Shown here: positions 1 through 64,000 of the stretch, piece after piece | Layout: each line of letters begins with the position of its first letter | How positions within the stretch are numbered: the first letter of the stretch is position 1 | Source of the DNA: a virus | Length of the DNA: 64,000 nt | Reading direction: 5' to 3' (one strand) | IMG/VR virus record: IMGVR_UViG_3300021171_000005 | Span: 1 to 64,000 of that record | Made by a program: the position numbers and the translations under genes | The notes under the pieces: generated by a model | What the model was told of the DNA's origin: nothing | The model's input: only the letters and a program-made list of their open reading frames with translations | Databases searched by the model: none

Positions 1-359
1 TGGTAGCCAGTGTTGGTTTCTTTGGCGTTTGTAAAATCCACCTTATCAAGAATGAATTTCACACCCGCCCCGCAAAGAGCAGATAACGACAATTCAGCAG
101 AGATAGTAAGCTTCTTGGCTACTCGCTTAGAATCGCTATCAGTTTGCGTGGAAACTTCATCGGCTTCGACAGTGGCGAAACGGCTGTCCGATGGAGGATA
201 ATAGCCAAATACGTCTAATGGTGCTTCGCAGAAATGGAAACCATTTTCACACAATTTCGTATCACCATTGTGTGTGTATGTCTCGCCGACTTTATATTGA
301 TGATCTCGACATTTTAAGTCAGGTCCGAAGCCTTTGAATCCCGTTACTTTGTCTGACAC
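1..359 (-). CDS. DUF7666-like phage protein, runs off the window edge
   Basis: Manual translation from GTG 359 (SD GGAGG): VSDKVTGFKGFGPDLKCRDHQYKVGETY...CENGFHFCEAPLDVFGYYPP. Absent from the ORF track because there is no stop in the window. Confidence 0.75.
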   Translation of the reverse strand, partial: MSDKVTGFKGFGPDLKCRDHQYKVGETYTHNGDTKLCENGFHFCEAPLDVFGYYPPSDSRFATVEADEVSTQTDSDSKRVAKKLTISAELSLSALCGAGVKFILDKVDFTNAKETNTGY

Positions 360-457
360 ATTATCCTCCAATGTCGCTGAACTTGTTAGATGATGCCCAA
401 CAACACATGTTTTAATGTCGCTGGCGATCTTATGTCGATGTCGCCAGAGTTGCTCGA

Positions 458-640
458 TTAAACTAGTTTTAGTTCCCCGCCACAGATGACGCATTTCCTC
501 TCATGCGGTCGGTAGGTCCAACTGTCGGCGCAATCTTCGCAGCGTTTCTCAACAGCCTTGAGTGACCGCCTGATATCGTCGTATGGCTTTTGCTTTGTCT
601 TTTTCGGGGTAGCCTGCTTGGTAGTATTCGCCTTCGGCAT
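458..640 (-). CDS. small basic Zn-ribbon protein
   Basis: CxxC...CxxC, Lys-rich; overlaps 549..842. Confidence 0.45.
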   Translation of the reverse strand: MPKANTTKQATPKKTKQKPYDDIRRSLKAVEKRCEDCADSWTYRPHERKCVICGGELKLV

Positions 641-842
641 CCTTGCACTCCTGTATCATCGCGTCCCACTCGGCGCGGAATTGTCGGTCCTCAACTAGCC
701 CTTGCCCAATTTCCAACAGAGTCAAGCATTCATCGCAGAGTTGGATTGCTTCCCAGTCTGCGCCGTGCATTGGCAACCGACTGAACCAATCGTCGCTAAC
801 GGCTCGTTTACACTGCTGGCATCGCTCCATAGAAAACCTCAA
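549..842 (-). CDS. hypothetical protein with two CxxC pairs
   Basis: CQQC, CDEC; part of the leftward early operon. Confidence 0.5.
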   Translation of the reverse strand: MRFSMERCQQCKRAVSDDWFSRLPMHGADWEAIQLCDECLTLLEIGQGLVEDRQFRAEWDAMIQECKDAEGEYYQAGYPEKDKAKAIRRYQAVTQGC

Positions 843-854
843 TCGAATCGTGCC

Positions 855-1055
855 CTACTTTCGTGTCCGCATCTGGACATATTCGGTCATCGACGCCTTA
901 TCAAAATGGCCGAAGCAATAGCCAATTTTGGTGGCCGGGCGCTTGCATCGAATCAAGCCAATTTTGGAATCTTCAACGTACTTGCAGCGGGATACTCCGC
1001 AGTTCTCGCATCGGTCTTCTAGTGCTTCCCAATCATGTACCCGGCATCGTTTCAT
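855..1055 (-). CDS. small Cys/His-rich hypothetical protein
   Basis: CxxHDW...CENC...CxxH; same strand as neighbours. Confidence 0.55.
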   Translation of the reverse strand: MKRCRVHDWEALEDRCENCGVSRCKYVEDSKIGLIRCKRPATKIGYCFGHFDKASMTEYVQMRTRK

Positions 1056-1089
1056 GGCATTAAATTATGTGTTAATCTCGCTCATTAAA

Positions 1090-1203
1090 CTAGTTCTCGA
1101 CGCGAGAACCGTGGCAGTCTACACCGAATATCTTGTGTGCTCGAACCTTACCATTGCGTTTCAGTTTGACCCACTTTCCGCAAACGGGGCATTTCCCGCG
1201 CAT
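1090..1203 (-). CDS. 37-aa Zn-finger micro-protein (MRGKCPVCGK...HK...CHGS)
   Basis: Manual translation; ATG overlaps the TGA of the upstream gene. Confidence 0.55.
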   Translation of the reverse strand: MRGKCPVCGKWVKLKRNGKVRAHKIFGVDCHGSRVEN

Positions 1204-1391
1204 CACTGCACCTCCTCGAAGTGCTCCAAGGCTTCAATCTTCTCGCGGATTTTGTACGGCAAGGAAGCAAAGTCACGATAGGAATATTCTTCAGCCACGG
1301 CGCGTTTGCATCCACACTCGATGAGGAAATCATCGCGGTCTTCGGTGCTGTAGCTTTTCCAAAGCATCGGTTCGTATATTCTCTTCTCCAT
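1203..1391 (-). CDS. hypothetical protein, first gene of the leftward early operon
   Basis: SD GGAG before ATG 1391; downstream of two leftward promoters. Confidence 0.6.
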   Translation of the reverse strand: MEKRIYEPMLWKSYSTEDRDDFLIECGCKRAVAEEYSYRDFASLPYKIREKIEALEHFEEVQ

Positions 1392-1472
1392 ATCCACTCC
1401 CAACGTACTTAAATCATCTATTGATTCGATTGCTCTTTACATGTCTTAATTACGTTCTTAATCATTGCAAGC

Positions 1473-1501
1473 AGTCTACCAAGTTGCGGGGCGTCTGTCA
1501 A
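1473..1501 (-). promoter_or_regulatory. sigma70-type promoter TTGACA-17-TAGACT with CGCCCCGCAA in the spacer
   Basis: Reverse complement reads TTGACA gacgccccgcaacttgg TAGACT. Confidence 0.8.
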
Positions 1502-1593
1502 CAATTATATTTCGTTTAATATCAATACGATACAAAGGACGATTATCCCGGCATTCTGTATAAATGATTGGATTCGTCATCTCATTGCCCTAG

Positions 1594-1622
1594 ATTGTCC
1601 ACATCTGGACAAGAATTGTCAA
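1594..1622 (-). promoter_or_regulatory. sigma70-type promoter TTGACA-17-GACAAT overlapped by the 16-bp palindrome
   Basis: Reverse complement reads TTGACA attcttgtccagatgtg GACAAT; palindrome at 1596-1611. Confidence 0.65.
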
Positions 1623-1666
1623 GGTTTCCCCGCAATTTATTGATATACGAATGGCGATATTTTTGC

Positions 1667-1695
1667 TTGACAATCAATCGTAGTTCAAATACGCT
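1667..1695 (+). promoter_or_regulatory. sigma70-type promoter TTGACA-17-TACGCT
   Basis: Divergent from the leftward promoters; precedes the rightward early genes. Confidence 0.65.
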
Positions 1696-1872
1696 ACCTA
1701 AGGATTAAGCCAATGTTTGAGACATGGTTGAATGAATGGATAGCCAAGATAAATGCGGGGCGGCTCATCGAAGCGACCGCGCAAAACACCTACGAATCAG
1801 TGATTGACCGTGCTATGCGGGTTTGTGACAAATACGAGACGATTGCTCTATTTGAAGAAGGAAGGTATTGAT

Positions 1873-2043
1873 ATGAAACTCCTCGACATGCAAGGCAAAG
1901 TTTACGCGGCAGATGAAGCTATTGACGTTGCGCGGACCTTACAAGAGTCTGATCCGGATTGGAAGTATGTTGCCGAAACGCGGGGCGACCTAGGCCGCGT
2001 AATGGTTTACAACGAAAACGATCAGTTTGTGGGGATATTCTAA
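1873..2043 (+). CDS. hypothetical early protein
   Basis: SD GAAGG before ATG 1873; stop/start overlap with the next gene. Confidence 0.6.
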   Translation: MKLLDMQGKVYAADEAIDVARTLQESDPDWKYVAETRGDLGRVMVYNENDQFVGIF

Positions 2044-2243
2044 TGCATGACGGACTGTGCCCTAAATGCTATAAGGAAATGATGGATGGAGAAGTAGTAA
2101 TCACGGATTGGGCGGGCAATGCGACACAACATGTCACCTGTCCAGTTCCGGACAACACTTTCAGCGACACAGAAGAATTGTGCGCATTCGACCGCGCAAT
2201 TGAGTTTGAGGAAGCGCTAGAAATTTTGAAGGGACAAGGATAA
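2043..2243 (+). CDS. hypothetical early protein (CPKC)
   Basis: TAATG overlaps at both ends. Confidence 0.55.
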   Translation: MHDGLCPKCYKEMMDGEVVITDWAGNATQHVTCPVPDNTFSDTEELCAFDRAIEFEEALEILKGQG

Positions 2244-2431
2244 TGTCAGACAAATATCTACGACTGGCGTTGTCGGAATACTGGCAGGAAAACCCCGCAG
2301 ATGTGGGAATACCCTTTATCGGTTTGTCCACATCTGGACAGTATAGCGTCCGCGCCAAAGCTGTACTAATGCAGCTAGAGGAAGAAAGAGAATCCCTGCG
2401 ACAAGTAGTAGATTATCAACCAGTGAAATAG
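2243..2431 (+). CDS. hypothetical early protein
   Basis: Translationally coupled; contains the palindrome at 2325. Confidence 0.55.
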   Translation: MSDKYLRLALSEYWQENPADVGIPFIGLSTSGQYSVRAKAVLMQLEEERESLRQVVDYQPVK

Positions 2432-2434
2432 TGC

Positions 2435-2464
2435 TTGACAAATTGCGGGGCGACCTGATATTAT
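2435..2464 (+). promoter_or_regulatory. sigma70-type promoter TTGACA-18-TATTAT (TGn extended -10) with TTGCGGGGCG in the spacer
   Basis: TTGACA aattgcggggcgacctga TATTAT. Confidence 0.75.
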
Positions 2465-2495
2465 GTGTATAAATCGTAGCGACATTGGAGAAGCT

Positions 2496-2945
2496 ATGAC
2501 AAGCGTTTTGACGAAATCGCAGACTAAAACATTCGGACCCCGTGCAATCGCTGGATGGGGCAACCACGCAACTTTGACCGCAGAAGTTCGCTATGATGAC
2601 GAATGTGGAAACGGTCATAACAGTTTTGCCATCACGGGCGAGATTCGAGCAGGTCGCCGCGACATCGAAGCAGGCGGAATGCTGCATGATGAGATTCGGG
2701 TGATCTTTCCCGAACTTGCCCCGTTCCTCAAGTGGCATCTGACTTCCAGCGATGGGCCGATGCACTATATCGCCAATACGACATATTGGGCGAATCAGGG
2801 CAATCTGGAAAATGCACGTTCTTGCGCCGTTTGGCCGGATGCGACATTGGAAGACCTTAAAGACGTTCAGAAGCTCAAGAATCGCTTGCCTGCGCTATTG
2901 GCTGATTTCCAGAAAGCGGTTGAAGCTTTGGGCTTTACGTTTTAA
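2496..2945 (+). CDS. conserved phage hypothetical protein (YDDECGNGHNSF...KWHL...DGPMHY type)
   Basis: SD GGAG; recognisable conserved block of unknown function. Confidence 0.75.
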   Translation: MTSVLTKSQTKTFGPRAIAGWGNHATLTAEVRYDDECGNGHNSFAITGEIRAGRRDIEAGGMLHDEIRVIFPELAPFLKWHLTSSDGPMHYIANTTYWANQGNLENARSCAVWPDATLEDLKDVQKLKNRLPALLADFQKAVEALGFTF

Positions 2946-3423
2946 GTGTAGGTTGCGCGGATACTCCCCCAGCCGCGCATTTTGAGAATTGCGGGGCGAC
3001 ATTACAAATTGGAGGATATATGAAAACATTTGAATTGAGAATAACAGGCGCAAATCCGCCTAAAGATGAAATAGGCGGAGAAACGCCTAATTTCAAGCTA
3101 CCTCGGAAATGTAAACTTGATGGTAACAAAATTCCGTGCCGTGAGCACGGAGAGGAATACGCGGAATGGCCGCACTGGAAGCCACAGTCAGAGTGAAACT
3201 AGTTTAATCGAGCAAGTTAATAAAGAATTGGAGGCAGTATGGAATGCAAGCATTGTGACAAAAATGCTGAATGGCAATGGAAAGCTGTCGATGGTAACGA
3301 GTCTGCCAATATTTGCGAGCGTTGCATGGAAACGCTTGAACCATACCGCGACAGTTCGTTGTGGCAGTTCGAACTGATACCGAGTCTTTCATGAAACCCC
3401 GCATTGCCAATTTGGAGAGGAAT

Positions 3424-3696
3424 ATGCAAAACACAATCGAACTATCGGACGGCTATGTCGGGAACAAAGTCCGATTCTTTACTGAGCCTATTGAGGTTGA
3501 CGGGGACTTGGTTAAACTCCAATGTGCCGAGCCGGGTAAAGAGTACATGATCGCGTGGAAACGTAAGTCTGACTTGGCGAAAGCGATAGGGCCGCTATGT
3601 GGAAGCCGTATCGTGAAATACGTGGGCCGCTGTAATCTGCCCTTAAATCATATCGGTCCGTGTGAAGAGGAGAAGAAATGCCAACATCAAAAGTAG
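3424..3696 (+). CDS. hypothetical early protein
   Basis: SD GAGG before ATG 3424. Confidence 0.6.
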   Translation: MQNTIELSDGYVGNKVRFFTEPIEVDGDLVKLQCAEPGKEYMIAWKRKSDLAKAIGPLCGSRIVKYVGRCNLPLNHIGPCEEEKKCQHQK

Positions 3697-3890
3697 TTAC
3701 GGCGAAGTCACTGAAAACCGCGTGGGACAAGTACATCAGCTTATTTGAAACTGCTCCACACGGCACCGAAAAGCAACTGGCCGCATTGCTTGAACTAATC
3801 CCAGAAGATGAATGCGACGGTGGATCGTGGGAAGAATACGAACACATCAAGCGAATGTGGAATGCGACCCTAGGCCAGAAACTAGTTTAA
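3678..3890 (+). CDS. hypothetical early protein
   Basis: SD GAGGAG. Confidence 0.6.
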   Translation: MPTSKVVTAKSLKTAWDKYISLFETAPHGTEKQLAALLELIPEDECDGGSWEEYEHIKRMWNATLGQKLV

Positions 3891-4201
3891 TGTACTCAGA
3901 CAATTGATGTATTAATTACACAGTTGTCCGGATGTGGACAAATGACAGATCAAACCCAACCCGCCCCGCAAATCAGCAAGTGCTTTGGCTCATTACCTAA
4001 GTGTGAGTGTAGGGAGATATACGAGGCGTTGGCAGCCGCGCCAGTGAGAGAATTGCTAGAGCGTATCGCTGATGAATACGGGCGCGAACCCCGCAAATAG
4101 AGAATGACAAATAGTGTCCACATGTGGACAAATAAGCGTATTATTAATGCGCGGCACCCCGCATATCTTGTAAGTTGTTGAAAACGCCCCGCATATTTAT
4201 A

Positions 4202-4230
4202 TTGACAAATGGCCGTATTAATGCAATACT
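4202..4230 (+). promoter_or_regulatory. sigma70-type promoter TTGACA-17-AATACT, probably giving a leaderless mRNA
   Basis: ATG 4238 lies 7 nt after the -10; several CCCCGCA motifs and a perfect palindrome (4115) lie just upstream. Confidence 0.65.
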
Positions 4231-4237
4231 CTAGGAC

Positions 4238-4660
4238 ATGGAAAACACAATCACAATCCACTCAGACAATACGGGAACGTACTTCGGAGCACTGGCAAGC
4301 AAGTATAGCTATACTCCTGAATTGCGGGCGAAACTGGATGAATTGTATACAGTTGCCGGACGAAGCACAAACCGTGCCTTTGTTCTGGAAGGTACGATTG
4401 TCCGCGCCGCGCAATCCACGAAGGAATCAGCCATCCAATACATGACGGACAAGACGGTATTGGTTGAGGTTGAGATACTAGAGCCAACACCTGAACAACT
4501 AGCCCAAGCCGCGCAAGCTTGGGCTTTTCTGCCCTTCCGCAAGTGCTTTATTGCGCTCAAGCAGGGCGAGGAAATGCAGATTATCCTCAAGCCGACCGCG
4601 CATTACGCTGGGAAGCTCGCCCGCAATGGCTGGACTGTCCGCGAACTGCATCGAAGCTAA
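4238..4660 (+). CDS. hypothetical early protein
   Basis: 140-aa ORF directly after a promoter. Confidence 0.7.
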   Translation: MENTITIHSDNTGTYFGALASKYSYTPELRAKLDELYTVAGRSTNRAFVLEGTIVRAAQSTKESAIQYMTDKTVLVEVEILEPTPEQLAQAAQAWAFLPFRKCFIALKQGEEMQIILKPTAHYAGKLARNGWTVRELHRS

Positions 4661-5037
4661 TGAAACCTTACACATTCCCCCACACTCCCGCGAATCAATG
4701 CCCAAGTTGCCGCGCAACGGACAATAACGCCTATGTAGACGCGAACGGCGTTAATATGCGGGCTTGTGGACGCTGTATGATCCAATGGCGCGACGTGTCC
4801 ACATCCGGACAACCCCCGCAATTCGCCCCGCAATCTGTAAAAGACACCTGGAATGAGGAAATGGTATTCAAGATGACAAGAGGAACATGGGCTGATCTAA
4901 TCGACGGTTTGCCTATTGGCCGTTGTTACGTCTTGGACGATGGATCAATCCGAGTAGAGCGCAAGCAAACCACACGCGAACTAGGCATAGAGCCAGATGT
5001 GACGTTCAAACACTGCCCGCCAGACGAGATGATCTAA
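4660..5037 (+). CDS. Zn-ribbon hypothetical protein
   Basis: TAATG coupling; CPSC...CGRC. Confidence 0.6.
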   Translation: MKPYTFPHTPANQCPSCRATDNNAYVDANGVNMRACGRCMIQWRDVSTSGQPPQFAPQSVKDTWNEEMVFKMTRGTWADLIDGLPIGRCYVLDDGSIRVERKQTTRELGIEPDVTFKHCPPDEMI

Positions 5038-5046
5038 CCGCGCGCC

Positions 5047-5265
5047 GTGAAATACACAATAACAGAGCTAGAAGGATTCAAGAGCTACGACAATACACTT
5101 GTCCGCGTGTTTCGGGTAGTCAAGGACGAGAAGCAATGGCCAGAGCCAATGGTATGGGTTGCACATAACGACATCCCAAGATGCACGCAATGCAACGGTC
5201 CATTGGTTGCCATGTCCGCGACGTGCAAACACGCAAGAGCCGTCAAGCGATGGCTGAAAACCTAA
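5047..5265 (+). CDS. SWIM-type Zn-finger-like protein
   Basis: CTQC...CKH pattern. Confidence 0.5.
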   Translation: MKYTITELEGFKSYDNTLVRVFRVVKDEKQWPEPMVWVAHNDIPRCTQCNGPLVAMSATCKHARAVKRWLKT

Positions 5266-5617
5266 CTACGCGCAAACTCTCCGCGCAATTCCTGCCCGCA
5301 CTCACTCGGATTCCGAGCTAAATTAATCTCACCACTCAAACTAGTTTCAATGGAATCAGCGAGTTAGGTCTATCTCGCTATGTTGTTGAGGATTGGTGTA
5401 TGTTGTTGTAAAGGCACTACTTTCTTGGGTTTAGGCCGGGGCGACCTACCCCACGGAGGGGACCACCTTGCGGCGAAAGCTTGGGTAGCTAAAACATCCC
5501 TAACGGGTCCCCTTTTCCTAGACATACCCCCGGTGGTTTTTCCCCGCCAGATGGTACCTTATCCTCCCAGCAGCTCCCCGGTATTTGCATTTATCCGGCA
5601 TTTATATGTATTTCCTA

Positions 5618-5646
5618 TTGACATTGATACTGGAATGTGAGACTAT
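5618..5646 (+). promoter_or_regulatory. sigma70-type promoter TTGACA-17-GACTAT
   Basis: TG extended -10; SD GGAGG downstream. Confidence 0.65.
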
Positions 5647-5661
5647 ATCTGTGGAGGATTT

Positions 5662-5853
5662 ATGAAGACATTTATTGCTGTACTGCTGATCACCATTCCC
5701 GCACTGGCCAAGGACAAGCCGTTCACTAAACCCACGATCTCGATGGTTCGGCCATACGTTAAGTCGTCTGGCTCGTCAACCTCTGGATATTTCCGAAGTT
5801 CATCTTCGCCGTATACGGGTACGATTAAAACTGGAAAACATCCTAAATTCTAA
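5662..5853 (+). CDS. small secreted protein with signal peptide
   Basis: MKTFIAVLLITIPALA|K; VRPYVKSSG...GYFRS motif. Confidence 0.65.
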   Translation: MKTFIAVLLITIPALAKDKPFTKPTISMVRPYVKSSGSSTSGYFRSSSSPYTGTIKTGKHPKF

Positions 5854-5865
5854 GGCAAGCGAATA

Positions 5866-6282
5866 GTGAGCCGCAAATACAATAAACTTTACCAAGAGGC
5901 TTTGGAGAAGTATCAAGCCAAAGAAGCCGGAGAATGGGTTAAGTGGACCCCGACCGGGTATATTTATCTTCTCGGTAATAAATCACTTTGTTTCTATAAG
6001 ATAGGGTTGACGCAATCTTTAGAGACCCCCGATACCCGGTTCAAACAAGTCGAGCAGGGAGTGCCATTCGAATTCGATCTTGTGCGATACTGGTATGTTA
6101 AATACGTTCATGCCTTCGAGAAACTTACACATTATGTGTATGAATCTAAAAGAATTAAAGGAGAATGGTTTAAATTCTTGCCAGAAGAAATCGAAGATGT
6201 GATAACTCAAATAGGCGCAACAGTTAAGGAATGTACCGATAAGCAAAAAGAGTGGGTTCCGTACGATAAACGGCAAGAGTAA
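5866..6282 (+). CDS. GIY-YIG / T5orf172-family nuclease
   Basis: GYIYLL...YKIGLT...R...E...H...GEWF. Confidence 0.85.
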   Translation: MSRKYNKLYQEALEKYQAKEAGEWVKWTPTGYIYLLGNKSLCFYKIGLTQSLETPDTRFKQVEQGVPFEFDLVRYWYVKYVHAFEKLTHYVYESKRIKGEWFKFLPEEIEDVITQIGATVKECTDKQKEWVPYDKRQE

Positions 6283-6331
6283 TTACGTATTTTCAATAGT
6301 TTACCGCCCCGATATCTAAGAGTGGAGAGAC

Positions 6332-6526
6332 ATGGCCGGTAAACCAACAAAAAGAGTTCAGGAGTATTGGGACACGGTTCTTCGCGGATATGGTCTTGGC
6401 CTTGGACGAGGCAAGGGAGCGAAGGTGGATTATGTCGGAGACGCGAAAGATATCGGCGTTTTCGAAACTAAGATTGTCTCCAAAAAAACTGGTAGGGTCC
6501 GGCCCAAAGGAAAGGGTCCGGAATAA
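6332..6526 (+). CDS. small basic hypothetical protein
   Basis: SD GGAG; coupled to the next ORF. Confidence 0.6.
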   Translation: MAGKPTKRVQEYWDTVLRGYGLGLGRGKGAKVDYVGDAKDIGVFETKIVSKKTGRVRPKGKGPE

Positions 6527-6720
6527 TGGACTGCTCCTACGAAGAGTGCTATAAGAAATACCAGTGGTACTGTGATCTTATCCAGCAACCGGCGAGATCG
6601 TTTGAGGACTGGATGCGCCTTCGGGAGAATGTTCAGAAAAAGGACAAGGCAAAAGAGTTTATTAAAAGTTCGGGCTCGGAGGAGCCCCTTGGTTTGGATG
6701 TAGATCGAACTCAAGTTTAA
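6526..6720 (+). CDS. hypothetical protein
   Basis: TAATG coupling. Confidence 0.55.
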   Translation: MDCSYEECYKKYQWYCDLIQQPARSFEDWMRLRENVQKKDKAKEFIKSSGSEEPLGLDVDRTQV

Positions 6721-6948
6721 GAAGTCCTCCTAATTTAATATCCGGGGCGTGCGCAGCGGAGGGATTTCATACCCGCCAAAAATCTACCCCTCCGCGCCCC
6801 GGTTCTAAGATGCGCTACGAGACTAGACAACTTGATCTTTTAAAGCCGGAGCTGGACACTCTGGCTATCGGTGTTTCCCGATAATGGTTTTTCGATCTCC
6901 CCTAAGCAGTAGTTAACCATAAACCCCTAACCAACAATTAGGAGATAA

Positions 6949-7260
6949 ATGGCTAATAAAGTCACGACCACAATCAATGTTGTTCTCTATTCAGATGGCG
7001 CGTCTACGACGTTTTCTTTTGATTTATTGAAAGATACGTATATGGTGAATAGCGGAGACGGCAGCAATGGCAGCGGTCGGCAGGTAAATTGGTTTTCACA
7101 AGACCCGAAATCAAGCATACCAACGGGAGTTCAGTCTCTTACTCAGTCCATCGGAGGCATAACATACACGGCTTCTCTTTCTGGAACCGTCGTTACTGTC
7201 ACATTGAGCGCGGCGCTGGCAGCCGGTGGTTGGGGTATTGCGGTTTACCCAACATTCTAG
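6949..7260 (+). CDS. Ser/Thr-rich beta-strand protein, possible virion decoration
   Basis: Strong SD AGGAG; composition resembles the other structural ORFs. Confidence 0.65.
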   Translation: MANKVTTTINVVLYSDGASTTFSFDLLKDTYMVNSGDGSNGSGRQVNWFSQDPKSSIPTGVQSLTQSIGGITYTASLSGTVVTVTLSAALAAGGWGIAVYPTF

Positions 7261-7266
7261 TTCTGC

Positions 7267-7296
7267 GGCCCCGTTCCGGACGGGCGGGGCCTTTTT
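7267..7296 (+). terminator. intrinsic terminator-like hairpin abutting the start of the glycosyltransferase cluster
   Basis: GGCCCCGTTC-cggac-GGGCGGGGCC followed by TTTTT, then ATG 7297. Confidence 0.65.
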
Positions 7297-7983
7297 ATGA
7301 AAATTCTAATCGCCATTCTTAGTTGTGTCCGGGATTCGGACAATGGATTTAATCAGGCCATCAGGGATACTTGGCTCAGAAATCTACAGGGTGCCGAATA
7401 TCGTTTTTTCCTCGGGCGCGGGGCGAAGGCACGACCGGATGATTGCGCGGACGAATTCATTCTAGATTGTCCGGATGGATATTTCAATCTGCCGGAGAAA
7501 TCGAAAGCACTCTTCAAATTGGCCGCAGATCACGAATATGATTTTATATTCAAGTGCGACACCGATACATACGTAAGGCCGGACAGACTTTTATCTTCAA
7601 AGTTCTACGAGCAAGATTATACGGGATATTTTAACGGACCCATAGGTCAGCCCAACGCCGTGTATCAAAGATGTTACTCGTGGGCTAGTGGTGGAAGCGG
7701 ATATTGGCTATCTGGGCGGGCGGCGAAATATTTATCTGAACAAGATACCCATCCAGCCTGTGTGTGCCCCGAGACCAAAATACCTTGCGAGGATTTATGG
7801 GTAGGACAGGTTTTAGGTCCTAGAATCGCAACCGGGTTTTTCTCCGCGAAGCACGATCCCCGATATGGACGAAGCTACCGAGACGACTGCGCAGTTGATA
7901 TCAGCTCCCATTATTGTTCGGAAGGCGCGGGGCGTAAATTTAATACTGATTGGATGTACCGGCATCACGGAGTTAATCAGTGA
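7297..7983 (+). CDS. GT31 (Galactosyl_T/Fringe-like) glycosyltransferase
   Basis: AIRDTW, Y.NLPEK, FKCDTDTYV (DxD), SGGSGYWLS, EDLWVG. Confidence 0.85.
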   Translation: MKILIAILSCVRDSDNGFNQAIRDTWLRNLQGAEYRFFLGRGAKARPDDCADEFILDCPDGYFNLPEKSKALFKLAADHEYDFIFKCDTDTYVRPDRLLSSKFYEQDYTGYFNGPIGQPNAVYQRCYSWASGGSGYWLSGRAAKYLSEQDTHPACVCPETKIPCEDLWVGQVLGPRIATGFFSAKHDPRYGRSYRDDCAVDISSHYCSEGAGRKFNTDWMYRHHGVNQ

Positions 7984-8789
7984 TTACCGCGTATCTTCAA
8001 GGCGGAATGTCGAACCAGATGTTTATCTACGCTGCCGCGAAAGCAGCCGCGACTCGTCTGGATACTGATCTCTCCTTGAATGTTTCGAGTTTCGACAAAG
8101 ATTCCATGCGGCAATATTCTTTGGGGTTATGGGCCGGAGTAACCGCTCCGCTCACCAAAGAGCTGCACGGAGAGATCATCCGTGAAGAGGGTCTTCCATA
8201 TAGCCCTGTGATGGTCTCTAGAATTTCCAAAAATTGTACACTCTGGGGGTATTTCCAGTGTGAACAATATTTCAGCGATATCCGCGAAGCGCTGGAAAAG
8301 GACTTCACCCCCCGACCATTGAATGATTGGGGTCGGGAAATCGAACAGCAAATTAAGGCCGCCGGGCAAGATAGTATTTTTCTGACCATCCGACGAACCG
8401 ACTATACGAAATCGGATTTTCATGGCGTTTTGCCTTATGAGTATTATCGCAATGCTCTGAATATTCTGGCACGAGAAACCAACCCGCACGTCTTTGTTTT
8501 CTCGGATGAGCCGGATTGGTGCAAAGAAAATCTTCGCCTGCCGTATAAAATGACCGTAGCAGGGAACTACGACCGCACCACTAAAAATCATCTGGGTAGG
8601 GAAGATCAAGAGCTTTATTTAATGAGTCTTTGCCAGCACGCGGTTATGGCGAATAGTTCGTATAGCTGGTGGGGCGCGTACCTCGGAGCGGATCGCAGGG
8701 GCGGTAAGGTAATTGCTCCAAAACGCTGGTTTCTGAACGCAAATGAAGACCCGAAAGATATTGTACCTTCAAGATGGCTGTCGATCTAA
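7980..8789 (+). CDS. GT11 alpha-1,2-fucosyltransferase-like
   Basis: GGMSNQMF, GYFQ, IRRTDY, FSDEPDW, NSSYSWWGAYL, APKRWF. Confidence 0.9.
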   Translation: MITAYLQGGMSNQMFIYAAAKAAATRLDTDLSLNVSSFDKDSMRQYSLGLWAGVTAPLTKELHGEIIREEGLPYSPVMVSRISKNCTLWGYFQCEQYFSDIREALEKDFTPRPLNDWGREIEQQIKAAGQDSIFLTIRRTDYTKSDFHGVLPYEYYRNALNILARETNPHVFVFSDEPDWCKENLRLPYKMTVAGNYDRTTKNHLGREDQELYLMSLCQHAVMANSSYSWWGAYLGADRRGGKVIAPKRWFLNANEDPKDIVPSRWLSI

Positions 8790-9334
8790 ATAAGGCTTCA
8801 TTCGTGGGCGAATGGTCCCCTTCCGCAGAGTGGAAGCAGGCGCTATTAATTGAGTTGGGAAGGCGCTTCAACCTCCCGACCTTCATTGAAACCGGAACTT
8901 GCTGGGGTGCAACAATCGAGGCGGTGCTTCCTTATTTCTCTGAAATTTATTCCGTGGAACTTTGCAAGCCGCTTTACGAAAGTTGTATCGATAGATTTAA
9001 AGAATACTCCAAGGTCAATCTCTTTTATGGCAACAGTGCGGATCGACTGTCCGAAATATTAAAAATTTCTAAAGACTCGAAGCCTCTAATTTGGTTAGAT
9101 GCTCACCCCGCCGGGCCGGGAACCGCTGACGAAGGCGACCCGCTGCCGTCAGAATTACAAATTCTCTTTGAGCATCGTCCGGAAGCGCTGATCTTGATAG
9201 ATGATATTAAGCCGGAATATCGCTTCTGGCAAAACATGAACATTTTGGTTCAACGCACCGATTGGACGCATAAGTTCTTTAATGGCATTTTGATACTGCA
9301 TCGCGGCCAGTACAGTATTCCAGAACGATTCTAA
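8774..9334 (+). CDS. class I SAM-dependent methyltransferase
   Basis: FIETGT..G, WLDAH, LIDD. Confidence 0.8.
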   Translation: MAVDLNKASFVGEWSPSAEWKQALLIELGRRFNLPTFIETGTCWGATIEAVLPYFSEIYSVELCKPLYESCIDRFKEYSKVNLFYGNSADRLSEILKISKDSKPLIWLDAHPAGPGTADEGDPLPSELQILFEHRPEALILIDDIKPEYRFWQNMNILVQRTDWTHKFFNGILILHRGQYSIPERF

Positions 9335-10941
9335 TGAAGATTCTTGTTACAGGTTCCTCGGGGTTAATTGGCGGCGAGGTTGTAGAATATTTCGGCAATC
9401 AGGGACATACGATTGTTGGAATTGATAATAACATGCGGAGAGAGTTTTTCGGCGAGGCCGGAGATACTCTTTGGAATCTGCACAGAGTTGTGCACAGCGT
9501 TCCTAATTATAAGCACCACCAATCGGATATTCGGGATCGCCATACGATTGATTGGATTTTTAGAGACCTCGATGGCCCGTTTGATGTTGTAATTCATTGC
9601 GCGGCGCAGCCTTCACATGACAAGTCCCGCGAGATTCCTGTCACCGATTTTGATGTCAATGCGGTAGGAACTCTAAATCTTCTGGAAGCAACCCGGAAGT
9701 ACGCACCCCAAGCGGTATTCATTTTCATGAGTACCAATAAAGTTTACGGGGATGCGCCGAACGAAAAATTGTTGATAGAGCTGCCGAATAGATTCGATTT
9801 TGCCAAAGACGAAGATAAGCGCGGAATCGACGAAACATGCCGAATTGATCAGAGCACACATTCAATCTTCGGGGCCTCGAAAGTTGCTGCCGATATTTTG
9901 GTTCAAGAGTATGGACGATATTTCGGTCTTAAGACCGCAGTTCTTCGCGGCGGATGCCTGACTGGGCCGGGACATTCGGGAGTAGAGCTTCACGGGTTTC
10001 TTTCCTACCTAGTTAAGTGTGCCATTGAAAGCAAGACATATAAGATTTACGGTTATAAAGGAAAGCAAGTCCGGGACAATATCCATAGCTACGATGTTGT
10101 TCGCGCTATGGACGAGATAATCAAGAATCCGAAATGCGGAGCCGTCTACAACATGGGCGGGGGTCGAGAAAATAGTATTTCTATTCTTGAAGCCATCGAT
10201 AAAATAGAATCGCTGATTGGCAAGAAGATTAATTATGAGTACGTTGACACCCCGCGAGTTGGTGACCATGTTTGTTATATTAGCGATCTGGCTAAGTTTA
10301 AATCTGACTTTCCCCATTGGCAAATAACAAAAGGTATTGACCAGACTCTTTCGGAAATGATACACACGCTGTATTGGGGCAAATACAGCGACCACGAAGA
10401 TACTAAAGTATATCCAGATGCGGACAATGCCGTAATTTGGGATGTAGGAGGTTTCCGAGGTTCGTGGACGGCGAGCATATTGGAGCACTATAGTCCGTCC
10501 AAAGTATATATCTTTGAACCAATAAAAGAATTTTACGACGATTGCCAACGAAGATTCAAAACCGATCCACGAGTGCACATTATTAATGCCGGGCTTTCCA
10601 ACCGCAATGGTACCGCGTCTCTTAGCAAAGATACGATACATAGCAGCGAATTTAAATCTAGTACAGCAGTAGAAAATGTTCCTCTGCGAGATATTGCTGA
10701 ATTGTGCTTCGAAGAAGAAATAGCTGTTATAAGCATTAACGCGGAAGGCGCGGAATTTGAAATACTTCGCCGATTAATAGATACGGGAAATATTTCAAAA
10801 TTTAAAAACGTACAAGTTCAATTCCACAATTTTCATCCAAACGCCGAGAACCTCCGCAGCCAAATACGAGCTGATCTGGCAAAGACACACATCGAATCGT
10901 TTAATTATCCGTTCGTGTGGGAATCGTGGAAACGTAAATGA
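9334..10941 (+). CDS. NAD-dependent sugar epimerase (CDP-paratose/tyvelose 2-epimerase-like) fused to a C-terminal FkbM methyltransferase
   Basis: TGSSGLIG, AAQPSHD, STNKVYG, GASK, QVRDNIH; C-terminal DVGGFRG...FEP...INAEGAE...QVQFH. Confidence 0.9.
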   Translation: MKILVTGSSGLIGGEVVEYFGNQGHTIVGIDNNMRREFFGEAGDTLWNLHRVVHSVPNYKHHQSDIRDRHTIDWIFRDLDGPFDVVIHCAAQPSHDKSREIPVTDFDVNAVGTLNLLEATRKYAPQAVFIFMSTNKVYGDAPNEKLLIELPNRFDFAKDEDKRGIDETCRIDQSTHSIFGASKVAADILVQEYGRYFGLKTAVLRGGCLTGPGHSGVELHGFLSYLVKCAIESKTYKIYGYKGKQVRDNIHSYDVVRAMDEIIKNPKCGAVYNMGGGRENSISILEAIDKIESLIGKKINYEYVDTPRVGDHVCYISDLAKFKSDFPHWQITKGIDQTLSEMIHTLYWGKYSDHEDTKVYPDADNAVIWDVGGFRGSWTASILEHYSPSKVYIFEPIKEFYDDCQRRFKTDPRVHIINAGLSNRNGTASLSKDTIHSSEFKSSTAVENVPLRDIAELCFEEEIAVISINAEGAEFEILRRLIDTGNISKFKNVQVQFHNFHPNAENLRSQIRADLAKTHIESFNYPFVWESWKRK

Positions 10942-11594
10942 GGCGACTCATTGCCATTCCTACTTGCCATCAGTATGTTTACCACGATGCGGGGGCCGCG
11001 CATAGCAACGGCGTTAATGATCTTCGATCTAGTGCGATTCGCCAAACATGGTACAAGACGTGGCAAAGATACAAAGACGAGATTGATTTAAAGTTTTTCT
11101 TCGGACATTTCCCCTCCGAAGCGACTCGTTGCCCAAATCTGGATGAAATATTTCTTGATGTTCCTGACAACTATACCAATCTGCCCGCCAAAGTACAAAA
11201 GATTTTTCACTGGGCTCTAGACTGCGGATACGATTACGTTCTTAAGATAGATGATGATGTTTTCGTCCATGTTGACCGTCTTCTTAGAGAATTCGAAGCC
11301 ACAGATTATAAAGGATTCTCTTGCGGAGATTTTATTAGTGGTGCGGCTTACTGGGTGAGTCGCAAATCAATGCAGTTTATTGTTGACACTCCTTGGCCAA
11401 AAGAGGAATGGGCCGAGGACCGCTGGGTGGGCAAAATCCTCTCTGCCAATGGAATCTACCCGGCAATGGATGAACGCTTTCAAGTCTGTCATTGTGATGT
11501 GTGTATAAAGAAGTTTTCGGAAGAATCGCGAATTACGCTTCATACAAATGGGCCAAAGTTGATGTATGAGCTAGGAAAACAATATGGCGGATGA
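10938..11594 (+). CDS. second GT31 glycosyltransferase
   Basis: AIRQTW, YTNLPAK, KIDDDVFV, SGAAYWVS, EDRWVG. Confidence 0.85.
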   Translation: MRRLIAIPTCHQYVYHDAGAAHSNGVNDLRSSAIRQTWYKTWQRYKDEIDLKFFFGHFPSEATRCPNLDEIFLDVPDNYTNLPAKVQKIFHWALDCGYDYVLKIDDDVFVHVDRLLREFEATDYKGFSCGDFISGAAYWVSRKSMQFIVDTPWPKEEWAEDRWVGKILSANGIYPAMDERFQVCHCDVCIKKFSEESRITLHTNGPKLMYELGKQYGG

Positions 11595-11847
11595 TGTTGT
11601 TATCGGCGCAAAGCAGTTTCCGAATCCAAAAGGTGTAAAGCCGCAATCCGACGAGGAATTGCCTACTCGATCTCGGAACATGGATACCAGCAATGCAACG
11701 GGCTCCATGATGACCGATATGAGAAATCCCGCCAAGGCGGATGTTGAAATTGAGAAACATCACCACGACCATCCATTGATGGAACATTTTAATCGCCAAC
11801 CAACTGCCCGAAGACATTTTGGAGCAGGTATAGTATCAGAAAATTAG
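11584..11847 (+). CDS. hypothetical disordered protein with a His tract
   Basis: SD AGGA; HHHDH. Confidence 0.6.
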   Translation: MADDVVIGAKQFPNPKGVKPQSDEELPTRSRNMDTSNATGSMMTDMRNPAKADVEIEKHHHDHPLMEHFNRQPTARRHFGAGIVSEN

Positions 11848-11940
11848 GCCCATGCTGGAACGCATACGAACCTTTGCTGCAGTGATATCCATTCTTATTC
11901 AATTGACTGGATTATATCTGTTGGTGCATTTCCGACCTCG

Positions 11941-12318
11941 ATGACGAATCTATACGAATTATTTTTTGACGGTGCTTTCAAAGACGGGCAATCTTCGTTC
12001 GGCTTTGTCTTATATTTAAATGGCGTACCGATAGATTATGGATATGGATTAACGGATGATACAAAAGAATCCGTAGAATTGCGCGGCCTGTCCGAAGGGC
12101 TTGATTGTTTCATACGTCGCCTCGATTGTGCTGGTGCAGACTTAAGTATATTTGGTGATTCCGTAATTGCAGTTAATTCGGCCCACAGAGACCCGTTCAT
12201 TAAAAGTAAATTGGATCAGATCAGAAAATTAGTATCAAGTTTAGAAATTGCGTGGATTCCCCGCAAACAAAACAAGATTGCTGATGATTTAGCCAAACGG
12301 CTGAGATCATTTGCATAA
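11941..12318 (+). CDS. RNase H-like (RVT_3) domain protein
   Basis: FFDGA, E..GL, GDS, WIPRKQNKIADDLAK. Confidence 0.85.
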   Translation: MTNLYELFFDGAFKDGQSSFGFVLYLNGVPIDYGYGLTDDTKESVELRGLSEGLDCFIRRLDCAGADLSIFGDSVIAVNSAHRDPFIKSKLDQIRKLVSSLEIAWIPRKQNKIADDLAKRLRSFA

Positions 12319-12375
12319 ATCAAGGCTCCGCAAAATGCTAATACCATACTTGCGGACCTTTTAAAAGGAAACACA

Positions 12376-13002
12376 ATGGCTCAAGTAGTTGCACAAGCTC
12401 CTGTAGCTTTTAGCGCGATGACATCTGCGACCGGCACATCTGCTCAGTTGTGGCAGGTTAGCGCGGCGGGCGTTACCGCAGGTCTTACGGCAGGCAATTT
12501 TTACCTTGATTCTCCTTCTTCGAATCTTTTGAATGGTAGACGATTCGAAGTTACCTACGGCGGGTGGATCAAGGCACACGGCGCAACACAGGGCGTTTAC
12601 ATGGGTATGCAGATTTTCCCGTGGAATACGACTGTTTCAGGCGCACGTACTGCCAGCGGCACCAATACCTATACTCCGCTTAGCTCGATCTCTCTGACTG
12701 CTGGTACTTTCTATGACTTTGTTGTTACTCAGCAGTTTTTCGGAGAGTCAAATGCTAATACTCTGACGTTCTTTGCTCCGGTAGTCTACGTCGCCGGAAG
12801 TCAAGTTACGATTGCGTCGTCCTCGTCTCTGACGGGCGGCGTTACCGTTGCTTTCGCCTCCGCTTCGCAGACAGAACCTATTACTGGTGTAAATACCACT
12901 ACGGATTATCCTCTGGCTTCGTTTGTTCCGACAATCCAGAATGGTGTTAGTGATACCACGCAGACTATGCAGTTGACTACGTTCAATTTGCAGGTTGTCT
13001 AA
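12376..13002 (+). CDS. Ser/Thr-rich putative virion protein
   Basis: Strong SD, hairpin leader (12322-12360), beta-rich composition. Confidence 0.65.
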   Translation: MAQVVAQAPVAFSAMTSATGTSAQLWQVSAAGVTAGLTAGNFYLDSPSSNLLNGRRFEVTYGGWIKAHGATQGVYMGMQIFPWNTTVSGARTASGTNTYTPLSSISLTAGTFYDFVVTQQFFGESNANTLTFFAPVVYVAGSQVTIASSSSLTGGVTVAFASASQTEPITGVNTTTDYPLASFVPTIQNGVSDTTQTMQLTTFNLQVV

Positions 13003-13016
13003 TTAGAAGGCACGTA

Positions 13017-13403
13017 ATGACTCTAGAAGAGAAACAGCTCGAATTACTTGAAAAGAACAAGCAAAGACGAGCAAAGCAGAACAGAAAGAACGCATCGGGG
13101 CCGCGCAAGAAAGAAGAACGCGGCCCTCGTATGCGCCTCCGGATTCTCTCATTAGAGCAGGTATTGCTCAATAAATTGTTGTACGTTGAAGACCCCCGGC
13201 AAATCGGATACATCGCTCACATCATTGATTGTGAACGTCGCAAACAACCGATTCCCAGCTTTCAAGAATTCTATTATCGACTTGGTGTGCAAGATGAATC
13301 CGAATCCCAAACGTCAGAGCAATTCCAGATTCGAGAAACACACTCCGAATACTTGTCCAGTTCCGGACAAACCAACCGGGAAACAGTATCCGTGGACGGA
13401 TGA
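13017..13403 (+). CDS. basic hypothetical protein
   Basis: Basic N-terminal region; contains the palindrome at 13354. Confidence 0.55.
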   Translation: MTLEEKQLELLEKNKQRRAKQNRKNASGPRKKEERGPRMRLRILSLEQVLLNKLLYVEDPRQIGYIAHIIDCERRKQPIPSFQEFYYRLGVQDESESQTSEQFQIRETHSEYLSSSGQTNRETVSVDG

Positions 13404-13702
13404 GGGTCCGGGACAAGACTCTTTTAATACCAAATATGACTCTATTCGCCAAACTAACCGTCCTTGAATTCATCTCCACTTTTCTGATTGTTGCCTGCAC
13501 GAGAGCTTATGTCAAAGCTGACTATGGCTGGACTTTCGTAACCGAAGCACTGTGGTTGACGCAATGGTTCGCGATGCAAAAATTGATGATTGAAGACCCT
13601 CGGTCTCGTAGTTGGAAATACGGTTATTGGGCCTTTCAGATAGGAACCTTGTCCGGAGCTATGGTTGCCATATGGCTGACTAAACGTCTATATGGGGGCT
13701 AA
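13400..13702 (+). CDS. membrane protein with about 3 TM segments
   Basis: Hydrophobic segments. Confidence 0.65.
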   Translation: MRVRDKTLLIPNMTLFAKLTVLEFISTFLIVACTRAYVKADYGWTFVTEALWLTQWFAMQKLMIEDPRSRSWKYGYWAFQIGTLSGAMVAIWLTKRLYGG

Positions 13703-13704
13703 GA

Positions 13705-14082
13705 ATGCGTTCGGACAAGACCTTAAAAACTTGGTACAACAAAATAAACCGTAGATTCTTCCACGGAACGCTACCCTCTAATATTTGCGTGCGATGGATT
13801 AGCGAAGAAGATTTAGAAGAAGATGAACAACTAGAAGAAGACAATAGTGGATTGGCGTGGAAAGACGATATAGAGTCCCGGCATTACGGAACTATTGTTA
13901 TTAGTAATGATTTGAGAAATGACTGGCGACTAGCTATCGCAATTCTTGTTCATGAAATGTGCCATGTGGCAACTGATTTCCGAGATGAGCACGGCCCCGC
14001 ATTTGAGGAATGGAGACGAATTATAGGAGAGCGCGGTATATTTAGAAAAAGCGCGATTTATAAGGGCTTGACCATTTTTTAG
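13705..14082 (+). CDS. SprT-like zinc metalloprotease
   Basis: YNKINRRFF, LVHEMCH, HGPAF. Confidence 0.85.
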   Translation: MRSDKTLKTWYNKINRRFFHGTLPSNICVRWISEEDLEEDEQLEEDNSGLAWKDDIESRHYGTIVISNDLRNDWRLAIAILVHEMCHVATDFRDEHGPAFEEWRRIIGERGIFRKSAIYKGLTIF

Positions 14083-14085
14083 AAT

Positions 14086-14388
14086 ATGTGGTGGGTTATG
14101 AAAGAGAAACCCAAACCCGACAGTACCGACATTGGCGCTATAGAGCCGTGGCGATGCACCGGATGTGGCTTGTTTGTATACAATCTTGCCGAAATTGACG
14201 GTGGGATTTATCCAATCGGTGGTGCGAGTCCGCCCCGCTATATAAGCACTGTTTATAATAAAGTTTGTTCTGTGTGTTTCGATATGTTTCACTCCCTCCT
14301 GTCACGAGACTATTGGAAAATAATCCAAGACTCTGAACAAAGTAAGATAAGAAAACTGAGATCGGGTAGCGACTACTTAACGTCTTAA
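14086..14388 (+). CDS. Zn-finger hypothetical protein
   Basis: CTGC...CSVC. Confidence 0.55.
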   Translation: MWWVMKEKPKPDSTDIGAIEPWRCTGCGLFVYNLAEIDGGIYPIGGASPPRYISTVYNKVCSVCFDMFHSLLSRDYWKIIQDSEQSKIRKLRSGSDYLTS

Positions 14389-14452
14389 TCAGTCGAACAG
14401 AGGGAGCCCTCGCAGGGCTGCGACTTTAATTGATGCTCTGTTGTTGGGGCCT

Positions 14453-14809
14453 ATGAAGAATTTCCTGACTACTTTCCGCGCCGCGTCTTTATGGATACTG
14501 CTGCTTCCGTACGCCGTTGGTCTCACGGGTGCCGCATCGAACCAGTTGGTTTTGATTGCCAATCACGATACTTTTCCGGTCATGATGAACAGTTACGCGG
14601 CGGCTCACGTTATGCCCGAAGGAATTGACGAGGAAGGCCATGTATTGATGACCTCTCAGACACATTTAAATTTTCTTGCGGATGTATTTGATTTTCATGA
14701 CGGCTGGATGAGTATCGGTGATTTGCTTTTGATGCTGGGATCGTGGCTATCAACATTCTGTCCATTTGTTTGGGCGTACGTTGTTATTTCGGAAGTGACG
14801 AGAACTTGA
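14453..14809 (+). CDS. DUF5317-like membrane protein
   Basis: G...N.LV..AN...PV, FLADVF, SIGDLL. Confidence 0.7.
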   Translation: MKNFLTTFRAASLWILLLPYAVGLTGAASNQLVLIANHDTFPVMMNSYAAAHVMPEGIDEEGHVLMTSQTHLNFLADVFDFHDGWMSIGDLLLMLGSWLSTFCPFVWAYVVISEVTRT

Positions 14810-15288
14810 AGGAAGTATACAAAGGGCTTTACGTTGGCGGGGACGGGTCGGTGCCCGAAGCAAGAAAAAGAGGCATGAGTGTAATTCACGCCTGCAAAGA
14901 TGGTGATTTCTCGCACCGAGCGCTTTTGAAGTATGAATCTATGGGCGCTCCAAAGGGTCATGAATATCTCGTCGCTAAACGGCCCGGCAATCTTTATTTG
15001 AATTTGATTGACGCGGACGAACCTGATTTCGTACCTGATGCTGTAGTAAACGAAGCATTGAACTTTATTAAAGACAGTCTCGGAAAAGACAAATCAGTAC
15101 TCATTCATTGCAACCATGGATTAAGCCGCTCCCCGACAATAGCTTTCCTGTATTTGTATTCGGCGGGGAAACTGCCATCTGAATATCATCGGGCCGTTCG
15201 AGCTTTCCGGCAATTATATCCGCAATACGATCCTAGCACTGGACTTGAATTATACGCCAAGCGGCGCATTCGTGATTGGAAAAGGTAA
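14806..15288 (+). CDS. dual-specificity protein phosphatase
   Basis: LYVGG, VLIHCNHGLSRS (HCx2Gx2R); start probably TTG 14806. Confidence 0.9.
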   Translation: MKEVYKGLYVGGDGSVPEARKRGMSVIHACKDGDFSHRALLKYESMGAPKGHEYLVAKRPGNLYLNLIDADEPDFVPDAVVNEALNFIKDSLGKDKSVLIHCNHGLSRSPTIAFLYLYSAGKLPSEYHRAVRAFRQLYPQYDPSTGLELYAKRRIRDWKR

Positions 15289-15290
15289 TT

Positions 15291-16178
15291 ATGCAAAATC
15301 CGTTAAGTGACATGGTTGGGAATGTTAAATCCGTTGCAGATGAAGCCAAGAGTCTTGGCGGAGAATTCAAAGCCAAGAGCGAAATGGTCAACAACGCAAA
15401 GCAGGCTTTGTCTTCCCCTCCGGTTCCGACTGCTGCCCCCCAGCCTAAAGGGACGATGGTGTATTCCAAGGACAAAGTTAATCCCGGCGGCAAATATGGA
15501 GAAAAGGGCGGGGAAAAAAGACTGCCCGTAGATAAATGGCTGAAAGGCCAGATGCACGACGGCGGTACGGTACCGGAAGACGGGGCTTACAAGATGAAGA
15601 AAGGCGAACATGTGCTCACGCCCGAGCACAAGAACCACATCAAGGCCGCGTTGAGCATGGCGGAGGGTGCTCTTTCTCACGAGAAAGATGAGTCGGATAT
15701 GCCCAAGAAAGAAGTCGCTGAAATGCGAATCCGTAAAGGCGCTTCTGGCGGGCACATCGTCAAGCATGTCCATGTTCATATGCATCTTCATCCGGACGAG
15801 GAACACGTTACTCACGATACCGATGGGCTTATGGATCATGTCATGCAGCATATGACTGAACCAAACGAGGGTGAAAAAGAAGCCGACGCGGGTGACCCCG
15901 GCATTGAAGAAATGGAAAACGCTGTGGGATTGGCGCATCCATCCAGTTACGAGGATGGCGGAGTTGTTCAGAAAACAGGAATGGCAAAAGTTCACGCGGG
16001 TGAGACGATTATTCCTGCGAAAAGAACGCCAGATTTCAACCCAATGGCCAAAAGCGGCCCCAAAGAATCAGATTTTTCTGTTAAATCAAATCCAGTAACG
16101 GATGCAGTAAAATCAACTAAGACTCCTGATTTCAATCCGATGTATAGAAAACCATATCCGAAAGAGTCTGATTTTTAA
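15291..16178 (+). CDS. His-rich internally repetitive protein, possible head-internal protein
   Basis: Two DGG.V...G......GE motifs, two TPDFNPM...PKESDF repeats, His-rich core. Confidence 0.7.
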   Translation: MQNPLSDMVGNVKSVADEAKSLGGEFKAKSEMVNNAKQALSSPPVPTAAPQPKGTMVYSKDKVNPGGKYGEKGGEKRLPVDKWLKGQMHDGGTVPEDGAYKMKKGEHVLTPEHKNHIKAALSMAEGALSHEKDESDMPKKEVAEMRIRKGASGGHIVKHVHVHMHLHPDEEHVTHDTDGLMDHVMQHMTEPNEGEKEADAGDPGIEEMENAVGLAHPSSYEDGGVVQKTGMAKVHAGETIIPAKRTPDFNPMAKSGPKESDFSVKSNPVTDAVKSTKTPDFNPMYRKPYPKESDF

Positions 16179-16184
16179 TATCAA

Positions 16185-16478
16185 TTAGTTCGCACTTTCA
16201 CATCGATCTTTCCAACATGTAGGGCAACGAGCAGAACCTTTGTCCGGTTTGGTTTCAACTCCGCAGTCTATACAGATAGAACGCGGTTCATTACAATATG
16301 GGCAATGAGCGAGGTCACGCTTAATTAAAGACAAAAACATGATCTCCCAGCAATCCGGACAATAATCAAGATATTGTGGATTATTCAACGAATCTTTGCT
16401 CCAACATTCGACACGTATCCATCCTTCGTCAACTTGGAACTTGCTTGGTTTGTCACATCCAGCACAATTCATAGCCAA
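16185..16478 (-). CDS. Cys-rich multi-Zn-finger protein in an antisense moron
   Basis: Five CxxC pairs; downstream of its own promoter. Confidence 0.55.
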   Translation of the reverse strand: MAMNCAGCDKPSKFQVDEGWIRVECWSKDSLNNPQYLDYCPDCWEIMFLSLIKRDLAHCPYCNEPRSICIDCGVETKPDKGSARCPTCWKDRCESAN

Positions 16479-16597
16479 TATTTCTTTGCGTAGAGCCAGA
16501 ATTCACGCTCAAATCGTCTTACTTGCATTTGCGCGTCCACAACGTAGTAACTAGCCGAGCATATTATTAAAGTCAAAAATATCATTACGATACCCAT
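16469..16597 (-). CDS. small membrane protein in an antisense moron
   Basis: Single TM segment; downstream of promoter 16660-16688. Confidence 0.45.
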   Translation of the reverse strand: MGIVMIFLTLIICSASYYVVDAQMQVRRFEREFWLYAKKYWL

Positions 16598-16659
16598 TTC
16601 TTTGGCGACCACCCCTCGGGCGAATAGCGCTTTGAGACATCGAACAAGATTTCTAAATA

Positions 16660-16688
16660 AGAATAGCAAAGCATCAGTTTATTGTCAA
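16660..16688 (-). promoter_or_regulatory. sigma70-type promoter TTGACA-17-TATTCT (TGn)
   Basis: Reverse complement reads TTGACA ataaactgatgctttgc TATTCT. Confidence 0.75.
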
Positions 16689-16731
16689 CTACAAATTGAT
16701 ATTATTCATAGAATCAATAGGATACAAAGCA

Positions 16732-16926
16732 ATGGCTAAACCAAGAAATGTCAGTCTTTATCGCAGTCTTCACCACCTTAACAAAGGTGGACTTCATAGA
16801 GCACTCGGCGTAGCAGAAGGAACCAAGATTCCGGACGAAAAGCTTCAGGCAGCTCGTGGTTCCAAAAACGAGCACGTTCGTAAAATGGCCGAATTCGCGC
16901 ATACAATGAAGGGTTGGCATCATTAA
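16732..16926 (+). CDS. small basic conserved phage protein (GxLHxxLGV...KIP type)
   Basis: Motif recognised from phage head regions. Confidence 0.7.
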   Translation: MAKPRNVSLYRSLHHLNKGGLHRALGVAEGTKIPDEKLQAARGSKNEHVRKMAEFAHTMKGWHH

Positions 16927-16928
16927 AC

Positions 16929-17435
16929 ATGCCAGCTAAAAGCCAGATTAACAAAGCAATACGCGATGAATTTGGAAATATTATTCCTTGGAAGAAAAGG
17001 AATCGTGCAGTATCGAACGCCACGGAACGGGCACGTCGAGCAAGAAATCCAGAAAAGGTGCGATCTGAGAATCGCAAATATCGAGAAAATAATCCTTTCA
17101 ATGTAGCCGTAATTGTGGCTCGACGAAGGGCGAAATTGCTAGGAGTCGAGTCCGCCCTGACCGTTGCAGAATGGGAGCAGATTGTACACGAGTCTGGATT
17201 TCAATGTCATCTTTGCAAAGAACCGATTATTGTAAAGTTGGACGATCCCTTAACATTGAGTCTAGATCACATCATTCCGATGTCAGTCGGCGGACCCAAT
17301 ACAAAAGAAAATGTAGCACCAGCACATCGTAGATGCAATCAAGCACGCCTCGATATGTCTGTAGAAGAATTTTTAATCTGGATTCGAAAAGTAGCAGCAA
17401 ACAACAAACCAAAATTTATCATTACCGCTGCTTAA
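16929..17435 (+). CDS. HNH endonuclease upstream of the terminase
   Basis: CHLC...LDHIIP...GG...N...AHRRCN. Confidence 0.9.
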   Translation: MPAKSQINKAIRDEFGNIIPWKKRNRAVSNATERARRARNPEKVRSENRKYRENNPFNVAVIVARRRAKLLGVESALTVAEWEQIVHESGFQCHLCKEPIIVKLDDPLTLSLDHIIPMSVGGPNTKENVAPAHRRCNQARLDMSVEEFLIWIRKVAANNKPKFIITAA

Positions 17436-17445
17436 AGGAGAAATA

Positions 17446-17568
17446 ATGGTTTTACATCTTGTGTACGCAGGTTTGGGTTGGGTCGTGGGAGCTTTCACTC
17501 CTTCCGTTCTTCGTAAAGTCAAAGCTCTGTTTGTCAAAGAAGCGAACGTCGTTAAAAGCAAACTGTAA
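17446..17568 (+). CDS. 40-aa membrane peptide
   Basis: SD AAGGAG; MVLHLVYAGLGWVVGAF...; abuts the terminase ATG. Confidence 0.6.
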   Translation: MVLHLVYAGLGWVVGAFTPSVLRKVKALFVKEANVVKSKL

Positions 17569-19350
17569 ATGGGATACGAGCGGTTAACAAAAGACTTTAA
17601 AGAAAAGTTATTGGCTCCGTGGTGGGGCCGATGCGCCGCTCAAATAAAAGAGCAGTATGGATACGATCTGTCCAAGGAAGGTCTTGAACTTCGTCACCGC
17701 GCCCAGACTGACGGGTTTTGGCTTGCTAAAGAAGTTCTAGGCTACCAATATTTCTCGGATTGTCATAAGGAAATCTTCACGGATTTCTTTGTTAAGAAAG
17801 ACCCCGCCGCTATAGATTTCAAAGCATTCGCGGAAGCAGACGAGGGTCTTCATGATCGTCTGTTGATGCTTTGTCGAGGCGGATTTAAGTCAACCGCCGA
17901 CATCGTGGACTGTATCCAGTGGTTCTCGTGTTTCCCCGATATCCGAATCAACATCATGACCGGAACTTCGCCATTGGCAGAAGAATTTACCGGCCTGATA
18001 AAAGGGCATATTGCTCTTAATTCGGACGGTTCGATTAAAACAAGGGATGACGGAAAACTTAAACTATATCAAGTTTTGTTCCCGGAGCACTGCGAAATCG
18101 ATCCCGGATTGAAACCTGAATGGGTAACTCCAGCTCGTCGTAGAGAAGTTGCGGGGCCTACGATCCGCGCCACGTCTCTGGATAAAAACACAACTGGTAC
18201 GCACTGCGATATTCTGAAAATCGACGACGGTACAAACGCTGAAAATACTCGTACTACCGAGCGTATTAAGAGCGTCAATACCCAGATCAGCATGGCCCGG
18301 CGATTGTGCGAACCATACGGGTATAAGGATCGTATCGGTACTCCGTACCATGTAAATGATAATTTGATGTCCACGATTAAGGACGAAGAAGAAAGAGATA
18401 AAAAAGGACTTCCGCCACAAGTAAAGATTCTTCTACATCCAGCATACACGGCCAAACCGGGCTTCGAGAATCACATGCCCGATCAGCTAACAGAAGATAA
18501 TATAGTACTCTGGTTTCCGGAAAGAATAACGCTCAAGTATCTGCAAAATGAGTATGCGGACGCGCTGAAGACTGATCCGGCCAGCTTCTTCTCTCAATTC
18601 CTTCTTGATTTAAATAAAGCTTATTCGACTAAGTTTCGCCGCGACGTTATGATTGCGGCCACAGTTGATACTTTGCCTACAACCGGAATTGTCTTTCAGG
18701 CATGGGATTTGGCTTATTCGGAAAAACAGACCGCCAAATATACTGTAGGCATGTGCGGGCTGTTCACGACGCAGGGTGTTTACATTGTTGACATGGTGCG
18801 CGGTCGGTTCGGGGAGCACGAGCTTCCTGAAATAATGGCCAATTTCGCCCACAAATGGAAGCCCCGCCGGGTCGCCGTTGAAGATTCAATGGGCGCTCGC
18901 TGGCTCAAACGAGGAATTGACGATACTCTCGCCAAACTCCGAACAAACGTTTCCTTCGAGTTCATATCGCTCGGTAAGGGAACCAAAGCTAATAGCAAAG
19001 AAATCAAGGCGATGGGTCCGGCAAATCTTTTGGGTTCTCGCCAACTATTCTTCTGGAAAGCAATCGATACGCTTCAAGATATCTACAACGAATTGGAAGC
19101 ATTTCCTAAGGGTCAGTTTAAAGATATTGTGTGTTCTTTGTCTCTGCTAGTTAATCATTTCTCGAATTTTGCTTACGTCGCCCCGCAAGAACCCATTTAT
19201 ATAAACGAGCGGATGGAACGAATCCAACGAGATATGGTATACGGACTCGGGGCATTCGCTCCTAAGGTCCAAGATCAGACGATGATCTCAGCACAGGGCG
19301 GCGAACAAGATTTGGATTACGACCCTCTTGCCCAATCAGGGCTTTTTTGA
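17569..19350 (+). CDS. terL: terminase large subunit
   Basis: Walker A-like RGGFKST, Walker B ILKIDD, GTPY, nuclease WDLA...VAVED...FP.G..D. Confidence 0.9.
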   Translation: MGYERLTKDFKEKLLAPWWGRCAAQIKEQYGYDLSKEGLELRHRAQTDGFWLAKEVLGYQYFSDCHKEIFTDFFVKKDPAAIDFKAFAEADEGLHDRLLMLCRGGFKSTADIVDCIQWFSCFPDIRINIMTGTSPLAEEFTGLIKGHIALNSDGSIKTRDDGKLKLYQVLFPEHCEIDPGLKPEWVTPARRREVAGPTIRATSLDKNTTGTHCDILKIDDGTNAENTRTTERIKSVNTQISMARRLCEPYGYKDRIGTPYHVNDNLMSTIKDEEERDKKGLPPQVKILLHPAYTAKPGFENHMPDQLTEDNIVLWFPERITLKYLQNEYADALKTDPASFFSQFLLDLNKAYSTKFRRDVMIAATVDTLPTTGIVFQAWDLAYSEKQTAKYTVGMCGLFTTQGVYIVDMVRGRFGEHELPEIMANFAHKWKPRRVAVEDSMGARWLKRGIDDTLAKLRTNVSFEFISLGKGTKANSKEIKAMGPANLLGSRQLFFWKAIDTLQDIYNELEAFPKGQFKDIVCSLSLLVNHFSNFAYVAPQEPIYINERMERIQRDMVYGLGAFAPKVQDQTMISAQGGEQDLDYDPLAQSGLF

Positions 19351-19355
19351 GGAAC

Positions 19356-19655
19356 ATGGATTATATTGATTATTCCGAAAAGACTAGTGGTCCCCCGCAA
19401 TTTTCGGTAACGGCTAGTCCAGCAAGCCCCAAGACTTTGTATCACGTCCATACCGATCTTATTTATATCAATGTTGGCAGTGGTTGGGTGCCGATGGCGC
19501 AGTATTCTTCTAATTCAGTATATTCTGGCTTTACGGCTCTACCTGCCAGCACACAAACCAGCGTTCTAAACAATTTATCTACAACTTCTGCAACTCCCGC
19601 GAGCGTGGCGAATACCAGCAAGCACATTGTCGATGTTGTAATTCGCGGTCATTAA
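19356..19655 (+). CDS. Ser/Thr-rich hypothetical virion protein
   Basis: SD GAGG; LY...LYIN..SGW. Confidence 0.6.
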   Translation: MDYIDYSEKTSGPPQFSVTASPASPKTLYHVHTDLIYINVGSGWVPMAQYSSNSVYSGFTALPASTQTSVLNNLSTTSATPASVANTSKHIVDVVIRGH

Positions 19656-19681
19656 TTGTCCACATCTGGACAGGAGATTTT

Positions 19682-19975
19682 ATGGCTAATGTTTCAACTG
19701 TTACTCCCGCTAATCTAATTCCCACGGCTCGGACTGCGGCGGGTCCTGCGGCTTCTTCGACCGCGAATCCTTACGATAGCGGCAACATCACCACTTGGAC
19801 GCTGCCGGGTTTCCCGACCCAGAAGTTGGTTAACGGAACTCAAAGTTTCTCGACTCAGCAAGGTCAAGTGTTCACGGATTTTGCATCTGGACAGATCGTC
19901 GCAGCTCCCGGAACTATTTCCGGAGCCCCGCAAAGCTACAGCCTTCAGGCGGGCAATCCTCCGCAGAACGACTAA
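19682..19975 (+). CDS. Pro/Thr-rich hypothetical virion protein
   Basis: SD AGGAG overlapping the palindrome at 19657. Confidence 0.65.
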   Translation: MANVSTVTPANLIPTARTAAGPAASSTANPYDSGNITTWTLPGFPTQKLVNGTQSFSTQQGQVFTDFASGQIVAAPGTISGAPQSYSLQAGNPPQND

Positions 19976-20166
19976 TGAAACAATCCGCCGCATACACAAT
20001 CACTGAGAATGGCGAGGAGCAATTCTACACCATTCTCGATTGTGGATGCGAACTTCACGTCACGGTAAATCAACTATTTGAAGATGATTTGCCGTGCCCT
20101 CTTCACGAGGAATCTAGATATTTCTACGATTTTAATGACGGCAGATCGCCGCGCAAAGAGAAATAA
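19975..20166 (+). CDS. hypothetical protein
   Basis: Coupled between neighbours; CGC...CPLH. Confidence 0.5.
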   Translation: MKQSAAYTITENGEEQFYTILDCGCELHVTVNQLFEDDLPCPLHEESRYFYDFNDGRSPRKEK

Positions 20167-22260
20167 ATGGCTCTTTTAGAAAAAGACGGCAATCCACAAG
20201 CGGTATTGTACGCCGATAATTTCACCCCGCAAGGTGAAACTAAGACTATTGCCGACGATTTGGCCCTAGTTGTCGGCTGTGCAGAAAAATCAGAATCGTG
20301 GATTGCTAATAAACAATGGAATTTGCTTTGGAGAGACGCGGACCTTTTATTTCAGGCCCCGCGCCCGATGTCCGTTTACGAAAACACATACGTACTCGAA
20401 CCAAATGTCCAGCGTTTTACCGTCGCAAAAGTCGTTAATTCGGTTGTTCCGCAATTGTATAAAGGACTATTTTTTGAAGACCCGCCGATGGTTCTTCGCC
20501 CTCGACCGGGAACTTCGCAAACAGTTGTAGATGAAAAAACAGTCATTATGTCCTATCTCTTGGACGCCTGCCAGTTCAAGAGGGAAGTGAAGTGGGGGCT
20601 GGAATCTCTTGCCCACCTTGGAACTGGTATCTGGAAGTGGGGAATTGAAAGAGTCTCGAAAGATGTTCCTCGTAGAATTAGTACCCAAGTCAGCATTGAT
20701 ACTGGAACCGGCGAAACCGAGAAGATTAGTACCGACGAAGCTCCGAAGATTGAGATTACTAAAAAGTATGAGAACAGACCATTCTTCGAGTTCCGGAGGC
20801 TCGGAAGTGTTCTTGTCGATTCAAGTCTTAAAGTAGCGGATATTCGTGAAGCCGGAAATGTAATTGATGTTCGATTCATGGATTTCTATGCACTGAAAGA
20901 CTTAAAGGATTCTAGCCTTGACGAAAATGGCAAACAAATGCCGGGCTGGACGTGGGGTGAGTATACTAGTGACGAGAAATTAAAGGAACTTTGGAACCCG
21001 CCGGTTGAAGGATTTGAAACACCGGGTCCTCTCCGAAGTGAAGTTCAATCACAAGTCGTAGGTATTGTCCACCACGCGGAAGAAGAGACTGCTGTAGTTA
21101 GCGCCGACCCTCTGGCTAAGAAATTAGAAGTACTTGAATATTGGGATAAGAAACGAAAAATACTCGTTCTAAATCGCAAGAAAACCATCTATAGCGATAA
21201 AAATCAGTTCGGGAAAATCCCCTTCTTGTCCGCCAATTGGTGGAATCGTCCCAAGGCTTTTTATGGGATGGGAATTGGTCTGACTGTAGGTCAGAACCAG
21301 CGCGTGGATCAGGGAACAATCAATGCCATTCTCAAGATGTTGAGCTTCGGCGTTAATCCTATCTACACACGTACTCGCGATTCCAACGCCCCGACACAGA
21401 TGATCCGAACGGGAATCGGCAAGATTCTCACCGTTGACGGCCCCGCTAGCGAAGCATTTCACCTTCTGGAAACCCCCAAGGTACCGGCGGAAACTTGGGC
21501 TGCGCTTCAGAATTCTGAATCGGCCACGGAATCTACTACGGGCGCGGATCAGGCGCTTGTTCAAGGCTCGACCGCAGGTCCCCGCGCAGGTATAGGTCGT
21601 TCCGGAACCGGTGCGAATCTTCTAGGACAGGCTTCTGCCACGCGATTGGACGGTCCTCTCGATAATTTCATTGATCAAGTCTTTACGCCGTTCTTGTATA
21701 TCCTTGACGAACTAATATTTTATTACATGTCCGATCAGGAAATTCAGGACATTTTGGGCGAAGAAAAAGGCAAAGATTATAAAGTCGATCTTCAGAAGTA
21801 TCACGACGGAAAAATAGAATTCGAAGTATTAGCCAGTTCCAGCCTCGCCGCCAAGCGGACAATGGCGCAGAGTCTTACCTTGATCACGCAGTTTATGCAG
21901 AATCCGGGGTTCAACGAATATTTGGCCGATATGGGCATGTATATCGATTGGAAGACTGTATTCGATATGTGGCTCATGGCCAGCGAGTGGAAAGACAGCC
22001 AAGACATTATCAAGCCGCTTACACCCGAAATGGAACAGCGTCGTCAGGCCAAGATTCAGCAGCAACAACAAGGTCCGATGCAGACTCAGATGACGCTCAA
22101 CAATCAAAAAGCCCAGCAGAAAATGGACCTCGAAAATCAGCGGTCGGATAATCGCGTCAAAAATGACCTTATCCGATACGCAACCGAAAAGTCTGCTGAA
22201 TCTGAGGTTGCTGAGGGTATACCGGGCGGTACGGGTTTCGGCGATATTGAAGGAATGTAA
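20167..22260 (+). CDS. portal protein
   Basis: 697 aa after the terminase; GTGIWKWG, FYGMGIG, Q-rich C-terminal coil. Confidence 0.85.
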   Translation: MALLEKDGNPQAVLYADNFTPQGETKTIADDLALVVGCAEKSESWIANKQWNLLWRDADLLFQAPRPMSVYENTYVLEPNVQRFTVAKVVNSVVPQLYKGLFFEDPPMVLRPRPGTSQTVVDEKTVIMSYLLDACQFKREVKWGLESLAHLGTGIWKWGIERVSKDVPRRISTQVSIDTGTGETEKISTDEAPKIEITKKYENRPFFEFRRLGSVLVDSSLKVADIREAGNVIDVRFMDFYALKDLKDSSLDENGKQMPGWTWGEYTSDEKLKELWNPPVEGFETPGPLRSEVQSQVVGIVHHAEEETAVVSADPLAKKLEVLEYWDKKRKILVLNRKKTIYSDKNQFGKIPFLSANWWNRPKAFYGMGIGLTVGQNQRVDQGTINAILKMLSFGVNPIYTRTRDSNAPTQMIRTGIGKILTVDGPASEAFHLLETPKVPAETWAALQNSESATESTTGADQALVQGSTAGPRAGIGRSGTGANLLGQASATRLDGPLDNFIDQVFTPFLYILDELIFYYMSDQEIQDILGEEKGKDYKVDLQKYHDGKIEFEVLASSSLAAKRTMAQSLTLITQFMQNPGFNEYLADMGMYIDWKTVFDMWLMASEWKDSQDIIKPLTPEMEQRRQAKIQQQQQGPMQTQMTLNNQKAQQKMDLENQRSDNRVKNDLIRYATEKSAESEVAEGIPGGTGFGDIEGM

Positions 22261-23126
22261 TGGAAGACATTTCACACTATAGCGAAACCGGTACGCCGAT
22301 CTCTGGCTATTCAGAAGATGGTCCTTTTCACTGCGAGGACTGTATTCATCGTCTTGATCCTAAATCCAGTCTTTGCATTCATCCTGTAGTTGTTGCGGAC
22401 CCGGCACTTAAAAGCAAACTCGTTCAAATATCTGATGGTGAGACGTTTAAACTGACCATTCAGATCAATCTGGAAAAAGGATGTTGCCGATATGTCAATC
22501 AAGAAAAAGAACCTATCGTTTTGGTATTACGGCACGGTCAGACACTTTTAAATAAGGATAAAAAATTCAGATCATGGCGAAATGTACCGCTCGATGAAGT
22601 CGGTATTCAGCAAGCCCAAGACGCCTCCGAATTTCTTGAGAAATATCCTATCAAAAAGATTTTTACCTCGCCGCTGGATCGGGCGGTTCACACGGCGATG
22701 CTCACTCAAGAAGTAAAAGACTGCCCGATTATAAAAGACGAGAGTCTTCTCCCGTGGAACCTCGGAGAGTTGACCGGCAAATCCCGTGAAGAATACGCCG
22801 ATGTCTTGAATCATTATGTCGATAATCCCAAAGAGACAATTCCGGGCGGAGAATCGCTTGAAGAATTTCGAGACCGGATGTTCGCGGTTTTCGATAAAAT
22901 CGTTGACGAGGCTTCGGGAGATAATCTTGTTCTTATCGTAGCGCATACCTCTACGATAACAACTCTAAATCAATGGGTCGATGAAAACTATACGGGGCGT
23001 CCGGAATCGGACGATGAGAGTGTTCAACCGGGTGGTGTTTGCGCTCTTTATTCGGACGAAGACAAAGATAATTTTAAGCTAGAACCAATCTGGGGAATAG
23101 AAAAGAAATCAGATTACGGGAGCTAA
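22260..23126 (+). CDS. histidine phosphatase (PGM family) with an N-terminal Cys-cluster domain
   Basis: LRHGQT, SPLDRA, GGES, VAH; N-terminal CEDC...C...GCC. Confidence 0.85.
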   Translation: MEDISHYSETGTPISGYSEDGPFHCEDCIHRLDPKSSLCIHPVVVADPALKSKLVQISDGETFKLTIQINLEKGCCRYVNQEKEPIVLVLRHGQTLLNKDKKFRSWRNVPLDEVGIQQAQDASEFLEKYPIKKIFTSPLDRAVHTAMLTQEVKDCPIIKDESLLPWNLGELTGKSREEYADVLNHYVDNPKETIPGGESLEEFRDRMFAVFDKIVDEASGDNLVLIVAHTSTITTLNQWVDENYTGRPESDDESVQPGGVCALYSDEDKDNFKLEPIWGIEKKSDYGS

Positions 23127-23133
23127 CGAATCT

Positions 23134-23439
23134 ATGGTAGGACCGGAATATAAATTAAGCAACGTTGAACGAGGACATTTGATCGCCCTCGGACAAATGC
23201 CCGGATTCCAAGTAATGGTCAACATCTTTGAATCTGAAGTTGAGCAGTTCAAGGTCGATATGTTGAATGCCAATCCTAAAGATATCGAGGATATCCGCGC
23301 AAAGCACAATTTGGCTCTGGCAGCAGCAATATTTTGGAAACGGGTGGCGAACAGGATTAATAAAGAACAAGAAATATTTAGTGCTCAAGGTCCCGTACCT
23401 GTCCAGCCCGATCTAACCGAAGCTCTTTTGCAAGATTAA
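23134..23439 (+). CDS. small head-assembly-region protein
   Basis: Helical ~100 aa between portal and scaffold. Confidence 0.6.
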   Translation: MVGPEYKLSNVERGHLIALGQMPGFQVMVNIFESEVEQFKVDMLNANPKDIEDIRAKHNLALAAAIFWKRVANRINKEQEIFSAQGPVPVQPDLTEALLQD

Positions 23440-23468
23440 GACCCTAACAAAACCTTATAAGGATAATT

Positions 23469-24371
23469 ATGTCTGATGAGAATATTGTTACACCGGAACC
23501 CGCAGCAGAAGTCGTGCCGGTTCCCGAAGCGCCCAAGGAATTCAGATTCACGTACCAGCCGAAAGATGAGAACGGAAACAACCTCGGAGGGCAGCAAGTT
23601 ATCGTAGCCGCCAATCCAGAGGAAGCGCTTGAGAAGATGGCCGCGCAGAATTCCGAACTGGTGCGTCTGAACCGCAAGCTCAATAAAGATATCCGTCTCG
23701 GATCGATTGTTCAAGATCAGATTCCAGACGACGCGCCCCGCGTTAGGGAGGGTCAATACGAGGTTGTTCCTCGACCCTTAACGGCGGAAGAACGATTGCA
23801 ACTTCCACAGGATTTGAATGATCCTGAGAAGTGTGACGCGGCTTACGACCGGTTGCTCGAAGCTCGCATCGGCAGTCCAGAGGCAATCCGCCAAGCTCTG
23901 ACAGTTACGAAACAGCGTATCGCGCAGATGGACGCGCAGGCTCAGGCCGAGGCTTTTGTCCGCAGCACCCCAGATTATTTCGTTTGCCCGGAAAATTTCG
24001 AAACAATGGCAAACTGGATGATCAAGAACGATCTCGAACCGGTCAAAGCTAATTTCAAGCTAGCGTATAAGACTTTGGGTCCTGATGGCGCGAATCTACT
24101 TCGCGAGAAGCCGGTTGTCGAAGCTCCGAAGGTCGAAGCTAAGTCCGAGCCAGTTGTGGAACCAGCGCCCAAGCCGACCCCCCGCCCTGTCGCTTCTGGA
24201 TTGACCCGTAACAATTCTTCCGAAGGTGGGACGCCTCGCAGTACTTCTGCTTACACAATCGCGGACATTGAGAAACTGTCCAGCGAAGAATACAAGAAGA
24301 AATTGCGCACAGAAAAAGGCTTCAAAGAAGCAGTAGATAAGCTCTATTCTCCTAAACCAGCAGTGCAGTGA
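23469..24371 (+). CDS. capsid scaffolding protein
   Basis: Acidic/Pro-rich ends, coiled coil, C-terminal LSSEEYKKK helix; upstream of the capsid gene. Confidence 0.75.
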   Translation: MSDENIVTPEPAAEVVPVPEAPKEFRFTYQPKDENGNNLGGQQVIVAANPEEALEKMAAQNSELVRLNRKLNKDIRLGSIVQDQIPDDAPRVREGQYEVVPRPLTAEERLQLPQDLNDPEKCDAAYDRLLEARIGSPEAIRQALTVTKQRIAQMDAQAQAEAFVRSTPDYFVCPENFETMANWMIKNDLEPVKANFKLAYKTLGPDGANLLREKPVVEAPKVEAKSEPVVEPAPKPTPRPVASGLTRNNSSEGGTPRSTSAYTIADIEKLSSEEYKKKLRTEKGFKEAVDKLYSPKPAVQ

Positions 24372-24778
24372 TCATCCGACGCTACCAAGACACAGATTTT
24401 GAAGACGCAGATTATCTTCAAAAGGATTTCTATCTTGTCCCCGCATCTCAAGAAGAATTGCGCGACAAGTTAAACAGTCCTTCTTGGGTTGCGGAAGAAG
24501 ACGGTGTTCTGGGCTGCATCATTACTTGTCCAGATGCGGACAAAACATTGATTTGGAGCGTAATCGTCGCTCCCAGCTATCGTGGTATGGGTGTCGGAAC
24601 CCTGCTGATGGGTGCGGCAGAATCGTTCTATCGCGGCAATAAATTGACATTGCACGTCGAACCCGCGAACCCCGCAAGACGATTGTATTTCCGAAGAGGA
24701 TACCGCGCCTCGCGATATATAAAAGACTTCTTCGGACAAGGTTACGACGCAATAGAGATGTACAAATATTGCGATTGA
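24368..24778 (+). CDS. GNAT (RimI-like) acetyltransferase
   Basis: VAPSYRGMGVGTLL, LHV...NPARRLY...G, DAIEM. Confidence 0.85.
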   Translation: MIIRRYQDTDFEDADYLQKDFYLVPASQEELRDKLNSPSWVAEEDGVLGCIITCPDADKTLIWSVIVAPSYRGMGVGTLLMGAAESFYRGNKLTLHVEPANPARRLYFRRGYRASRYIKDFFGQGYDAIEMYKYCD

Positions 24779-24779
24779 G

Positions 24780-24871
24780 TTGCGCGGCAGGTTTCACCCG
24801 TTTCTGGAGAATAAAAGGGAACTAACCAGAGACACCTTGCCGCCTATAAGAGCGTGGAATAAGCCGCGCAA
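24780..24871 (+). ncRNA. unrecognised structured RNA, copy A
   Basis: TTGCGCGGC/GCCGCGCAA outer stem, GUUUCAC/GUGGAAU stem, core CCGCCU..AAGAGCGUGGAAUA shared with 26862-26970. Confidence 0.6.
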
Positions 24872-24885
24872 AGTTTGCAGAAAGT

Positions 24886-25140
24886 TTGTGGGGGTGGATG
24901 TCAATCCGGACCGTTCAGGGCATGGGTCTGAACTATACCTCAGCTTGATAACGCCTCCACGCGGCGAAGTAGCTGATCCGGCATCCGCCCCGCAATTCAT
25001 AAAGTTTGCCTAGTCTGTCGGATTACAGACAAAGCCCCAACGCCCGCGTGAGGGATTCACCTTGGTCAACTCTTGACTGAGGACGGAACACTGGATCGGA
25101 TTATCCAGCATAGGCCGCCGCGCATAAGAGTAATCCAATT
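24886..25140 (+). ncRNA. structured 5' leader of the major capsid gene
   Basis: ~16-bp closing stem 24886-24995 with internal hairpins; CGGATT-loop hairpins at 25013-25030 and 25091-25108; TAATCC at 25131. Confidence 0.55.
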
Positions 25141-25151
25141 ACAGGTGAAAT

Positions 25152-26198
25152 ATGGCATTTTCTCCGGCTGGCAATAACCAGTCAAATCTTCCGCAAAGTA
25201 CTGTGCGGTATTACGACAAAAAGTTCCGCGAGAACTTGAAAGCACAGACACCCTTCGTCGCTTGCTCGGAACGTCTCGACCTCCCGATGAAGAGTGGTAA
25301 TCAGTACAACATGTATATGTACGTTCCGCTGGCTGCGAATACCGCGCAGACCACGGAAGGTACGGTTGGCAGCTCCATCAGCGTCTCGGTTCTGAACACT
25401 TCCGCGACGATTGGTGAGTACGCGGATTACGCAAACTTCTCCAGCCTGAGCCTCGCAACCGCTATCGACAACACTGTCGAGAACGTTGCCCGCGAAATGG
25501 CGTATCGGCTGGGTGAATCGCTTTCCGCTCTCGTCCGCGCAACTGCGGATGGCGCGAACAGCGTTGATTCGTCCGTTCTGACGAAGCTCTCGGCGACCTC
25601 GACCACGAGCTTTACCACTCTGTCCCTGACCTATATCCGTAACGCCGTCCAGTCCTTGGCCGGTCGTTCGGTGCGGCCTTTCGACGAAGCGAGCAAGAAC
25701 TTCGCAGGTGTCATCCATCCCTTCGCTCTTGGCGACGTGCTGGCGGACAACTCGAACGACTCGCCAATCGATATCTTGAAGCGCACCCCGCAGGGTTATT
25801 CACGGTTGGATGAGATTATCTCGACCGATCTGACGGAAGTCATTGAGATTCCGACCTCCGGCGTGAGCTTCTTCCAGTCGAACCTCGTCACTACGACCTC
25901 GAACTATAACGACGGAACGCACGGCGCAGTTACCGGCCTGACCGCTCTCCGCACGTATATTTTTGGTCGGGATGGCATTTTTTCGATCAATTTGGGCGCG
26001 ATGGGCGACACCGGTTACGGCGATGGCGAATGGCGCAATATTAAATGCAACATTGTGCAAAATGCCGAGCCGTCAGTGGCGGATCCCTCGGGGTTAATTC
26101 CGGGGTGGACGAGCTACAGAGTTCACTTCACAACCAGCCTTGGGCCAGACACCACAATTAGGATACGCGAGATTGACGCAGCCAGCGCGATCTCCTAG
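25152..26198 (+). CDS. major capsid protein (N4-gp56-like family)
   Basis: 348 aa; LP..SG..., EG..., EYADY, IHP; strongly C/G-ending codons; follows the scaffold. Confidence 0.88.
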   Translation: MAFSPAGNNQSNLPQSTVRYYDKKFRENLKAQTPFVACSERLDLPMKSGNQYNMYMYVPLAANTAQTTEGTVGSSISVSVLNTSATIGEYADYANFSSLSLATAIDNTVENVAREMAYRLGESLSALVRATADGANSVDSSVLTKLSATSTTSFTTLSLTYIRNAVQSLAGRSVRPFDEASKNFAGVIHPFALGDVLADNSNDSPIDILKRTPQGYSRLDEIISTDLTEVIEIPTSGVSFFQSNLVTTTSNYNDGTHGAVTGLTALRTYIFGRDGIFSINLGAMGDTGYGDGEWRNIKCNIVQNAEPSVADPSGLIPGWTSYRVHFTTSLGPDTTIRIREIDAASAIS

Positions 26199-26295
26199 TA
26201 AATAAAGGATTTATAAATCCTGTATTTTACTATTACTAATTGAAACCTTTTCGTGTATAGTGGCATCCAATCGTAATGAAAGGATGCTACTATAC

Positions 26296-26826
26296 ATGAA
26301 ATTTCAAGATTTAACCGGCCAACGATTTAACATGCTGACGATTGAGAAATACGTTGGCAAAAACAAAACGGGACAATCTCTTTGGCAGTGTAAATGTGAT
26401 TGCGGGCAAGAGAAAATCGTAGCCGCTCATCACATGAAATCTAATAATGTTACAAGTTGCGGAAAGTGCGCTCGCGTCAAAAGCCACACCCGCCACGGAA
26501 TGTCCTATACAGTCGAATGGAATTCATTTCACGCAGCGAAGAAGCGCTGTAAGCCGGAACAAGCGGATCGATACCCAGATCATGCAGGTAAAGGCATAGA
26601 GTTTAGATTCAACAGTTTTGAGGAGTTTTACGAGGAAGTCGGGCCGCGCCCCGAGCCTAAATTTGCGTACTCTCTGGATCGCTGGCCGAATCCATACGGT
26701 CACTACGAAAAGGGCAATATTCGCTGGGCTACGAAAGAGCAACAAGCGTTAAATCGTGCTTGCGAATGGTGTTTGGCTCGTAATAATGTGCTAGAATTGT
26801 CAAAGGGATTAGCAAATATATCTTGA
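26296..26826 (+). CDS. free-standing HNH-type homing endonuclease
   Basis: DLTGQRF.L...WQCKCDCG...SCG, HG, RC, YSLDR...GHYEKGNIRWAT..QQ..N. Confidence 0.85.
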   Translation: MKFQDLTGQRFNMLTIEKYVGKNKTGQSLWQCKCDCGQEKIVAAHHMKSNNVTSCGKCARVKSHTRHGMSYTVEWNSFHAAKKRCKPEQADRYPDHAGKGIEFRFNSFEEFYEEVGPRPEPKFAYSLDRWPNPYGHYEKGNIRWATKEQQALNRACEWCLARNNVLELSKGLANIS

Positions 26827-26851
26827 CAAATGCTGTACGATAGCGTATAAT
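26823..26851 (+). promoter_or_regulatory. perfect sigma70 consensus promoter TTGACA-17-TATAAT
   Basis: TTGACA aatgctgtacgatagcg TATAAT. Confidence 0.9.
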
Positions 26852-26861
26852 GTTTATATAA

Positions 26862-26970
26862 ATGCGGGGCGGGTTTCACCGGACCACCCGAGTAATTAGC
26901 GAACATGGGATGGGCGGCGACCGCCCGAGGTTCGTAGTACCGCCTGAAGAGCGTGGAATAGGCCCCGTAT
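26862..26970 (+). ncRNA. unrecognised structured RNA, copy B
   Basis: ATGCGGGGC/GCCCCGTAT outer stem with compensatory changes relative to copy A; same core; begins ~10 nt after the -10. Confidence 0.65.
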
Positions 26971-27062
26971 AAGCTCTCCCCTAGGGAGGTTGCGCGTCAC
27001 TCGTCTCTAAATTGCGGGGCGTCCGGAAACGGACAAATGAATCTGGCCAGAAAATGAGGAAT

Positions 27063-28163
27063 ATGAAGAAACTATTGTTATTCGTTCTCTTGATTCCGGG
27101 CCTAGGTTGCTATCATAAAGTTGCGCGGCCCGTTGTCAATGTCCCTCCGGGTCTTATCGAAGCACCGCAAGGATTTGATACCCTAACCAACGGTTTTGTC
27201 AGCCAGCAGCGGCATGATGACGACCGTGATCAGTTCGAAGAAGATGCTGTTCTTCCCCAGCTCGGCCCCGCTTACAATGCCCGAGCCTGCGCGGATTGCC
27301 ACGATACCCCGATTAGCGGGGCGGGCAGCCAAGTTTTCGAACACAGAATTGCCCCCGACGATAAGGATGATCCTATTGCGGCGGCTACACTTGTCCATGA
27401 CCGGACAACTGACCCCGAAGCCCAGCAGAAATCCGTATTTGATGCAATTAATGCTCTCCGGCCTTCTCTGAGTTTGATGGGTGATGGATTCGTCGAAGCT
27501 GTTCCGGATGCTGAGTTAATCGCAATTGCGGGGCAAAATGGCGGGCAATTCATTATGGTGCCCGTTCTTGAATCACCCGGAACGGTTCATGTGGGCCGAT
27601 TTGGAGTTAAAGATCAGCACGCGAGTCTTCTTAGTTTTGCGGGGGACGCGGATTTCAACGAAAAGGGCGTGGAAAATCGCCTCGTGAAAGCCACCACAAA
27701 TAGCAACGGAATCGAAGATCAGGAACCGACTTGCGGGGACGGCGGGGAAGATATCGATTGCTACGCCCGATTCATGCGGGCGTTGAAGGCCCCTTCGCGG
27801 GGACCATTGACCGCGCAAACCGCGCTTGGCGAGAAGATATTCGATGGCATTGGCTGCGTTAATTGCCATGTCGATACATTGTTTACTCCGAAGTATGTAT
27901 TTCATCCCTTTGGAGATTATCTCTTGCACGATGTCGGTACGGGCGATGGAATTCAACAGGGTGATGCTCCTGCCAACAAAGTTCGCACGGCTCCTTTGTG
28001 GGGATTGCGGGCTCGGGCAAGATTCCTTCATGATGGCCGGGCGTTTGACTTGCAGACCGCAATCGCCGCGCACGGTAACGAAGCCTCTTCGGCAAGTAGC
28101 AATTTTAAACAGCTTGACCCCACCGGAAAGCAGGCTCTGCTGGCGTTTCTGAATTCTTTGTAG
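27063..28163 (+). CDS. di-heme oxidoreductase (DHOR-family) lipoprotein
   Basis: Lipobox LGC; CADCH and CVNCH heme-c motifs; LGP.YN, GRFG.K, RTAPLWGL, FLHDGRA. Confidence 0.9.
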   Translation: MKKLLLFVLLIPGLGCYHKVARPVVNVPPGLIEAPQGFDTLTNGFVSQQRHDDDRDQFEEDAVLPQLGPAYNARACADCHDTPISGAGSQVFEHRIAPDDKDDPIAAATLVHDRTTDPEAQQKSVFDAINALRPSLSLMGDGFVEAVPDAELIAIAGQNGGQFIMVPVLESPGTVHVGRFGVKDQHASLLSFAGDADFNEKGVENRLVKATTNSNGIEDQEPTCGDGGEDIDCYARFMRALKAPSRGPLTAQTALGEKIFDGIGCVNCHVDTLFTPKYVFHPFGDYLLHDVGTGDGIQQGDAPANKVRTAPLWGLRARARFLHDGRAFDLQTAIAAHGNEASSASSNFKQLDPTGKQALLAFLNSL

Positions 28164-28164
28164 A

Positions 28165-28359
28165 TTGCGTGCTACTTCGTCTATGATTTTGGATGTTGTT
28201 CTGGCTAAGATATTTACGGGGCTGGCGATATTATCTGTCCTATTTTGCGTGGCGTCGGCCTTCGAAGGAAATATCGATCATTTCTTTTATGGCATGTGTG
28301 GTATTGTAGTATTCGCGAATATCGCAACTGTGTATATTAAGAAACTATTGAAGGAATAA
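28165..28359 (+). CDS. 2-TM membrane protein
   Basis: Two hydrophobic segments. Confidence 0.5.
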   Translation: MRATSSMILDVVLAKIFTGLAILSVLFCVASAFEGNIDHFFYGMCGIVVFANIATVYIKKLLKE

Positions 28360-28629
28360 ATGGCGCGGCCTAAAGGATCAAAGAACAAGCCCCGTCCGGA
28401 AGTGGACAAACTGACCCGTCCATTTTCTGAAACAATAAACAATCGATTAACTCGTGACTCAGAATTTGCCCGAGAATACCTTTTAGAACTCGGATGGCGT
28501 GAAAGAAATATTTCCTCGCCGTGGCGTTGGTATCAGAAAAATCTTCCCGCAGCGCACTATACCTTAAAAGATGCGGTTAGTTTAGAGAATTCTCGTGGCC
28601 GAACTCATAGAGTTTTACGTTCCGCGTAG
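28360..28629 (+). CDS. small basic protein with an N-terminal RPKGSKNK (AT-hook-like) motif
   Basis: SD AAGGA; MARPKGSKNK. Confidence 0.6.
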   Translation: MARPKGSKNKPRPEVDKLTRPFSETINNRLTRDSEFAREYLLELGWRERNISSPWRWYQKNLPAAHYTLKDAVSLENSRGRTHRVLRSA

Positions 28630-28798
28630 GCATAAACCGTTACGTAAGTATGTTCCCGAAGCTATGCGGGGAAAAATCCTAGAATTCAAAAAGCCCACAC
28701 CAACTATTGCCGGAATCTTCCACGGTATTCTTGCACCAGATAGGCGACGATTCTCTGATGATAAAATTTGAGTCGCAATTTGCGACTTCAAAGGTATT

Positions 28799-29053
28799 AT
28801 GGCTCTTTTAACAGTTAACTCGAATGTTCCAATGAGCTACGACGACCCCTTGATTAGTTTTAGGGTGCGCGGCGATGAAGTAGCTGCGTTGTATCCTGAC
28901 GGAACTATCATTACTCAGGGAGACAACGTATCTGACCGTTCGATTGCAACACAATATTTGACTCAAGCCTACGTGCCTACAACCCCCGGCGGAGCCCCAA
29001 GCACGCCTGTAGGTAGCGGTCTGGGCGGCCCCGTAGACGGCGGCTCTTTTTAG
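28799..29053 (+). CDS. small virion protein ending in DGGSF
   Basis: C-terminal DGG.F shared with the next gene. Confidence 0.6.
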   Translation: MALLTVNSNVPMSYDDPLISFRVRGDEVAALYPDGTIITQGDNVSDRSIATQYLTQAYVPTTPGGAPSTPVGSGLGGPVDGGSF

Positions 29054-29071
29054 CTTTCCTAAGGATTAGTA

Positions 29072-29863
29072 ATGCCAACAATTCAAGTAAAACGCGGCCT
29101 TGCCGCGAACTTGCCCGCTTCTGGCGCGGCAGGTGAACCAATATTCACTACAGACGACCAGATTCTTCATTTTGGAACTGGCGCGGCTGTCGTTCCTCTC
29201 AAAATCGCAGCGGCCAATGTCTCCGGGCTCGTAAATGGCGGTACTGAGCCGGTAAATGCGCAGGTAGGCACTTCTTATACGGTTGTAGCTGGCGATGCTG
29301 GAAAACTCGTCACCCTGAGTAATGCTTCGGCTGTTGCCGTTACCGTTCCATCGGGAGTATTCACTTCTGGACAATTCGTTGATTTCCAGAATAAAGGCGT
29401 AGGCGATGTAACAATTACGCCGACGAGTGCCACTATTAATGGCACGGCGAATTTCGTTATCCACACCAATCAGGGTGTGCGGGCAGTATTTGACGGGTCG
29501 AATTTTCAGGTTGCGCTTGATCGGGGACCGGTAGCTTCCAACGCTCCCGCCAATCAATTCGCCGTCTCAATGGGTGCGGACGGAGTAGTTGGGTACGCGC
29601 AGCCAGCCTTTAGCAATTTGTCTGGGGCCGCGACCGTAGGACAGATTCCCAATCTCCCGGCAACTCAAATTACCTCAGGTACTTTGGCTGTTGGCGTGGG
29701 CGGCACGGGTGCGAGTCTTTCCGCAACTGGCGGGGCCTCGCAAGTTCTTAAACAGACCTCCGTTGGTGGAGCAATAACTGTCGCCCAGCTAGCTTTTACT
29801 GATATCTCCGGAACTCTAGGAACCGCGCAACTCCCCGCAACAATAGATGGGGGTACGTTCTAA
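29072..29863 (+). CDS. fibre protein with an Mtd_N-like N-terminal domain
   Basis: IQVKRG..ANLP...GE..FTTD...L.FG; ends DGGTF. Confidence 0.75.
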   Translation: MPTIQVKRGLAANLPASGAAGEPIFTTDDQILHFGTGAAVVPLKIAAANVSGLVNGGTEPVNAQVGTSYTVVAGDAGKLVTLSNASAVAVTVPSGVFTSGQFVDFQNKGVGDVTITPTSATINGTANFVIHTNQGVRAVFDGSNFQVALDRGPVASNAPANQFAVSMGADGVVGYAQPAFSNLSGAATVGQIPNLPATQITSGTLAVGVGGTGASLSATGGASQVLKQTSVGGAITVAQLAFTDISGTLGTAQLPATIDGGTF

Positions 29864-29865
29864 GT

Positions 29866-30387
29866 GTGGCGATTCAAATATTAGTAAAACGCGGTGTAGA
29901 CGCAAATCGCCCGGTTTTATCAGATGGCGAATTCTATTTCGCGACGAACACCAAGAGACTGTTCACGGGATCGGTTCCAAACAAAATTCCGGTAGTTGCG
30001 GCGGAAGTAGATTTAACCGCGCAAGCAGCCGCGATCACGGCAACTACGATTTTAACACCGTCAGCGACGGGTCGATTCCGTATTAATGTTTATCTAAAAG
30101 TCACGCGAGCCGCTACAACTTCAAGCACATTGGGCGGTGCGACTGGCGTGGTAATTACCTACACAGATGGTACTGATTCTGTTGCGCAAAGTCTTACATG
30201 TGCTTTGGCGACACAAGCCGGAGCAATTGCAACCACCAACGCGGGAAACACAACCGCCTCAAAACTGGTTGGATCGGTGGTTATCTACGCTTTAACCGGT
30301 GTAGCAATTCAATACGCGATAGGTTATACATCTTCCGGAACCACCACAATGCAATTTGAAGCACATTTGTCTTGCGAGGCAATGTAA
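29866..30387 (+). CDS. fibre/decoration protein: Mtd_N-like N-terminus plus shared VDLTAQ C-terminal domain
   Basis: ILVKRG...GEFYFAT; C-terminal domain shared with 33951, 54365 and 55684. Confidence 0.75.
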   Translation: MAIQILVKRGVDANRPVLSDGEFYFATNTKRLFTGSVPNKIPVVAAEVDLTAQAAAITATTILTPSATGRFRINVYLKVTRAATTSSTLGGATGVVITYTDGTDSVAQSLTCALATQAGAIATTNAGNTTASKLVGSVVIYALTGVAIQYAIGYTSSGTTTMQFEAHLSCEAM

Positions 30388-30423
30388 ACGAGTCTACTGG
30401 CCAATCCCTCAGACTAGGAGATC

Positions 30424-31137
30424 GTGTTGATTAATATAGATTGTGTGAACGCAAGTACAGAAGCCAGCGATCAGATGATTAAATGGCTGACCGCCGCACT
30501 TCAGATTCAGGTAAATAGAGATTTTGCCCCCATTTGGGGATTTGGAGCGAATTTGTTTTTCGTTCCAAAAGGCGGGGCGACGAATCCCGCACATTGGCAG
30601 CTAGTATATCTGGACAATGCTGATGTTTCCGGAGCGCTCGGATATCACGATTTGACCGCATCGGGTTTGCCGCTAGGAAAAGTATTCATCCGCACCACGG
30701 AACTAGCCGGGGATGCGTGGTCAGTAACGGCCTCGCATGAATTGCTGGAAATGCTTGTCGATCCTTGGATAGATACAGCGGTCATTCTTTTGAATAACGA
30801 TGGGTCCGGCACGGCTTACGGATACGAAGTCGGCGATCCGGTTGAAACAGATTCTCTTGGCTACGTCATCAACGATTTCAAGATGTCCGATTTCATTACT
30901 CCTGATTGGTTCAACCCTCCGACACTGATTCCGGGTGGCAAATTTGATTTCATGGGGCATGTTACGGCTCCGCTTCAAATTTTGCCGGGCGGATACGCTG
31001 GAGTATTAAACATCGGTAGTAGCGGCGGATGGACCCAAATATTCGGGGACGGGACCACTACCACCAATGTTCCTAAGGGCTCCCGACGAGAACTTCGTAC
31101 TAAACCTCACGCACAACGAGTTCGCAGCAAAGTTTAA
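30424..31137 (+). CDS. zinc metallopeptidase-like protein
   Basis: GALGYH, ASHELLEMLVDP, EVGDPVE, SDF..P.WF. Confidence 0.75.
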   Translation: MLINIDCVNASTEASDQMIKWLTAALQIQVNRDFAPIWGFGANLFFVPKGGATNPAHWQLVYLDNADVSGALGYHDLTASGLPLGKVFIRTTELAGDAWSVTASHELLEMLVDPWIDTAVILLNNDGSGTAYGYEVGDPVETDSLGYVINDFKMSDFITPDWFNPPTLIPGGKFDFMGHVTAPLQILPGGYAGVLNIGSSGGWTQIFGDGTTTTNVPKGSRRELRTKPHAQRVRSKV

Positions 31138-31140
31138 GGT

Positions 31141-31375
31141 TTGATGTTCCAAGGAACGATAAGAGGTTCGGATTAACTTCTTGTCCGGAACTGGACATCG
31201 CAGTCGGGTCGCTCCCGGCAAACCCCGCGTTCTGGGGGTTTACAGAACAAAGAATCGTCTTAGCGGATGATTCTGCGTGCTGGTGGATGACTGGCCGTCG
31301 GATATCAGCATCGGATTTCGGCTCTGTCCAAGCCGCGTCCGAGAAGCCTGATCAATCTTCTCGGACTCCGAGTTT
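31141..31375 (+). ncRNA. highly structured intergenic RNA candidate
   Basis: At least 8 contiguous hairpins, one with a CGGATT loop. Confidence 0.5.
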
Positions 31376-31387
31376 TAGGTGAATCAA

Positions 31388-31489
31388 ATGTGGGTTCGTG
31401 CCTGCCCGATTTGCCGTGTAATTTTATGCAAGAAAACCCTTCAGGAAATCCTCTACTGCATATGCGGAAAATTCGTGTGGGGCCGGTAG
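31388..31489 (+). CDS. 33-aa Zn-ribbon micro-protein (MWVRACPIC...CICG...)
   Basis: SD AGGTG; manual translation. Confidence 0.5.
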   Translation: MWVRACPICRVILCKKTLQEILYCICGKFVWGR

Positions 31490-31585
31490 AGGAAATTATC
31501 GCTGAATTGCCCGCCATTCCTCCAATCACATTGGAGTTTTGCATATTTTTACAATCCAATTTTGACGAAATCATAAAAGACTTAC

Positions 31586-32146
31586 ATGACGACAAAGACC
31601 TGCACACATCCTAATTGCAACCGACCGTTCTATGCTAAGAATTCTTGTAAATATCACTATTACGCCAGCCGCAAAACGGATGATGTAAAATTAAAACAAC
31701 AAGAATACCAAGCACAATATTACCAAGATAATAAGGAAAGGATTCGAGACCGGAATCTTGAACATAGAGACCAACGCCTTCAGTATCTAAAGGAGTGGAG
31801 GCTGGCTAATCCCGATATGTACCGACATTATCGTATGACCAATCCTGAACGGTTTATTGAAACTAGTCGTAAACAGAATTATGCCAAGTATGGCATTACA
31901 TATGAAGAAAAACTTCAAAGAATAGAACTTCAAGGAAGCAAATGCGCCATTTGTGGGGTAAGCGAACCCGGCGGCAAGCACGGACAGTGGGTTACTGATC
32001 ACGACCACGCTACAAATTGTCTAAGAGCTGAATTATGCAATAGTTGCAACTTAATGCTAGGATTAAGTAAAGATAATCCAGAAATCCTAAAACAGGCAGC
32101 TAAATATTTAGAATCTTGGTCGCAATCTAAAAAGGGTGCGGCATGA
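31586..32146 (+). CDS. endonuclease VII-like homing endonuclease
   Basis: YGIT...Q..KCAIC...DHDH...RA.LC.SCN..LG..KDN. Confidence 0.9.
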   Translation: MTTKTCTHPNCNRPFYAKNSCKYHYYASRKTDDVKLKQQEYQAQYYQDNKERIRDRNLEHRDQRLQYLKEWRLANPDMYRHYRMTNPERFIETSRKQNYAKYGITYEEKLQRIELQGSKCAICGVSEPGGKHGQWVTDHDHATNCLRAELCNSCNLMLGLSKDNPEILKQAAKYLESWSQSKKGAA

Positions 32147-32727
32147 CCAAAGCCCGCTGGGAAACGTATAACGACGAGATTCTGGGCAAGGACACGCCAG
32201 AGATGGAAGCGGCGATGGCCGCATATGCCCGGAATCGGCATGAAACCAGCAGTGAGCAAAATAAAGAAGAATTAGCTCGCTGGAAAGAGGGCAATGCCGC
32301 AATCGCTTCGCAGTATCAGTGGGTTAAACCCGAAGAATACGCCGATATGGGACCGCGCGTCGGGCGCATTCTAACCTATGACCAGTTCATTAACATTCTG
32401 CGCGAGAAGTGCAAGTTGACATGTTTTTATCGAGAGATGGGGCACCCCCAGAAACTCGCCCTGTGGGTCCAGAAGAATGGAATGACCGAACCACAAGTTG
32501 CTTGCTGGGTGCAAAGACCCTACATGATCGAGTTCGAAGTAATGCGCTTTGATGATAAGGGTGTTCCGCTGGATAGCCGGTATAGGGGGTGGCGCACTTG
32601 TTTGTTGCAAATGAGAATGAAAGAAATGTTGACCGAACAACAAATTAACAAGGCATTCGGCTCTGCCACCGGCCCCGCATCTGAACGATATAACATGACA
32701 ATGAAAAGCTTACGGAACAATTTCTAA
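32143..32727 (+). CDS. hypothetical protein
   Basis: 194-aa ORF with coupled starts; RGWR motif. Confidence 0.7.
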   Translation: MTKARWETYNDEILGKDTPEMEAAMAAYARNRHETSSEQNKEELARWKEGNAAIASQYQWVKPEEYADMGPRVGRILTYDQFINILREKCKLTCFYREMGHPQKLALWVQKNGMTEPQVACWVQRPYMIEFEVMRFDDKGVPLDSRYRGWRTCLLQMRMKEMLTEQQINKAFGSATGPASERYNMTMKSLRNNF

Positions 32728-32993
32728 TGCAATACCAAACTCAAGATTCGCGGTTGGCTGCCTTTTTCCTGACAAATGGTATTCCATTCTCGGGGACAGA
32801 ACTCCGTTATCAGGATGAAGATGATCGCGTGTTGTTGAATTTTACCATCACTGATCAGGACAAATTCGCGCAGCTTAAGCGAGATTTCTTCGAGAATGGC
32901 ACGGTTCCGGCATTGCTGTTCGCCAACAATCTTAAGTTTATTATGCACGCAATCCGCGAGGCCCGCGAATTGGCAAGACTTTCTGTTCGATAA
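32727..32993 (+). CDS. DUF5659-like protein
   Basis: Y.T.D..LAAF...G pattern. Confidence 0.6.
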   Translation: MQYQTQDSRLAAFFLTNGIPFSGTELRYQDEDDRVLLNFTITDQDKFAQLKRDFFENGTVPALLFANNLKFIMHAIREARELARLSVR

Positions 32994-33024
32994 AGAACCT
33001 TACCTCAAACCTTAATAGGATTAT

Positions 33025-33624
33025 ATGACTGACGAAGTGAAAGCAAAACAAAAGACTAAAGCACAGTTATTGGCAGCAGATGTTGATTCGTTGACCACAG
33101 AAGAACTCGAACGACGTAAATTGTTCATTACGTTGGATAAAGAAGAAGCCGACTCGCAGGATATTCGCGAACGCCTCGCAGAGCGCGACAATAAACGCAC
33201 GATGCGTTTTGAAGGGTATAAATCCAAAGGCCGCGAGCTGAAGAAAATGGTCGCGGACCAGACAGTTCAGCAGGCCAATTGCAGCCATCGTAAGGGCGGT
33301 CGTGGTCTAGAAGCCCTGCAACGCGGGGGCACTGATAGCGATTACGCGGTTATCCGCCATCTGCTTCCTACCAATGAGATTTGGCAGCGCTGTCAGCGGT
33401 GCGGAAAGACATGGCGTCCCCCAAATCAACTCGATTATGCAATGGATGCATCGGAAGGTCGCTTGGCATTTGAATCCGATATGCGAGCCTACAAAGAGGC
33501 CATTGGCTGGCCGACCGACAATATTATGAGTACTGGTATCACCTTCCAGCACCACAGCGAGGACAACGATGTTCGGGCGAAGCAATTTGTTCACGATGTC
33601 ATGAAAGATACCAATCTTCGTTAA
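33025..33624 (+). CDS. coiled-coil plus Zn-finger protein
   Basis: CSH...CQRCGK. Confidence 0.7.
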   Translation: MTDEVKAKQKTKAQLLAADVDSLTTEELERRKLFITLDKEEADSQDIRERLAERDNKRTMRFEGYKSKGRELKKMVADQTVQQANCSHRKGGRGLEALQRGGTDSDYAVIRHLLPTNEIWQRCQRCGKTWRPPNQLDYAMDASEGRLAFESDMRAYKEAIGWPTDNIMSTGITFQHHSEDNDVRAKQFVHDVMKDTNLR

Positions 33625-33950
33625 TGCCTAATCAGCAACTCTATCCTCAAACCACATATCCCCTCACTGGAGATATTCAGAGTACGCCCGGTCTGCCGAC
33701 GGTAACGGTTACGGGGATTCAAACAATCCCCGTTTCCCCTACAACTCCAACTGATCAGCAAGTTCTTATATTCCAGCAAGCGTTACTGCAATACGTCCCC
33801 AGTAATATATTTACTAATAAAAGCATTCAAATAAACGGCGCTCCGGTGAGCGACGATTACGATTTCTATGTGAATTTCTATGATACTAGGATTCAAGTTA
33901 ATTCAACAAATCCACCCAATGGAAAACCAGTATTGGTCAACGGAGCGTAA
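33624..33950 (+). CDS. short fibre-like virion protein
   Basis: LTGDI..T...VTGIQ..PVS...PTD.QVL. Confidence 0.6.
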   Translation: MPNQQLYPQTTYPLTGDIQSTPGLPTVTVTGIQTIPVSPTTPTDQQVLIFQQALLQYVPSNIFTNKSIQINGAPVSDDYDFYVNFYDTRIQVNSTNPPNGKPVLVNGA

Positions 33951-34424
33951 ATGAGCGTCAATCTTAATAATACTACGCCAGCAGCTCCGGGTGGTGGTAC
34001 TAATGTATCGTGGCAAGTTGACGGCTCAGGCAATATTAGTGCTTATACCTCGACGGCGGCTTCAGTTGCAACAGAGGTTGATTTAACCGCACAGACTGCG
34101 AATATTTCTGCAACAACTCTGGTAACTCCCGGTTCTGCGGGATTCTATCGTGTATCGGTATACAGCATCGTAACTACGGCTGATGGCGCGTCCTCGACTC
34201 TTCCTAAAACCACTATTACATGGACAGACGCGCATAATACAACTGCGCAGACTTTCGATGTGACTCCAACTAATGCTGGAAATACTCTTACTACTTTTCA
34301 GCAAGGTTCGATGCAATTAAATTCTGTATCTGGCACAGCGATTAAATACGCAACTTCTGGGTATGCCTCCGGAACTCCGGCGACGATGCAATACGCATTG
34401 CGCATCACCTTGGAGAAAATCTGA
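33951..34424 (+). CDS. virion protein with the shared VDLTAQ domain
   Basis: See 29866. Confidence 0.7.
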   Translation: MSVNLNNTTPAAPGGGTNVSWQVDGSGNISAYTSTAASVATEVDLTAQTANISATTLVTPGSAGFYRVSVYSIVTTADGASSTLPKTTITWTDAHNTTAQTFDVTPTNAGNTLTTFQQGSMQLNSVSGTAIKYATSGYASGTPATMQYALRITLEKI

Positions 34425-35524
34425 TGGCGTTAATTAACAACGGCAGTACAGTTTCTCTTCAGCAGGTCGTCGATAATGCCTTGGCTAACGGCGATACCGC
34501 ACCTGCATTGGCCACGGGTGGTTACTCAGATCAACCAGCCCTGCAAATTGCAAACACCGTGTTGTCTGAAATGATCAACGGAGGTCCCGGAACCCAGCCA
34601 TATAATTGGAAATGGAATAGAGTTAATATCACTCCGTTTTTCACCAATAGCTGGCAGCAGGATTATTTCATTCCGGGTTTGGTAGGAATCTCGTGGCTTG
34701 AGAGCTGTTACGCGAACGAATTTAATCTCACTTCTCAACCAAAACCTAAGATTCCGATGGAAGCCCGCAAGGATTTGATTGCCACGTACGTTCAATACGG
34801 ATGGCCTTCGAAGATTGCGGCACTTCCAAATAAATTATTGTTTACAGGAACATGGGGGGCGACGGAACTGGCAACTCCGACTGGACAAAATAATCCCGGC
34901 CCCGGCGTTGTCATTACAAATCCGGCGGGGCAGCCCGCAATGCCACTTAATCCTATTACTCAAGTACAGGATTCCTTCGGCAATTTGTGGGTAGTTACCA
35001 CGTACGGCACTTGCGGAAATACTAATCCATTTCTGACAAATCAGAACCCAAGCAATCAGTATCCGACGCTCCAAAATCCCACAACTTCCGCCGTAACAGT
35101 AAATGATGGAAGTGTGGTTTGGACCGCTATTAATCCCAATGGACAGGGATTTCGCTTGAGTCCAATTCCTCCGCAGCAAGGACAGGTTTGGCAAATAAAC
35201 CCCCTTGCTCAGATGAGTTTTCAGAGATTTACTGCTTTAACGCAAACCATTGATCCCATCCCCGATGCCTATAGCCAATATTTCATGGATGGGTTTCTTG
35301 CCCAATGCTATCGGCGTCATCCCGATGCCAAGGTGCGAGCAAGATTCAATGACGAATACAAATTGTGGCTGACCAGCCTCGACGCCGCCGTGAAACAGGC
35401 CGATAGAGAATTGGATGATTACGGTTTCTATCCCGGAAGTAGCTGTATGGACGGCGGAGGACTAGGGGGCTGGTTCGGACCGAGCTGGCCGTTCTCGGGT
35501 CCACCATTTGGTAGTGCTTATTAA
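34424..35524 (+). CDS. head-tail adaptor-like protein with an inserted carbohydrate-binding-like module
   Basis: P.NWKWNR...QQDY...W.E...PIPD.YS shared with 37699. Confidence 0.7.
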   Translation: MALINNGSTVSLQQVVDNALANGDTAPALATGGYSDQPALQIANTVLSEMINGGPGTQPYNWKWNRVNITPFFTNSWQQDYFIPGLVGISWLESCYANEFNLTSQPKPKIPMEARKDLIATYVQYGWPSKIAALPNKLLFTGTWGATELATPTGQNNPGPGVVITNPAGQPAMPLNPITQVQDSFGNLWVVTTYGTCGNTNPFLTNQNPSNQYPTLQNPTTSAVTVNDGSVVWTAINPNGQGFRLSPIPPQQGQVWQINPLAQMSFQRFTALTQTIDPIPDAYSQYFMDGFLAQCYRRHPDAKVRARFNDEYKLWLTSLDAAVKQADRELDDYGFYPGSSCMDGGGLGGWFGPSWPFSGPPFGSAY

Positions 35525-35544
35525 TTGACCACAATATATTGTTG

Positions 35545-35573
35545 TTGTTAAGAACATATAAATGGTGTATAAT
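35545..35573 (+). promoter_or_regulatory. sigma70-type promoter TTGTTA-17-TATAAT for the EndoVII gene
   Basis: ATG 35586 lies 12 nt downstream. Confidence 0.7.
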
Positions 35574-35585
35574 ATAGAGTATTAT

Positions 35586-36143
35586 ATGCCTGCTTCAAGA
35601 ACACATTGTAAACGCGGACACGAATTAACCGAAGATAATGTCTATTACGCAATTGAAAATGGTCGCAGGCGCAGACGATGCAAGCAATGTGAATTGAATC
35701 GTCGTCAAACCGACCGAGCCAAAGCAGTAAAGAAAGCGGGTCGCCCACCCTACGATCCAAGTAAATATCAAAAATGGTACGCCGCAAATGCCGAAGTTGC
35801 CAAACAAAGGCAACGCGACGCACGGAAGAACAACCCCGATCAATTTCGTGGGTATGAATATAAAAAGAGATTTGGCATAACGCTCGAAGAATACAATAAA
35901 ATGCTTGCCGATCAGAATAATCGGTGTAAAGCATGTAAAACCGATGAACCGGGTGGCAAATACAATCGATTCATGGTTGATCATGATCATTCCTGTTGTC
36001 CCGGAAGAAAATGCTGCGGAAAATGTATTCGTGGTCTTCTTTGCCATTCGTGCAATTTGACATTAGGAAACGCCCTAGATAATCCAAAGCGTCTAGCTAA
36101 TCTTGCAAAGTATATTAGAGATTTTAGGGCACCTTCTCAATAA
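35586..36143 (+). CDS. endonuclease VII-like homing endonuclease
   Basis: THCKRGH, FGIT.EEY, DHDH.CC, RGLLC..CN. Confidence 0.9.
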   Translation: MPASRTHCKRGHELTEDNVYYAIENGRRRRRCKQCELNRRQTDRAKAVKKAGRPPYDPSKYQKWYAANAEVAKQRQRDARKNNPDQFRGYEYKKRFGITLEEYNKMLADQNNRCKACKTDEPGGKYNRFMVDHDHSCCPGRKCCGKCIRGLLCHSCNLTLGNALDNPKRLANLAKYIRDFRAPSQ

Positions 36144-36147
36144 CTTC

Positions 36148-36290
36148 GTCGCGGCAGTAGACCTTCCAATAAATCCTATGCGGGGCCAGTAGGCGGAATT
36201 CCTTCTACCTACTGCTTGCGATTGGCCCTATTAATCCTTCGTCTGCTCGGCAGGCGTAATCCCCACCCTACTCTGACTTAAAGGATTAAA
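36148..36290 (+). promoter_or_regulatory. switch-like structured leader with an anti-SD helix
   Basis: TTAATCCTT (36231-39) is the exact complement of AAGGATTAA (36281-89); mutually exclusive upstream pairings. Confidence 0.55.
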
Positions 36291-37313
36291 ATGAAAGTAT
36301 TATTTCTAGTAAAGCAAAGACACGCCTATCACGATGGATATAGTCAAACGTTTCCTAGCGGACTGTTGAATTCGGCGCAATTTGTCGTAGATATGTTGAA
36401 CGCCATAGGAATCGAAGCAAAATTGGTCGATGTTGTGGACAACAATTCAATTGACAAAGAAGTTCATGATTTTAATCCGGACGTAGTAATTATCGAAGCC
36501 TTGTGGGTAGTGCCTTCCAAATTCGATGTTTTGAAGCAGCTTCATCCCAATGTTAAATGGGTAGTTCGCATTCATAGCGAAGTTCCGTTCTTGGCGCAAG
36601 AAGGAATGGCTGTCGAGTGGCTGAAAGCATATGTACAGATTCCAGATGTGCTCGTAGCTACTAATTCTACGCGGGGACTGGACGATCTTCAATCTATTGT
36701 TGAGAATGATTCCAAGGTCTTCCTGCTTCCTAATTTTTACCCCAAAGTTCCGCTATTGCACAATCCGGGGTCGGATAACGTTCTGAATGTTGGATGTTTT
36801 GGCGCGATTCGACCCTTTAAGAATCAGCTTATCCAAGCGGTAGCCTCGATGGAATACGGGGAAATGACGGGCACCAAAATCCAGTTTCACGTCAACGTCA
36901 GCCGGGAAGAGACCGGAGGAGACAGTGTTCTCCGAAATCTACGCGCTTTGTTTCTTGGTTCCCGCCATGTTCTTGTTGAGCATCCGTGGCAGGATCATGC
37001 AGACTTCATCAAGACGCTAGCCACGATGGACGTATCCTTGTCCGTATCCTTCAGCGAGACCTTCTGCATCGTCGCGGCAGACGCCGCTTCAGTTGGTGTT
37101 CCCATTGTCGTTTCTGATCAGGTTCCGTGGAGCATTCAATCATCGAGAGCTGACACCACAAATTCAAGCGATATTGTCCAAAAGATTCGGACTGCTATTG
37201 GCTGGAAATCTGCAATATTGAACTATAAGAATCGTACGAGTCTTCAGAAATATTCTGCTAAGAGCCGCCAAACGTGGCTTAAAGAACTGAAAATTATCAG
37301 TCAACAGGGATAA
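36291..37313 (+). CDS. GT-B (GT4-like) glycosyltransferase
   Basis: CFGAIRPFKN, SFSETF.IV.ADA...GVP. Confidence 0.85.
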   Translation: MKVLFLVKQRHAYHDGYSQTFPSGLLNSAQFVVDMLNAIGIEAKLVDVVDNNSIDKEVHDFNPDVVIIEALWVVPSKFDVLKQLHPNVKWVVRIHSEVPFLAQEGMAVEWLKAYVQIPDVLVATNSTRGLDDLQSIVENDSKVFLLPNFYPKVPLLHNPGSDNVLNVGCFGAIRPFKNQLIQAVASMEYGEMTGTKIQFHVNVSREETGGDSVLRNLRALFLGSRHVLVEHPWQDHADFIKTLATMDVSLSVSFSETFCIVAADAASVGVPIVVSDQVPWSIQSSRADTTNSSDIVQKIRTAIGWKSAILNYKNRTSLQKYSAKSRQTWLKELKIISQQG

Positions 37314-37315
37314 AC

Positions 37316-37696
37316 ATGGCCATTACCCAAGTAACTGTCGCTTCGCCCGCAAGTGAAATTATATTTCAAGATACCGCAATGGGCGGTACCGCAGATGGGA
37401 TTAAAGCCTCCTCTGCTGTTGTGTATTACGTTCAAGTTGATAATACTTTGAATGGCGCGGCGTCCTATGTGAAGTTGTACAATCTCGCTAGCGGCAGTGT
37501 CACTGTAGGAACGACCGTTCCCGATCAGGTGCTCCTCGTCGCCGCCAACAAAGTACAAACTTACGTGTTTAGTACTGCGGCATCTTCTGGGATGACTTTT
37601 GGAACTGCTTTGTCCGCTGCCTGCACTACGGCGGGCGGCACCGCTGGAAATACTTCGCCTAGTTCGAGTGTAGTCGTAACCGTTGTCTACGTCTAA
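37316..37696 (+). CDS. small beta-sandwich virion protein
   Basis: YVKLYN...VTVGTT.PD, G.TFGT.L. Confidence 0.65.
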   Translation: MAITQVTVASPASEIIFQDTAMGGTADGIKASSAVVYYVQVDNTLNGAASYVKLYNLASGSVTVGTTVPDQVLLVAANKVQTYVFSTAASSGMTFGTALSAACTTAGGTAGNTSPSSSVVVTVVYV

Positions 37697-37698
37697 TC

Positions 37699-38418
37699 AT
37701 GCCAGCTTCTTCTACAAATACGCTTCTCTCTAGCATGGAGTGGGCGAAGAAATTCGTGTTTAATCGCCAACTTTCGCTTGGGGATTTTAAGGAACCCGCG
37801 ATTACGTCGGCCAACGTGGTAAAACAAACCATGATGGGGCCGCCATTTAAATGGCGCTGGAATCGGCAAGTAATTACTTTCAATACCATTATTGGGCAGC
37901 AAGATTACGCTCAAGCAAGTAATTTCGGGTGGATTGAAAACGCATCGGTTCAAGATACCGGAGTTAGCCCGAGCAAATGGTATCCATTAACCCCCAAAAT
38001 TGATTTGACGCTCGATACTTCATTGGCGAGGCCCGCCAATATTTCGGCACAATTGGATGATTTGAACGGAACCATCACTTTCAGGCTGCTACCCGTTCCG
38101 GATAAAGTCTATCCCGTGTCCATAACTGTACAAAATAAAGCCGCGTTATTTACGTCTTTGAATCAAACATGGGGGCCGATTCCCGATGAATACTCTTATA
38201 TTTATCAATTGGGATTTCTGTCCTATATGTACGAATTCGCCGACGATTCCCGCTGGATTGGCGCTCGCCAGAGATTTATTTCCTCGTTGCTAGGAGCTTC
38301 ACAGGGCCTTACCGCCACAGAAGTTAATCTTTTCCTTAATAATTGGCAGACTGTTTCGGCTGCAACGACTCAGAAAGAAATGATATTGCAGCAAGGCACG
38401 CAGGCGCGACAAACTTAA
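37699..38418 (+). CDS. head-tail adaptor / tail tubular protein A-like
   Basis: PF.WRWNR, PVPDK.Y; immediately before the large nozzle gene. Confidence 0.7.
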   Translation: MPASSTNTLLSSMEWAKKFVFNRQLSLGDFKEPAITSANVVKQTMMGPPFKWRWNRQVITFNTIIGQQDYAQASNFGWIENASVQDTGVSPSKWYPLTPKIDLTLDTSLARPANISAQLDDLNGTITFRLLPVPDKVYPVSITVQNKAALFTSLNQTWGPIPDEYSYIYQLGFLSYMYEFADDSRWIGARQRFISSLLGASQGLTATEVNLFLNNWQTVSAATTQKEMILQQGTQARQT

Positions 38419-41400
38419 TGACCGGATCATTACAGCTTGCAGGAGCGCAGAGTCAGAAACCACCGCGCTATGCCCCGCTATACACGTCGAGGTTTTGGAG
38501 CGGTTTAAACACTAATCGCTCTCCTCTTCGAAGTGCGGGGTCTGCATACGAGGAACGTTATCTCGGCACGCGGGGCGACGCACTTATCGATGGCAGTAAT
38601 TGTGAAATTACGCCACGTCTGACGCTTGCTCGTAGGCCGGGCAATCCTGTCTATAATTCCAGCACTTTTGGCCCGGTAGATGCGTTTTATTCCTTCAGGG
38701 AATTTAACGCTACAACCGAGCAAATCCGTGTCATGGTGGACGAAACCACTGCGCTATATGACGGAACTGCCAATTCACGAATTCTAGTATTCACAAAGAG
38801 TTCGGGTGCTGGGCAGTCTTTCATGCAGTCGGTCGGAAACAATCTTTTCTTTGCCAACGGCATTGACCAAAAGAAATGGGTCCAGACGTTGTTTACCCGC
38901 AATGCGAGCGGGGCACTGCCGAACATTGCCAATAGCACAACTCTGAGCACCGTCAGTACACCATTTCTGACGACGTATGTAATCGACAGCAACGGCAATC
39001 TTCAGCAATTGCTGGCAACTTCGCTTACAACGATTTCTAACGTTGCGTATACTGCGCCGACCCTGACCTTGACAGTTGGTTCAACTGCCGGGATTACGGT
39101 CGGACAGAATTACGTTATCTGGAATATGGCAACGGCGGTGTGGTTGGACGGCATGACGATTAACGTCGTCACTGCGAGTGGCACTACCGTAACCGCGACG
39201 TTAGTTAATGCCGCTCACGCCAATTATGCTTCTGCCGCCGATACCGGAAATTTCACGGTTATTGGCGGGACGCCTTCGGCTGTAACTGGGGGCAGTGTTC
39301 CGACTTGGAACACGACAGTACCTGCTGCTGGCAATACTCCTCCGTGGCAGGGCGGATTCACAGTTGACGGTACGGCTATTTGGGTTAATCGCGGAAATCC
39401 CGTAGAAAATTGGGGGATAGCGCAAACTACTTCACCCCCGACGGTAACTGTGGGTTCGGCGTCTGCCGCGTGGCACGCGAACACGTACTATTCCTTGCCG
39501 GGCGTGGTAATTGACACTCGTAGCAGCAATAACAATATTTGGCAGGCGACGACTACTGGAACCACCGGTTCTACGATTTCATTTCCAACGTCTCCTTCTG
39601 TCGGCGATAATTTTACTGAAGGAACAATTGTCTGGCATTGCGTGGCGAACACTGCTTCGGCGGTCTGGGCCTCGCATACTAATTTTGCCTCTGGCGCTCT
39701 CATTGTAGAAACTGCCGGAGGAACGCCATGTCTGTTCCGGCTTTCCATCGCCCAACCTTCCGTTCAACTGTCCACGTTGATGACGGCGAAGTTTGTCGCT
39801 CACAGCGCTTCCGGCGTATTTGATGGTGACTGGGGCGGTTCGGTGGGCGCACCGGTTCTATTTGGCACGGCTACTCCGCTAGTAATTGCCGCGACCGCGA
39901 CCAATATCAATTCGCATCTGTGGAATCGCTACAATACCTCCCTCCAGCCGATTGTGGTCTATACCCTTAACGGCGCGGGCGAGAGCAGCGCGGCTACCTC
40001 CACAACCCCGTGGGCGGGTGCTACAACGAACTGGGAAATGATGCTGTTTGGGACCATGACCGTCAATCAGGCGGGTCCTGTCAGTTTTCTAGTTGGGCAT
40101 AACGATGGGTTTTATCTTGGGATGGACGGCGGGGCGACGTACGTCTCGGGGCCGAATACCGGTTTGTCTACCCGTACTCTTAGCCCTTGGAATGGATATC
40201 CGCTGGTTGGTGGAAACAACGTTCCCGGCGATTTTAGCGCGGGTGAGACATTAACTGTAAACTGCCCAACCGCTGGTACGTACAATTTCGAATGGGCGTT
40301 CGCGCAAAAAGATACGTTCCAAGTATTCACGGTTACTGCGAACGGCGCTCAGATTACGCCCACTCCGCTTGAAACGGGAACGTCAATTCCCAGTTTTCCG
40401 GGATTCAGTAAAGCTTTTGCTCCCAATTACGCAAACATTGTCGAAACTCAAATCGGCAACCCAGCGGTTCCATCTGTTCCGGGGAGCAAGGCATACGAAT
40501 GGGACAATTTAGGACCAGTTACAGATTTTGCGTGGCGGGCTAAAGTTGCCGTTACGTTGGCGAACACCACGATCACCGATCCGAATAATAACACCGAAGC
40601 GCCCTTCGAGGCTGGTGTTAGCGGAACGGTAACGCCGACGTTTGCTACCGGCCTTAATCAGCTTACCAACGATAATCCAAATCTAGTTTGGATCAATAAA
40701 GGTCCAGCGTCCGCGCCAACTCCCGGCACGATTAGCGCTTTCAACGGCGGTTTTCAATACGTCGTAGCGTTAGTCAACACCATGACTAACACGGTTTCGA
40801 ATGCTTCTGGGTTTAGTGTTGCGACAGGCAATTTCATCGGAGCTTCGGGAATCACCATTACCGGCGGGCTGCCCGCAACCGCAAACATCGATCCGCAATC
40901 CGATTGGGTCGCCATATTCAGAACAACGGATGGGCAAACCACGCCGTTCCTCATTCCCGGAACTGGAAATTCGATCTATACCGTTCCTCTTTCTCAATAT
41001 CTTCAGAATGGATACGTAGATAGCACCCCGGATACGGGGCTGAACAATTTAATTGAGGCTCCGATTGCGGGCGAGAACACCCCTCCGGCGAATGGCGCTC
41101 AAAATCTAACCTACCATCTCAGCCGCATCTTCTTCAGCGTCGGAAACACGGTTTATTGGACTTCTGGACCGGATGCGCCCGTAGGAAACGGAATCGAAGG
41201 TGTTGCCCCAGCGAATACCCAAGTATTTCCTTCGTTGGTGCGACGACTTGTTCCGACTACTGCCGGGTTGTTTGTATTTACGGTGTCCGATATATACGTA
41301 ATCATCGGGCAGGGAACCGCCAGCAACCCAATTCAGCCCGCGTATCCGTATTTACAGGGCATTGGTCTATTGAACTACAACGCGCTTGATATTAATGGCG

Positions 41401-42134
41401 CGGATATGGGTTTCTACACGTCTGATAAGCGATTCGTTATTCTGAATCCGTCCTCGGGTCCGTCAGACGTTGGATTTACGATTGGCAATGTAATTACGTC
41501 GATCAGTCCTACTGCTGCGTATGTTACGTGGCATTCTTCTGGGGAAGATTCGGCGTGGTTCATCTCTAATGGTTCGACTGGATGGTACCGAGTCAGCCCA
41601 ACTCCTTCACCGGAGCAGGGAATCACATGGTCACCTTTTGCCTCCATTGTTGGCGGGGCGAAGGCGGTCCAATCAATTGAAACCTCGCCGGGCGTGCATA
41701 ATCTTTTGTTGGGACCAACGACCTCCGGTCCTATTCTGAATCGCAGCATCAGTTCATTTCAGGATAATAGCAGCAACTATTCGTGGTTTGCGACGGTCGG
41801 CAGTCATGTGCTGGCGAATCCCGGACAGCTCGCCGAAGTGATGTTCTTGGCAGTGGATTCAGTGGCAATCGGAACCCCACCGTCGATTAGTGTAGTGTTC
41901 GACGAGGCCGTGCCTTATTACACGGGAGCATTCGAGCCGATTAATAACCCGGTGTACGATCCACCGACAACTCATCCTAGTGCCTCTCTTTATCAACAGA
42001 GATTCTATTTGTCCGAAACTGGACAACCAGCGGTGTGTCGGTCAATGCAGTATAGGATCGATTTCCCGGCGGAAAATGTGCAAAACGAAATCTTAAGCTG
42101 CACCGTCTTTGGCGCGTTGCTCGTGGAGCAATAA
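38418..42134 (+). CDS. tail tubular protein B / nozzle-like protein with PA14-like and CBM-like insertions
   Basis: ~1240 aa; N-terminal GLNT...N.E.....L.RRPG, C-terminal propeller-like region; central insert with GHNDGFYL. Confidence 0.7.
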   Translation: MTGSLQLAGAQSQKPPRYAPLYTSRFWSGLNTNRSPLRSAGSAYEERYLGTRGDALIDGSNCEITPRLTLARRPGNPVYNSSTFGPVDAFYSFREFNATTEQIRVMVDETTALYDGTANSRILVFTKSSGAGQSFMQSVGNNLFFANGIDQKKWVQTLFTRNASGALPNIANSTTLSTVSTPFLTTYVIDSNGNLQQLLATSLTTISNVAYTAPTLTLTVGSTAGITVGQNYVIWNMATAVWLDGMTINVVTASGTTVTATLVNAAHANYASAADTGNFTVIGGTPSAVTGGSVPTWNTTVPAAGNTPPWQGGFTVDGTAIWVNRGNPVENWGIAQTTSPPTVTVGSASAAWHANTYYSLPGVVIDTRSSNNNIWQATTTGTTGSTISFPTSPSVGDNFTEGTIVWHCVANTASAVWASHTNFASGALIVETAGGTPCLFRLSIAQPSVQLSTLMTAKFVAHSASGVFDGDWGGSVGAPVLFGTATPLVIAATATNINSHLWNRYNTSLQPIVVYTLNGAGESSAATSTTPWAGATTNWEMMLFGTMTVNQAGPVSFLVGHNDGFYLGMDGGATYVSGPNTGLSTRTLSPWNGYPLVGGNNVPGDFSAGETLTVNCPTAGTYNFEWAFAQKDTFQVFTVTANGAQITPTPLETGTSIPSFPGFSKAFAPNYANIVETQIGNPAVPSVPGSKAYEWDNLGPVTDFAWRAKVAVTLANTTITDPNNNTEAPFEAGVSGTVTPTFATGLNQLTNDNPNLVWINKGPASAPTPGTISAFNGGFQYVVALVNTMTNTVSNASGFSVATGNFIGASGITITGGLPATANIDPQSDWVAIFRTTDGQTTPFLIPGTGNSIYTVPLSQYLQNGYVDSTPDTGLNNLIEAPIAGENTPPANGAQNLTYHLSRIFFSVGNTVYWTSGPDAPVGNGIEGVAPANTQVFPSLVRRLVPTTAGLFVFTVSDIYVIIGQGTASNPIQPAYPYLQGIGLLNYNALDINGADMGFYTSDKRFVILNPSSGPSDVGFTIGNVITSISPTAAYVTWHSSGEDSAWFISNGSTGWYRVSPTPSPEQGITWSPFASIVGGAKAVQSIETSPGVHNLLLGPTTSGPILNRSISSFQDNSSNYSWFATVGSHVLANPGQLAEVMFLAVDSVAIGTPPSISVVFDEAVPYYTGAFEPINNPVYDPPTTHPSASLYQQRFYLSETGQPAVCRSMQYRIDFPAENVQNEILSCTVFGALLVEQ

Positions 42135-42829
42135 TGGCAACGATCCAAGAAGCAATTAACAGAGATACATCTGGATATACGCGGCAGGATAACCCTTCTA
42201 CTCCGGCTCACCAGATAGAAGAATACATGCTCCCGCCTCGCAATGTAATCCAGATTTGTTCTCTGCCTAATTTGCCGGGCATTTTTCCTTCGACCAACAA
42301 CATCATCGATTTCCACGTTGGCGGCAAGGTTCCTCAATTTCGCGCACCACTGGCCGCGCCGGTTACTTCGCAAGGATCGTCTACAACTACAACCGCCGTC
42401 ATTACTGCAACTAGTTCAGGCGGCTCTACGACGCCCGGCAATCCTCCGACTTCAAAGACAGCCTCGATAACAACTCCCATTATCATTTCAGGGAATACGT
42501 TTCAAGGCACGATTCTGTTAGCGAAGTCATTTTTATTGTATACCTTGGCCGTCAATAATGCTTGCCGGGTCCGGCTGTATTCTACGTCTTCCGCGCAATC
42601 TACAGATTTATCACGCGGTTTAGGAATTCCGGTAGGGCTAGGAACGGGGCAGGGAATTATCTCGGATGTTGAAATCGACTCAGCTCCTACGATATTCCAA
42701 TATACGAATACCGATGGATCGAATGGTGACAATCCACAAGGCAATGTCGTGTATGTAACTATTACTAATTTAAGTTTATCGAACGTCGCTATAACAGCGA
42801 CCATTACGTATATCCCCTTACAATCCTAA
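42134..42829 (+). CDS. virion structural protein
   Basis: Thr-rich; coupled to neighbours. Confidence 0.65.
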   Translation: MATIQEAINRDTSGYTRQDNPSTPAHQIEEYMLPPRNVIQICSLPNLPGIFPSTNNIIDFHVGGKVPQFRAPLAAPVTSQGSSTTTTAVITATSSGGSTTPGNPPTSKTASITTPIIISGNTFQGTILLAKSFLLYTLAVNNACRVRLYSTSSAQSTDLSRGLGIPVGLGTGQGIISDVEIDSAPTIFQYTNTDGSNGDNPQGNVVYVTITNLSLSNVAITATITYIPLQS

Positions 42830-43203
42830 TGATATTAAGAACCTTAGACGAGAACGATAAAGCATTATTGGCCGAATGGATCGCGGCGGAGCCCGATCAC
42901 AGCAATAGTACACCTGATTTTTACTATACGCCGGGTACGAAAACTATTCTTTATTCTGATGAACAAGGTCCGGTCTGCGTGGTTCGATATTCATCGTCCC
43001 TTCGCCTCGATATCGATTTTTCACCCACTGCTGGGAAAGATAGAATTAAGAAAATGCTTTCGGCCAATTTACCGGAAGTTGTGAATCAAGCAAAAGCACA
43101 AGGTTTTAGTGAATTAGTTTTTGACAGTACGTCAAAAGCGCTGATTCGGTTCTGTGAAAAATTAGGATTTACAGTTTGTCCTGATTATCGGAAAACCTTT
43201 TAA
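42829..43203 (+). CDS. GNAT-fold-like protein at the T7 gp13-like position before the ejection proteins
   Basis: LIRFCEKLGF C-terminal motif; synteny. Confidence 0.55.
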   Translation: MILRTLDENDKALLAEWIAAEPDHSNSTPDFYYTPGTKTILYSDEQGPVCVVRYSSSLRLDIDFSPTAGKDRIKKMLSANLPEVVNQAKAQGFSELVFDSTSKALIRFCEKLGFTVCPDYRKTF

Positions 43204-43700
43204 TCAACGTGTTTCCATATTTGCCGATGGCAAATTGAACTGAGCGTTGATTCGCTAAGTTTAAACATTGAAGACAGTTGGCGAAGTAAATAACCTTCCG
43301 CTCGCAACTGTCGAATCCGCTTCACGTCCTCTTCGGATATCTTTGATTGGCTGTGTGCTGATCCAACAGATGCGAGGCCCGTTTGGTAGGCGTGGGTCTC
43401 GTTTTCCGAACGAGTTGACCATTCTAAATTACATGCTCGATTGTCTGTTTTAATTCCATTGATATGGTTTACCTCTGATTTGTTATCCGGATTAGGAACA
43501 AATGTGACGGCGATCAATCGTGACACATATTTGTTAATTTGTTTTCCATTATCAACATGCATACAAACACGATGATAACCAATATTGTTTGTAGATGGAG
43601 TTAGAACTTGAGATTTTCCTATTCTACGAATATGCCCGTCAGTGGATGCTTCATAAAACTTGTCATATCCGGGAATTGGTTTCCAAACTGGCTTAATCAT
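43200..43700 (-). CDS. NUMOD4-HNH homing endonuclease
   Basis: WKPIPGY..YEAS..G, VNHINGIKTDNR..NLEW, C-terminal HTH. Confidence 0.9.
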   Translation of the reverse strand: MIKPVWKPIPGYDKFYEASTDGHIRRIGKSQVLTPSTNNIGYHRVCMHVDNGKQINKYVSRLIAVTFVPNPDNKSEVNHINGIKTDNRACNLEWSTRSENETHAYQTGLASVGSAHSQSKISEEDVKRIRQLRAEGYLLRQLSSMFKLSESTLSSICHRQIWKHVD

Positions 43701-43706
43701 CCAAAT

Positions 43707-43735
43707 ATGATATCACATAAGGCGCGATAATGCAA
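43707..43735 (-). promoter_or_regulatory. sigma70-type promoter TTGCAT-17-TATCAT, leaderless
   Basis: ATG 6 nt after the -10; the -35 overlaps the ATG of the divergent gene at 43730. Confidence 0.65.
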
Positions 43736-44524
43736 TATATTTATACAACAATAACCGTCGATATGGTATCAGGCCAAGTCCTTGAGAAAGAAGGATTTTG
43801 GTACGACGGATTGACTGAATTAGCTTGTGGAGCCGGAACCGACCAAAAGCAAATCTATAATCAGCAGCTTGACAATCTAAATAGTCTAAGCAATCGCGCT
43901 CAACAAATATTTGGGGATTCGTCAAATATTTTCAATAGCTTAACCGCTGGTTTTGAACCAATTGCCGCAGCCGGTCCCGGTCAAAACGGATTTACCGCAC
44001 CGGAATTGGCTAATCTTCAATCTCAAGCCATTACGCAGACCGGGCAGGCTTATCGTAATGCTGCACAGGCCGCCGGAGAACGATCTGCCGCAGCGGGTGG
44101 AGGAAATGCTTTACTTCCAAGTGGCACTACTGCTCAGTTGCAAGCAAATATTGCACAAGCTGGAGCTGGCCAAACCGCCAACGAACTGTCAAATATTAAT
44201 CTACAAAATGCCCAAGTCGGCAGACAAAATTGGTTGTCAGCTGCTGGAATTTTATCCGGTGCTCCCAATGTATTTAATCCTGCCATAAGTGCGGGGAATT
44301 CGGTTACTGGAGCAGGATCGGCGACTGCAAATACGGCAAATCAAATTGCTCAGCAAGACAATTCTTGGATGAATGTCGTTGGCGGGGCGCTCGGGGGGAT
44401 CACCAGTGGACTTACTAGCGGCTTGATGAAGGGCAGTAGCGGCGGCTCTGGTGGCGGGGGCGGAGGAGGATTCCTTCCGTCGGATTCAGGTGGTTGGGGC
44501 GACGTAGGTTCATCGACAGGATAA
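43730..44524 (+). CDS. internal virion / ejection protein (Gly/Ala/Gln-rich)
   Basis: Composition and podovirus synteny. Confidence 0.7.
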   Translation: MQYIYTTITVDMVSGQVLEKEGFWYDGLTELACGAGTDQKQIYNQQLDNLNSLSNRAQQIFGDSSNIFNSLTAGFEPIAAAGPGQNGFTAPELANLQSQAITQTGQAYRNAAQAAGERSAAAGGGNALLPSGTTAQLQANIAQAGAGQTANELSNINLQNAQVGRQNWLSAAGILSGAPNVFNPAISAGNSVTGAGSATANTANQIAQQDNSWMNVVGGALGGITSGLTSGLMKGSSGGSGGGGGGGFLPSDSGGWGDVGSSTG

Positions 44525-44526
44525 TT

Positions 44527-46713
44527 ATGGCAGATGATGATCAGGTAATAGAAGCACCAGAAGTAGACGAGTCTCCCGAACCGGATCAGTCCAGTTCTGG
44601 ACAACCTCCGGTCGCTGCCGCGCCGATGGCTCCGCCTGCCCAGCCGCAGGGTCCGCCCATTCAGGTCGTAGCCGCGCATCCAAAGGCGAATCTTTTTCAT
44701 AATCTCTTGAACGCTCTGGGGGGCGGGGATCAAACGCAATATTCCGTCGATCCACAAACTGGGGCGATGTCGGTTACCCGTGTTCCTCAAACTTCTGGCC
44801 AATTGGCTAAGGGAATCCTAGCCGGTGCCCTCACGGGAATGTTCGCGGGCGCGGGGGAGCGCGGTCCCGGAAGCGAAGGTCGATCCGCCGCCGCTGGATT
44901 CGCCGCCGCACAACAGCAACGCAATGCTGTTCAGGCACAGAACCAAGCAATGGCTAAGGAAGATTTTGAGCGCCAGCAACAGGCCAAAGTCCGCCAAGCG
45001 CAGATTATGAAGGCGAATTTCGACGCCATGAAATCTGCTTACGCTATCGGCAAGGAAAACGACGAACAGAAAGATAAAATCGTTTCCAATCATGCCGATG
45101 ATTTGGCTCAGTGGGCTAATACTGGAGCGGTTAAAGACAAAGACGTTCCGTCCGATCAATTGATGAAGAAAGGTTACGATCCGTCCAAATATATCGCAGT
45201 GCCGGATGGTAAAGTTGCTGTCTTCAAACCGGATGGCTCGCGGGCGACGGACGAAAATGGCGTTCCGCTTTCTCAACTGACGTACAGCGTTATCGACGGA
45301 ACTACGCAGGCCCCGCTTACGCAAGAAAAATATGACAAGATGGTGAAATACGGCCTTCAGAAGCAGGGATCGTCTACACAAATTCCTGAAGGTGCAACCG
45401 TTTCTTCCGCAGTTCTGGCCCAAATGAATCATCGTATGGACCTCGTTGATCAGACGCAGAATGAGATTGATAAGGCCATTGGACCGGGCAAAGTTAATGT
45501 AGTGGACAAGATCAAAGAGAATCCGGGATTATTGCCCGCCATTGAAGCCTACCACAACGATGGTTCCTCTACAGAAATCGACAATCAGATTAATAACCTT
45601 CAGGCAAAGAATCCTCAAGCTGCGGGGCTTATGCGTAGTTTGGTGGGTAAAGACGAACTCGAAGGTCTCAAGGAAAAACGCGAGGATCGTATCGCTGCTG
45701 GAAAAGCCGCAGCTACGGAAACCGCACGAATCAACGCCGAAGAAGGCACTCCAACTGGAAAAGCAAAAGCTAAGAAAGAATCTCAGCAACTAACTAACGA
45801 ACAACTCGAAGGCCAAATTAAGCAACTAGATTTGGCTAAGAAAAAAGCCGAAGCCGCGCCCGCAAATACTCAACACGGCCCACTTGAGAACGGTATCGAT
45901 AATACGTATATAAATAGCTTACCTTCGGAAAAACAAAACGCAGTGCGTTTGATTGGCAAAGGAACCATTCCATATACTGCTCAAGCCCTGCGTACTTCGG
46001 TAGGTCAGAATTATTTAGAAATCCTCGCCAATGCTTTCCCCGGAGATGCTACTCATCCGGGATTCGATGCTTCTCGTTTTCCAATATACGAGAAAACTCG
46101 TATGGGATTTACTTCGGGCAAAGAAGCTCAAGGTACCCGAGCATTTAGCACAGCAATGGAACACTTGAAGGAGGCAAATGACAATATCAGTGCCCTTTCT
46201 ACCATTGGCGGATTAAAGGATTTAACTCAAATCGGAGCGTTCGGTTCTTCTGCTCGTCAACAAGCGAATCGTCTAAACGTGGCAAAAGATGCGGTCGGAG
46301 AAGAACTAGCAAAAGCGTATAAAGCGGGTGTAGCCGATAAAAATGAAGTTGAAGGTTGGAAAGATAAGTTGAATACCAATGTTCCTAGTAAATTGAAAGA
46401 TAATATTCAAGAAGTTGCCCGACTACTCAAAGGTCAATTCGATTCTTTGCAGTCTCAATGGGATAATGGCTCTCCTCCGGGGATGGTTTCTCCATTGAAT
46501 AATTTGATTTCGCCGCAAGCACAAAAAGCCTATAAAGGCATCATTGGGCAAGATATCGGATATGGCACGTCGGCAGGGAGCGCACAGAATCCGCCAGCAG
46601 CCCCGCAATCTCATACATTTAGTCTCAGCGCGTGGCAGAAAGCCAATCCTACCGGCGATGCGAATGCTGCTAAAGCCGCCGCGCAAGCTCAAGGATATCA
46701 GGTCACAAATTAA
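44527..46713 (+). CDS. large internal virion / ejection protein
   Basis: Helical, Q/A/K-rich; SD AGGA before ATG 44527. Confidence 0.7.
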   Translation: MADDDQVIEAPEVDESPEPDQSSSGQPPVAAAPMAPPAQPQGPPIQVVAAHPKANLFHNLLNALGGGDQTQYSVDPQTGAMSVTRVPQTSGQLAKGILAGALTGMFAGAGERGPGSEGRSAAAGFAAAQQQRNAVQAQNQAMAKEDFERQQQAKVRQAQIMKANFDAMKSAYAIGKENDEQKDKIVSNHADDLAQWANTGAVKDKDVPSDQLMKKGYDPSKYIAVPDGKVAVFKPDGSRATDENGVPLSQLTYSVIDGTTQAPLTQEKYDKMVKYGLQKQGSSTQIPEGATVSSAVLAQMNHRMDLVDQTQNEIDKAIGPGKVNVVDKIKENPGLLPAIEAYHNDGSSTEIDNQINNLQAKNPQAAGLMRSLVGKDELEGLKEKREDRIAAGKAAATETARINAEEGTPTGKAKAKKESQQLTNEQLEGQIKQLDLAKKKAEAAPANTQHGPLENGIDNTYINSLPSEKQNAVRLIGKGTIPYTAQALRTSVGQNYLEILANAFPGDATHPGFDASRFPIYEKTRMGFTSGKEAQGTRAFSTAMEHLKEANDNISALSTIGGLKDLTQIGAFGSSARQQANRLNVAKDAVGEELAKAYKAGVADKNEVEGWKDKLNTNVPSKLKDNIQEVARLLKGQFDSLQSQWDNGSPPGMVSPLNNLISPQAQKAYKGIIGQDIGYGTSAGSAQNPPAAPQSHTFSLSAWQKANPTGDANAAKAAAQAQGYQVTN

Positions 46714-48644
46714 TGGCTACTCCGACACCACAGCCAATTGATATTTCGGCGGGTTTGGTTCCCAAACAAGATGCGGGGTCCGGTATAGATTTATCTGCCG
46801 GTCTTGATCAGTCCACATCCGGACAACCCGCCGCCCCGCAAGCACCATTCTTAGAACGAATGGGGCAGGGAATTGCTTCTGGTGCTGCTGAAACAGTTGC
46901 GGGGCTGGGCAAGATCGGCAGCCACATTCCCGGTACAAGTTACGTTTCCGAGAAATTAGGTGATGCTCTCGGTCTTCCTAAACTAGGACCCGATCAGAAT
47001 CCCTATGACACCGTAGAGAAATCCGTCCAGCACAATAAAGAGCAAGCCACTAATAATACTGCGGGGCGGATTGGATACGGAGGGGAAACGCTGACTGAAT
47101 TTCTCTTGGGCGACGAGGCTCTAAAAGGTTTGTCGTTGGCGGATAAACTTAAGGCCGCCTCTGGCGTTGCTCAAATGTTTGAGAAATCCCCGAAATTGAT
47201 GAAAGCTGTTCAGATTGGCGCGGATGCCATGAAGAACTATCCAAAGGCTACTGAAATTGTCGGCGAGGCTATGCGGCAAGGAGCGGTACAAGGAACGCAG
47301 ACTCTTGCCAAGACTGGCGGGGATGTTGACGAGGCCGCCAAAGAAGGCGCAACGATGGCCGGGACTTCCGGTGTTCTTGGCGCAGTCGGGGCAGGTGCCG
47401 GAAGCCTTCTTGAAAAAGGCGGCAAAGCCGCACAAACCGTAGAAACACTCGGCAAGGTTGCCGAAGCTGCACCATCCAAGGAAGAAGTAACCGAAGGTGC
47501 TAAAAACGCCGTAGATGCCGCCAAGCAATCCATGCACACGAAGTTCGAGGCGGGCATTCAAGATTTGACCGAACGTTTGGGCGATAAAGAAGTTCCTCAT
47601 GCGGACAGTCCTATCGCCGCTACTGCAAAAGAATTGATTAAGGCTCCCGAACCAGCCGAGCACGGGTTGGTGGCTGCTGCGAAAGAAGCCGCTGGCGAAA
47701 GAATGGACAAACCAGTGAAGGCTTTGCTTGATAAGGCCGCTGCGCAAGAAGGGCAGGCGTGGAAAGTAAATGATTTAGTTGATTTCCGGCAAGCCGTTAG
47801 AAAATTGGCGGATTCTTACCCGCCCGGCGACCCTAATGCCCGAACGCTTTATAAATTGCTACCTTCCGTGGACGATACTTTGGGAAAGTTGGCAGATCAA
47901 TCTGGGGATACTGCTGCTAAATCCGATTACGCGGCACTTCGAAAAGACTACAAAAACAAAATCAAATATTTCACTCCGTCTGGAAAACCAGAGGATCGCA
48001 TTGCTTATGCGACAGCCAATGTTTTACGCACAGGGACCAAAGAAGACATTGGCAAGTATCTCATGAGTGGTGATGCCCGAGCCAAGGTTAAAGCCTTGAC
48101 TGGACTGTTGGGCGATGACGGGGCTAAAGATATTGGTAAAAATGTTTTCAGTACGATGCTAGAAGATGCTTCTCCAAATGGAAGATTGAATCCGACAGCT
48201 CTTGTCCAGAAGTGGGCAAAGTTACCAAATGAAGCCAAGAACAGTCTCTTTGATTCTAAGATTGGCGACACCGCTATCCAACAGCTAATGCAGGATACCA
48301 AAAGCGCCGCTCAAGTTCAGAGATTGATGCGTTTAGGTGTGTTGTCTGCCATCTCTGGACCCATCGCTCATCCTATAGGCGCAGGAGTTGGAACTTTATT
48401 AGGATTGACAATCGAAGGCGGAGGATTTGAGGGCGGACGGAAAATGCTAGATTACGTTGCCAATCACCCCGCAGTTTGGAAAAGTCTTGGATTGGCGGGA
48501 AAAGTTGCAAAAGCCGCCGAGTCCGGAACTGGACAAGCTCTCGGCACCGTAATCAAACAGCAGGCCGGACGCGGACTTAGCAGTGTAATGCAAGGGGCCT
48601 CGCAACCTTTGAGCGAACCCGCACCAATAGGAGAAGAACAATGA
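46713..48644 (+). CDS. large internal virion / ejection protein
   Basis: Ala/Gly/Lys-rich with hydrophobic glycine zippers; N-terminal IDxSAGL repeat. Confidence 0.7.
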   Translation: MATPTPQPIDISAGLVPKQDAGSGIDLSAGLDQSTSGQPAAPQAPFLERMGQGIASGAAETVAGLGKIGSHIPGTSYVSEKLGDALGLPKLGPDQNPYDTVEKSVQHNKEQATNNTAGRIGYGGETLTEFLLGDEALKGLSLADKLKAASGVAQMFEKSPKLMKAVQIGADAMKNYPKATEIVGEAMRQGAVQGTQTLAKTGGDVDEAAKEGATMAGTSGVLGAVGAGAGSLLEKGGKAAQTVETLGKVAEAAPSKEEVTEGAKNAVDAAKQSMHTKFEAGIQDLTERLGDKEVPHADSPIAATAKELIKAPEPAEHGLVAAAKEAAGERMDKPVKALLDKAAAQEGQAWKVNDLVDFRQAVRKLADSYPPGDPNARTLYKLLPSVDDTLGKLADQSGDTAAKSDYAALRKDYKNKIKYFTPSGKPEDRIAYATANVLRTGTKEDIGKYLMSGDARAKVKALTGLLGDDGAKDIGKNVFSTMLEDASPNGRLNPTALVQKWAKLPNEAKNSLFDSKIGDTAIQQLMQDTKSAAQVQRLMRLGVLSAISGPIAHPIGAGVGTLLGLTIEGGGFEGGRKMLDYVANHPAVWKSLGLAGKVAKAAESGTGQALGTVIKQQAGRGLSSVMQGASQPLSEPAPIGEEQ

Positions 48645-48952
48645 AATGCAGCGATCCCAATTGTGTATACGATCAATGTGCCGGGCATACTGAAGTAAAG
48701 CCCTTGGATTATACACACGAACATCAGAAAGTTAAGTCTCGTCTCACCGGTAAAAACGTCGAGATCGCACAAGGGCCGATGCCCGCTGCCGCCGACCCGT
48801 CGAAAGGTGGATTGGTGCCCAGCAATCCGTTTGTTTCGCAGGCTCAAGCTGGCTATCTTCACAGTCATCCATCCGTACTCGGGGCCTCGCGATTGAAAGA
48901 ATGGGATAACGCAACTCGTGGCAAGCACCTGCCAAAGCATGTGAAGAAATAA
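48641..48952 (+). CDS. conserved small phage protein (PF.S.AQ...EW...T...LP type)
   Basis: C-terminal motif. Confidence 0.6.
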   Translation: MKCSDPNCVYDQCAGHTEVKPLDYTHEHQKVKSRLTGKNVEIAQGPMPAAADPSKGGLVPSNPFVSQAQAGYLHSHPSVLGASRLKEWDNATRGKHLPKHVKK

Positions 48953-49413
48953 TGGGATATTCGTTGGGAAATTACGGTATCAGTACCGCCCCGCAACAAA
49001 CGGTAGGCAGCAGTCGCTACGCAGACCTAATCAAAGGTCAGCTAGCATTGACAGCTTGGCGACACGGCAGGACCTACGGTGGCCACGCCGCAAGTCTCTT
49101 GATCGCGCAGGTGATCGCTACGAGAGTTAAAAAGGGCTGGGGTAATTGGTTCGACGTTATTCAGAACATCTATAAATGCTCCGCAACTTTGGAACAACCC
49201 ATTGGCTTTCCGAATGCTTGGGACCGGGATTTTTTGAGAGTACTCGCAGAAATCGATGGCGTGTTCGATGGCACTGCCAAAGACAATACGAATGCGGCAC
49301 TGTTTTGGGCAGACCTTAATAATATAACCTCCGAGTGGTTCCTAGAAAATGTGGCGCGGTCACCTAATCATACCCGTGTAGCAGATATGAATTCATTGAC
49401 GTTCTGGAGCTAA
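48952..49413 (+). CDS. SleB/Hydrolase_2-like cell-wall hydrolase homolog
   Basis: LALTAWRHGR...IAQVIATRV...W..VI, D.T..A.F. Confidence 0.55.
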   Translation: MGYSLGNYGISTAPQQTVGSSRYADLIKGQLALTAWRHGRTYGGHAASLLIAQVIATRVKKGWGNWFDVIQNIYKCSATLEQPIGFPNAWDRDFLRVLAEIDGVFDGTAKDNTNAALFWADLNNITSEWFLENVARSPNHTRVADMNSLTFWS

Positions 49414-50151
49414 ATGGCGACACCTACGGGCATGGCGCAGATTAAGGGTGGATTGTTTCAGGACCTAGAAGGCTCCCCGCTTTCTAATGGCACCCTGCTT
49501 ATTGAACTCAGCCATGACTGCAATTTAGGCAGTGTTCCTGAGCAAGTGGTTGCGGGGCTCAAGCGAATTGTCACGCTGGATACTAACGGAAATATTCCAA
49601 GTAATCCGCCAACGTATTTGTTTATTAATTCGTTGCTTACACCCGCAGGTAGTTACTATATTGTTCGGGGCTTTAAGAGCGACGGCACCAACGCTTTTGG
49701 ACCGCAGTTTTGGGTGATATCCACCGATCCAACCGACGTAGGCACTTTGATTCCTACTAATCCGCCGGGCGGTATTCCGATTGTAGCGGCGGCGACACGA
49801 GTTGCATCGTTCAATTTTCAAGTTGATGGCGGCGGTTCTGCGATTACAACCGGCGCAAAAGGACAGTGGTCAGTTCCGACCGCTTGTACGGTGACCGGGT
49901 GGGTTTTAACAGCGGATCAATCTGGCTCCTGTGTAATAGACGTTTTGCGCTCGACGTATGCGGGGTTTCCTACGACTGTCAGTATTGCCTCGACCGACAA
50001 GCCAACTTTAAGTTCGGCGCAGAAAAATGAGAACCTTGCGTTAAGTGTTTGGACGACGGCTCTCGCACAGGGTGACGAACTCCAAATAAATGTCAATTCG
50101 GCCTCTACGGTGACCCGCGTAAATCTTAGTATTTTGGTTTCGATTCCGTGA
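49414..50151 (+). CDS. tail fibre/appendage protein with shared N-terminal anchor domain
   Basis: GG.FQD..GSPLS.G...ELSHD shared with 50879. Confidence 0.7.
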   Translation: MATPTGMAQIKGGLFQDLEGSPLSNGTLLIELSHDCNLGSVPEQVVAGLKRIVTLDTNGNIPSNPPTYLFINSLLTPAGSYYIVRGFKSDGTNAFGPQFWVISTDPTDVGTLIPTNPPGGIPIVAAATRVASFNFQVDGGGSAITTGAKGQWSVPTACTVTGWVLTADQSGSCVIDVLRSTYAGFPTTVSIASTDKPTLSSAQKNENLALSVWTTALAQGDELQINVNSASTVTRVNLSILVSIP

Positions 50152-50876
50152 GTATCGCCCTAGTACAATCTACGCTCGGCGGCCATACCACATCCTCAAG
50201 TAACGGCAGCATATCTTGTACTGGAAATTTTTCTTCAAATACAACAAGCGGCAATTTTCTTATGGCCGCGTGCTGGTTCACTAGCAGTAATGCAACTCAA
50301 CCGGGACCACCCACTTTATCCACATCTGGACAAGGTGCGGGATTTTGGACACAGCTCGGCGGCTCCGCAGGCGCGGATGGCGGCACTCTTTGGAAGGGAA
50401 AAACGCTTATTGGAATAGTTCCTAATGCCCCTGCCATCTCTTCTGGAACCGCGACAACTTTTAGCTATGCTTCCGGCGGCAATGGTGGAACTAAAACAGT
50501 AGAATTTGCATTATTTGAATTCTCCGGAGTGTCTCAAACTGCGGGGGCAGGCGGTGTGGATAATAGCGGTAACACGTCCGGGGCGGCGAGTACTCCCAAT
50601 CCCGGCAATCTTACCACTACAGCTTCAGATTTATTAGTGGCTATTTATGCTGGGGAAACTGGTTTGATCTCTGCGGGGTCGGGATACGCTCTAGGACCAA
50701 ATCCCGTCGCAGTTCAGTTCGGACAAGTGCAGTATGCTTTAAACGTAACCGCAGGAACAATAGCTACTGCTTTCTCTGGAGGAACCGAAACGCAGTGGGG
50801 CGCGGCAGCTATTGCGTTTTTACCCAGCGTACCGAGCAGTAGTGGCAATAATTCATATGGATTCTATTTCGGATAA
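50148..50876 (+). CDS. Gly/Ser/Thr-rich virion protein
   Basis: I.LVQ...T.GN...EFSGV pattern. Confidence 0.7.
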   Translation: MSIALVQSTLGGHTTSSSNGSISCTGNFSSNTTSGNFLMAACWFTSSNATQPGPPTLSTSGQGAGFWTQLGGSAGADGGTLWKGKTLIGIVPNAPAISSGTATTFSYASGGNGGTKTVEFALFEFSGVSQTAGAGGVDNSGNTSGAASTPNPGNLTTTASDLLVAIYAGETGLISAGSGYALGPNPVAVQFGQVQYALNVTAGTIATAFSGGTETQWGAAAIAFLPSVPSSSGNNSYGFYFG

Positions 50877-50878
50877 AT

Positions 50879-52072
50879 ATGCCCGTACCTAATCTCCAGC
50901 TCACCGGCGGACACTTTCAGGACGAGTTTGGCTCGCCACTGAGTTTTGGATATATTTTACTGGAATTGAGCCACGATGCTAAGGAAACTACTGATCCGGG
51001 AACTGTTTCCGGAGCGCTTAAGAAAACAATCAATCTTGATATAAATGGCAGTATCCCCAGCAATCCACCGGTTTTGCTATGGGATAATGCCGATCTTCTA
51101 CCCAGCGGCACCTTCTACATCGTTCGCTGGTTCAAGCAAGACGGCACGGAAGCCTCTAAATACCCGCAGTACTGGCAGTTAACGGCCTCCCCGAACCCCT
51201 TAGACGTAGGAACGATCATTCCCGTCAATCCGCCCGGTGGATTAATTGGTGGGGGCGGTAGTGGCACAGTAACCAGCGTCGGCCTCGTCATGCCCGCCGA
51301 ATTTACGGTTTCCGGAAGCCCTGTTACGAGTTCCGGAACTATAACAGTTACAAAGGCTAATGAGACGGCCAATACATTATTTGCGGGGCCGGGTAGTGGC
51401 GCAGCCGCCGCGCCAACATTCAGAACACTCGTAGTCAATGATTTCAATTCTGGAACAGGCGCAACGTCTTCTACCTTTTGGCGGGGCGACGGCACTTGGG
51501 CTGCCACCGGAGTCTCGCTAGCTACTGCGGGACAAGGCGGATTTTTCGGACCCGGACTATTCATAGACGGGTCACAGATGGATCAAATTGGCGTTACCTC
51601 CGCTACAGTTGTGAACGCCAATAACCAAGTTCGCGTCACGCAATTCGTTCTCGCGTACTCTATCACGATTCGAAATATCAGCACTGCGGTTTCGAACAAC
51701 GTAGCGGCGAATTCGATCACATTCGGTATTTATAATATGTCCGGAAACAAGTTACTGGATTCCGGCACATTTGCTATAGCTACTTCTCCGACCATACAGA
51801 CAAATACTCTTGGTAGCCCCGTGACACTGAGCCCCGGAGTATATTGGCTTGCTCAATCCTCGACTACGAACTCCGGTTGCACGGTGTTAGGTATCCAGCC
51901 GTCTGATGATACGAAACACGGCGAGATCATGTATAACACGAACTCAGTTCGATACGGGACGGCGGCGAACGCTGCATCCTTCGGAGTGCTCCCGGCAACT
52001 CTCGGAACCGTGACCTCACACTTGCCGAATACCGACGGTGTGGGTATTTCTTGTCCGTTCTTCGAACCATAA
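50879..52072 (+). CDS. tail fibre protein
   Basis: Shared anchor, GTVTSV, FWRGDGTW. Confidence 0.75.
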   Translation: MPVPNLQLTGGHFQDEFGSPLSFGYILLELSHDAKETTDPGTVSGALKKTINLDINGSIPSNPPVLLWDNADLLPSGTFYIVRWFKQDGTEASKYPQYWQLTASPNPLDVGTIIPVNPPGGLIGGGGSGTVTSVGLVMPAEFTVSGSPVTSSGTITVTKANETANTLFAGPGSGAAAAPTFRTLVVNDFNSGTGATSSTFWRGDGTWAATGVSLATAGQGGFFGPGLFIDGSQMDQIGVTSATVVNANNQVRVTQFVLAYSITIRNISTAVSNNVAANSITFGIYNMSGNKLLDSGTFAIATSPTIQTNTLGSPVTLSPGVYWLAQSSTTNSGCTVLGIQPSDDTKHGEIMYNTNSVRYGTAANAASFGVLPATLGTVTSHLPNTDGVGISCPFFEP

Positions 52073-52131
52073 GACTCTACGGCCCAAATCCCCTGCGAGG
52101 CCGATAAATCAATCCTAAGGATATTCTGGCC

Positions 52132-52407
52132 ATGCAAGATTCCACCCCTTTTGCGTGGGCAGTCGATCATATTCAGTTGATTGGCTGGCCCGCAGTGTGT
52201 ATTGCTGTTTATAAATTTGCGCGATTTTTGGATCAAATGCAACATCGCGCAGCCGTTGTAGAAGATAACGTAAATTCAATGGCGTCAAATCACTTCCCGC
52301 ATATGGAAGCCTCATTAAATTCCATCGATGAAACATTACAACGGCAAGAAACTAGATGGGAAGCTTGGCTGACCGCGCAAGCCGCACACAATCGTAAAGA
52401 TTCTTAA
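52132..52407 (+). CDS. single-TM plus coiled-coil protein (holin-like)
   Basis: TM then NH.PH motif and coiled coil. Confidence 0.5.
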   Translation: MQDSTPFAWAVDHIQLIGWPAVCIAVYKFARFLDQMQHRAAVVEDNVNSMASNHFPHMEASLNSIDETLQRQETRWEAWLTAQAAHNRKDS

Positions 52408-52426
52408 TTGTCCACATCTGGACAAA

Positions 52427-52921
52427 CTATAGTTTATTGAGGCAGGCAAACTCCCCGAAATATTTAATTGCAGCTTCGTTATAGGCGCGGGCGGCGTCAA
52501 CCTCATTATCAAAATATCCAAGATGCAGATTCTTTTTACTTCCATCGTTTAACCAAATAACGGAACGCCATCTGCCCTTCTGTTGCGTAACGCCTTTAAA
52601 TTTGGAGTGGGTATTTGATCTAGTTTTCCGTTTATTTCTAGAATTCTCGTGCGCTTTGGAGAGCCGCATATTCTCTTTTCGACAGTCCAGCGCATTATGA
52701 TTGATATGATCAACATAAATACGAGAATCAGTTACGTTCATAATAAATCTGTGTAGTCGAATTTCCTTCTTCTTGCCGGGACTGATGTATTGCCCGCGAT
52801 GAGCATAAATCATTCTGCTGTGCGGAGCGATTAGCACAGACCAGTGGTATTGTGACACTCGTTCATAATCTTCATCATCAACAATTGCTTCGTAGCCTTG
52901 CGTTAACGGTATTCTTTTCAT
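52427..52921 (-). CDS. HNH-AP2 homing endonuclease
   Basis: IPLTQG..AIVDDED, LHRFI, VDHIN..ALD.RK.N, SKFKGV, LGYF...AARAYN.AA...FGEFA. Confidence 0.92.
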   Translation of the reverse strand: MKRIPLTQGYEAIVDDEDYERVSQYHWSVLIAPHSRMIYAHRGQYISPGKKKEIRLHRFIMNVTDSRIYVDHINHNALDCRKENMRLSKAHENSRNKRKTRSNTHSKFKGVTQQKGRWRSVIWLNDGSKKNLHLGYFDNEVDAARAYNEAAIKYFGEFACLNKL

Positions 52922-52928
52922 ACCGCTA

Positions 52929-52957
52929 ATTATACCACACAAAACTCATTCTTTCAA
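52929..52957 (-). promoter_or_regulatory. sigma70-type promoter TTGAAA-17-TATAAT, leaderless
   Basis: TGTG extended -10; ATG 7 nt downstream. Confidence 0.75.
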
Positions 52958-52978
52958 CTATTAAAAAGGACCAATTTT

Positions 52979-53251
52979 ATGGGCTATCAGTTTTATCCGT
53001 TTAAATGTACGCAAGTTACTGTTACCGGAACCGCCACGCAATTAGTGGCAGCAAATGCCTCGCGATCTGGATTTCAAGTTGTAAATACCAGCACCACGGA
53101 CGTTTATCTAGGCGAGTCGAATGTCACTACATCGACAGGGCATCTTCTGACTGGTACGAAGGGCGCAAGTATTGGGTTCGCAACCACACAGGCTGTTTAC
53201 GGAATCACTAGCGGTGCTTCCGAAGTAGTCACGATTCTGGAGACGTTCTAG
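52979..53251 (+). CDS. small beta-sandwich virion protein
   Basis: V.V..TAT.L..AN..R....N......YLG. Confidence 0.65.
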   Translation: MGYQFYPFKCTQVTVTGTATQLVAANASRSGFQVVNTSTTDVYLGESNVTTSTGHLLTGTKGASIGFATTQAVYGITSGASEVVTILETF

Positions 53252-53253
53252 AT

Positions 53254-54363
53254 ATGAACAAACAATATACTGTTCCTACTGGAAATACTCCGGGTTCTGG
53301 CGGCGGGGGCGGAGGAAGCGGCACCGTAACGTCCGTGTCCATGACCGGGGACGGAACCGTACTTAATTCTGTAGTTCCCGGTTCTCCGGTAACGACTTCC
53401 GGTACTTTGGCCCCTACTCTCGCAAACGCGGGGGGCGGCACAGTATTAGGAAATAATACTACGTCGTCTGCAGCTCCTGCTTATACGACCGCGCCTGTGT
53501 TGGGAATCCCCGGTACGTCCACTGGTTCCATAGCTTTGGCGTCTTCCACTGCTTCGGGTAAATATACAATTACCGCTCCCGCAAATGCGGCGACCCCGAC
53601 GCTAACGTTGCCAACGGGAACGGGAACATTTGCTGTTACCGCATCTGCGCCAATTGTCCTGAATGCGACCACTGGGGCATTGACCGCTCCGACCGCAGTT
53701 ACATCTGCTGCATCGTTGACTTCGAATGCAGTGGTTCTTGGCGGGGGTGGGCAAGCAACTTCTACTCAGACTTTTTTAACCACAGATGGTGCGGCCAAGC
53801 TCACTGTCGGTGTGATTGGCGGTGGAAATGGTGTGTTGGCGCTGGCGGGTAATACTAGCGGAACCGCGACATTCACTGCTCCGGCAGTCGCGGGTACTTC
53901 TAACAATCCCGTAGCAGTAAGCAATATTTTAACCGGACCCGATGGAGGGCTGACCACTCCGACTTACGGGTTCACGAATTCAACGAGCATAGGCATGTCG
54001 CAGAGCGGCGGCTCGATGAACCTCAATTCCGCCAGCAACATCAATCTTGCCTCCGGTGGCTCGATCCTGTGGCAGTTTCAGGGCGGCGGCGATTTCCTAT
54101 TTAACAAAGGGAAAGGAGCACACATCCGTACCCAAGCGGCTAACAATGATATGGCCGGTACCCTCACTTCCGGTTCAGGCACAACGGTATCTGCCACGTT
54201 TACCACCAATTATACATCTACTCCTGCCATCGTGATCACTCCTACTACTGCTGGAATCACGTCTGCCATCATTACCTCTCAATCGAATTCAGGATTTACG
54301 ATAACTTACGCTCCTAGCGGAGCCGCTACGTTTAACTATCTCGTTATTGGTAATCCTAATTAG
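53254..54363 (+). CDS. tail fibre protein
   Basis: GTVTSV, Thr/Gly-rich, C-terminal F...Y.S.P...T...F tip domain. Confidence 0.7.
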   Translation: MNKQYTVPTGNTPGSGGGGGGSGTVTSVSMTGDGTVLNSVVPGSPVTTSGTLAPTLANAGGGTVLGNNTTSSAAPAYTTAPVLGIPGTSTGSIALASSTASGKYTITAPANAATPTLTLPTGTGTFAVTASAPIVLNATTGALTAPTAVTSAASLTSNAVVLGGGGQATSTQTFLTTDGAAKLTVGVIGGGNGVLALAGNTSGTATFTAPAVAGTSNNPVAVSNILTGPDGGLTTPTYGFTNSTSIGMSQSGGSMNLNSASNINLASGGSILWQFQGGGDFLFNKGKGAHIRTQAANNDMAGTLTSGSGTTVSATFTTNYTSTPAIVITPTTAGITSAIITSQSNSGFTITYAPSGAATFNYLVIGNPN

Positions 54364-54364
54364 T

Positions 54365-55684
54365 ATGGCAACCCCAAAACCATTCACAAAGCAATCGATA
54401 GTAACAACTTCTGACCAAGATGCCCTTCAAATTAAGGACATTAAAGGAGATGTTGTTGGCTGGATTGATTCGTCCGGAACTGGACAGGGTAATTTGGCGA
54501 GTGGAGGCGGCGGTGGAACTCCCAGTGGATCAAATACTCAAATACAATTCAACGATTCGGGTTCGTTCGGCGGCAATGCAAATTTTGCTTTCAACAAAAG
54601 TGTGAACACAGTTGGAGGCGTAGGAATTGGGCCGGGTAATACTCCGGGTCAAATTGATCCTATTTCTGGCGAAACTTCAGGCCCGACCGGTACATCAATC
54701 CTCGATGTTACTCAAAGTATATCATCGTCTTCGTTGCCCAATAATACAAGTGCAACATTAGTTAGTGGCATCGAGGCAAATCCATCGGCTGATAGTAGTA
54801 ATACATATTTCGCCTTATGGAACATCGCCTCTTCGAAATCCACTAATACTCACGCAATTAGTCAAATTGTCGCGCAGCTAGTTGAAGCTGATCATCTTGG
54901 TAGTGGGGCTGTTACAAATATTATTGGCGTAACTGGAGGCGCGTTCAACGACAGTTCAGGTAGCGTCGCCTCTATAGCGGGATTACTTTATTCAGCCCAA
55001 AATACGGGTAGCGGCCCTGCCACAAGCGTAACAGGAATATTAATTGAGAGTACCGGAGCGGCGGGTTCCGGAACTGTTACAAATAATTATGGAATTCGTG
55101 TTGCCAGTCCCTCAACCGCTGCGGTAGTTTCTCACAACTACGGTCTTCGGATAGAAGATCAAACAGGCGGAGGGGGCAATAACCCAGATACTTGGGCAAT
55201 TTTCGTCGCTGCAGCAGCGGATAAGAGTCAACTTGGCATCGTTCAGATGCAGGGTGCTCTTACCAAATATAATAATATTTCAACAGTTGCAAACGGCATT
55301 CCATCCATATACGGACAAGCGAATCTTACTGCGCAAGGGGCGAATGTAGCGGCAACGACATTATACGCGGTCCCCGCTTCCGGAACCGGTATTTACGAAA
55401 TAACTGTTTATATTGTTGTATCGCAGCCGGGAACAAATTCATCCACTTTGCCGGATTCTCGCCTTATCTATACTGATCAAGATTCCTCGGCCACAATTAC
55501 AGTAAATGCGACGGCGTCAAGTACAGGCAATACCACATCAACCTTCCAACAGTTTACATTTGTGGTAAATGCAAAAGCCTCAACTAATATTCAATACGAC
55601 ATTGGCCAAGTTACCCCCTACGCCACATCCGGAGCAACCTCAATGCAATTTGCGTATAGAGCACGAGCGAAATATCTAGGCTAA
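54365..55684 (+). CDS. tail fibre/spike with the C-terminal VDLTAQ-type domain
   Basis: GSNTQIQFNDSGSFGG, NYG repeats. Confidence 0.7.
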   Translation: MATPKPFTKQSIVTTSDQDALQIKDIKGDVVGWIDSSGTGQGNLASGGGGGTPSGSNTQIQFNDSGSFGGNANFAFNKSVNTVGGVGIGPGNTPGQIDPISGETSGPTGTSILDVTQSISSSSLPNNTSATLVSGIEANPSADSSNTYFALWNIASSKSTNTHAISQIVAQLVEADHLGSGAVTNIIGVTGGAFNDSSGSVASIAGLLYSAQNTGSGPATSVTGILIESTGAAGSGTVTNNYGIRVASPSTAAVVSHNYGLRIEDQTGGGGNNPDTWAIFVAAAADKSQLGIVQMQGALTKYNNISTVANGIPSIYGQANLTAQGANVAATTLYAVPASGTGIYEITVYIVVSQPGTNSSTLPDSRLIYTDQDSSATITVNATASSTGNTTSTFQQFTFVVNAKASTNIQYDIGQVTPYATSGATSMQFAYRARAKYLG

Positions 55685-57162
55685 TGACGATACAAATTCC
55701 TATTACTGGTTCGGGACTTCTCTCATCAACATCCGGTCTACAACTGTCTACGGGTTCGATTCCGGCGAATTCCGCCACTTCTGTTAATGGATTTGGGTCG
55801 TCGATCACTGTTGGTTTTGGTCTATCAAGTCCTTCAACACAAAATTATTTCGCGTTAACGTGCGCCAAAAATGGATGGGTTGGCACCAATAATGCAATTT
55901 CGGGAAGCGGCATCGCCGATCAAATTACAAGTATCAATGGAATTACCCAAGCTGTTGGAAACATAAATGTGGTTGAGACCGGCATAAACGACTCCTTTAC
56001 CGGAGGATCGTCCGTCAGTTATCAGGCGCAATATCAGGCCGGATTGTTGTATGCTCTAGTTAGCGCCGGACTTCCTGATGTAAATAAATTCTGGGCAAAT
56101 AATGCCGCTATTTCTTATGTAAATTGGTCGAGTAGTACTACGGTATTTGGCCAACCTTTTAAATTTACAAGTACTATCGGGGCGACTGCTACCGCAACTG
56201 TTAACGGTTCGGCAGTTTATGTTGGCGGACTGACTCAACAAACGAACGATTCTACATTATCTGTGACCGTTGACGGAATAAATTACGGAAATATTGTCAA
56301 TCAAGGCGCAAATGCCAGCCCTCTCAGCTCATTCAATTGGCCTTATGCTATAAGGATCGGCGGATTGTTTCCGGGGCCGCACACCGTAGTGGTTACATAC
56401 GCTTCCGGAACAAACAACGGCGGGATTAGTTTTATTGCCGGGAATGGCGGCTTGACCGCGAACGCGGGTAACGCTTTCAATCCCTCTGGGCCGTCCACAT
56501 ATGTTGTAAATGCAATTCAGGCGGCAAATAGAACGGGCTCCGGAGAAGCTCCCTATAATAATATTATCAATATTGTTTCCAGTCAGCTAGCAAGAGATGG
56601 TGTTAACGTTGTTGTCGTTGACGCGGCTAGTGCGTTCAATGGAACACTCGCGGCAAATATAAACGCGGGTGCGTCAAATCACCCTAGCGCGGTGGGGCAG
56701 CAAGTTCTTGCAAATTCTCTTCAAGCTGTGTTGAGCCCAGCAGCTACCCCGATGGACCGGCAACGGGTTCCTGTCCTTGCTTCGCCATTTGAAGTTGCCT
56801 CCGTAAATCTTACGGCACAATCTGCCGCTATTTCTGCTACGACGATTGCGACCGCTTCCCAAACGGGCATGTACCGTATTTCTTGGTCGGCAGCGATTAC
56901 TACTGCGGACGGTGTATCGTCTACATTGGGAGGAAGCAGCGGGTTTCAGATTTTATACACGTCTCCCACAGATAGTGTTTCAAAAACAACTGTATCAGGA
57001 AATAGTGTTACTTCGGCGGCGAATACAACTGGAACGGCATTAGGTGGAGAAATTGTCATTTATGCTCAAAACGGCACCGTTATCCAATATCAATACGGGT
57101 ACACATCTAACACTCCGGGTCAGATGATTTATGAGCTGCATATAAAATTGGAAACAATGTGA
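55684..57162 (+). CDS. SGNH/GDSL-hydrolase-like virion protein with the VDLTAQ-type domain
   Basis: FGSSIT, N.ISGSG, G.ND, HPS..G blocks. Confidence 0.7.
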   Translation: MTIQIPITGSGLLSSTSGLQLSTGSIPANSATSVNGFGSSITVGFGLSSPSTQNYFALTCAKNGWVGTNNAISGSGIADQITSINGITQAVGNINVVETGINDSFTGGSSVSYQAQYQAGLLYALVSAGLPDVNKFWANNAAISYVNWSSSTTVFGQPFKFTSTIGATATATVNGSAVYVGGLTQQTNDSTLSVTVDGINYGNIVNQGANASPLSSFNWPYAIRIGGLFPGPHTVVVTYASGTNNGGISFIAGNGGLTANAGNAFNPSGPSTYVVNAIQAANRTGSGEAPYNNIINIVSSQLARDGVNVVVVDAASAFNGTLAANINAGASNHPSAVGQQVLANSLQAVLSPAATPMDRQRVPVLASPFEVASVNLTAQSAAISATTIATASQTGMYRISWSAAITTADGVSSTLGGSSGFQILYTSPTDSVSKTTVSGNSVTSAANTTGTALGGEIVIYAQNGTVIQYQYGYTSNTPGQMIYELHIKLETM

Positions 57163-57440
57163 ACAATAGTGGAATCTCCGCGTTGAGTCAGATCGTTCAT
57201 AACGGGGATCAGACCTTCATTGTCCTATCAACTCCGGTTGACAATGAAGTCTTGTCAGAACTAATTGATGGGATAACAACGAATTTTCCATTAGCTAATA
57301 TACCGTCGATAGGATCAGTTCGAGTTTATTATAATTCAGGCCGTCAAGACCCGTCGCAATATTCGGTTCAGAATAACATCCTTATCTTGAACTTCACTCC
57401 GCAGCAAGGAGACACGCTTGTCATTGACTACCGCTATTAA
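57159..57440 (+). CDS. small Ig-like virion protein
   Basis: DG.TT.F.L, VYYN.GRQ....Y, P..GD....DY. Confidence 0.65.
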   Translation: MNNSGISALSQIVHNGDQTFIVLSTPVDNEVLSELIDGITTNFPLANIPSIGSVRVYYNSGRQDPSQYSVQNNILILNFTPQQGDTLVIDYRY

Positions 57441-59148
57441 ATACGGATTAATTCTATTTTTCGCTACGTGTCTCATGGCTCAGACTGCGAACACTGGAGC
57501 CAATGTTATCAATGTACGAAGTTATGGAGCCAAACCGGATGGTCAAGTTGCTACCGACTGTTCAATGGCTGCTTCATCTACAACGCTGACTTGCAAAGCT
57601 TCCCATTTCGTCACAGCGGACGTTAATAAAGTAATTTCTGTGTATGACAGCGGTGCAACGCTAAATGGTTTCATTCAGCCCCTAGCCACGACGATCTTAA
57701 GCGTTCAGAGCGGTACTCAAGTCACTCTCGCGGTCCAAGCTTCGAATTCTTCTTCCCCATCAAGCAGAGTCGTATGGGGAACGAATAACGACGTTCCATT
57801 CACGAATGCAATGAACGCCTGTGCGAGTCGTGGTGGCTGCGTATTCTCGATCCCAAAAGGTTTGTATCTTACGCATGGACTCAGCCTTCCGTGTTCAACA
57901 ATCGGCAATTTCACAAGTCTCGGCCTCGGAGTATGCACGCGGGCGTATAATAATATTGCGATTTGGGGCGACGGAACTGATGTTACGATACTAGAGAATT
58001 GGGAACCGGCAACATCATCTCTTGCGGTGATCTCTTTCGGCAGTCAAGCCGAGTTATCGCCGTATAACGGTACTGTGAATCCGATTACCAATGTATCAGT
58101 ACACGACATAACGCTCCGTCAAGTTAAAAACGCGACGAATCCTATCAAAAATCTTCGAGCCGACAATACCGATGGTCTGATCGTCGATCATGTCAAAGCA
58201 ATTGGAGGATCATATGAGGGATTCTACTTATCGGGGATTAACTACGATGCGAGCCATTTGTACGCGGCGGGGGTTGGGCTTGGGGGGCCAAAGAATTTTA
58301 CTTCAACTTCGGCATTGAATCTAATTGGCGCGTGGGGAAGAGTTAGCGAAAGTTATGTAACCGATTCAGGACAATGTATAGAGGCAGGGGGACCGCACGA
58401 GGAAATATGGCATATTGTGTGCGATGGCCGAGGACCCGACATTACTTCCGGTGTATCCCCTCATCTAGCAGTAAACATCTCATCGAATAGTTACGGAACG
58501 TGGGATGATCATGTTCACGACAATATTTTTGTAGCTTGGGCCGGAGAAGAATTCTTCAATCAATTAGGAAAATTTAAGGACTCTTCGTTCAATAATAATT
58601 TGATCATCGATGATACAGTCGGTTTGACTCTTGGTTCAGGTAAAGAAACGAACAATGTCAATGTTTATCCTGAGCAGACGATTGGTGCGCATGGTACTAG
58701 TTCTTGTTCGAATAATACATTCATCGTTACTTCCGCCGTTCATCCGGTAACATATTTCTTTCGTTTCGGCGACGGACTAAACCCGATGTTGGAAAACTGG
58801 ACGTGCGACGGCAATAAAATTACCTACGCTACGCCCTTTTGTGACACCGCACCATATCAGCCAACATTTAATAGCTCTGATTGCAGCAATGGAGGAGTAA
58901 CAACGATTCCGAATGGAATATTAAACGTGGGATCGATCTCCGGGATAGCTCAAATACGAATGTCCCATACGACAATTCAGGCTCCTTTAACTGCGTCTCC
59001 GTTCGGTACGATTGGTCAAGAAATCAATATTGTATCCGGAGTTCCGCTGAATCAGCTTTGGATAACGGATTGGGAATATAATCTGTCAACTCGTAAAGTA
59101 ATTGTTGGCGGCGGAGCGACAACTATACCCGCTACCATTTCCCAATAA
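57418..59148 (+). CDS. pectin-lyase-like beta-helix protein (tailspike/depolymerase-like) with an apparent signal peptide
   Basis: INVRSYGAKPDG, IPKG.Y, I.GDG; hydrophobic N-terminus. Confidence 0.75.
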   Translation: MSLTTAIKYGLILFFATCLMAQTANTGANVINVRSYGAKPDGQVATDCSMAASSTTLTCKASHFVTADVNKVISVYDSGATLNGFIQPLATTILSVQSGTQVTLAVQASNSSSPSSRVVWGTNNDVPFTNAMNACASRGGCVFSIPKGLYLTHGLSLPCSTIGNFTSLGLGVCTRAYNNIAIWGDGTDVTILENWEPATSSLAVISFGSQAELSPYNGTVNPITNVSVHDITLRQVKNATNPIKNLRADNTDGLIVDHVKAIGGSYEGFYLSGINYDASHLYAAGVGLGGPKNFTSTSALNLIGAWGRVSESYVTDSGQCIEAGGPHEEIWHIVCDGRGPDITSGVSPHLAVNISSNSYGTWDDHVHDNIFVAWAGEEFFNQLGKFKDSSFNNNLIIDDTVGLTLGSGKETNNVNVYPEQTIGAHGTSSCSNNTFIVTSAVHPVTYFFRFGDGLNPMLENWTCDGNKITYATPFCDTAPYQPTFNSSDCSNGGVTTIPNGILNVGSISGIAQIRMSHTTIQAPLTASPFGTIGQEINIVSGVPLNQLWITDWEYNLSTRKVIVGGGATTIPATISQ

Positions 59149-59155
59149 GGAGCTT

Positions 59156-59410
59156 ATGATTAAAGCATACATTCAATCATTTCTGGCGTTCACTAAAAGC
59201 GTGTTTTCAGAAGAAGGGCAGGGCAGCTACAGCCGCGTGGCCGGTGGAGTGTTGATAGGCTTCACCTGCGGATGGATAACATACCTAGTAATAAAAAACC
59301 ACGCCATGCCCGATCTTACGGGGCCTGCGTGGTTTGTAACGGCTGCTTCTGGTGGTCTCTACGGGTTGAATAAAGGCGCTGATTTCATCTCCGCATTCAA
59401 AGGTAAATAG
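59156..59410 (+). CDS. holin-like 2-TM protein
   Basis: S..G..S.SR followed by two TM segments. Confidence 0.6.
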   Translation: MIKAYIQSFLAFTKSVFSEEGQGSYSRVAGGVLIGFTCGWITYLVIKNHAMPDLTGPAWFVTAASGGLYGLNKGADFISAFKGK

Positions 59411-59653
59411 CTATTTTTTCCGTTTGCGGGGTGGCGGGATAACCTCAATCGCCTCGCCCGGAAGATCGTAGTCAGTCTCTCCGGTCCCCGCGTTCCATGT
59501 CTGAAAATTACTCTGAGTTTCCTTCTGGATTTCCTCAAAGACTCGTTGCTTCTCTACCATGAGTTCTTTGAGTTTAATACCGGCCAATTCTGTTTCAAAA
59601 TATGCGCGGTTCAGGCGCATCAATTGCAGTTCAGTTAGTTTTAATTTAGACAT
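59411..59653 (-). CDS. hypothetical coiled-coil protein
   Basis: Last gene of the leftward operon. Confidence 0.55.
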   Translation of the reverse strand: MSKLKLTELQLMRLNRAYFETELAGIKLKELMVEKQRVFEEIQKETQSNFQTWNAGTGETDYDLPGEAIEVIPPPRKRKK

Positions 59654-60000
59654 TAGAATTTCTTCCCTCCGGGCTGCATCCGCGCTTCATGCGTGTGATC
59701 AGCCCTTTTCATGTTATATGACATTTTCTCTTCGAAAGCTCCATCGAGGTCGTACCCGTATGCCCCGCAATAATCAAATATCCGGATCAGGACATCCGCT
59801 AATTCAACTTCAGCCATGCGGCGATGCGGGAGTTTATCGTCCGGCAAGTCCTTGCGCTCGCCTTCCAGAGCTTCCGACAGCTCGGAATGCATAAGAGCAA
59901 TCATTTCTCCCTTGTTACGGGAGATTGTATGCCCGGTTGCGGGGTCTTGCCACCATTTCTTGTTGGCTTCGTGACATCGTTTACTCAAGTCATTAAGCAC
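59653..60000 (-). CDS. MazG-like NTP pyrophosphohydrolase
   Basis: ALMHSELSEALEG.RK, EVELAD..IRI.D, KM.YN..R. Confidence 0.85.
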   Translation of the reverse strand: MLNDLSKRCHEANKKWWQDPATGHTISRNKGEMIALMHSELSEALEGERKDLPDDKLPHRRMAEVELADVLIRIFDYCGAYGYDLDGAFEEKMSYNMKRADHTHEARMQPGGKKF

Positions 60001-60355
60001 TGTACACCCCTGTTCTCGGTTTTCTGGTATTGAAAATACCCCGTACTAAATTCTCTACTAATGCGGGGTCCTCTAGCTTCGCCACCCAATTATCCATGAC
60101 TGTCTGAACTTTGTCCGGAAGTGGATTTTCTTGATACTTCTGCTTCGTACGTTCCCTGATTGCCCTATTCTTCTTTACTCGCGTCAAATTCCTTTTCTTG
60201 TAATAGCACGCCTCGCATAATCCTTTAGCCTTGTGCTTCCTCTCTGGATGGCACTTGGCTATTTTTATTGTCGGCTCGTGAATATTCTTATAGCACGGTC
60301 TGCACAAAGTATAAGCGTAGTGGCGTCGATCTGGATGACACTCCGCGTATTTCAT
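59993..60355 (-). CDS. protein with two CHP.R.H.A..LC..CY Zn-binding repeats
   Basis: Repeat visible in the translation; start ATG 60355. Confidence 0.65.
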   Translation of the reverse strand: MKYAECHPDRRHYAYTLCRPCYKNIHEPTIKIAKCHPERKHKAKGLCEACYYKKRNLTRVKKNRAIRERTKQKYQENPLPDKVQTVMDNWVAKLEDPALVENLVRGIFNTRKPRTGVYSA

Positions 60356-60732
60356 TTCTTCTCCGCAATTAACGAATTGAGAGTTTTCATCAGCTTGATA
60401 CATCCCTCGCCCTTTGGAGGCCGGTCATCTACAAGATTCCCGGTTTCCAAAGCATCCAAGATAATTGCGAGGCAGGCCATAGCATGTCCTAGATGATGAA
60501 CCCCGCTATCCTCCGCTTGTTCCTCGCCTTCCTTCCAAAGCATTACATGTCGTTCTAAAGCATCTAAATAAATGCTGGCCCGTACTTTCTTTGACCGCCA
60601 GTTGAAACTTGAATATTTCCTCGCACCATCCATCATCGCGTGCGCTAAATGTAAAGTGGCTGTTGTTGGTATAACGAAGGTGGATATCTTCTTAATCCCT
60701 AGTAAATCCTTGGGATTTGTTTCGTCGGACAC
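60352..60732 (-). CDS. dATP/dGTP diphosphohydrolase domain protein (DUF5664-like)
   Basis: NPKD..G.KK, GA.KY..FNW, Y.DA..RH, DSG.HHL.HA. Confidence 0.88.
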   Translation of the reverse strand: MSDETNPKDLLGIKKISTFVIPTTATLHLAHAMMDGARKYSSFNWRSKKVRASIYLDALERHVMLWKEGEEQAEDSGVHHLGHAMACLAIILDALETGNLVDDRPPKGEGCIKLMKTLNSLIAEKK

Positions 60733-60740
60733 GTCATCTC

Positions 60741-61223
60741 CTAATTGATAAAGGCAGCACTTCGTTTCGGTGACCCAAAATGATGGGCTATGAATTCAAC
60801 GGCTTCTTCCGTGGTATTGAGATAATGGGATACTGCTTCTTTTACAAAAGGATGGTTGAGCATCAATTTATTTGCGGGGTGGACGACCGCGATAATCGGC
60901 TTCTTCATCTCCCACGCCCATGCCAGCTCGCAGATTGTTCCTAGCAATGGGCGGGGCGAGCCGAAGCTCTCCAAATGCATCAGAATGACGTCGGACGCCA
61001 CGACATCGTGGTAGTCTCGCAGGATGATGTCCTTCGACGTGAGATTAGGATCGGTAATGCCGCCGTCCGGAGATTCGAGGGCAAGATTCTCTTTGCCCCG
61101 CATTGGAGAAAGAACATCAAACTCATGAGCCTCCAGAATGGGAGTTACTTCAATTCTCCACAATAAAGATTCGGGATAATCAGTAGAAATCAATCCTGCC
61201 AAATATATAGTCTTGCGTTTCAT
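60741..61223 (-). CDS. nucleoside 2-deoxyribosyltransferase-like protein
   Basis: IYLAG, RD..DV..SD, GT..E..WA. Confidence 0.85.
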   Translation of the reverse strand: MKRKTIYLAGLISTDYPESLLWRIEVTPILEAHEFDVLSPMRGKENLALESPDGGITDPNLTSKDIILRDYHDVVASDVILMHLESFGSPRPLLGTICELAWAWEMKKPIIAVVHPANKLMLNHPFVKEAVSHYLNTTEEAVEFIAHHFGSPKRSAAFIN

Positions 61224-62170
61224 ACCAGTTCCTTTTCAATCTCCTCTAGAATTGCGGGGTTCTCGTCCAAGAACGCTACAGCATTAAATCTTCCTTGCCA
61301 GCGATTTTCCCCGTAAGTCATCCACGCCCCGCTCTTGCTCACAACCCCCGCAGTAACCGCCATATCAAAAATATCTCCAGAGCGGGAGAATCCTCGGTCG
61401 TAGAGCAGATCGAATTCTGCAACTTTGCTAGGGGCCGAAACTTTATTTTTCTGGATTTTAACTTTTGTTCTTGCTCCAATTACTTCTTCGCCGTTCTTGA
61501 TTGCTCCCGCTTTTGAGACTTCCAGACGCATACCCGCGTAGAAGCGTAAGGCTTTTCCTCCCGTGGTTGTGGCCGGGTTTCCGTACATAACACCGATGCG
61601 GTCGCGCATCTGGTTAATCATGATGAAAACGCAATTGGACTTGTGAACAAGTGCAGTCAATTTGCGCATAGCCTGAGACATCATGCGGGCTTGCAGACCC
61701 ATCTGAGCATCACCAAACTCGCCTTCAAGCTCGGCGCGAGGAACCAGTGCTGCTACGGAGTCCACAACAACAACCGCAATATCTCCGGACTCGACCAAAG
61801 CCTTAGCAATTTCTAGAGCCTCTTCCCCGCAGCTTGGCTGGCTGATGAGAAGATCGTCTACGTTTACGCCCAATTTGGCGGCATGGTCCCGATCAATTGC
61901 ATGCTCTGCGTCCACAATTGCACAGAGTTCACCACCCCGTTGGGCTTGCCCGATTACTGACATGGAAATGGAAGTCTTACCGACCGCCTCTTGGCCAAAA
62001 ATCTCGATCACGCGACCGCGAGGAAATCCACCTACCCCGGTAGCCGAATCGAGGCTTGGTATGCCCGTAGAAATGACTTGAACCGGAACGTGCTCGGTAT
62101 CTCCCATACGAATAAGTGCTCCAGCTCCAAATTGTTTGTTAATTCGAGCTGTCGTTTCTTTGATAGTCAT
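61220..62170 (-). CDS. recA: RecA recombinase
   Basis: Walker A GQEAVGKT, DAEHA, VDSVAAL, QARMMSQAMRK, INQ.R, TTGG.AL.FY, KNKV; start ATG 62170 (SD GAGG). Confidence 0.97.
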   Translation of the reverse strand: MTIKETTARINKQFGAGALIRMGDTEHVPVQVISTGIPSLDSATGVGGFPRGRVIEIFGQEAVGKTSISMSVIGQAQRGGELCAIVDAEHAIDRDHAAKLGVNVDDLLISQPSCGEEALEIAKALVESGDIAVVVVDSVAALVPRAELEGEFGDAQMGLQARMMSQAMRKLTALVHKSNCVFIMINQMRDRIGVMYGNPATTTGGKALRFYAGMRLEVSKAGAIKNGEEVIGARTKVKIQKNKVSAPSKVAEFDLLYDRGFSRSGDIFDMAVTAGVVSKSGAWMTYGENRWQGRFNAVAFLDENPAILEEIEKELV

Positions 62171-62178
62171 AATCCTCG

Positions 62179-62934
62179 CTAGCAATTCGTCGTGCGAGCG
62201 CCATCCTCGCACTTCACAGCCCGACCCCAACCTCCGCAATCAAGACATTGAAAGCGACGGTATCGACGAGACTGCGTAATCGTGAATCCACGGTATTGAA
62301 TGTTCTTTGAATTACATTTCGGGCAAAATGCGCGGTTGACTACAGTGAAATTAGGATGATTGCTGATCCAAGGACGCAGCCGGAGATATAGCTTTTCCAG
62401 CAACAGAATATCTTTCTTGTTGTACTTCACCATTAACGCCCATGATTTAGGATCACCTTCAATGCACCCCTGCCACAAATCGAAGTCCGTCTTAATCTTT
62501 TTCTCATTCTCAAGTAGCGCGGACAAATCATCCAATTTATTGCTATTGAATCTTGCTACCTTCTTCGTCGCTTTCTTGGTATCGATGGTCTTAAACGGCT
62601 TCGGAGGTTTCAACCCGTGAAAGATAAATCGCGCTTGGAATACTTTTATATCGAATTGGTCTCCATTGTGCGCAACAATAATATCAGCTTCGTTGACTAA
62701 AGTCCACAGGTCTTTCACCAATTTCTCGTCATTGTACGATCCGGGGCGATAGCCTTTGAAATCCGGCAAAGCCTTTGCGAATACCTCTTTCTCATCTAGC
62801 CATTTGGCTGCGTAAGTTGCGAGGCAGGTCTCCTGTTTGAATCGAATGATATTCTGTTCATACTTGCCCCATGAATATCCAATGTTGGGGAATGTCTCCA
62901 GATCGAGAAAAAGTATTCTAGGTCGTTTTTGCAT
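62179..62934 (-). CDS. DEDD / RNase_H_2-like 3'-5' exonuclease with a C-terminal Zn ribbon
   Basis: LDLET, AHNGDQFD, IDT, YNKKD; CPKC...CLDC. Confidence 0.85.
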   Translation of the reverse strand: MQKRPRILFLDLETFPNIGYSWGKYEQNIIRFKQETCLATYAAKWLDEKEVFAKALPDFKGYRPGSYNDEKLVKDLWTLVNEADIIVAHNGDQFDIKVFQARFIFHGLKPPKPFKTIDTKKATKKVARFNSNKLDDLSALLENEKKIKTDFDLWQGCIEGDPKSWALMVKYNKKDILLLEKLYLRLRPWISNHPNFTVVNRAFCPKCNSKNIQYRGFTITQSRRYRRFQCLDCGGWGRAVKCEDGARTTNC

Positions 62935-62944
62935 TGGGTCCTTT

Positions 62945-63655
62945 TTAGAATCTATGCCCGAGGGCGAAGCCGATACCAATTCCGATGCCAACCTGCTTTA
63001 ATGCTGTTTTAACTTTTCCAAAGAATGTTGGCTTCGCTACGGCCAATTCTGCTTTACATGCATCATTTGCTTTCTTGATTTGATCATTGAGTCCTTGAAT
63101 TTGCGCGGCCTGCGTTGTATTCACCGCCGCGCAACTCGTTAACTGCTTATTGAGATTATCCTCCACTGTATGCCCAGCCAATACCTCCTGATGCAGCGAG
63201 TCAACCAATTCTAAGTTCTGTACGGTCGTCACCCCGGCTTGTCCAGATACGGACAAATTCTCTCCGGCGGGTTGCACATCTTGGGGATTGGCCGAACTAA
63301 TCAGCGTCCGCCACCTAGCCGCCAGCTCCGCAATTGTAAGAGTTGAATCTACTTTCTGTTGTTGCGCGGTTTTGTCCTTCAGCGCCGCAATTTGCGTAGC
63401 AATTAACGCATTTTGCGTAGACATTTGCGCGGCAAGTTGGGTGTACGCTTGTTGCGAGGCGGCGACTTGCTGGGCGAGCTGCTGGTTCTTGGCTACCTGA
63501 TCATCTAACACTTGCTTCGCAACGGCAGCGGCAGCCACAGCTTCGTCGTGTCTGTGGTTCTCAAACTTATTCAACAAGAATAGAAATACACCGAGCCCCG
63601 CAAGAATCAGGAAAATCCTCTCGTGAGCTTTTATGAATGTAATCCAGCCAATCAT
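62945..63655 (-). CDS. TM plus long coiled-coil protein (spanin-like)
   Basis: N-terminal TM, coiled coil, C-terminal GIGIG hydrophobic tail. Confidence 0.55.
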   Translation of the reverse strand: MIGWITFIKAHERIFLILAGLGVFLFLLNKFENHRHDEAVAAAAVAKQVLDDQVAKNQQLAQQVAASQQAYTQLAAQMSTQNALIATQIAALKDKTAQQQKVDSTLTIAELAARWRTLISSANPQDVQPAGENLSVSGQAGVTTVQNLELVDSLHQEVLAGHTVEDNLNKQLTSCAAVNTTQAAQIQGLNDQIKKANDACKAELAVAKPTFFGKVKTALKQVGIGIGIGFALGHRF

Positions 63656-64000
63656 TTACGTTTCCTTCCTTCGTAACGCGGATTGGGCGGGCGGTTCTTT
63701 TAAATATTCTAGTACATTTGTTAGCCAGTCAATCTTATCGATTCTGCCCAATTTTCTATTACAACCAGCCCACCGTCCTCCGCATAAAAGCCCACGAACA
63801 GTATCTTTTTTAGGCTTCTTAGTTCCGTGCTCGTGGTCTACTTCTATCCGACATCCGTTACCATATCCGGGTTTGCCCGGTCTATAATCACCTAGAGGTT
63901 TTTTGCACGCCGCACACAAACCCTTTTGAAAATCATATATTACGAAGAATTCTTCTAATGTTATTCCGTAGTGACTTCTTAAATGTTTATCTCTTAAACA
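63656..64000 (-). CDS. endonuclease VII-like protein, partial (5' end outside the window)
   Basis: YGITLEE...Q.GLCAAC...VDHEH...VRGLLC...CN. Confidence 0.85.
   Translation of the reverse strand, partial: CLRDKHLRSHYGITLEEFFVIYDFQKGLCAACKKPLGDYRPGKPGYGNGCRIEVDHEHGTKKPKKDTVRGLLCGGRWAGCNRKLGRIDKIDWLTNVLEYLKEPPAQSALRRKET

Follow-up and report, generated by a model that had tools for sequence, protein, structure and literature searches.

Stoperators, the L5 gp71 repressor sites of Cluster A mycobacteriophages, number about 24-36 and lie mostly in short intergenic gaps, in one orientation relative to transcription. Uptake sequences (DUS of Neisseria, USS of Pasteurellaceae) are a property of competent bacterial chromosomes, driven by biased uptake, and cyanobacterial HIP1 (GCGATCGC) is a palindrome linked to a cognate methyltransferase. 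Words made of two half-sites are read by EcoR124I (GAA-N6-RTCG) and EcoR124II (GAA-N7-RTCG), homologous readers whose identical half-sites stand one spacer base apart. Chi occurs 50 times in the 94.8 kb of P1 and 23 times in the about 43 kb of LLS, where 20 of the 23 sites share one orientation and cluster near one end (PMC12315714). Among lambdoid phages, the Chi-rich genomes are those without their own recombination genes, and genomes with such genes have few Chi sites (PMC12315714).

We analysed a word in the soil phage IMGVR_UViG_3300021171_000005 (G000; 93,865 bp), of which positions 1 to 64,000 are the window, the whole stretch of DNA initially described, and compared it with the sister genome G004 and with a larger, related clade that includes G001. 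Like Chi in P1 and LLS, the word is short, G-rich and asymmetric, is the top over-represented oligomer at about one per 1-2 kb, and also occurs within genes with codon usage offering no explanation; unlike Chi, it shows no robust polarity, its genome encodes RecA, an ERF-type annealing protein, SSB and a PD-(D/E)XK nuclease, and the word of the related clade is a 5-mer found every 83 bp. With stoperators it shares many repeats of an asymmetric site (theirs is about 10-13 bp) and some promoter overlap, but it is present in 100-200 copies, in both orientations, 72% of them at random within genes and at unconserved positions. DUS and USS resemble it in being asymmetric (9-12-mers), in occurring roughly once per kb in either orientation, genic and intergenic, and in having some inverted hairpin-forming pairs and dialects that differ among related lineages; a phage, however, has no route for biased uptake, and no known uptake sequence compares with a related 5-mer at 12 per kb. 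HIP1 is also hyper-abundant genome-wide, roughly once per kb regardless of frame, and persists despite site turnover; the present word, by contrast, is asymmetric, and a search of G000 for DNA methyltransferases found none. As in the EcoR124I/EcoR124II couple, both half-words are kept between lineages while the spacer differs by one base, although the spacers of those enzymes are 6-7 bp, their sites are avoided rather than accumulated by phages, and no Type I genes were seen here. T7 gp4-type primase sites (5'-GGGTC, TGGTC, GTGTC) are, finally, short asymmetric template words, of a kind that would be needed about once per kb on both strands; the T7 sites stand at 0.86-1.68 times expected, against a 17-fold enrichment of a word of eight fixed bases in G000, for which a primase of this type is a putative reader.

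Abundance and form of the word

In the window, CCCCGCA/TGCGGGG occurred 60 times against 8.19 ± 2.79 expected (100 dinucleotide-preserving shuffles, largest 18), bearing out the preliminary description, which had counted about 55 copies against about 6 expected and 13 in the first 5 kb, where we found 14. The 10-mer CGCCCCGCAA, with at most one mismatch, was present 48 times in the window (5.66 expected), and the whole genome held 101 cores against 12.2 (order-1 Markov) or 17.8 (order-3) expected. Positions 66..63603 span the 60 exact cores and 124 copies of the family CC[C/G/T]CGCA, with 16 cores and 28 family copies intergenic by our own gene calls. The core CCCCGCA turned out to be the most frequent version of a longer, lineage-specific word in two parts, GCC-N-CGCAA (reverse complement TTGCG-N-GGC), found 76 times in G000 against 4.4 expected, an approximately 17-fold excess. 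Its four forms, GCCCCGCAA, GCCGCGCAA, GCCTCGCAA and GCCACGCAA, number 36, 24, 12 and 4 (about one expected each), so that the base at N ranks C36 > G24 > T12 > A4; one-off variants were likewise enriched. The excess first reported was thus real, but the 7-mer and 10-mer under which it was reported are just one form of a degenerate word, which the lineage keeps at about one copy per kb per strand.

The excess is not codon-derived, because within-gene synonymous-codon shuffling leaves 13.4 ± 3.3 of the 73 coding cores (z = 18; 9.3 expected after codon-order shuffling) and because intergenic DNA of the whole genome carries 28 cores against 1.4 expected; the codon-pair explanation raised at the outset therefore does not hold. 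This intergenic excess (about 20-fold) is four times that inside genes. Seventy-two per cent of the copies lay within genes, at uniformly random positions, and orientation relative to transcription, a bias suggested for checking, was balanced both in genes (33 vs 40) and between them (13 vs 15). GCC-N-CGCAA was equal between strands and present in every reading frame. These data show selection or drive acting on the DNA sequence itself, irrespective of strand, reading frame and position within a gene.

Orientation polarity along the genome was not robust in G000, where the loose family gave p = 0.02 but the strict 9-mer 0.48, and was absent from G004 and G001. On each strand, neighbouring copies stood on average 0.8-1.05 kb apart in G000 and about 1.25 kb apart in G004; the corresponding mean for GCCCGHAA in G001 was about 0.83 kb. 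Spacing was clumped and uneven (coefficient of variation of the per-strand gaps 1.25-1.53, longest gaps 7-14 kb). Nearest-neighbour spacing was otherwise near random, about 26 of the 200 family copies standing in pairs within 80 nt, and no second half-site was found within 40 nt of the word. Density varied 10-fold between modules: the early and replication modules were the densest (4.1 and 3.3 family copies per kb), the segment at 52073..59410 (+ strand) carried 0.27 per kb, about background, and the glycosyltransferase operon and GDSL-lipase region, the modules likeliest to be of cellular origin, were the poorest. Orthologs of the replication module likewise exceeded those of the virion module in G000 (3.28 vs 1.42 per kb) and G004 (2.57 vs 1.34). 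One gene (62945..63655, - strand) contained at least six family copies, mostly as in-frame Ala-Ala-Gln (GCC GCG CAA).

Copies at promoters and in predicted structures

The promoter placements first noticed were all found again. CGCCCCGCAA occupies the 17-nt spacer of a leftward sigma70-like promoter (1484..1493, - strand; -35 1496-1501, -10 1473-1478) and, reading TTGCGGGGCG on the + strand, the spacer of a rightward one (2443..2452, - strand; -35 2435-2440, -10 2459-2464). A core at 1628..1634 (+ strand) lies 5 nt upstream of a leftward promoter-like -35 (1617-1622), and the non-coding stretch 3891..4237 holds CCCCGCA cores at 3964, 4089, 4157 and 4187 together with TGCGCGG at 4148, the core at 4187 ending 8 nt before a -35 at 4202. 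At the consensus promoter TTGACA-17-TATAAT (26823-26851), the word begins 11 nt past the -10, which is the near-+1 copy originally placed at 26863. TGCG[G/A]GGC stands 10-15 nt past the -10 of four strong promoters, in constant orientation, where our own arithmetic estimate from intergenic density expects about 0.1 such placements. Placement at these four promoters is real and non-random, yet it concerns a small subset of copies, was absent from the G004 promoters examined, and the position inside promoter spacers emphasized initially is true of only 2-3 copies among about 100-200.

The three hairpins that had been linked to the word were also verified. Upstream of the capsid gene, TTGCGCGGC and GCCGCGCAA pair over 9 bp to close a structured element (24781..24870, + strand; z = -2.1), followed by a long stem-loop domain (24886..24996, + strand; -49.2 kcal/mol, z = -2.8) whose 3' closing arm is CCGCCCCGCAA (24986-24995). 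In the element at 26862..26970 (+ strand), ATGCGGGGC pairs with GCCCCGTAT, with closure by AUGCGGGGC/GCCCCGUAU, and at 27012..27021 (- strand) TTGCGGGGCG, 62 nt ahead of a gene start at 27075, abuts a GTCCGGAAACGGAC hairpin. The intrinsic terminator at 7267..7291 (+ strand; GGCCCCGUUC-loop-GGGCGGGGCC, then U5) has a GGCCCCG arm that is related to the word and not a copy of it. TGCGGGG and CGCCCCGCAA close a 70-nt fold in a tail-fibre-region gene (46772..46841, + strand; z = -2.1), and a tandem pair with a 12-nt period, CCCCGCAA-TT-CGCCCCGCAA, lies within an ORF (4814..4833, + strand); the distant relative L024 carries three tandem units of this type. Altogether, word pairs close at least eight predicted structures. 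Several of these outperform shuffled sequence, with z-scores of -5.7 (78.5 kb), -4.4 (63.1 kb) and, around the capsid gene, -2.1 to -2.8; several others do not, among them the fold of three family copies (TGCGCGG, CCGCGCA, TGCGGGG) at 2954..2996, in the gap that precedes a gene start at 3020. Pairs arranged as TTGCGNGGC...GCCNCGCAA were closer together than the opposite arrangement, both in G000 (149 vs 289 nt, p = 0.006) and in G004 (259 vs 627 nt, p = 0.02).

Relatives and the spacer base

G004 carried GCC-N-CGCAA 44 times against 2.9 expected and prefers G at N (G23 > C12 > T7 > A2), and the zero-spacer GCC-CGCAA was only 3-4 fold enriched in both sister genomes. G001 was the reverse, with 81 copies of GCC-CGCAA against 4.7 expected, the same 17-fold excess, and three of GCC-N-CGCAA against 5.1. 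In this no-spacer clade the excess extends to GCCCG, repeated in eight further contigs and found in G001 uniformly, without polarity, once per 83 bp (12 per kb); single-substitution neighbours of GCCCG were not clearly depleted there (transition neighbours 0.95-1.23 times expected). Over 32.8 kb of aligned orthologous genes, G000 had 57 sites and G004 had 60, of which seven coincided (0.96 by chance), so that 88% of the G000 sites in shared genes had no counterpart at the same place. Since few sites coincide at similar density, density is shown to be maintained while individual sites turn over. Judging from protein identities, the word tracks overall kinship, primase included (the G000 primase-helicase is 66% identical to that of G004 and 39-47% to those of the GCCCG clade), and not the large terminase (50% and 61-65%, respectively).

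Possible readers of the word

No C5, N4/N6 or D12 type DNA methyltransferase was detectable in G000, and neither DpdA/TGT, PurZ or Vsr-type genes were found there; G001 carries a partial C5 methylase. Beside recA in G000 lie a dATP/dGTP diphosphohydrolase-like and a nucleoside deoxyribosyltransferase-like gene, and nucleotide chemistry is therefore perhaps unusual in this phage. CCWGG occurs once in G000 against about 133 expected, indicating strong restriction pressure.

A phage protein binding the word in double-stranded DNA (regulator, roadblock, silencer or genome organiser), with many early and replication sites, would treat inverted pairs as stronger dimer sites and promoter copies as operators, and is favoured by the stronger intergenic excess, the dense early and replication modules, the closer pairs in both sister genomes, and the copies in two early promoter spacers and past four -10s. 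We consider it unlikely, since most copies are random within genes without transcription bias, sites and promoter placement are not conserved in G004, no half-site partner or candidate protein was identified, and G001 would require more than 1,000 binding sites. The stoperator-like reading of the preliminary description fails on the same in-gene placement and lack of bias, and on the 88% of sites unshared with G004. That the word is imposed by the host, as a Chi-like RecBCD/AddAB signal or a repair or uptake word shared or mimicked by the phage, would fit 8-9 nt that are G-rich on one strand, a density of about one per kb equal to that of Chi in P1 and LLS, and turnover at kept density, like that of Chi or of uptake sequences; the hosts of related clades with different words could also differ. 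This is rather improbable, however, given the lack of robust polarity where LLS Chi is largely co-oriented, the phage's own RecA, ERF, SSB and nuclease where Rec-plus lambdoid genomes have few Chi, the uniform recurrence of the homologous GCCCG in G001, also without polarity, and the poverty of likely cellular modules in the word. The Chi-like signal first proposed fails on the first three of these points.

The turnover of sites at constant density, the enriched one-off variants, the larger excess between genes, where constraint is lower, and the fact that G000 and G004 differ solely in which base they favour at the unread position would also agree with a functionless product of sequence-biased mutational or gene-conversion drive, in which near-matches turn into the word more quickly than selection can purge them, for example by mis-primed or annealed oligonucleotides copied into the genome (ERF-type annealing and RecA functions being phage-encoded) or by context-specific mismatch correction. 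Such a drive nevertheless seems rather unlikely: neighbours of GCCCG are not clearly depleted in G001, a genome-wide drive does not predict the 10-fold difference between modules, neither a Vsr-type nor a methylase gene turned up in G000, and orientation-specific pairing and promoter placement suggest that the word is used. Very unlikely, too, is that dense sites were selected as protective targets of sequence-specific modification by a non-canonical phage or host enzyme; the asymmetric, strand-equal word of 8-9 bp resembles Type IIG/III-like methylase targets, and the restriction pressure, the two recA-adjacent genes and the partial methylase of G001 point the same way, but G000 lacks the methylase, TGT/DpdA and PurZ genes searched for, known protective modifications do not enrich their own target word, and word-poor modules would lack protection. 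The modification target first suggested is accordingly left without a detectable enzyme, although the broader proposal of a non-palindromic DNA-level signal stands. We give scant credence to the word being mainly a structural building block, providing leaders, terminators and processing sites with GC-rich closing stems, solitary copies being by-products: the structures closed by word pairs and the preferred TTGCGNGGC...GCCNCGCAA arrangement favour it, yet such pairs are few, solitary in-gene copies in either orientation predominate, several folds equal their shuffles, and hairpins need no particular 9-mer.

With both strands and every frame occupied, and the same half-words kept without the spacer in relatives, a protein appears to read the word genome-wide. 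We tentatively propose, with a probability of about 0.3, that this reader is a protein of the phage replication module, possibly the zinc finger of the primase. The G000 primase-helicase (genome positions 69586-71478, outside the window) fuses a zinc-binding domain, a Toprim domain and a DnaB-like helicase, and in T7 gp4 and bacterial DnaG the zinc domain is established as setting template-sequence recognition. Both spacer lineages, G000 and G004, have a C-PLP[S/G]-H (Cx4H) zinc knuckle in this protein, and five of the five no-spacer genomes examined have the canonical CxxH (CIWH or CPFH); G007 has a canonical zinc domain and no such word. The two-residue insertion in the zinc finger is thus found precisely in the spacer lineages, a coincidence that amounts to a single phylogenetic split on whose branch every other protein also changed. 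Over-representation is not general to gp4-type primases, as the T7 pentamers in their own genome indicate; clumped spacing and a GCCCG every 83 bp, far beyond priming need, argue against priming, which also does not predict the pair closeness, the four-promoter placement or the stronger intergenic excess. The per-strand gap of about 1 kb is the size of an Okazaki fragment. In this proposal a replication-module protein, most likely the T7 gp4-type primase-helicase through its zinc-binding domain, would read the word along the whole genome; if it is the primase, the copies would be preferred primer start signals, a private priming code. A minority of copies would have been recruited secondarily to close RNA or DNA hairpins with GC-rich stems, and some of these lie at transcript 5' ends downstream of strong promoters.

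A degenerate two-part word and its distribution in the genome

The preliminary description had reported CCCCGCA/TGCGGGG as hyper-abundant, and this was confirmed by 60 copies in the window versus 8.2 ± 2.8 in dinucleotide shuffles, and by 101 copies in the whole genome of the phage under study (G000) versus 12–18 expected; the 10-mer with at most one mismatch was found 48 times (5.7 expected). The motif so named was only one form, since single-substitution scans revealed a degenerate word (GCCCCGCAA, 36 copies; GCCGCGCAA, 24; GCCTCGCAA, 12; GCCACGCAA, 4; about one expected for each). Written as two halves, GCC-N-CGCAA (N being the spacer base; TTGCG-N-GGC on the other strand), it was present 76 times in G000 versus 4.4 expected, a 17-fold excess, and the same halves separated by 0, 2 or 3 bases were near background. 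The flanks showed a weak extra preference for T two bases past the word and were A-rich about 6–7 bases past it, and no second half-site was found within 40 nt. No paper naming GCC-N-CGCAA or GCCCG words as signals was found in the literature. The tandem CCCCGCAA-NN-CGCCCCGCAA was discarded as a tracer of other phages, its 12 matches being nearly all unrelated high-GC coding repeats.

Synonymous-codon shuffling within each gene left 13.4 ± 3.3 coding copies versus the 73 observed, codon-order shuffling left 9.3, and intergenic DNA held 28 copies versus 1.4 expected, which rules out a codon-pair or compositional artefact. Thus, enrichment through GCG-GGG/CCC-CGC codon pairs alone, with no intergenic bias, was not borne out, since the excess survives these shuffles, occurs in all three frames and on both gene strands, is uniform along genes (chi-square p = 0.49 across gene deciles) and shows no orientation bias between genes. 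The sense strand was C-rich in 33 and G-rich in 40 of the cores inside genes, and cores between genes were split 13 versus 15, so that no orientation bias relative to transcription was found. In contrast, stoperator-type repressor sites keep a single orientation relative to transcription and are largely confined to gene ends or short gaps between genes, whereas 73 of the 101 cores lie within genes. The stoperator-like role initially proposed thus fails on orientation and location, and also on the positional conservation of sites; stoperators also go with a cognate repressor and a temperate lifestyle, and in G000 an integrase-family gene is present and no repressor was identified.

G000 (a soil-phage record from IMG/VR of 93,865 bp and 47.8% G+C, whose bases 1–64000 form the window) had no nucleotide-level match to known phages and no tRNA genes were found in it; crude gene calling placed 147 genes on it, which together span 85% of its length. 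Plus-strand genes (about 1.7 to 59.4 kb) include small early genes, a glycosyltransferase operon, terminase, an SU10-type portal, capsid and tail. Minus-strand genes (59.4 to 93.9 kb) hold the replication/recombination set, with RecA (61220–62107), an RNase H-like exonuclease, a clamp-like protein, a weak O-like initiator, a PD-(D/E)XK nuclease, SSB, an ERF-type annealing protein, ligase-family and integrase-family proteins, PolA, and a fused primase-helicase (69586–71478), a single protein of 630 aa with a DnaG zinc finger (Zn_ribbon_DnaG, E = 3.9e-17), Toprim and DnaB_C domains. A large-terminase profile returned no prophage relatives among 185,579 species genomes, and a RecA search for the host matched only genome bins of unclear phylum, at 51–55% identity. 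The phage or strains close to it turned up in several soil metagenome runs. Four runs besides its own gave contigs over genome positions 60001–80000 (L017:1–20000), which differed by about 0–15% per piece (878 variant positions) and showed indels and a number of exchanged segments; the phage persisted as a diverse population in soils over sampling from 2018 to 2022.

The loose family CC[C/G/T]CGCA, whose background density in G000 is about 0.43 per kb, reached 4.1 copies per kb in the early small genes, 3.9 in the capsid region, 3.3 in the replication and recombination module, 2.2 at the PolA end, 2.1 in the fibre region, 1.9 in terminase-portal, 0.97 in the glycan operon, 0.67 in the first tail block and 0.27 at 52–59.4 kb, and per-strand gaps were clumped (coefficient of variation 1.25–1.53). 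A two-fold density contrast between replication-module and virion-module orthologs was also present in the sister phage G004, and per-gene densities in orthologs of the two phages were not correlated (rho = 0.21, p = 0.16). The word-poor modules of G000 carry no GCCCG relic, and the idea that they were recently imported from a larger clade of relatives rich in GCCCG was therefore rejected.

Copies at promoters and in hairpins

All the individual placements listed beforehand were present: copies lie in two promoter spacers (1484–1493 and 2443–2452), two more closely precede a -35 (1628 and 4187), one begins 11 nt past the -10 of the consensus promoter (26823–26851), others lie in the arms of large hairpins (24886–24996 and 26862–26970), and a terminator arm at 7267–7291 is related to the word. 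A fixed promoter position does not hold for most copies, only 8–9 falling in the stretch that opens 30 nt before the start of a promoter-like -35 and closes about 60 nt after it. At four strong sigma70-like promoters (26823+, 75378-, 78593- and 83491-), TGCG[G/A]GGC begins 10–15 nt past the -10, always with a G-rich sense strand, and in three of them it is the 5' arm of a closing stem. This arrangement was absent at G004 promoters, and those of G001, a relative from the GCCCG clade, have another box, CCGTTTTCCG, in the spacer. In the sigma70-like promoters of G001 (pieces L012–L016; for example G001:51902, 63145 and 90426), (T)CCGTTTTCCG sits right against the -10; TACGGAAAAC has 36–50 copies in the G001 genome and no counterpart in G000. 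The CCGTTTTCCG/TACGGAAAAC box is likely an operator box.

Neighbouring copies in the arrangement 5'-TTGCGNGGC...GCCNCGCAA-3', which are the two orientations of the word, were closer together than those in the opposite arrangement, both in G000 (median 149 versus 289 nt, p = 0.006) and in G004 (259 versus 627 nt, p = 0.02). At least eight such pairs are the closing stems of predicted hairpin elements, three of them around the capsid gene. The stems of these capsid-flanking elements (24781–24870, 24886–24996 and 26862–26970) consist of the word and its complement, and in two of the three the 5' arm is followed by a common GGUUUCACC segment. For the capsid gene itself (25152–26198, plus strand), orthologs in G001 and G004 were called only for a piece of 109–130 aa, which is 92–94% identical (30–75% for other orthologs); the capsid genes of these two phages may be interrupted, or gene calls may cut them short. 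A longer composite occurs three times (window 4796–4833 and 46810–46841; genome 80147–80185), the quasi-palindrome GTCCACATCCGGACAA being followed directly by CCC(C/G)CCGC..., so that palindrome and word are fused.

Dialects in related phages and turnover of sites

G001 (93 kb, large terminase 61% identical to that of G000) had no CCCCGCA excess, with 14 copies versus 26 for a reversed-word control. Its word was GCCCG, found 1,118 times versus 289 expected, or every 83 bp, equally on both strands (546 and 572), uniformly along the genome and at the same density in genes and between them; coding sequence held 992 copies versus 346 by synonymous shuffle. The context of this word was TYGCCCGHAA, its spacing showed no periodicity, and the excess was also present in eight further contigs of the clade. 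G004 (70 kb), the closest relative overall (primase-helicase 66% and portal 74% identical to G000), had the same word as G000, with G preferred as spacer base (G23, C12, T7, A2). Observed and expected counts of GCC-N-CGCAA were 44 and 2.9 in G004 and 3 and 5.1 in G001, while those of GCC-CGCAA were 12 and 4.0 in G000, 11 and 2.8 in G004 and 81 and 4.7 in G001. Thus, the same eight bases are read, at 17-fold excess in both lineages, with one unread base between the halves in one and none in the other. Of the new results, this dialect, in which sister clades differ by one spacer base, is the most telling, and it argues for homologous readers. Neither form was found in G007, a more distant phage whose primase is 30% identical to that of G000. 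Another distant relative (L024 / L048:5737–5775; large terminase 56% identical) carries a threefold tandem of CGCCCCGCAAAC and, within 6.5 kb, 6 CCCCGCA, so that the word reaches beyond the G000/G004 pair.

Where coding sequences of orthologs were aligned (32.8 kb), 57 family sites in G000 and 60 in G004 coincided only 7 times, versus about 1 expected by chance, and conserved peptides often used different synonymous codons, spelling the word in one genome only. Nine of 61 G000 sites fell on a G001 GCCCG (3.8 expected), chiefly at shared Ala-Gly or Pro-Gln peptides, which permit both words. Whatever maintains the word controls its copy number, not its location.

Candidate readers of the word

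These data define a two-part word that is real, strong, specific to the lineage and set at the DNA level, and whose density is kept while sites turn over. The spacer shift, the 17-fold excess and the site turnover at kept density are together strong evidence that a protein reads the phage DNA everywhere. Our main reading, to which we give a probability of roughly 0.3, is that this reader belongs to the replication module, with the primase zinc finger as candidate. The primase is weakly favoured as the leading specific candidate because of the kinship pattern, a change in its zinc knuckle and an Okazaki-sized spacing. The word follows overall kinship, including that of the replication module, and not that of the terminase (61–65% identical to the GCCCG clade, 50% to G004). 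The first zinc knuckle of the primase is C-P-L-P-[S/G]-H (Cx4H) in G000 and G004 and the canonical CxxH in 5/5 GCCCG-clade enzymes examined and in G007, so that Cx4H accompanies GCC-N-CG in two genomes and CxxH accompanies GCC-CG in five. In T7 gp4 and bacterial DnaG, the zinc-binding domain sets template recognition, and G000 encodes a primase of this type too. On each strand, copies of the strong word lie on average about 0.8–1.25 kb apart in G000, G004 and G001, a distance of the size of Okazaki fragments.

Against the primase, however, the coincidence of knuckle and spacer amounts to one evolutionary split, G007 has the canonical finger without the word, the word's spacing is clumped, and the GCCCG density of G001 is far above any priming need. 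Moreover, T7 recognition pentamers occur in the T7 genome at only 0.86–1.68 times expectation, unlike the word in G000, and a literature search found nothing on primase words being over-represented. In G001 the primase-helicase locus (75184–77688, minus strand) consists of two ORFs, a zinc domain (77011–77688) and a Toprim-helicase (75184–76413) about 600 nt apart; in G000, G004 and other relatives the two parts are fused into a single gene. The large terminase gene of G000 (17569–19350, plus strand) has a kinship opposite to that of most genes, and its sequence identities suggest an exchange of the packaging module.

Among the other readings, a double-strand DNA-binding regulator or organiser that binds the word is conceivable but rather doubtful. 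Lower still, and level with each other, we place a signal imposed by the host and a functionless drive; a very-short-patch-type mismatch-correction drive was rejected, the neighbours of GCCCG being undepleted in G001. As in Chi, the RecBCD/AddAB hotspot, the word TTGCGNGGC is short, G-rich, asymmetric and over-represented, but the polarity of Chi was not matched: by cumulative strand-skew, the loose family gave p = 0.02 in G000 and the strict 9-mer p = 0.48, and polarity was not significant in G004 (p = 0.34–0.67) or G001 (p = 0.14–0.28), whereas in LLS a single orientation is common to 20/23 Chi sites (PMC12315714). Lambdoid phages with their own recombination genes lack Chi (PMC12315714), and G000, unlike the Chi-bearing ones, carries such genes. 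With a word every 83 bp in G001 as well, these points speak against the suggested Chi-like role.

That the word is a target modified by a non-canonical or host enzyme is improbable. Genes resembling dATP/dGTP diphosphohydrolase (MazZ-type) and nucleoside 2-deoxyribosyltransferase adjoin recA (60352–61223, minus strand); they hint at unusual nucleotide chemistry and may serve nucleotide-pool manipulation. However, profiles PF00145, PF01555, PF02086 and PF01702 found no match among the phage genes of G000, in which no C5, N4/N6 or D12 methylase, TGT/DpdA or PurZ was found. A Z-genome, an idea raised by the MazZ-like gene, was rejected for the absence of PurZ, and the earlier suggestion of a modification target gained no support from the phage's own genes; HIP1-like and methyltransferase-linked words are encoded together with a cognate DNA methyltransferase or base-exchange enzyme, whereas none was detectable in G000. 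Least probable of all is a hairpin building block: pairs of the word do close predicted elements, but the structured subset comprises just about 26 of the 200 copies and reads as a secondary use of an abundant GC-rich word. As to restriction sites, CCWGG occurs once in the 93.9 kb of G000 (about 133 expected) and 39 times in the 70 kb of G004, which looks like strain-specific avoidance of an EcoRII/Dcm-type site; G001 instead avoids CCGG, GCGC, GGCC and CGCG.

Returning to the primase, we tentatively propose, with somewhat less confidence than in a replication-module reader as such, a code private to the phage lineage, for priming or, in a broader form, for replisome loading, in which the primase zinc finger would demand an eight-base two-part word that the genome would have written about once per kb on each strand. 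A two-residue insertion in the zinc knuckle would then have shifted the word genome-wide from GCC-CG... to GCC-N-CG..., and the result would be a genome-wide co-evolution of one enzyme with roughly 100–1,000 dispersed sites.

Chi, uptake sequences and HIP1 are genome-wide over-represented words, each of which revealed a DNA-reading machine. The word described here, in 17-fold excess, belongs to a family of uncultured soil phages, and it also marks the modules of a mosaic genome that are long resident. Should the primase prove to be the reader, phages would have a way of making replication genome-specific, and words of this kind could pair replication enzymes with their target sequences straight from metagenomes; should it be another protein or system, the word offers a ready-made bait with which to find it.

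Follow-up and report, generated by a model that had tools for sequence, protein, structure and literature searches.

A dispersed palindrome in an uncultured soil phage lineage as a candidate operator network

Results

Occurrence and architecture of the palindrome

The record analysed here is that of an uncultured soil phage, designated G000, with a length of 93,865 bp (~94 kb) and a GC content of 48%, whose first 64,000 nucleotides are referred to as the window. The phage carries an integrase gene, which makes a temperate life style possible. Dispersed over its genes and intergenic regions is a short palindrome with the arms TGTCC-N6-GGACA, which occurs in 15 exact copies in the window (Table 1) and in 21 exact and 18 one-mismatch copies in the whole record, together about 40. 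All 14 exact and nine one-mismatch coordinates listed in the initial annotation proved to be real sites, but the exact copy at 27392 and one-mismatch copies at 185, 38117, and 48203 had been overlooked there. The seven sites in the first 5 kb, the perfect palindrome at 4115, and the copies next to an SD (19657) and between convergent stops (52409) were likewise found as described, while the promoter said to be covered at its spacer and -10 by the copy at 1596 is a weak leftward promoter-like match.

Table 1. Palindromic sites of the window and genes discussed in the text (positions in G000 unless stated otherwise)
Feature	Position	Strand	Context
Exact site, TGTCCGCATCTGGACA	864..879		Intergenic, early divergent region
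Exact site	1596..1611		Between divergent early promoters (leftward TSS ~1466; rightward -35 at 1667)
Exact site	2139..2154		Within small early gene g5, frame 0
Exact site	2325..2340		Frame 1 of early gene g6 (L-S-T-S-G-Q); promoter-like TSS 2471 follows ~137 bp downstream
Exact site	3925..3940		Intergenic (3891-4237)
Exact site, perfect 16-bp palindrome	4115..4130		Promoter-like TSS 4237 follows ~114 bp downstream
Exact site	4796..4811		Linker of early zinc-ribbon protein g13; exact site at matching place of G005 orthologue (45030) by anchored comparison, flanks hardly align
One-mismatch site	10411..10426		Within g22; TATCC arm avoids Cys codon
Exact site	13354..13369		Within g27, 34 nt ahead of its stop
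Exact site	19657..19672		Fills g37/g38 gap, adjoins SD of g38; spanned by RNA contig
Exact site	24527..24542		Within GNAT-like g43; position kept in G005 (68007) and L119 (1998)
One-mismatch site	27020..27035		27 nt upstream of g46; adjoins CCCCGCA word
Exact site	27392..27407		Within g46; atypical spacer ATGACC
One-mismatch site (CGTCC)	28393..28408		Kept in G005 (70977), spacer altered
Exact site	31182..31197		Intergenic, downstream of g51
One-mismatch sites	185 and 38117
Exact site	42010..42025		109 nt ahead of stop of g64 (1238 aa); G005 83605 identical at 16/16; other relatives have same length, different residues
One-mismatch site	44588..44603		61 nt into g68, Q-S-S-S-G-Q
One-mismatch site	46810..46825		97 nt into g69
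One-mismatch site	48203..48218		Within g69; orthologous G005 position (89202) also one mismatch
One-mismatch site	48520..48535		109 nt ahead of g69 stop; absent in G005
One-mismatch site	50317..50332		55 nt into g73; reads TTATCCACA
Exact site	52409..52424		Takes up the 19 bp that separate the converging stops of g75 and g76; G005 95688 identical at 16/16
One-mismatch site	54471..54486		106 nt into g79
One-mismatch site	59779..59794		Within minus-strand gene g85
Exact site	63240..63255		Within g91; one-mismatch version at same place in G005 (7754)
g76, HNH_3 + AP2	52427-52921	-	HNH-AP2 endonuclease gene
g99	66837-67577	-	ParB-DNA-binding-domain-like (weak fold matches)
XRE-type HTH gene	80677-80925		Unique to G000
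GerE-type HTH gene (G005)	37422-37751		Unique to G005; GerE/LuxR-type (36.3 bits), between two exact sites

The sites are symmetric and 16-18 bp long. In full they read TTGTCC-R-N-W-W-N-Y-GGACAA, with a distance of 11 bp between the centres of the half-sites, and their sense-strand consensus is TTGTCCAGATCTGGACAA. The spacers of G000 carry C/G at positions 7 and 10, and a hand tally of the R6/Y11 pairs in sense orientation gave 13 G-T and 12 A-C, a lack of strand preference that fits a symmetric reader of double-stranded DNA. Roughly two in three sites lie inside genes. They lie in different frames, as had been noted before, but that description was incomplete, as frame 1 (xTG TCC nnn nnn GGA CAx) predominates, comprising more than half of the genic sites in G000 and 24 of 37 in its ~70% identical relative G005. 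In sense orientation, the deviant base of the one-mismatch sites is the first or second of the 5' arm; this asymmetry is explained by the codons, since the deviant base replaces a Cys codon (TGT) in frame 0 and a Leu codon in frame 1. The intergenic sites are mostly exact.

Dinucleotide shuffles predict 0.03 exact sites per window and 5-mer frequencies 0.13 per genome. Under 300 codon-preserving shuffles of the whole genome, in which every protein and the codon usage were held constant, a mean of 1.03 exact (maximum 4) and 6.1 one-mismatch sites was obtained, compared to the 21 and 18 observed. The presence of the palindrome as a genome-wide element is therefore confirmed, on stronger evidence than first stated.

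Conservation and lineage distribution

At least 10 sites are co-positioned in G000 and G005, with identities of 96% in the arms, 70% in the spacers, and 54% in the flanks. The sites at 68148, 71708, 73872, and 74687 are retained in the closer relatives L265-L267, and the one in g43 in L119. These six genomes constitute the only sub-lineage with the motif, as 24 other relatives contain 0-1 copies each. The orthologues in motif-free relatives show other residues at the site positions but are equally long, from which it follows that the genic sites arose by substitution and not by insertion; mobile palindromes of the REP or MITE type, which should leave insertions opposite empty sites, are rejected on the same grounds. 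Moreover, the peptide S-x-x-G-Q is in excess only where it is coded by TCC......GGACA. As already proposed in the initial annotation, selection acts on the DNA rather than on the protein, as shown by the codon-preserving shuffles, the positional conservation, and the origin by substitution alone.

Outside this lineage, the same arms and spacing were found in unrelated phage contigs with a GC content of 52-71%, namely five sites in G006, four in L112, three in L120, and two each in L140 and L025/L017.

Relation to promoters and gene boundaries

Of 36 sites, 28 are no more than 130 bp away from a gene boundary (17.6 expected, p=0.0006), and 11 are intergenic (5.7 expected). As judged from matches to a sigma-70-like consensus, by which all promoters were called, a palindrome is present within 200 bp of 14 of the 27 promoter-like sites in G000 (4.2 expected) and of 10 of the 24 in G005 (4.0 expected); under a control matched for intergenic and coding position, this link has p values of 0.02 and 0.09, respectively. 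The distance is not fixed, the site centres lying between -138 and +178 relative to the promoter-like start points. Seven sites are clustered in the early region of 5 kb. The sites of G000 are spaced somewhat more evenly than random (CV 0.71, p=0.02), while those of G005 are spaced randomly (CV 1.0).

Search for a binding protein

A screen that covered ~105 of the ~145 proteins and ORFs revealed no repressor common to G000 and G005, and the only recognizable HTH genes are the two listed in Table 1. A weak GerE match was seen in G006, while no GerE or Crp-type protein was detectable in G000. Pfam screens of the same set revealed neither ParA nor Noc, and ParB_N gave no match in G000 or G005 with a screen whose first filter missed a known AP2 gene. 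The search for ParB, KorB, or HTH genes suggested at the outset thus yielded the unshared HTH genes and g99 as a weak lead.

Discussion

A proposed dispersed operator network

We tentatively favour, as the leading single explanation although short of an even chance, that the sites form a dispersed operator network bound by one sequence-specific homodimeric DNA-binding protein, comparable to stoperators or KorB sites. The architecture fits the dimeric binder acting along the whole genome that was envisaged in the initial annotation. A homodimer would occupy the palindromes, which selection maintains across the genome of one sub-lineage, intragenic copies included, with codon choice and even amino acid changes bent to create sites within genes. 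The bound protein may control the divergent early promoters, and promoter-proximal and intragenic copies at distances of up to ~150-180 bp on either side of start points may silence transcription or act as roadblocks genome-wide, the mode of action of mycobacteriophage stoperators and of the KorB OB sites on IncP plasmids. Gene control is the most likely role of such a network: among the functions proposed at the start, transcriptional control is favoured by the proximity to promoters and gene boundaries, while nothing supports a control of packaging or ejection. The binder should be encoded either in both G000 and G005 or by the host; the weak phage candidate is the product of g99, as suggested by weak fold similarity, and the zinc-ribbon protein g13 may be considered with even more reserve.

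A host regulator as possible reader

An unlikely alternative, though the strongest of the competing ones, is that the sites are phage copies of a host operator, which would couple phage genes to a host signal or act as decoys for the regulator, e.g., an activator of envelope stress or efflux functions. This would account for the same arms and spacing in unrelated contigs without a credible shared binder, as HNH-AP2 endonucleases are the only protein family common to several of them, and for the recognizable HTH genes not being common to G000 and G005. MAG contigs of Acidobacteriota, 159 and 218 kb long, encode major-capsid homologues, making this phylum plausible as host, and the complete Acidobacteriota genomes G296, G184, and G124 contain 15-18 copies each of CTGTCCG-AWWT-CGGACAG, often arrayed in tandem next to genes for CreD, RDD, and MacB-type permeases. 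However, the scan of candidate hosts produced look-alikes in these three genomes only, with 397 of the 400 sampled Acidobacteriota genomes at chance level; the spacers in the three are A/T-rich and differ from those of the phage, and the GC content of the three, 60-63%, is far above that of G000. Sigma-54 promoters, searched as TGGCAC-N5-TTGCW with up to two mismatches at -24/-12, are not enriched in the window either (24 compared to 28.7 expected), and two of them lie downstream of a site.

Possible chromosome organization and a second repeated word

Somewhat less probable still is an organization of the phage chromosome by the g99 product as a protein with a ParB-type DNA-binding domain, be it to segregate a plasmid prophage, to compact the chromosome, or to mark it in a way akin to nucleoid occlusion. 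g99 is common to all motif-bearing relatives, and a DNA-binding domain of the ParB, Spo0J, or Noc type is suggested by three leads, each weak and not fully independent of the others: its ESM-Atlas neighbours are named DUF3102 and 'ParB HTH', P1 ParB-DNA and Noc are the top rows in Foldseek, and VIA-align gives Z 6.5 over 109 residues for Spo0J and Z 5.8 over 120 residues for a ParB DNA-binding domain with parS. In addition, identical sites at 2750, 3108, and 3640 surround a weakly g99-like gene of contig L112, and the slightly even spacing in G000 would agree with an organizing function. Yet these fold scores are inside the noise range for helical proteins, G001 carries a 31% identical g99 without any sites, the screened proteins include neither a ParB_N CTPase domain nor ParA, the spacing in G005 is random, and a link to promoters and gene boundaries is unexpected for pure organizers. 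The palindrome is also not parS itself, as it shares only the outer TGT/ACA with the consensus TGTTNCACGTGAAACA, and the parallel to parS and ParB drawn in the initial annotation does not extend to membership in that system.

The motif-bearing sub-lineage, which belongs to a large group of ~95-kb soil phages, also contains ~100 copies of the 8-mer CCCCGCAA. As hyper-abundant words, both the 8-mer and the palindrome are lacking in sister lineages and in the candidate host genomes that were sampled. It is conceivable, but improbable to a similar degree, that this sub-lineage gained both the palindrome (~40 copies) and the 8-mer together as a genome-wide self-marking or decoy system with a reader such as g99. 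If so, the system might silence or organize the phage chromosome or act as a sponge for a host envelope-stress regulator, and would be of a kind not described for phages beyond the mycobacteriophage stoperators.

Improbable readings: nuclease targets, hairpins, and DnaA boxes

It is improbable that the sites are cut or nicked by a phage enzyme such as g76, or that they are hot spots of recombination or module exchange. Of all protein families, that of g76 alone recurs in L120 and G006, which are unrelated contigs with the motif; the stop of g76 is followed by a conserved site after 2-5 nt in both G000 and G005, and RecA, ERF, PD-(D/E)XK nuclease, and endonuclease VII-like genes are present in the phage. 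However, HNH-AP2 is also found in the motif-free G001, no system is evident that would protect the phage from a nuclease with 40 targets in its own genome, as would be required, and the varying spacers would block site-specific strand exchange. Recombination joints are rejected, because the sites do not coincide with the ends of homology blocks between G000 and G005 (six within 100 bp compared to 4.7-5.3 expected).

A function as hairpin in RNA or single-stranded DNA, i.e., as terminator, processing site, or translational operator, is very improbable. The 24-nt stretches around exact sites do fold at about -7.5 kcal/mol, compared to -2.1 for random 24-mers, and two sites adjoin an SD (19657 in the window and 6498 in L120), but G-T is as frequent as A-C at positions 6/11 on the sense strand, favouring neither strand, and the polarity of the mismatches is attributable to codons, with mostly exact copies between genes. 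Intrinsic terminators are rejected, because the stem of 5-6 bp is not followed by a T-run (at least five T in the next 8 nt on only 1 of 42 strand-sides).

The least probable proposal, that the half-sites are DnaA boxes (TTWTNCACA, read by a monomer) which titrate or recruit host DnaA, derives from nine occurrences (0.7 expected) of TTGTCCACA, the actinobacterial DnaA-box consensus, and from the sequence of site 50317, but is rejected, because the invariant CACA of DnaA boxes falls on the variable R-S-W of the palindrome (positions 7-9 of the 9-mer), the half-site words TGTCCAGA and TGTCCGGA (18 each) outnumber TGTCCACA (12), isolated TGTCC is hardly enriched (223 compared to 183), and the sites always consist of abutting inverted pairs.

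Comparison with known systems

The operator network considered here resembles the stoperators of Cluster A mycobacteriophages (L5 gp71, Bxb1 gp69), which likewise comprise tens of dispersed copies of one operator, here 21 exact and 18 one-mismatch copies in 93.9 kb, and share the copies at gene boundaries, the lineage specificity, and the maintenance in or next to lytic genes. Stoperators, for which the repressor is known, are asymmetric sites of 13-14 bp that follow the direction of transcription; the phage site, in contrast, is a largely intragenic palindrome, whose apparent polarity stems from the avoidance of Cys and Leu codons. The KorB operator OB of IncP-1 plasmids is a palindrome present at a dozen or more places, at variable distances from promoters and also inside genes, as is the case here. 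However, its sequence, TTTAGCSGCTAAA, differs, and KorB, a member of the ParB family, has a ParB_N CTPase domain and works together with ParA/IncC and KorA, none of which was found among the phage proteins screened; g99 is a possible counterpart, as suggested by weak structural leads. The sites of parS, Noc, SlmA, and MatP are short palindromes dispersed over a replicon as well, many of them intragenic, and parS also has 16 bp starting with TGT and ending with ACA, but its core differs, and a link to promoters and gene boundaries is atypical for these sites. NifA/NtrC-type UAS (TGT-N10-ACA) are formally matched by the arms, and arrays of look-alikes precede membrane-protein genes in some Acidobacteriota, whereas the phage sites are mostly intragenic and not accompanied by -24/-12 enrichment. 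Finally, LuxR-type boxes and CRP-type sites (TGTGA-N6-TCACA) have the same 5-N6-5 geometry and TGT...ACA ends, and the consensus of the palindrome resembles the tra box of TraR, ATGTGCAGATCTGCACAT, at 14 of 18 positions.

Abundance of the palindrome and selection at the DNA level

The palindrome TGTCC-N6-GGACA is a real and robust feature of this phage. The window contains 15 exact copies, compared to 0.03 expected from dinucleotide shuffles, and the site coordinates of the initial annotation were all right, with one exact site (27392) having been overlooked. The whole phage genome (G000, an IMG/VR virus record of 93,865 bp with a GC content of 47.8%, rated 100% complete by CheckV), of which the window covers the initial 64 kb, carries 21 exact and 18 one-mismatch sites, the latter deviating in one arm base. 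Among all its 5-bp dyads with spacings of 0 to 12, TGTCC/GGACA is by far the most strongly over-represented. The enrichment also persists against codon-preserving shuffles, in which proteins and codon usage were fixed, synonymous codons permuted and intergenic DNA shuffled: these predict 1.03 exact sites (at most 4 in 300) and 6.1 one-mismatch sites. Flanking T and A residues lengthen the site to TTGTCC...GGACAA, and the spacer is symmetric as well (R6/Y11 and W8/W9, with S7/S10 in G000). The sites of G000 appear to be spaced at about 2 kb (CV 0.71, p = 0.02, post hoc), but a regular spacing was dropped because the spacing is random in G005, a relative of 96,206 bp with about 70% nucleotide identity. 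A search of the literature on TGTCC/GGACA inverted repeats found nothing relevant.

The proposal that the constraint lies on the DNA rather than on the protein is borne out by the shuffles, by same-place sites in relatives, by the origin of the sites through substitution and by a codon-specific excess of the peptide S..GQ. G005 contains 13 exact and 31 one-mismatch sites, and at least ten sites occupy the same place in both phages, with identities of 96% in the arms, 70% in the spacers and 54% in the 30-nt flanks, values which describe selected pairs and do not constitute a test. Four sites are retained in the metagenome contigs of close relatives (L265-L267), sometimes in exact form where G000 has one mismatch, and the site inside g43 is retained in another relative's contig (L119). 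In conserved proteins, such as g64, g69, g91 and g43, the versions of motif-free relatives are equal in length and differ in the residues at the site, so that the sites must have originated through substitutions within tolerant loops rather than through insertions. Among the genic sites, frame 1 (xTG TCC nnn nnn GGA CAx, coding for [L/M/V]-S-x-x-G-[Q/H]) is strongly favoured, accounting for 24 of 37 in G005 and for the majority in G000. The peptide S..GQ occurs 23 times in G000, compared to 6.9 expected, and this excess stems wholly from the 15 cases coded as TCC......GGACA, the remaining eight codings matching the expectation; G005 behaves in the same way. In one-mismatch sites the deviant base is nearly always at position 1 or 2 of the upstream arm in the sense orientation, where a perfect arm would code for Cys (frame 0) or Leu (frame 1), both of which are avoided by the variants CGT, TAT, xAG and xCG. 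This codon explanation is better than a directional element, which was considered because of the mismatch polarity and rejected; truly intergenic sites are mostly exact. An RNA-level role of the palindrome is unlikely, because the R6/Y11 pairs on the sense strand, counted by hand from the site list, comprise 13 G-T and 12 A-C pairs and thus favour neither strand.

Placement along the genome and a second abundant word

Intergenic sites are more frequent than expected (11 of 36 versus 5.7), and for 28 of 36 sites the nearest gene start or end is no more than 130 bp away (17.6 expected, p = 0.0006). Seven are found in the 5-kb early region, the one at 1596 being centred between divergent early promoters. 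A palindrome is present within 200 bp of 14 of the 27 promoter-like sites in G000 (4.2 expected) and of 10 of the 24 in G005 (4.0 expected), all of these being predicted from a simple sigma-70 consensus rule. Against a random control matched for intergenic and coding location, the association is retained in G000 (10 versus 5.0, p = 0.02) and appears as a trend in G005 (7 versus 4.0, p = 0.09). The site centres fall anywhere between about -138 and +178 from the predicted start points and thus keep no constant position relative to the promoters. Two phages unrelated to each other each have a palindrome that runs straight into the Shine-Dalgarno sequence of the following gene (see table).

A second word, CCCCGCA(A), reaches 101 copies in G000, against 11 expected, and 123 copies in G005, while the 14 copies in G001, a relative without the palindrome, are at chance level, as is its abundance in 150 Acidobacteriota genomes; neither a strand bias nor an extended context was seen. 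The palindromes are modestly associated with this word at distances of up to 60 bp, both in G000 (11 of 39, p = 0.007) and in G005 (13 of 44, p = 0.005).

Coordinates of features in the phage, its relatives and other genomes
Feature	Location	Strand	Remarks
Tandem repeats	window 1-30; G000 93760-93865		27-bp unit AGTGTTGGTCGCGGCGCTCTGGTAGCC
Plus-strand arm	G000 1.7-59.4 kb	+	small early genes, glycan operon, terminase, portal, capsid, tail genes
Minus-strand arm	G000 59.4 kb via record end to ~0.5 kb	-	RecA, primase-helicase, ERF, integrase, PolA and other genes
CCCCGCA(A), examples	window 1485, 1628, 3964, 4089, 4157, 4187, 4814, 4826, 27013, 46834
Gap within g19	window 7004-7165		160-bp stretch
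Palindrome with Shine-Dalgarno	L120:6498-6513		GGACAAGGGAGA
Palindrome with Shine-Dalgarno	window 19657-19672		GGACAGGAGA
g76	window 52427-52921	-	complete free-standing HNH_3-AP2 homing endonuclease gene
g87/g88, beside RecA gene	window 60352-61223	-	nucleotide-metabolism-like genes
Sites retained in L265-L267	G000 68148, 71708, 73872, 74687
XRE/HTH_3 gene	G000 80677-80925 (L006:5677-5925)	+	~550 bp from palindrome 80126
GerE/LuxR-type gene	G005 37422-37751		flanked by two exact sites
Capsid gene in pieces	L119:2669-4730		~750-bp gap between 2870 and 3619
Capsid gene in pieces	G001 near 32790
Sites around g99-like gene	L112 2750, 3108, 3640		fourth site at 4480
CTGTCCG-AWWT-CGGACAG arrays	L259:5155-5480; L263:3008-3591; L261:4174-4208		Acidobacteriota genomes

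The phage and its relatives

The 27-bp tandem repeats at the end of the G000 record run on at its beginning; the assembly is thus probably circularly permuted, with the break falling inside this array, close to the divergent early genes. Our own ORF-based call yields 143 genes, including those for RecA, a primase-helicase, a clamp-like protein, ERF, RNA ligase, a tyrosine integrase and PolA on the minus arm. The RecA gene is adjoined by genes for a dATP/dGTP diphosphohydrolase-like protein (g87) and a nucleoside 2-deoxyribosyltransferase-like protein (g88), the latter confined to the motif-bearing lineage; they may be a sign of unusual nucleotide metabolism or DNA modification. A stretch within g19 is skipped in DNA contigs from two soil runs as well as in an RNA-library contig, and represents a natural deletion variant with no evidence of splicing.

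The phage is contained in several soil metagenomes, and its first 6 kb gave no megablast match among GenBank phages. Its host phylum is plausibly Acidobacteriota, because MAG contigs from this phylum (159 and 218 kb) carry capsid homologues. The capsid protein also retrieved more than 220 relatives from IMG/VR, in some of which the major capsid gene matches in several separated pieces, which suggests the insertion of an intron or a homing endonuclease.

The palindrome is restricted to a sub-lineage with 92-97% identical capsids (G000, G005 and L119), to which L265-L267, reached via g99, also belong. It is absent from G001, whose terminase is 61% identical, and occurs in 0-1 copies in 23 further relatives. 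Some sister lineages harbor dispersed palindromes of their own, namely CGTAT-N3-ATACG in G015 and G016 (six and eight copies), CGTAC-N3-GTACG and CCGTA-N5-TACGG in G021 (seven each, with TTGACAAWTTGTCAA at six early intergenic sites) and TTCTA-N5-TAGAA in G019 (five copies). These (loci L239-L258) are weaker than TGTCC-N6-GGACA and mostly intragenic; none was seen in G001. Much of the family may therefore be characterised by a protein and a site that evolve rapidly as a pair.

Search for the binding protein

About 105 of the roughly 145 predicted proteins and ORFs were screened against Pfam or PHROGs, and no ParA, CI, Cro, RHH or Crp-type protein was found among them; most small proteins gave no result, nor did the ESM Atlas for the zinc-ribbon early protein g13. 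A dedicated search for a ParB_N domain in G000 and G005 gave no match, which carries little weight since the same type of search missed the AP2 domain of g76. The sole recognisable HTH protein of G000 is of the XRE/HTH_3 type (E = 4e-11), encoded in a cassette of two genes that lies in reverse orientation within the minus arm, and G005 has one GerE/LuxR-type HTH gene. As neither gene has a homologue in the other phage, neither encodes a shared binder. Phyletic profiling yielded 28 genes common to G000 and G005 and missing from five motif-free genomes, including those for g13, whose linker holds a conserved site, the clamp-like protein, an exonuclease and nucleotide-metabolism enzymes; no recognisable sequence-specific DNA-binding domain was found among the 28.

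The endonuclease gene g76 is a reverse-oriented insert in the late region with its own near-consensus promoter (TTGAAA-17-TATAAT), and G005 contains three similar genes. Its family is the only one also found in the unrelated motif-bearing phage contigs L120 and G006, and it is present in the motif-free G001 as well.

A candidate binder is g99, a protein of 246 aa encoded in the replication module and common to all motif-bearing relatives (an 85% identical copy, P0007, is found on a 98-kb contig). Its model has a helical core (pLDDT 85-92 for residues 40-150) whose matches are weak but recurrent: its ESM-Atlas neighbours carry the names DUF3102 and 'ParB HTH', and its top Foldseek rows are P1 ParB-DNA and Noc at E values of 0.5-4. 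Alignment by VIA-align gave Z scores of 6.5 for Spo0J over 109 residues and 5.8 for a ParB DNA-binding domain with parS over 120. On the unrelated contig L112 (4.7 kb), identical sites lie on both sides of a weakly g99-like gene. We regard g99 as a lead, not an assignment, because these scores fall in the noise range for helical proteins and G001, which has no sites, carries a g99 of 31% identity.

Discussion

The main rival to a phage-specific system is that a host-encoded protein reads the sites. It would agree with the recurrence of the exact motif in unrelated phage contigs of 52-71% GC, and with three complete Acidobacteriota genomes (G296, G184 and G124) containing 15-18 copies, the highest numbers among 400 sampled. 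Their sites share the arms of the phage motif, read CTGTCCG-AWWT-CGGACAG and form tandem arrays with steps of about 20 bp beside genes for CreD, RDD-family and MacB-type permease proteins. These arrays represent an uncharacterised host regulon; PadR operators were rejected for them, as no PadR match was found among the small neighbouring ORFs. However, the phage spacers are unlike those of the host arrays, sigma-54-type -24/-12 promoters are not enriched in the phage, and 397 of the 400 genomes show no more palindromes than chance predicts, apart from a few moderately raised counts. The latter value, together with the control-level abundance of GCCCCGCAA in 150 Acidobacteriota genomes, also speaks against a host-abundant word (both tallies include the unpublished genomes G060, G085 and G188, on which no individual claim depends). 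We do not take a host reader as the best reading.

The parS-like character initially considered does not hold, as the site sequence differs from parS. DnaA boxes are rejected because the palindrome varies at the positions that are invariant for DnaA and half-sites on their own show no enrichment, and recombination joints because the ends of homology blocks between G000 and G005 are not associated with sites; where soil contigs show loose ends or joints at palindromes, these come from cross-matching to other contigs bearing the same 16-mer. Intrinsic terminators lack the T-run, and mobile palindromes the insertion signature.

If the sites constitute an operator network, stoperator-like control of a whole genome would reach beyond the mycobacteriophages, into a family of abundant, almost unannotated soil phages probably infecting Acidobacteriota. 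The case clearly illustrates that a regulatory DNA word can override protein coding, as more than 15 unrelated proteins have S-x-x-G-Q imposed on them; this is of use for gauging how strongly binding sites are selected. With its defined sequence, the 16-mer, as the duplex TTGTCCACATCTGGACAA, offers an experimental handle on its binder by pull-down or DAP-seq. The different palindromes in sister lineages suggest a rapidly co-evolving protein-site pair, which could underlie immunity or exclusion groups.

From the analysis as a whole, the sites are best filed as a putative dispersed, selection-maintained operator network that would work like stoperators or the KorB-OB system. They belong to neither of these two groups, being symmetric and mostly intragenic, with no repressor or ParB found among the proteins screened. 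What sets them apart is a palindrome that invades coding sequence in a new family of soil phages and was apparently acquired along with another abundant word.
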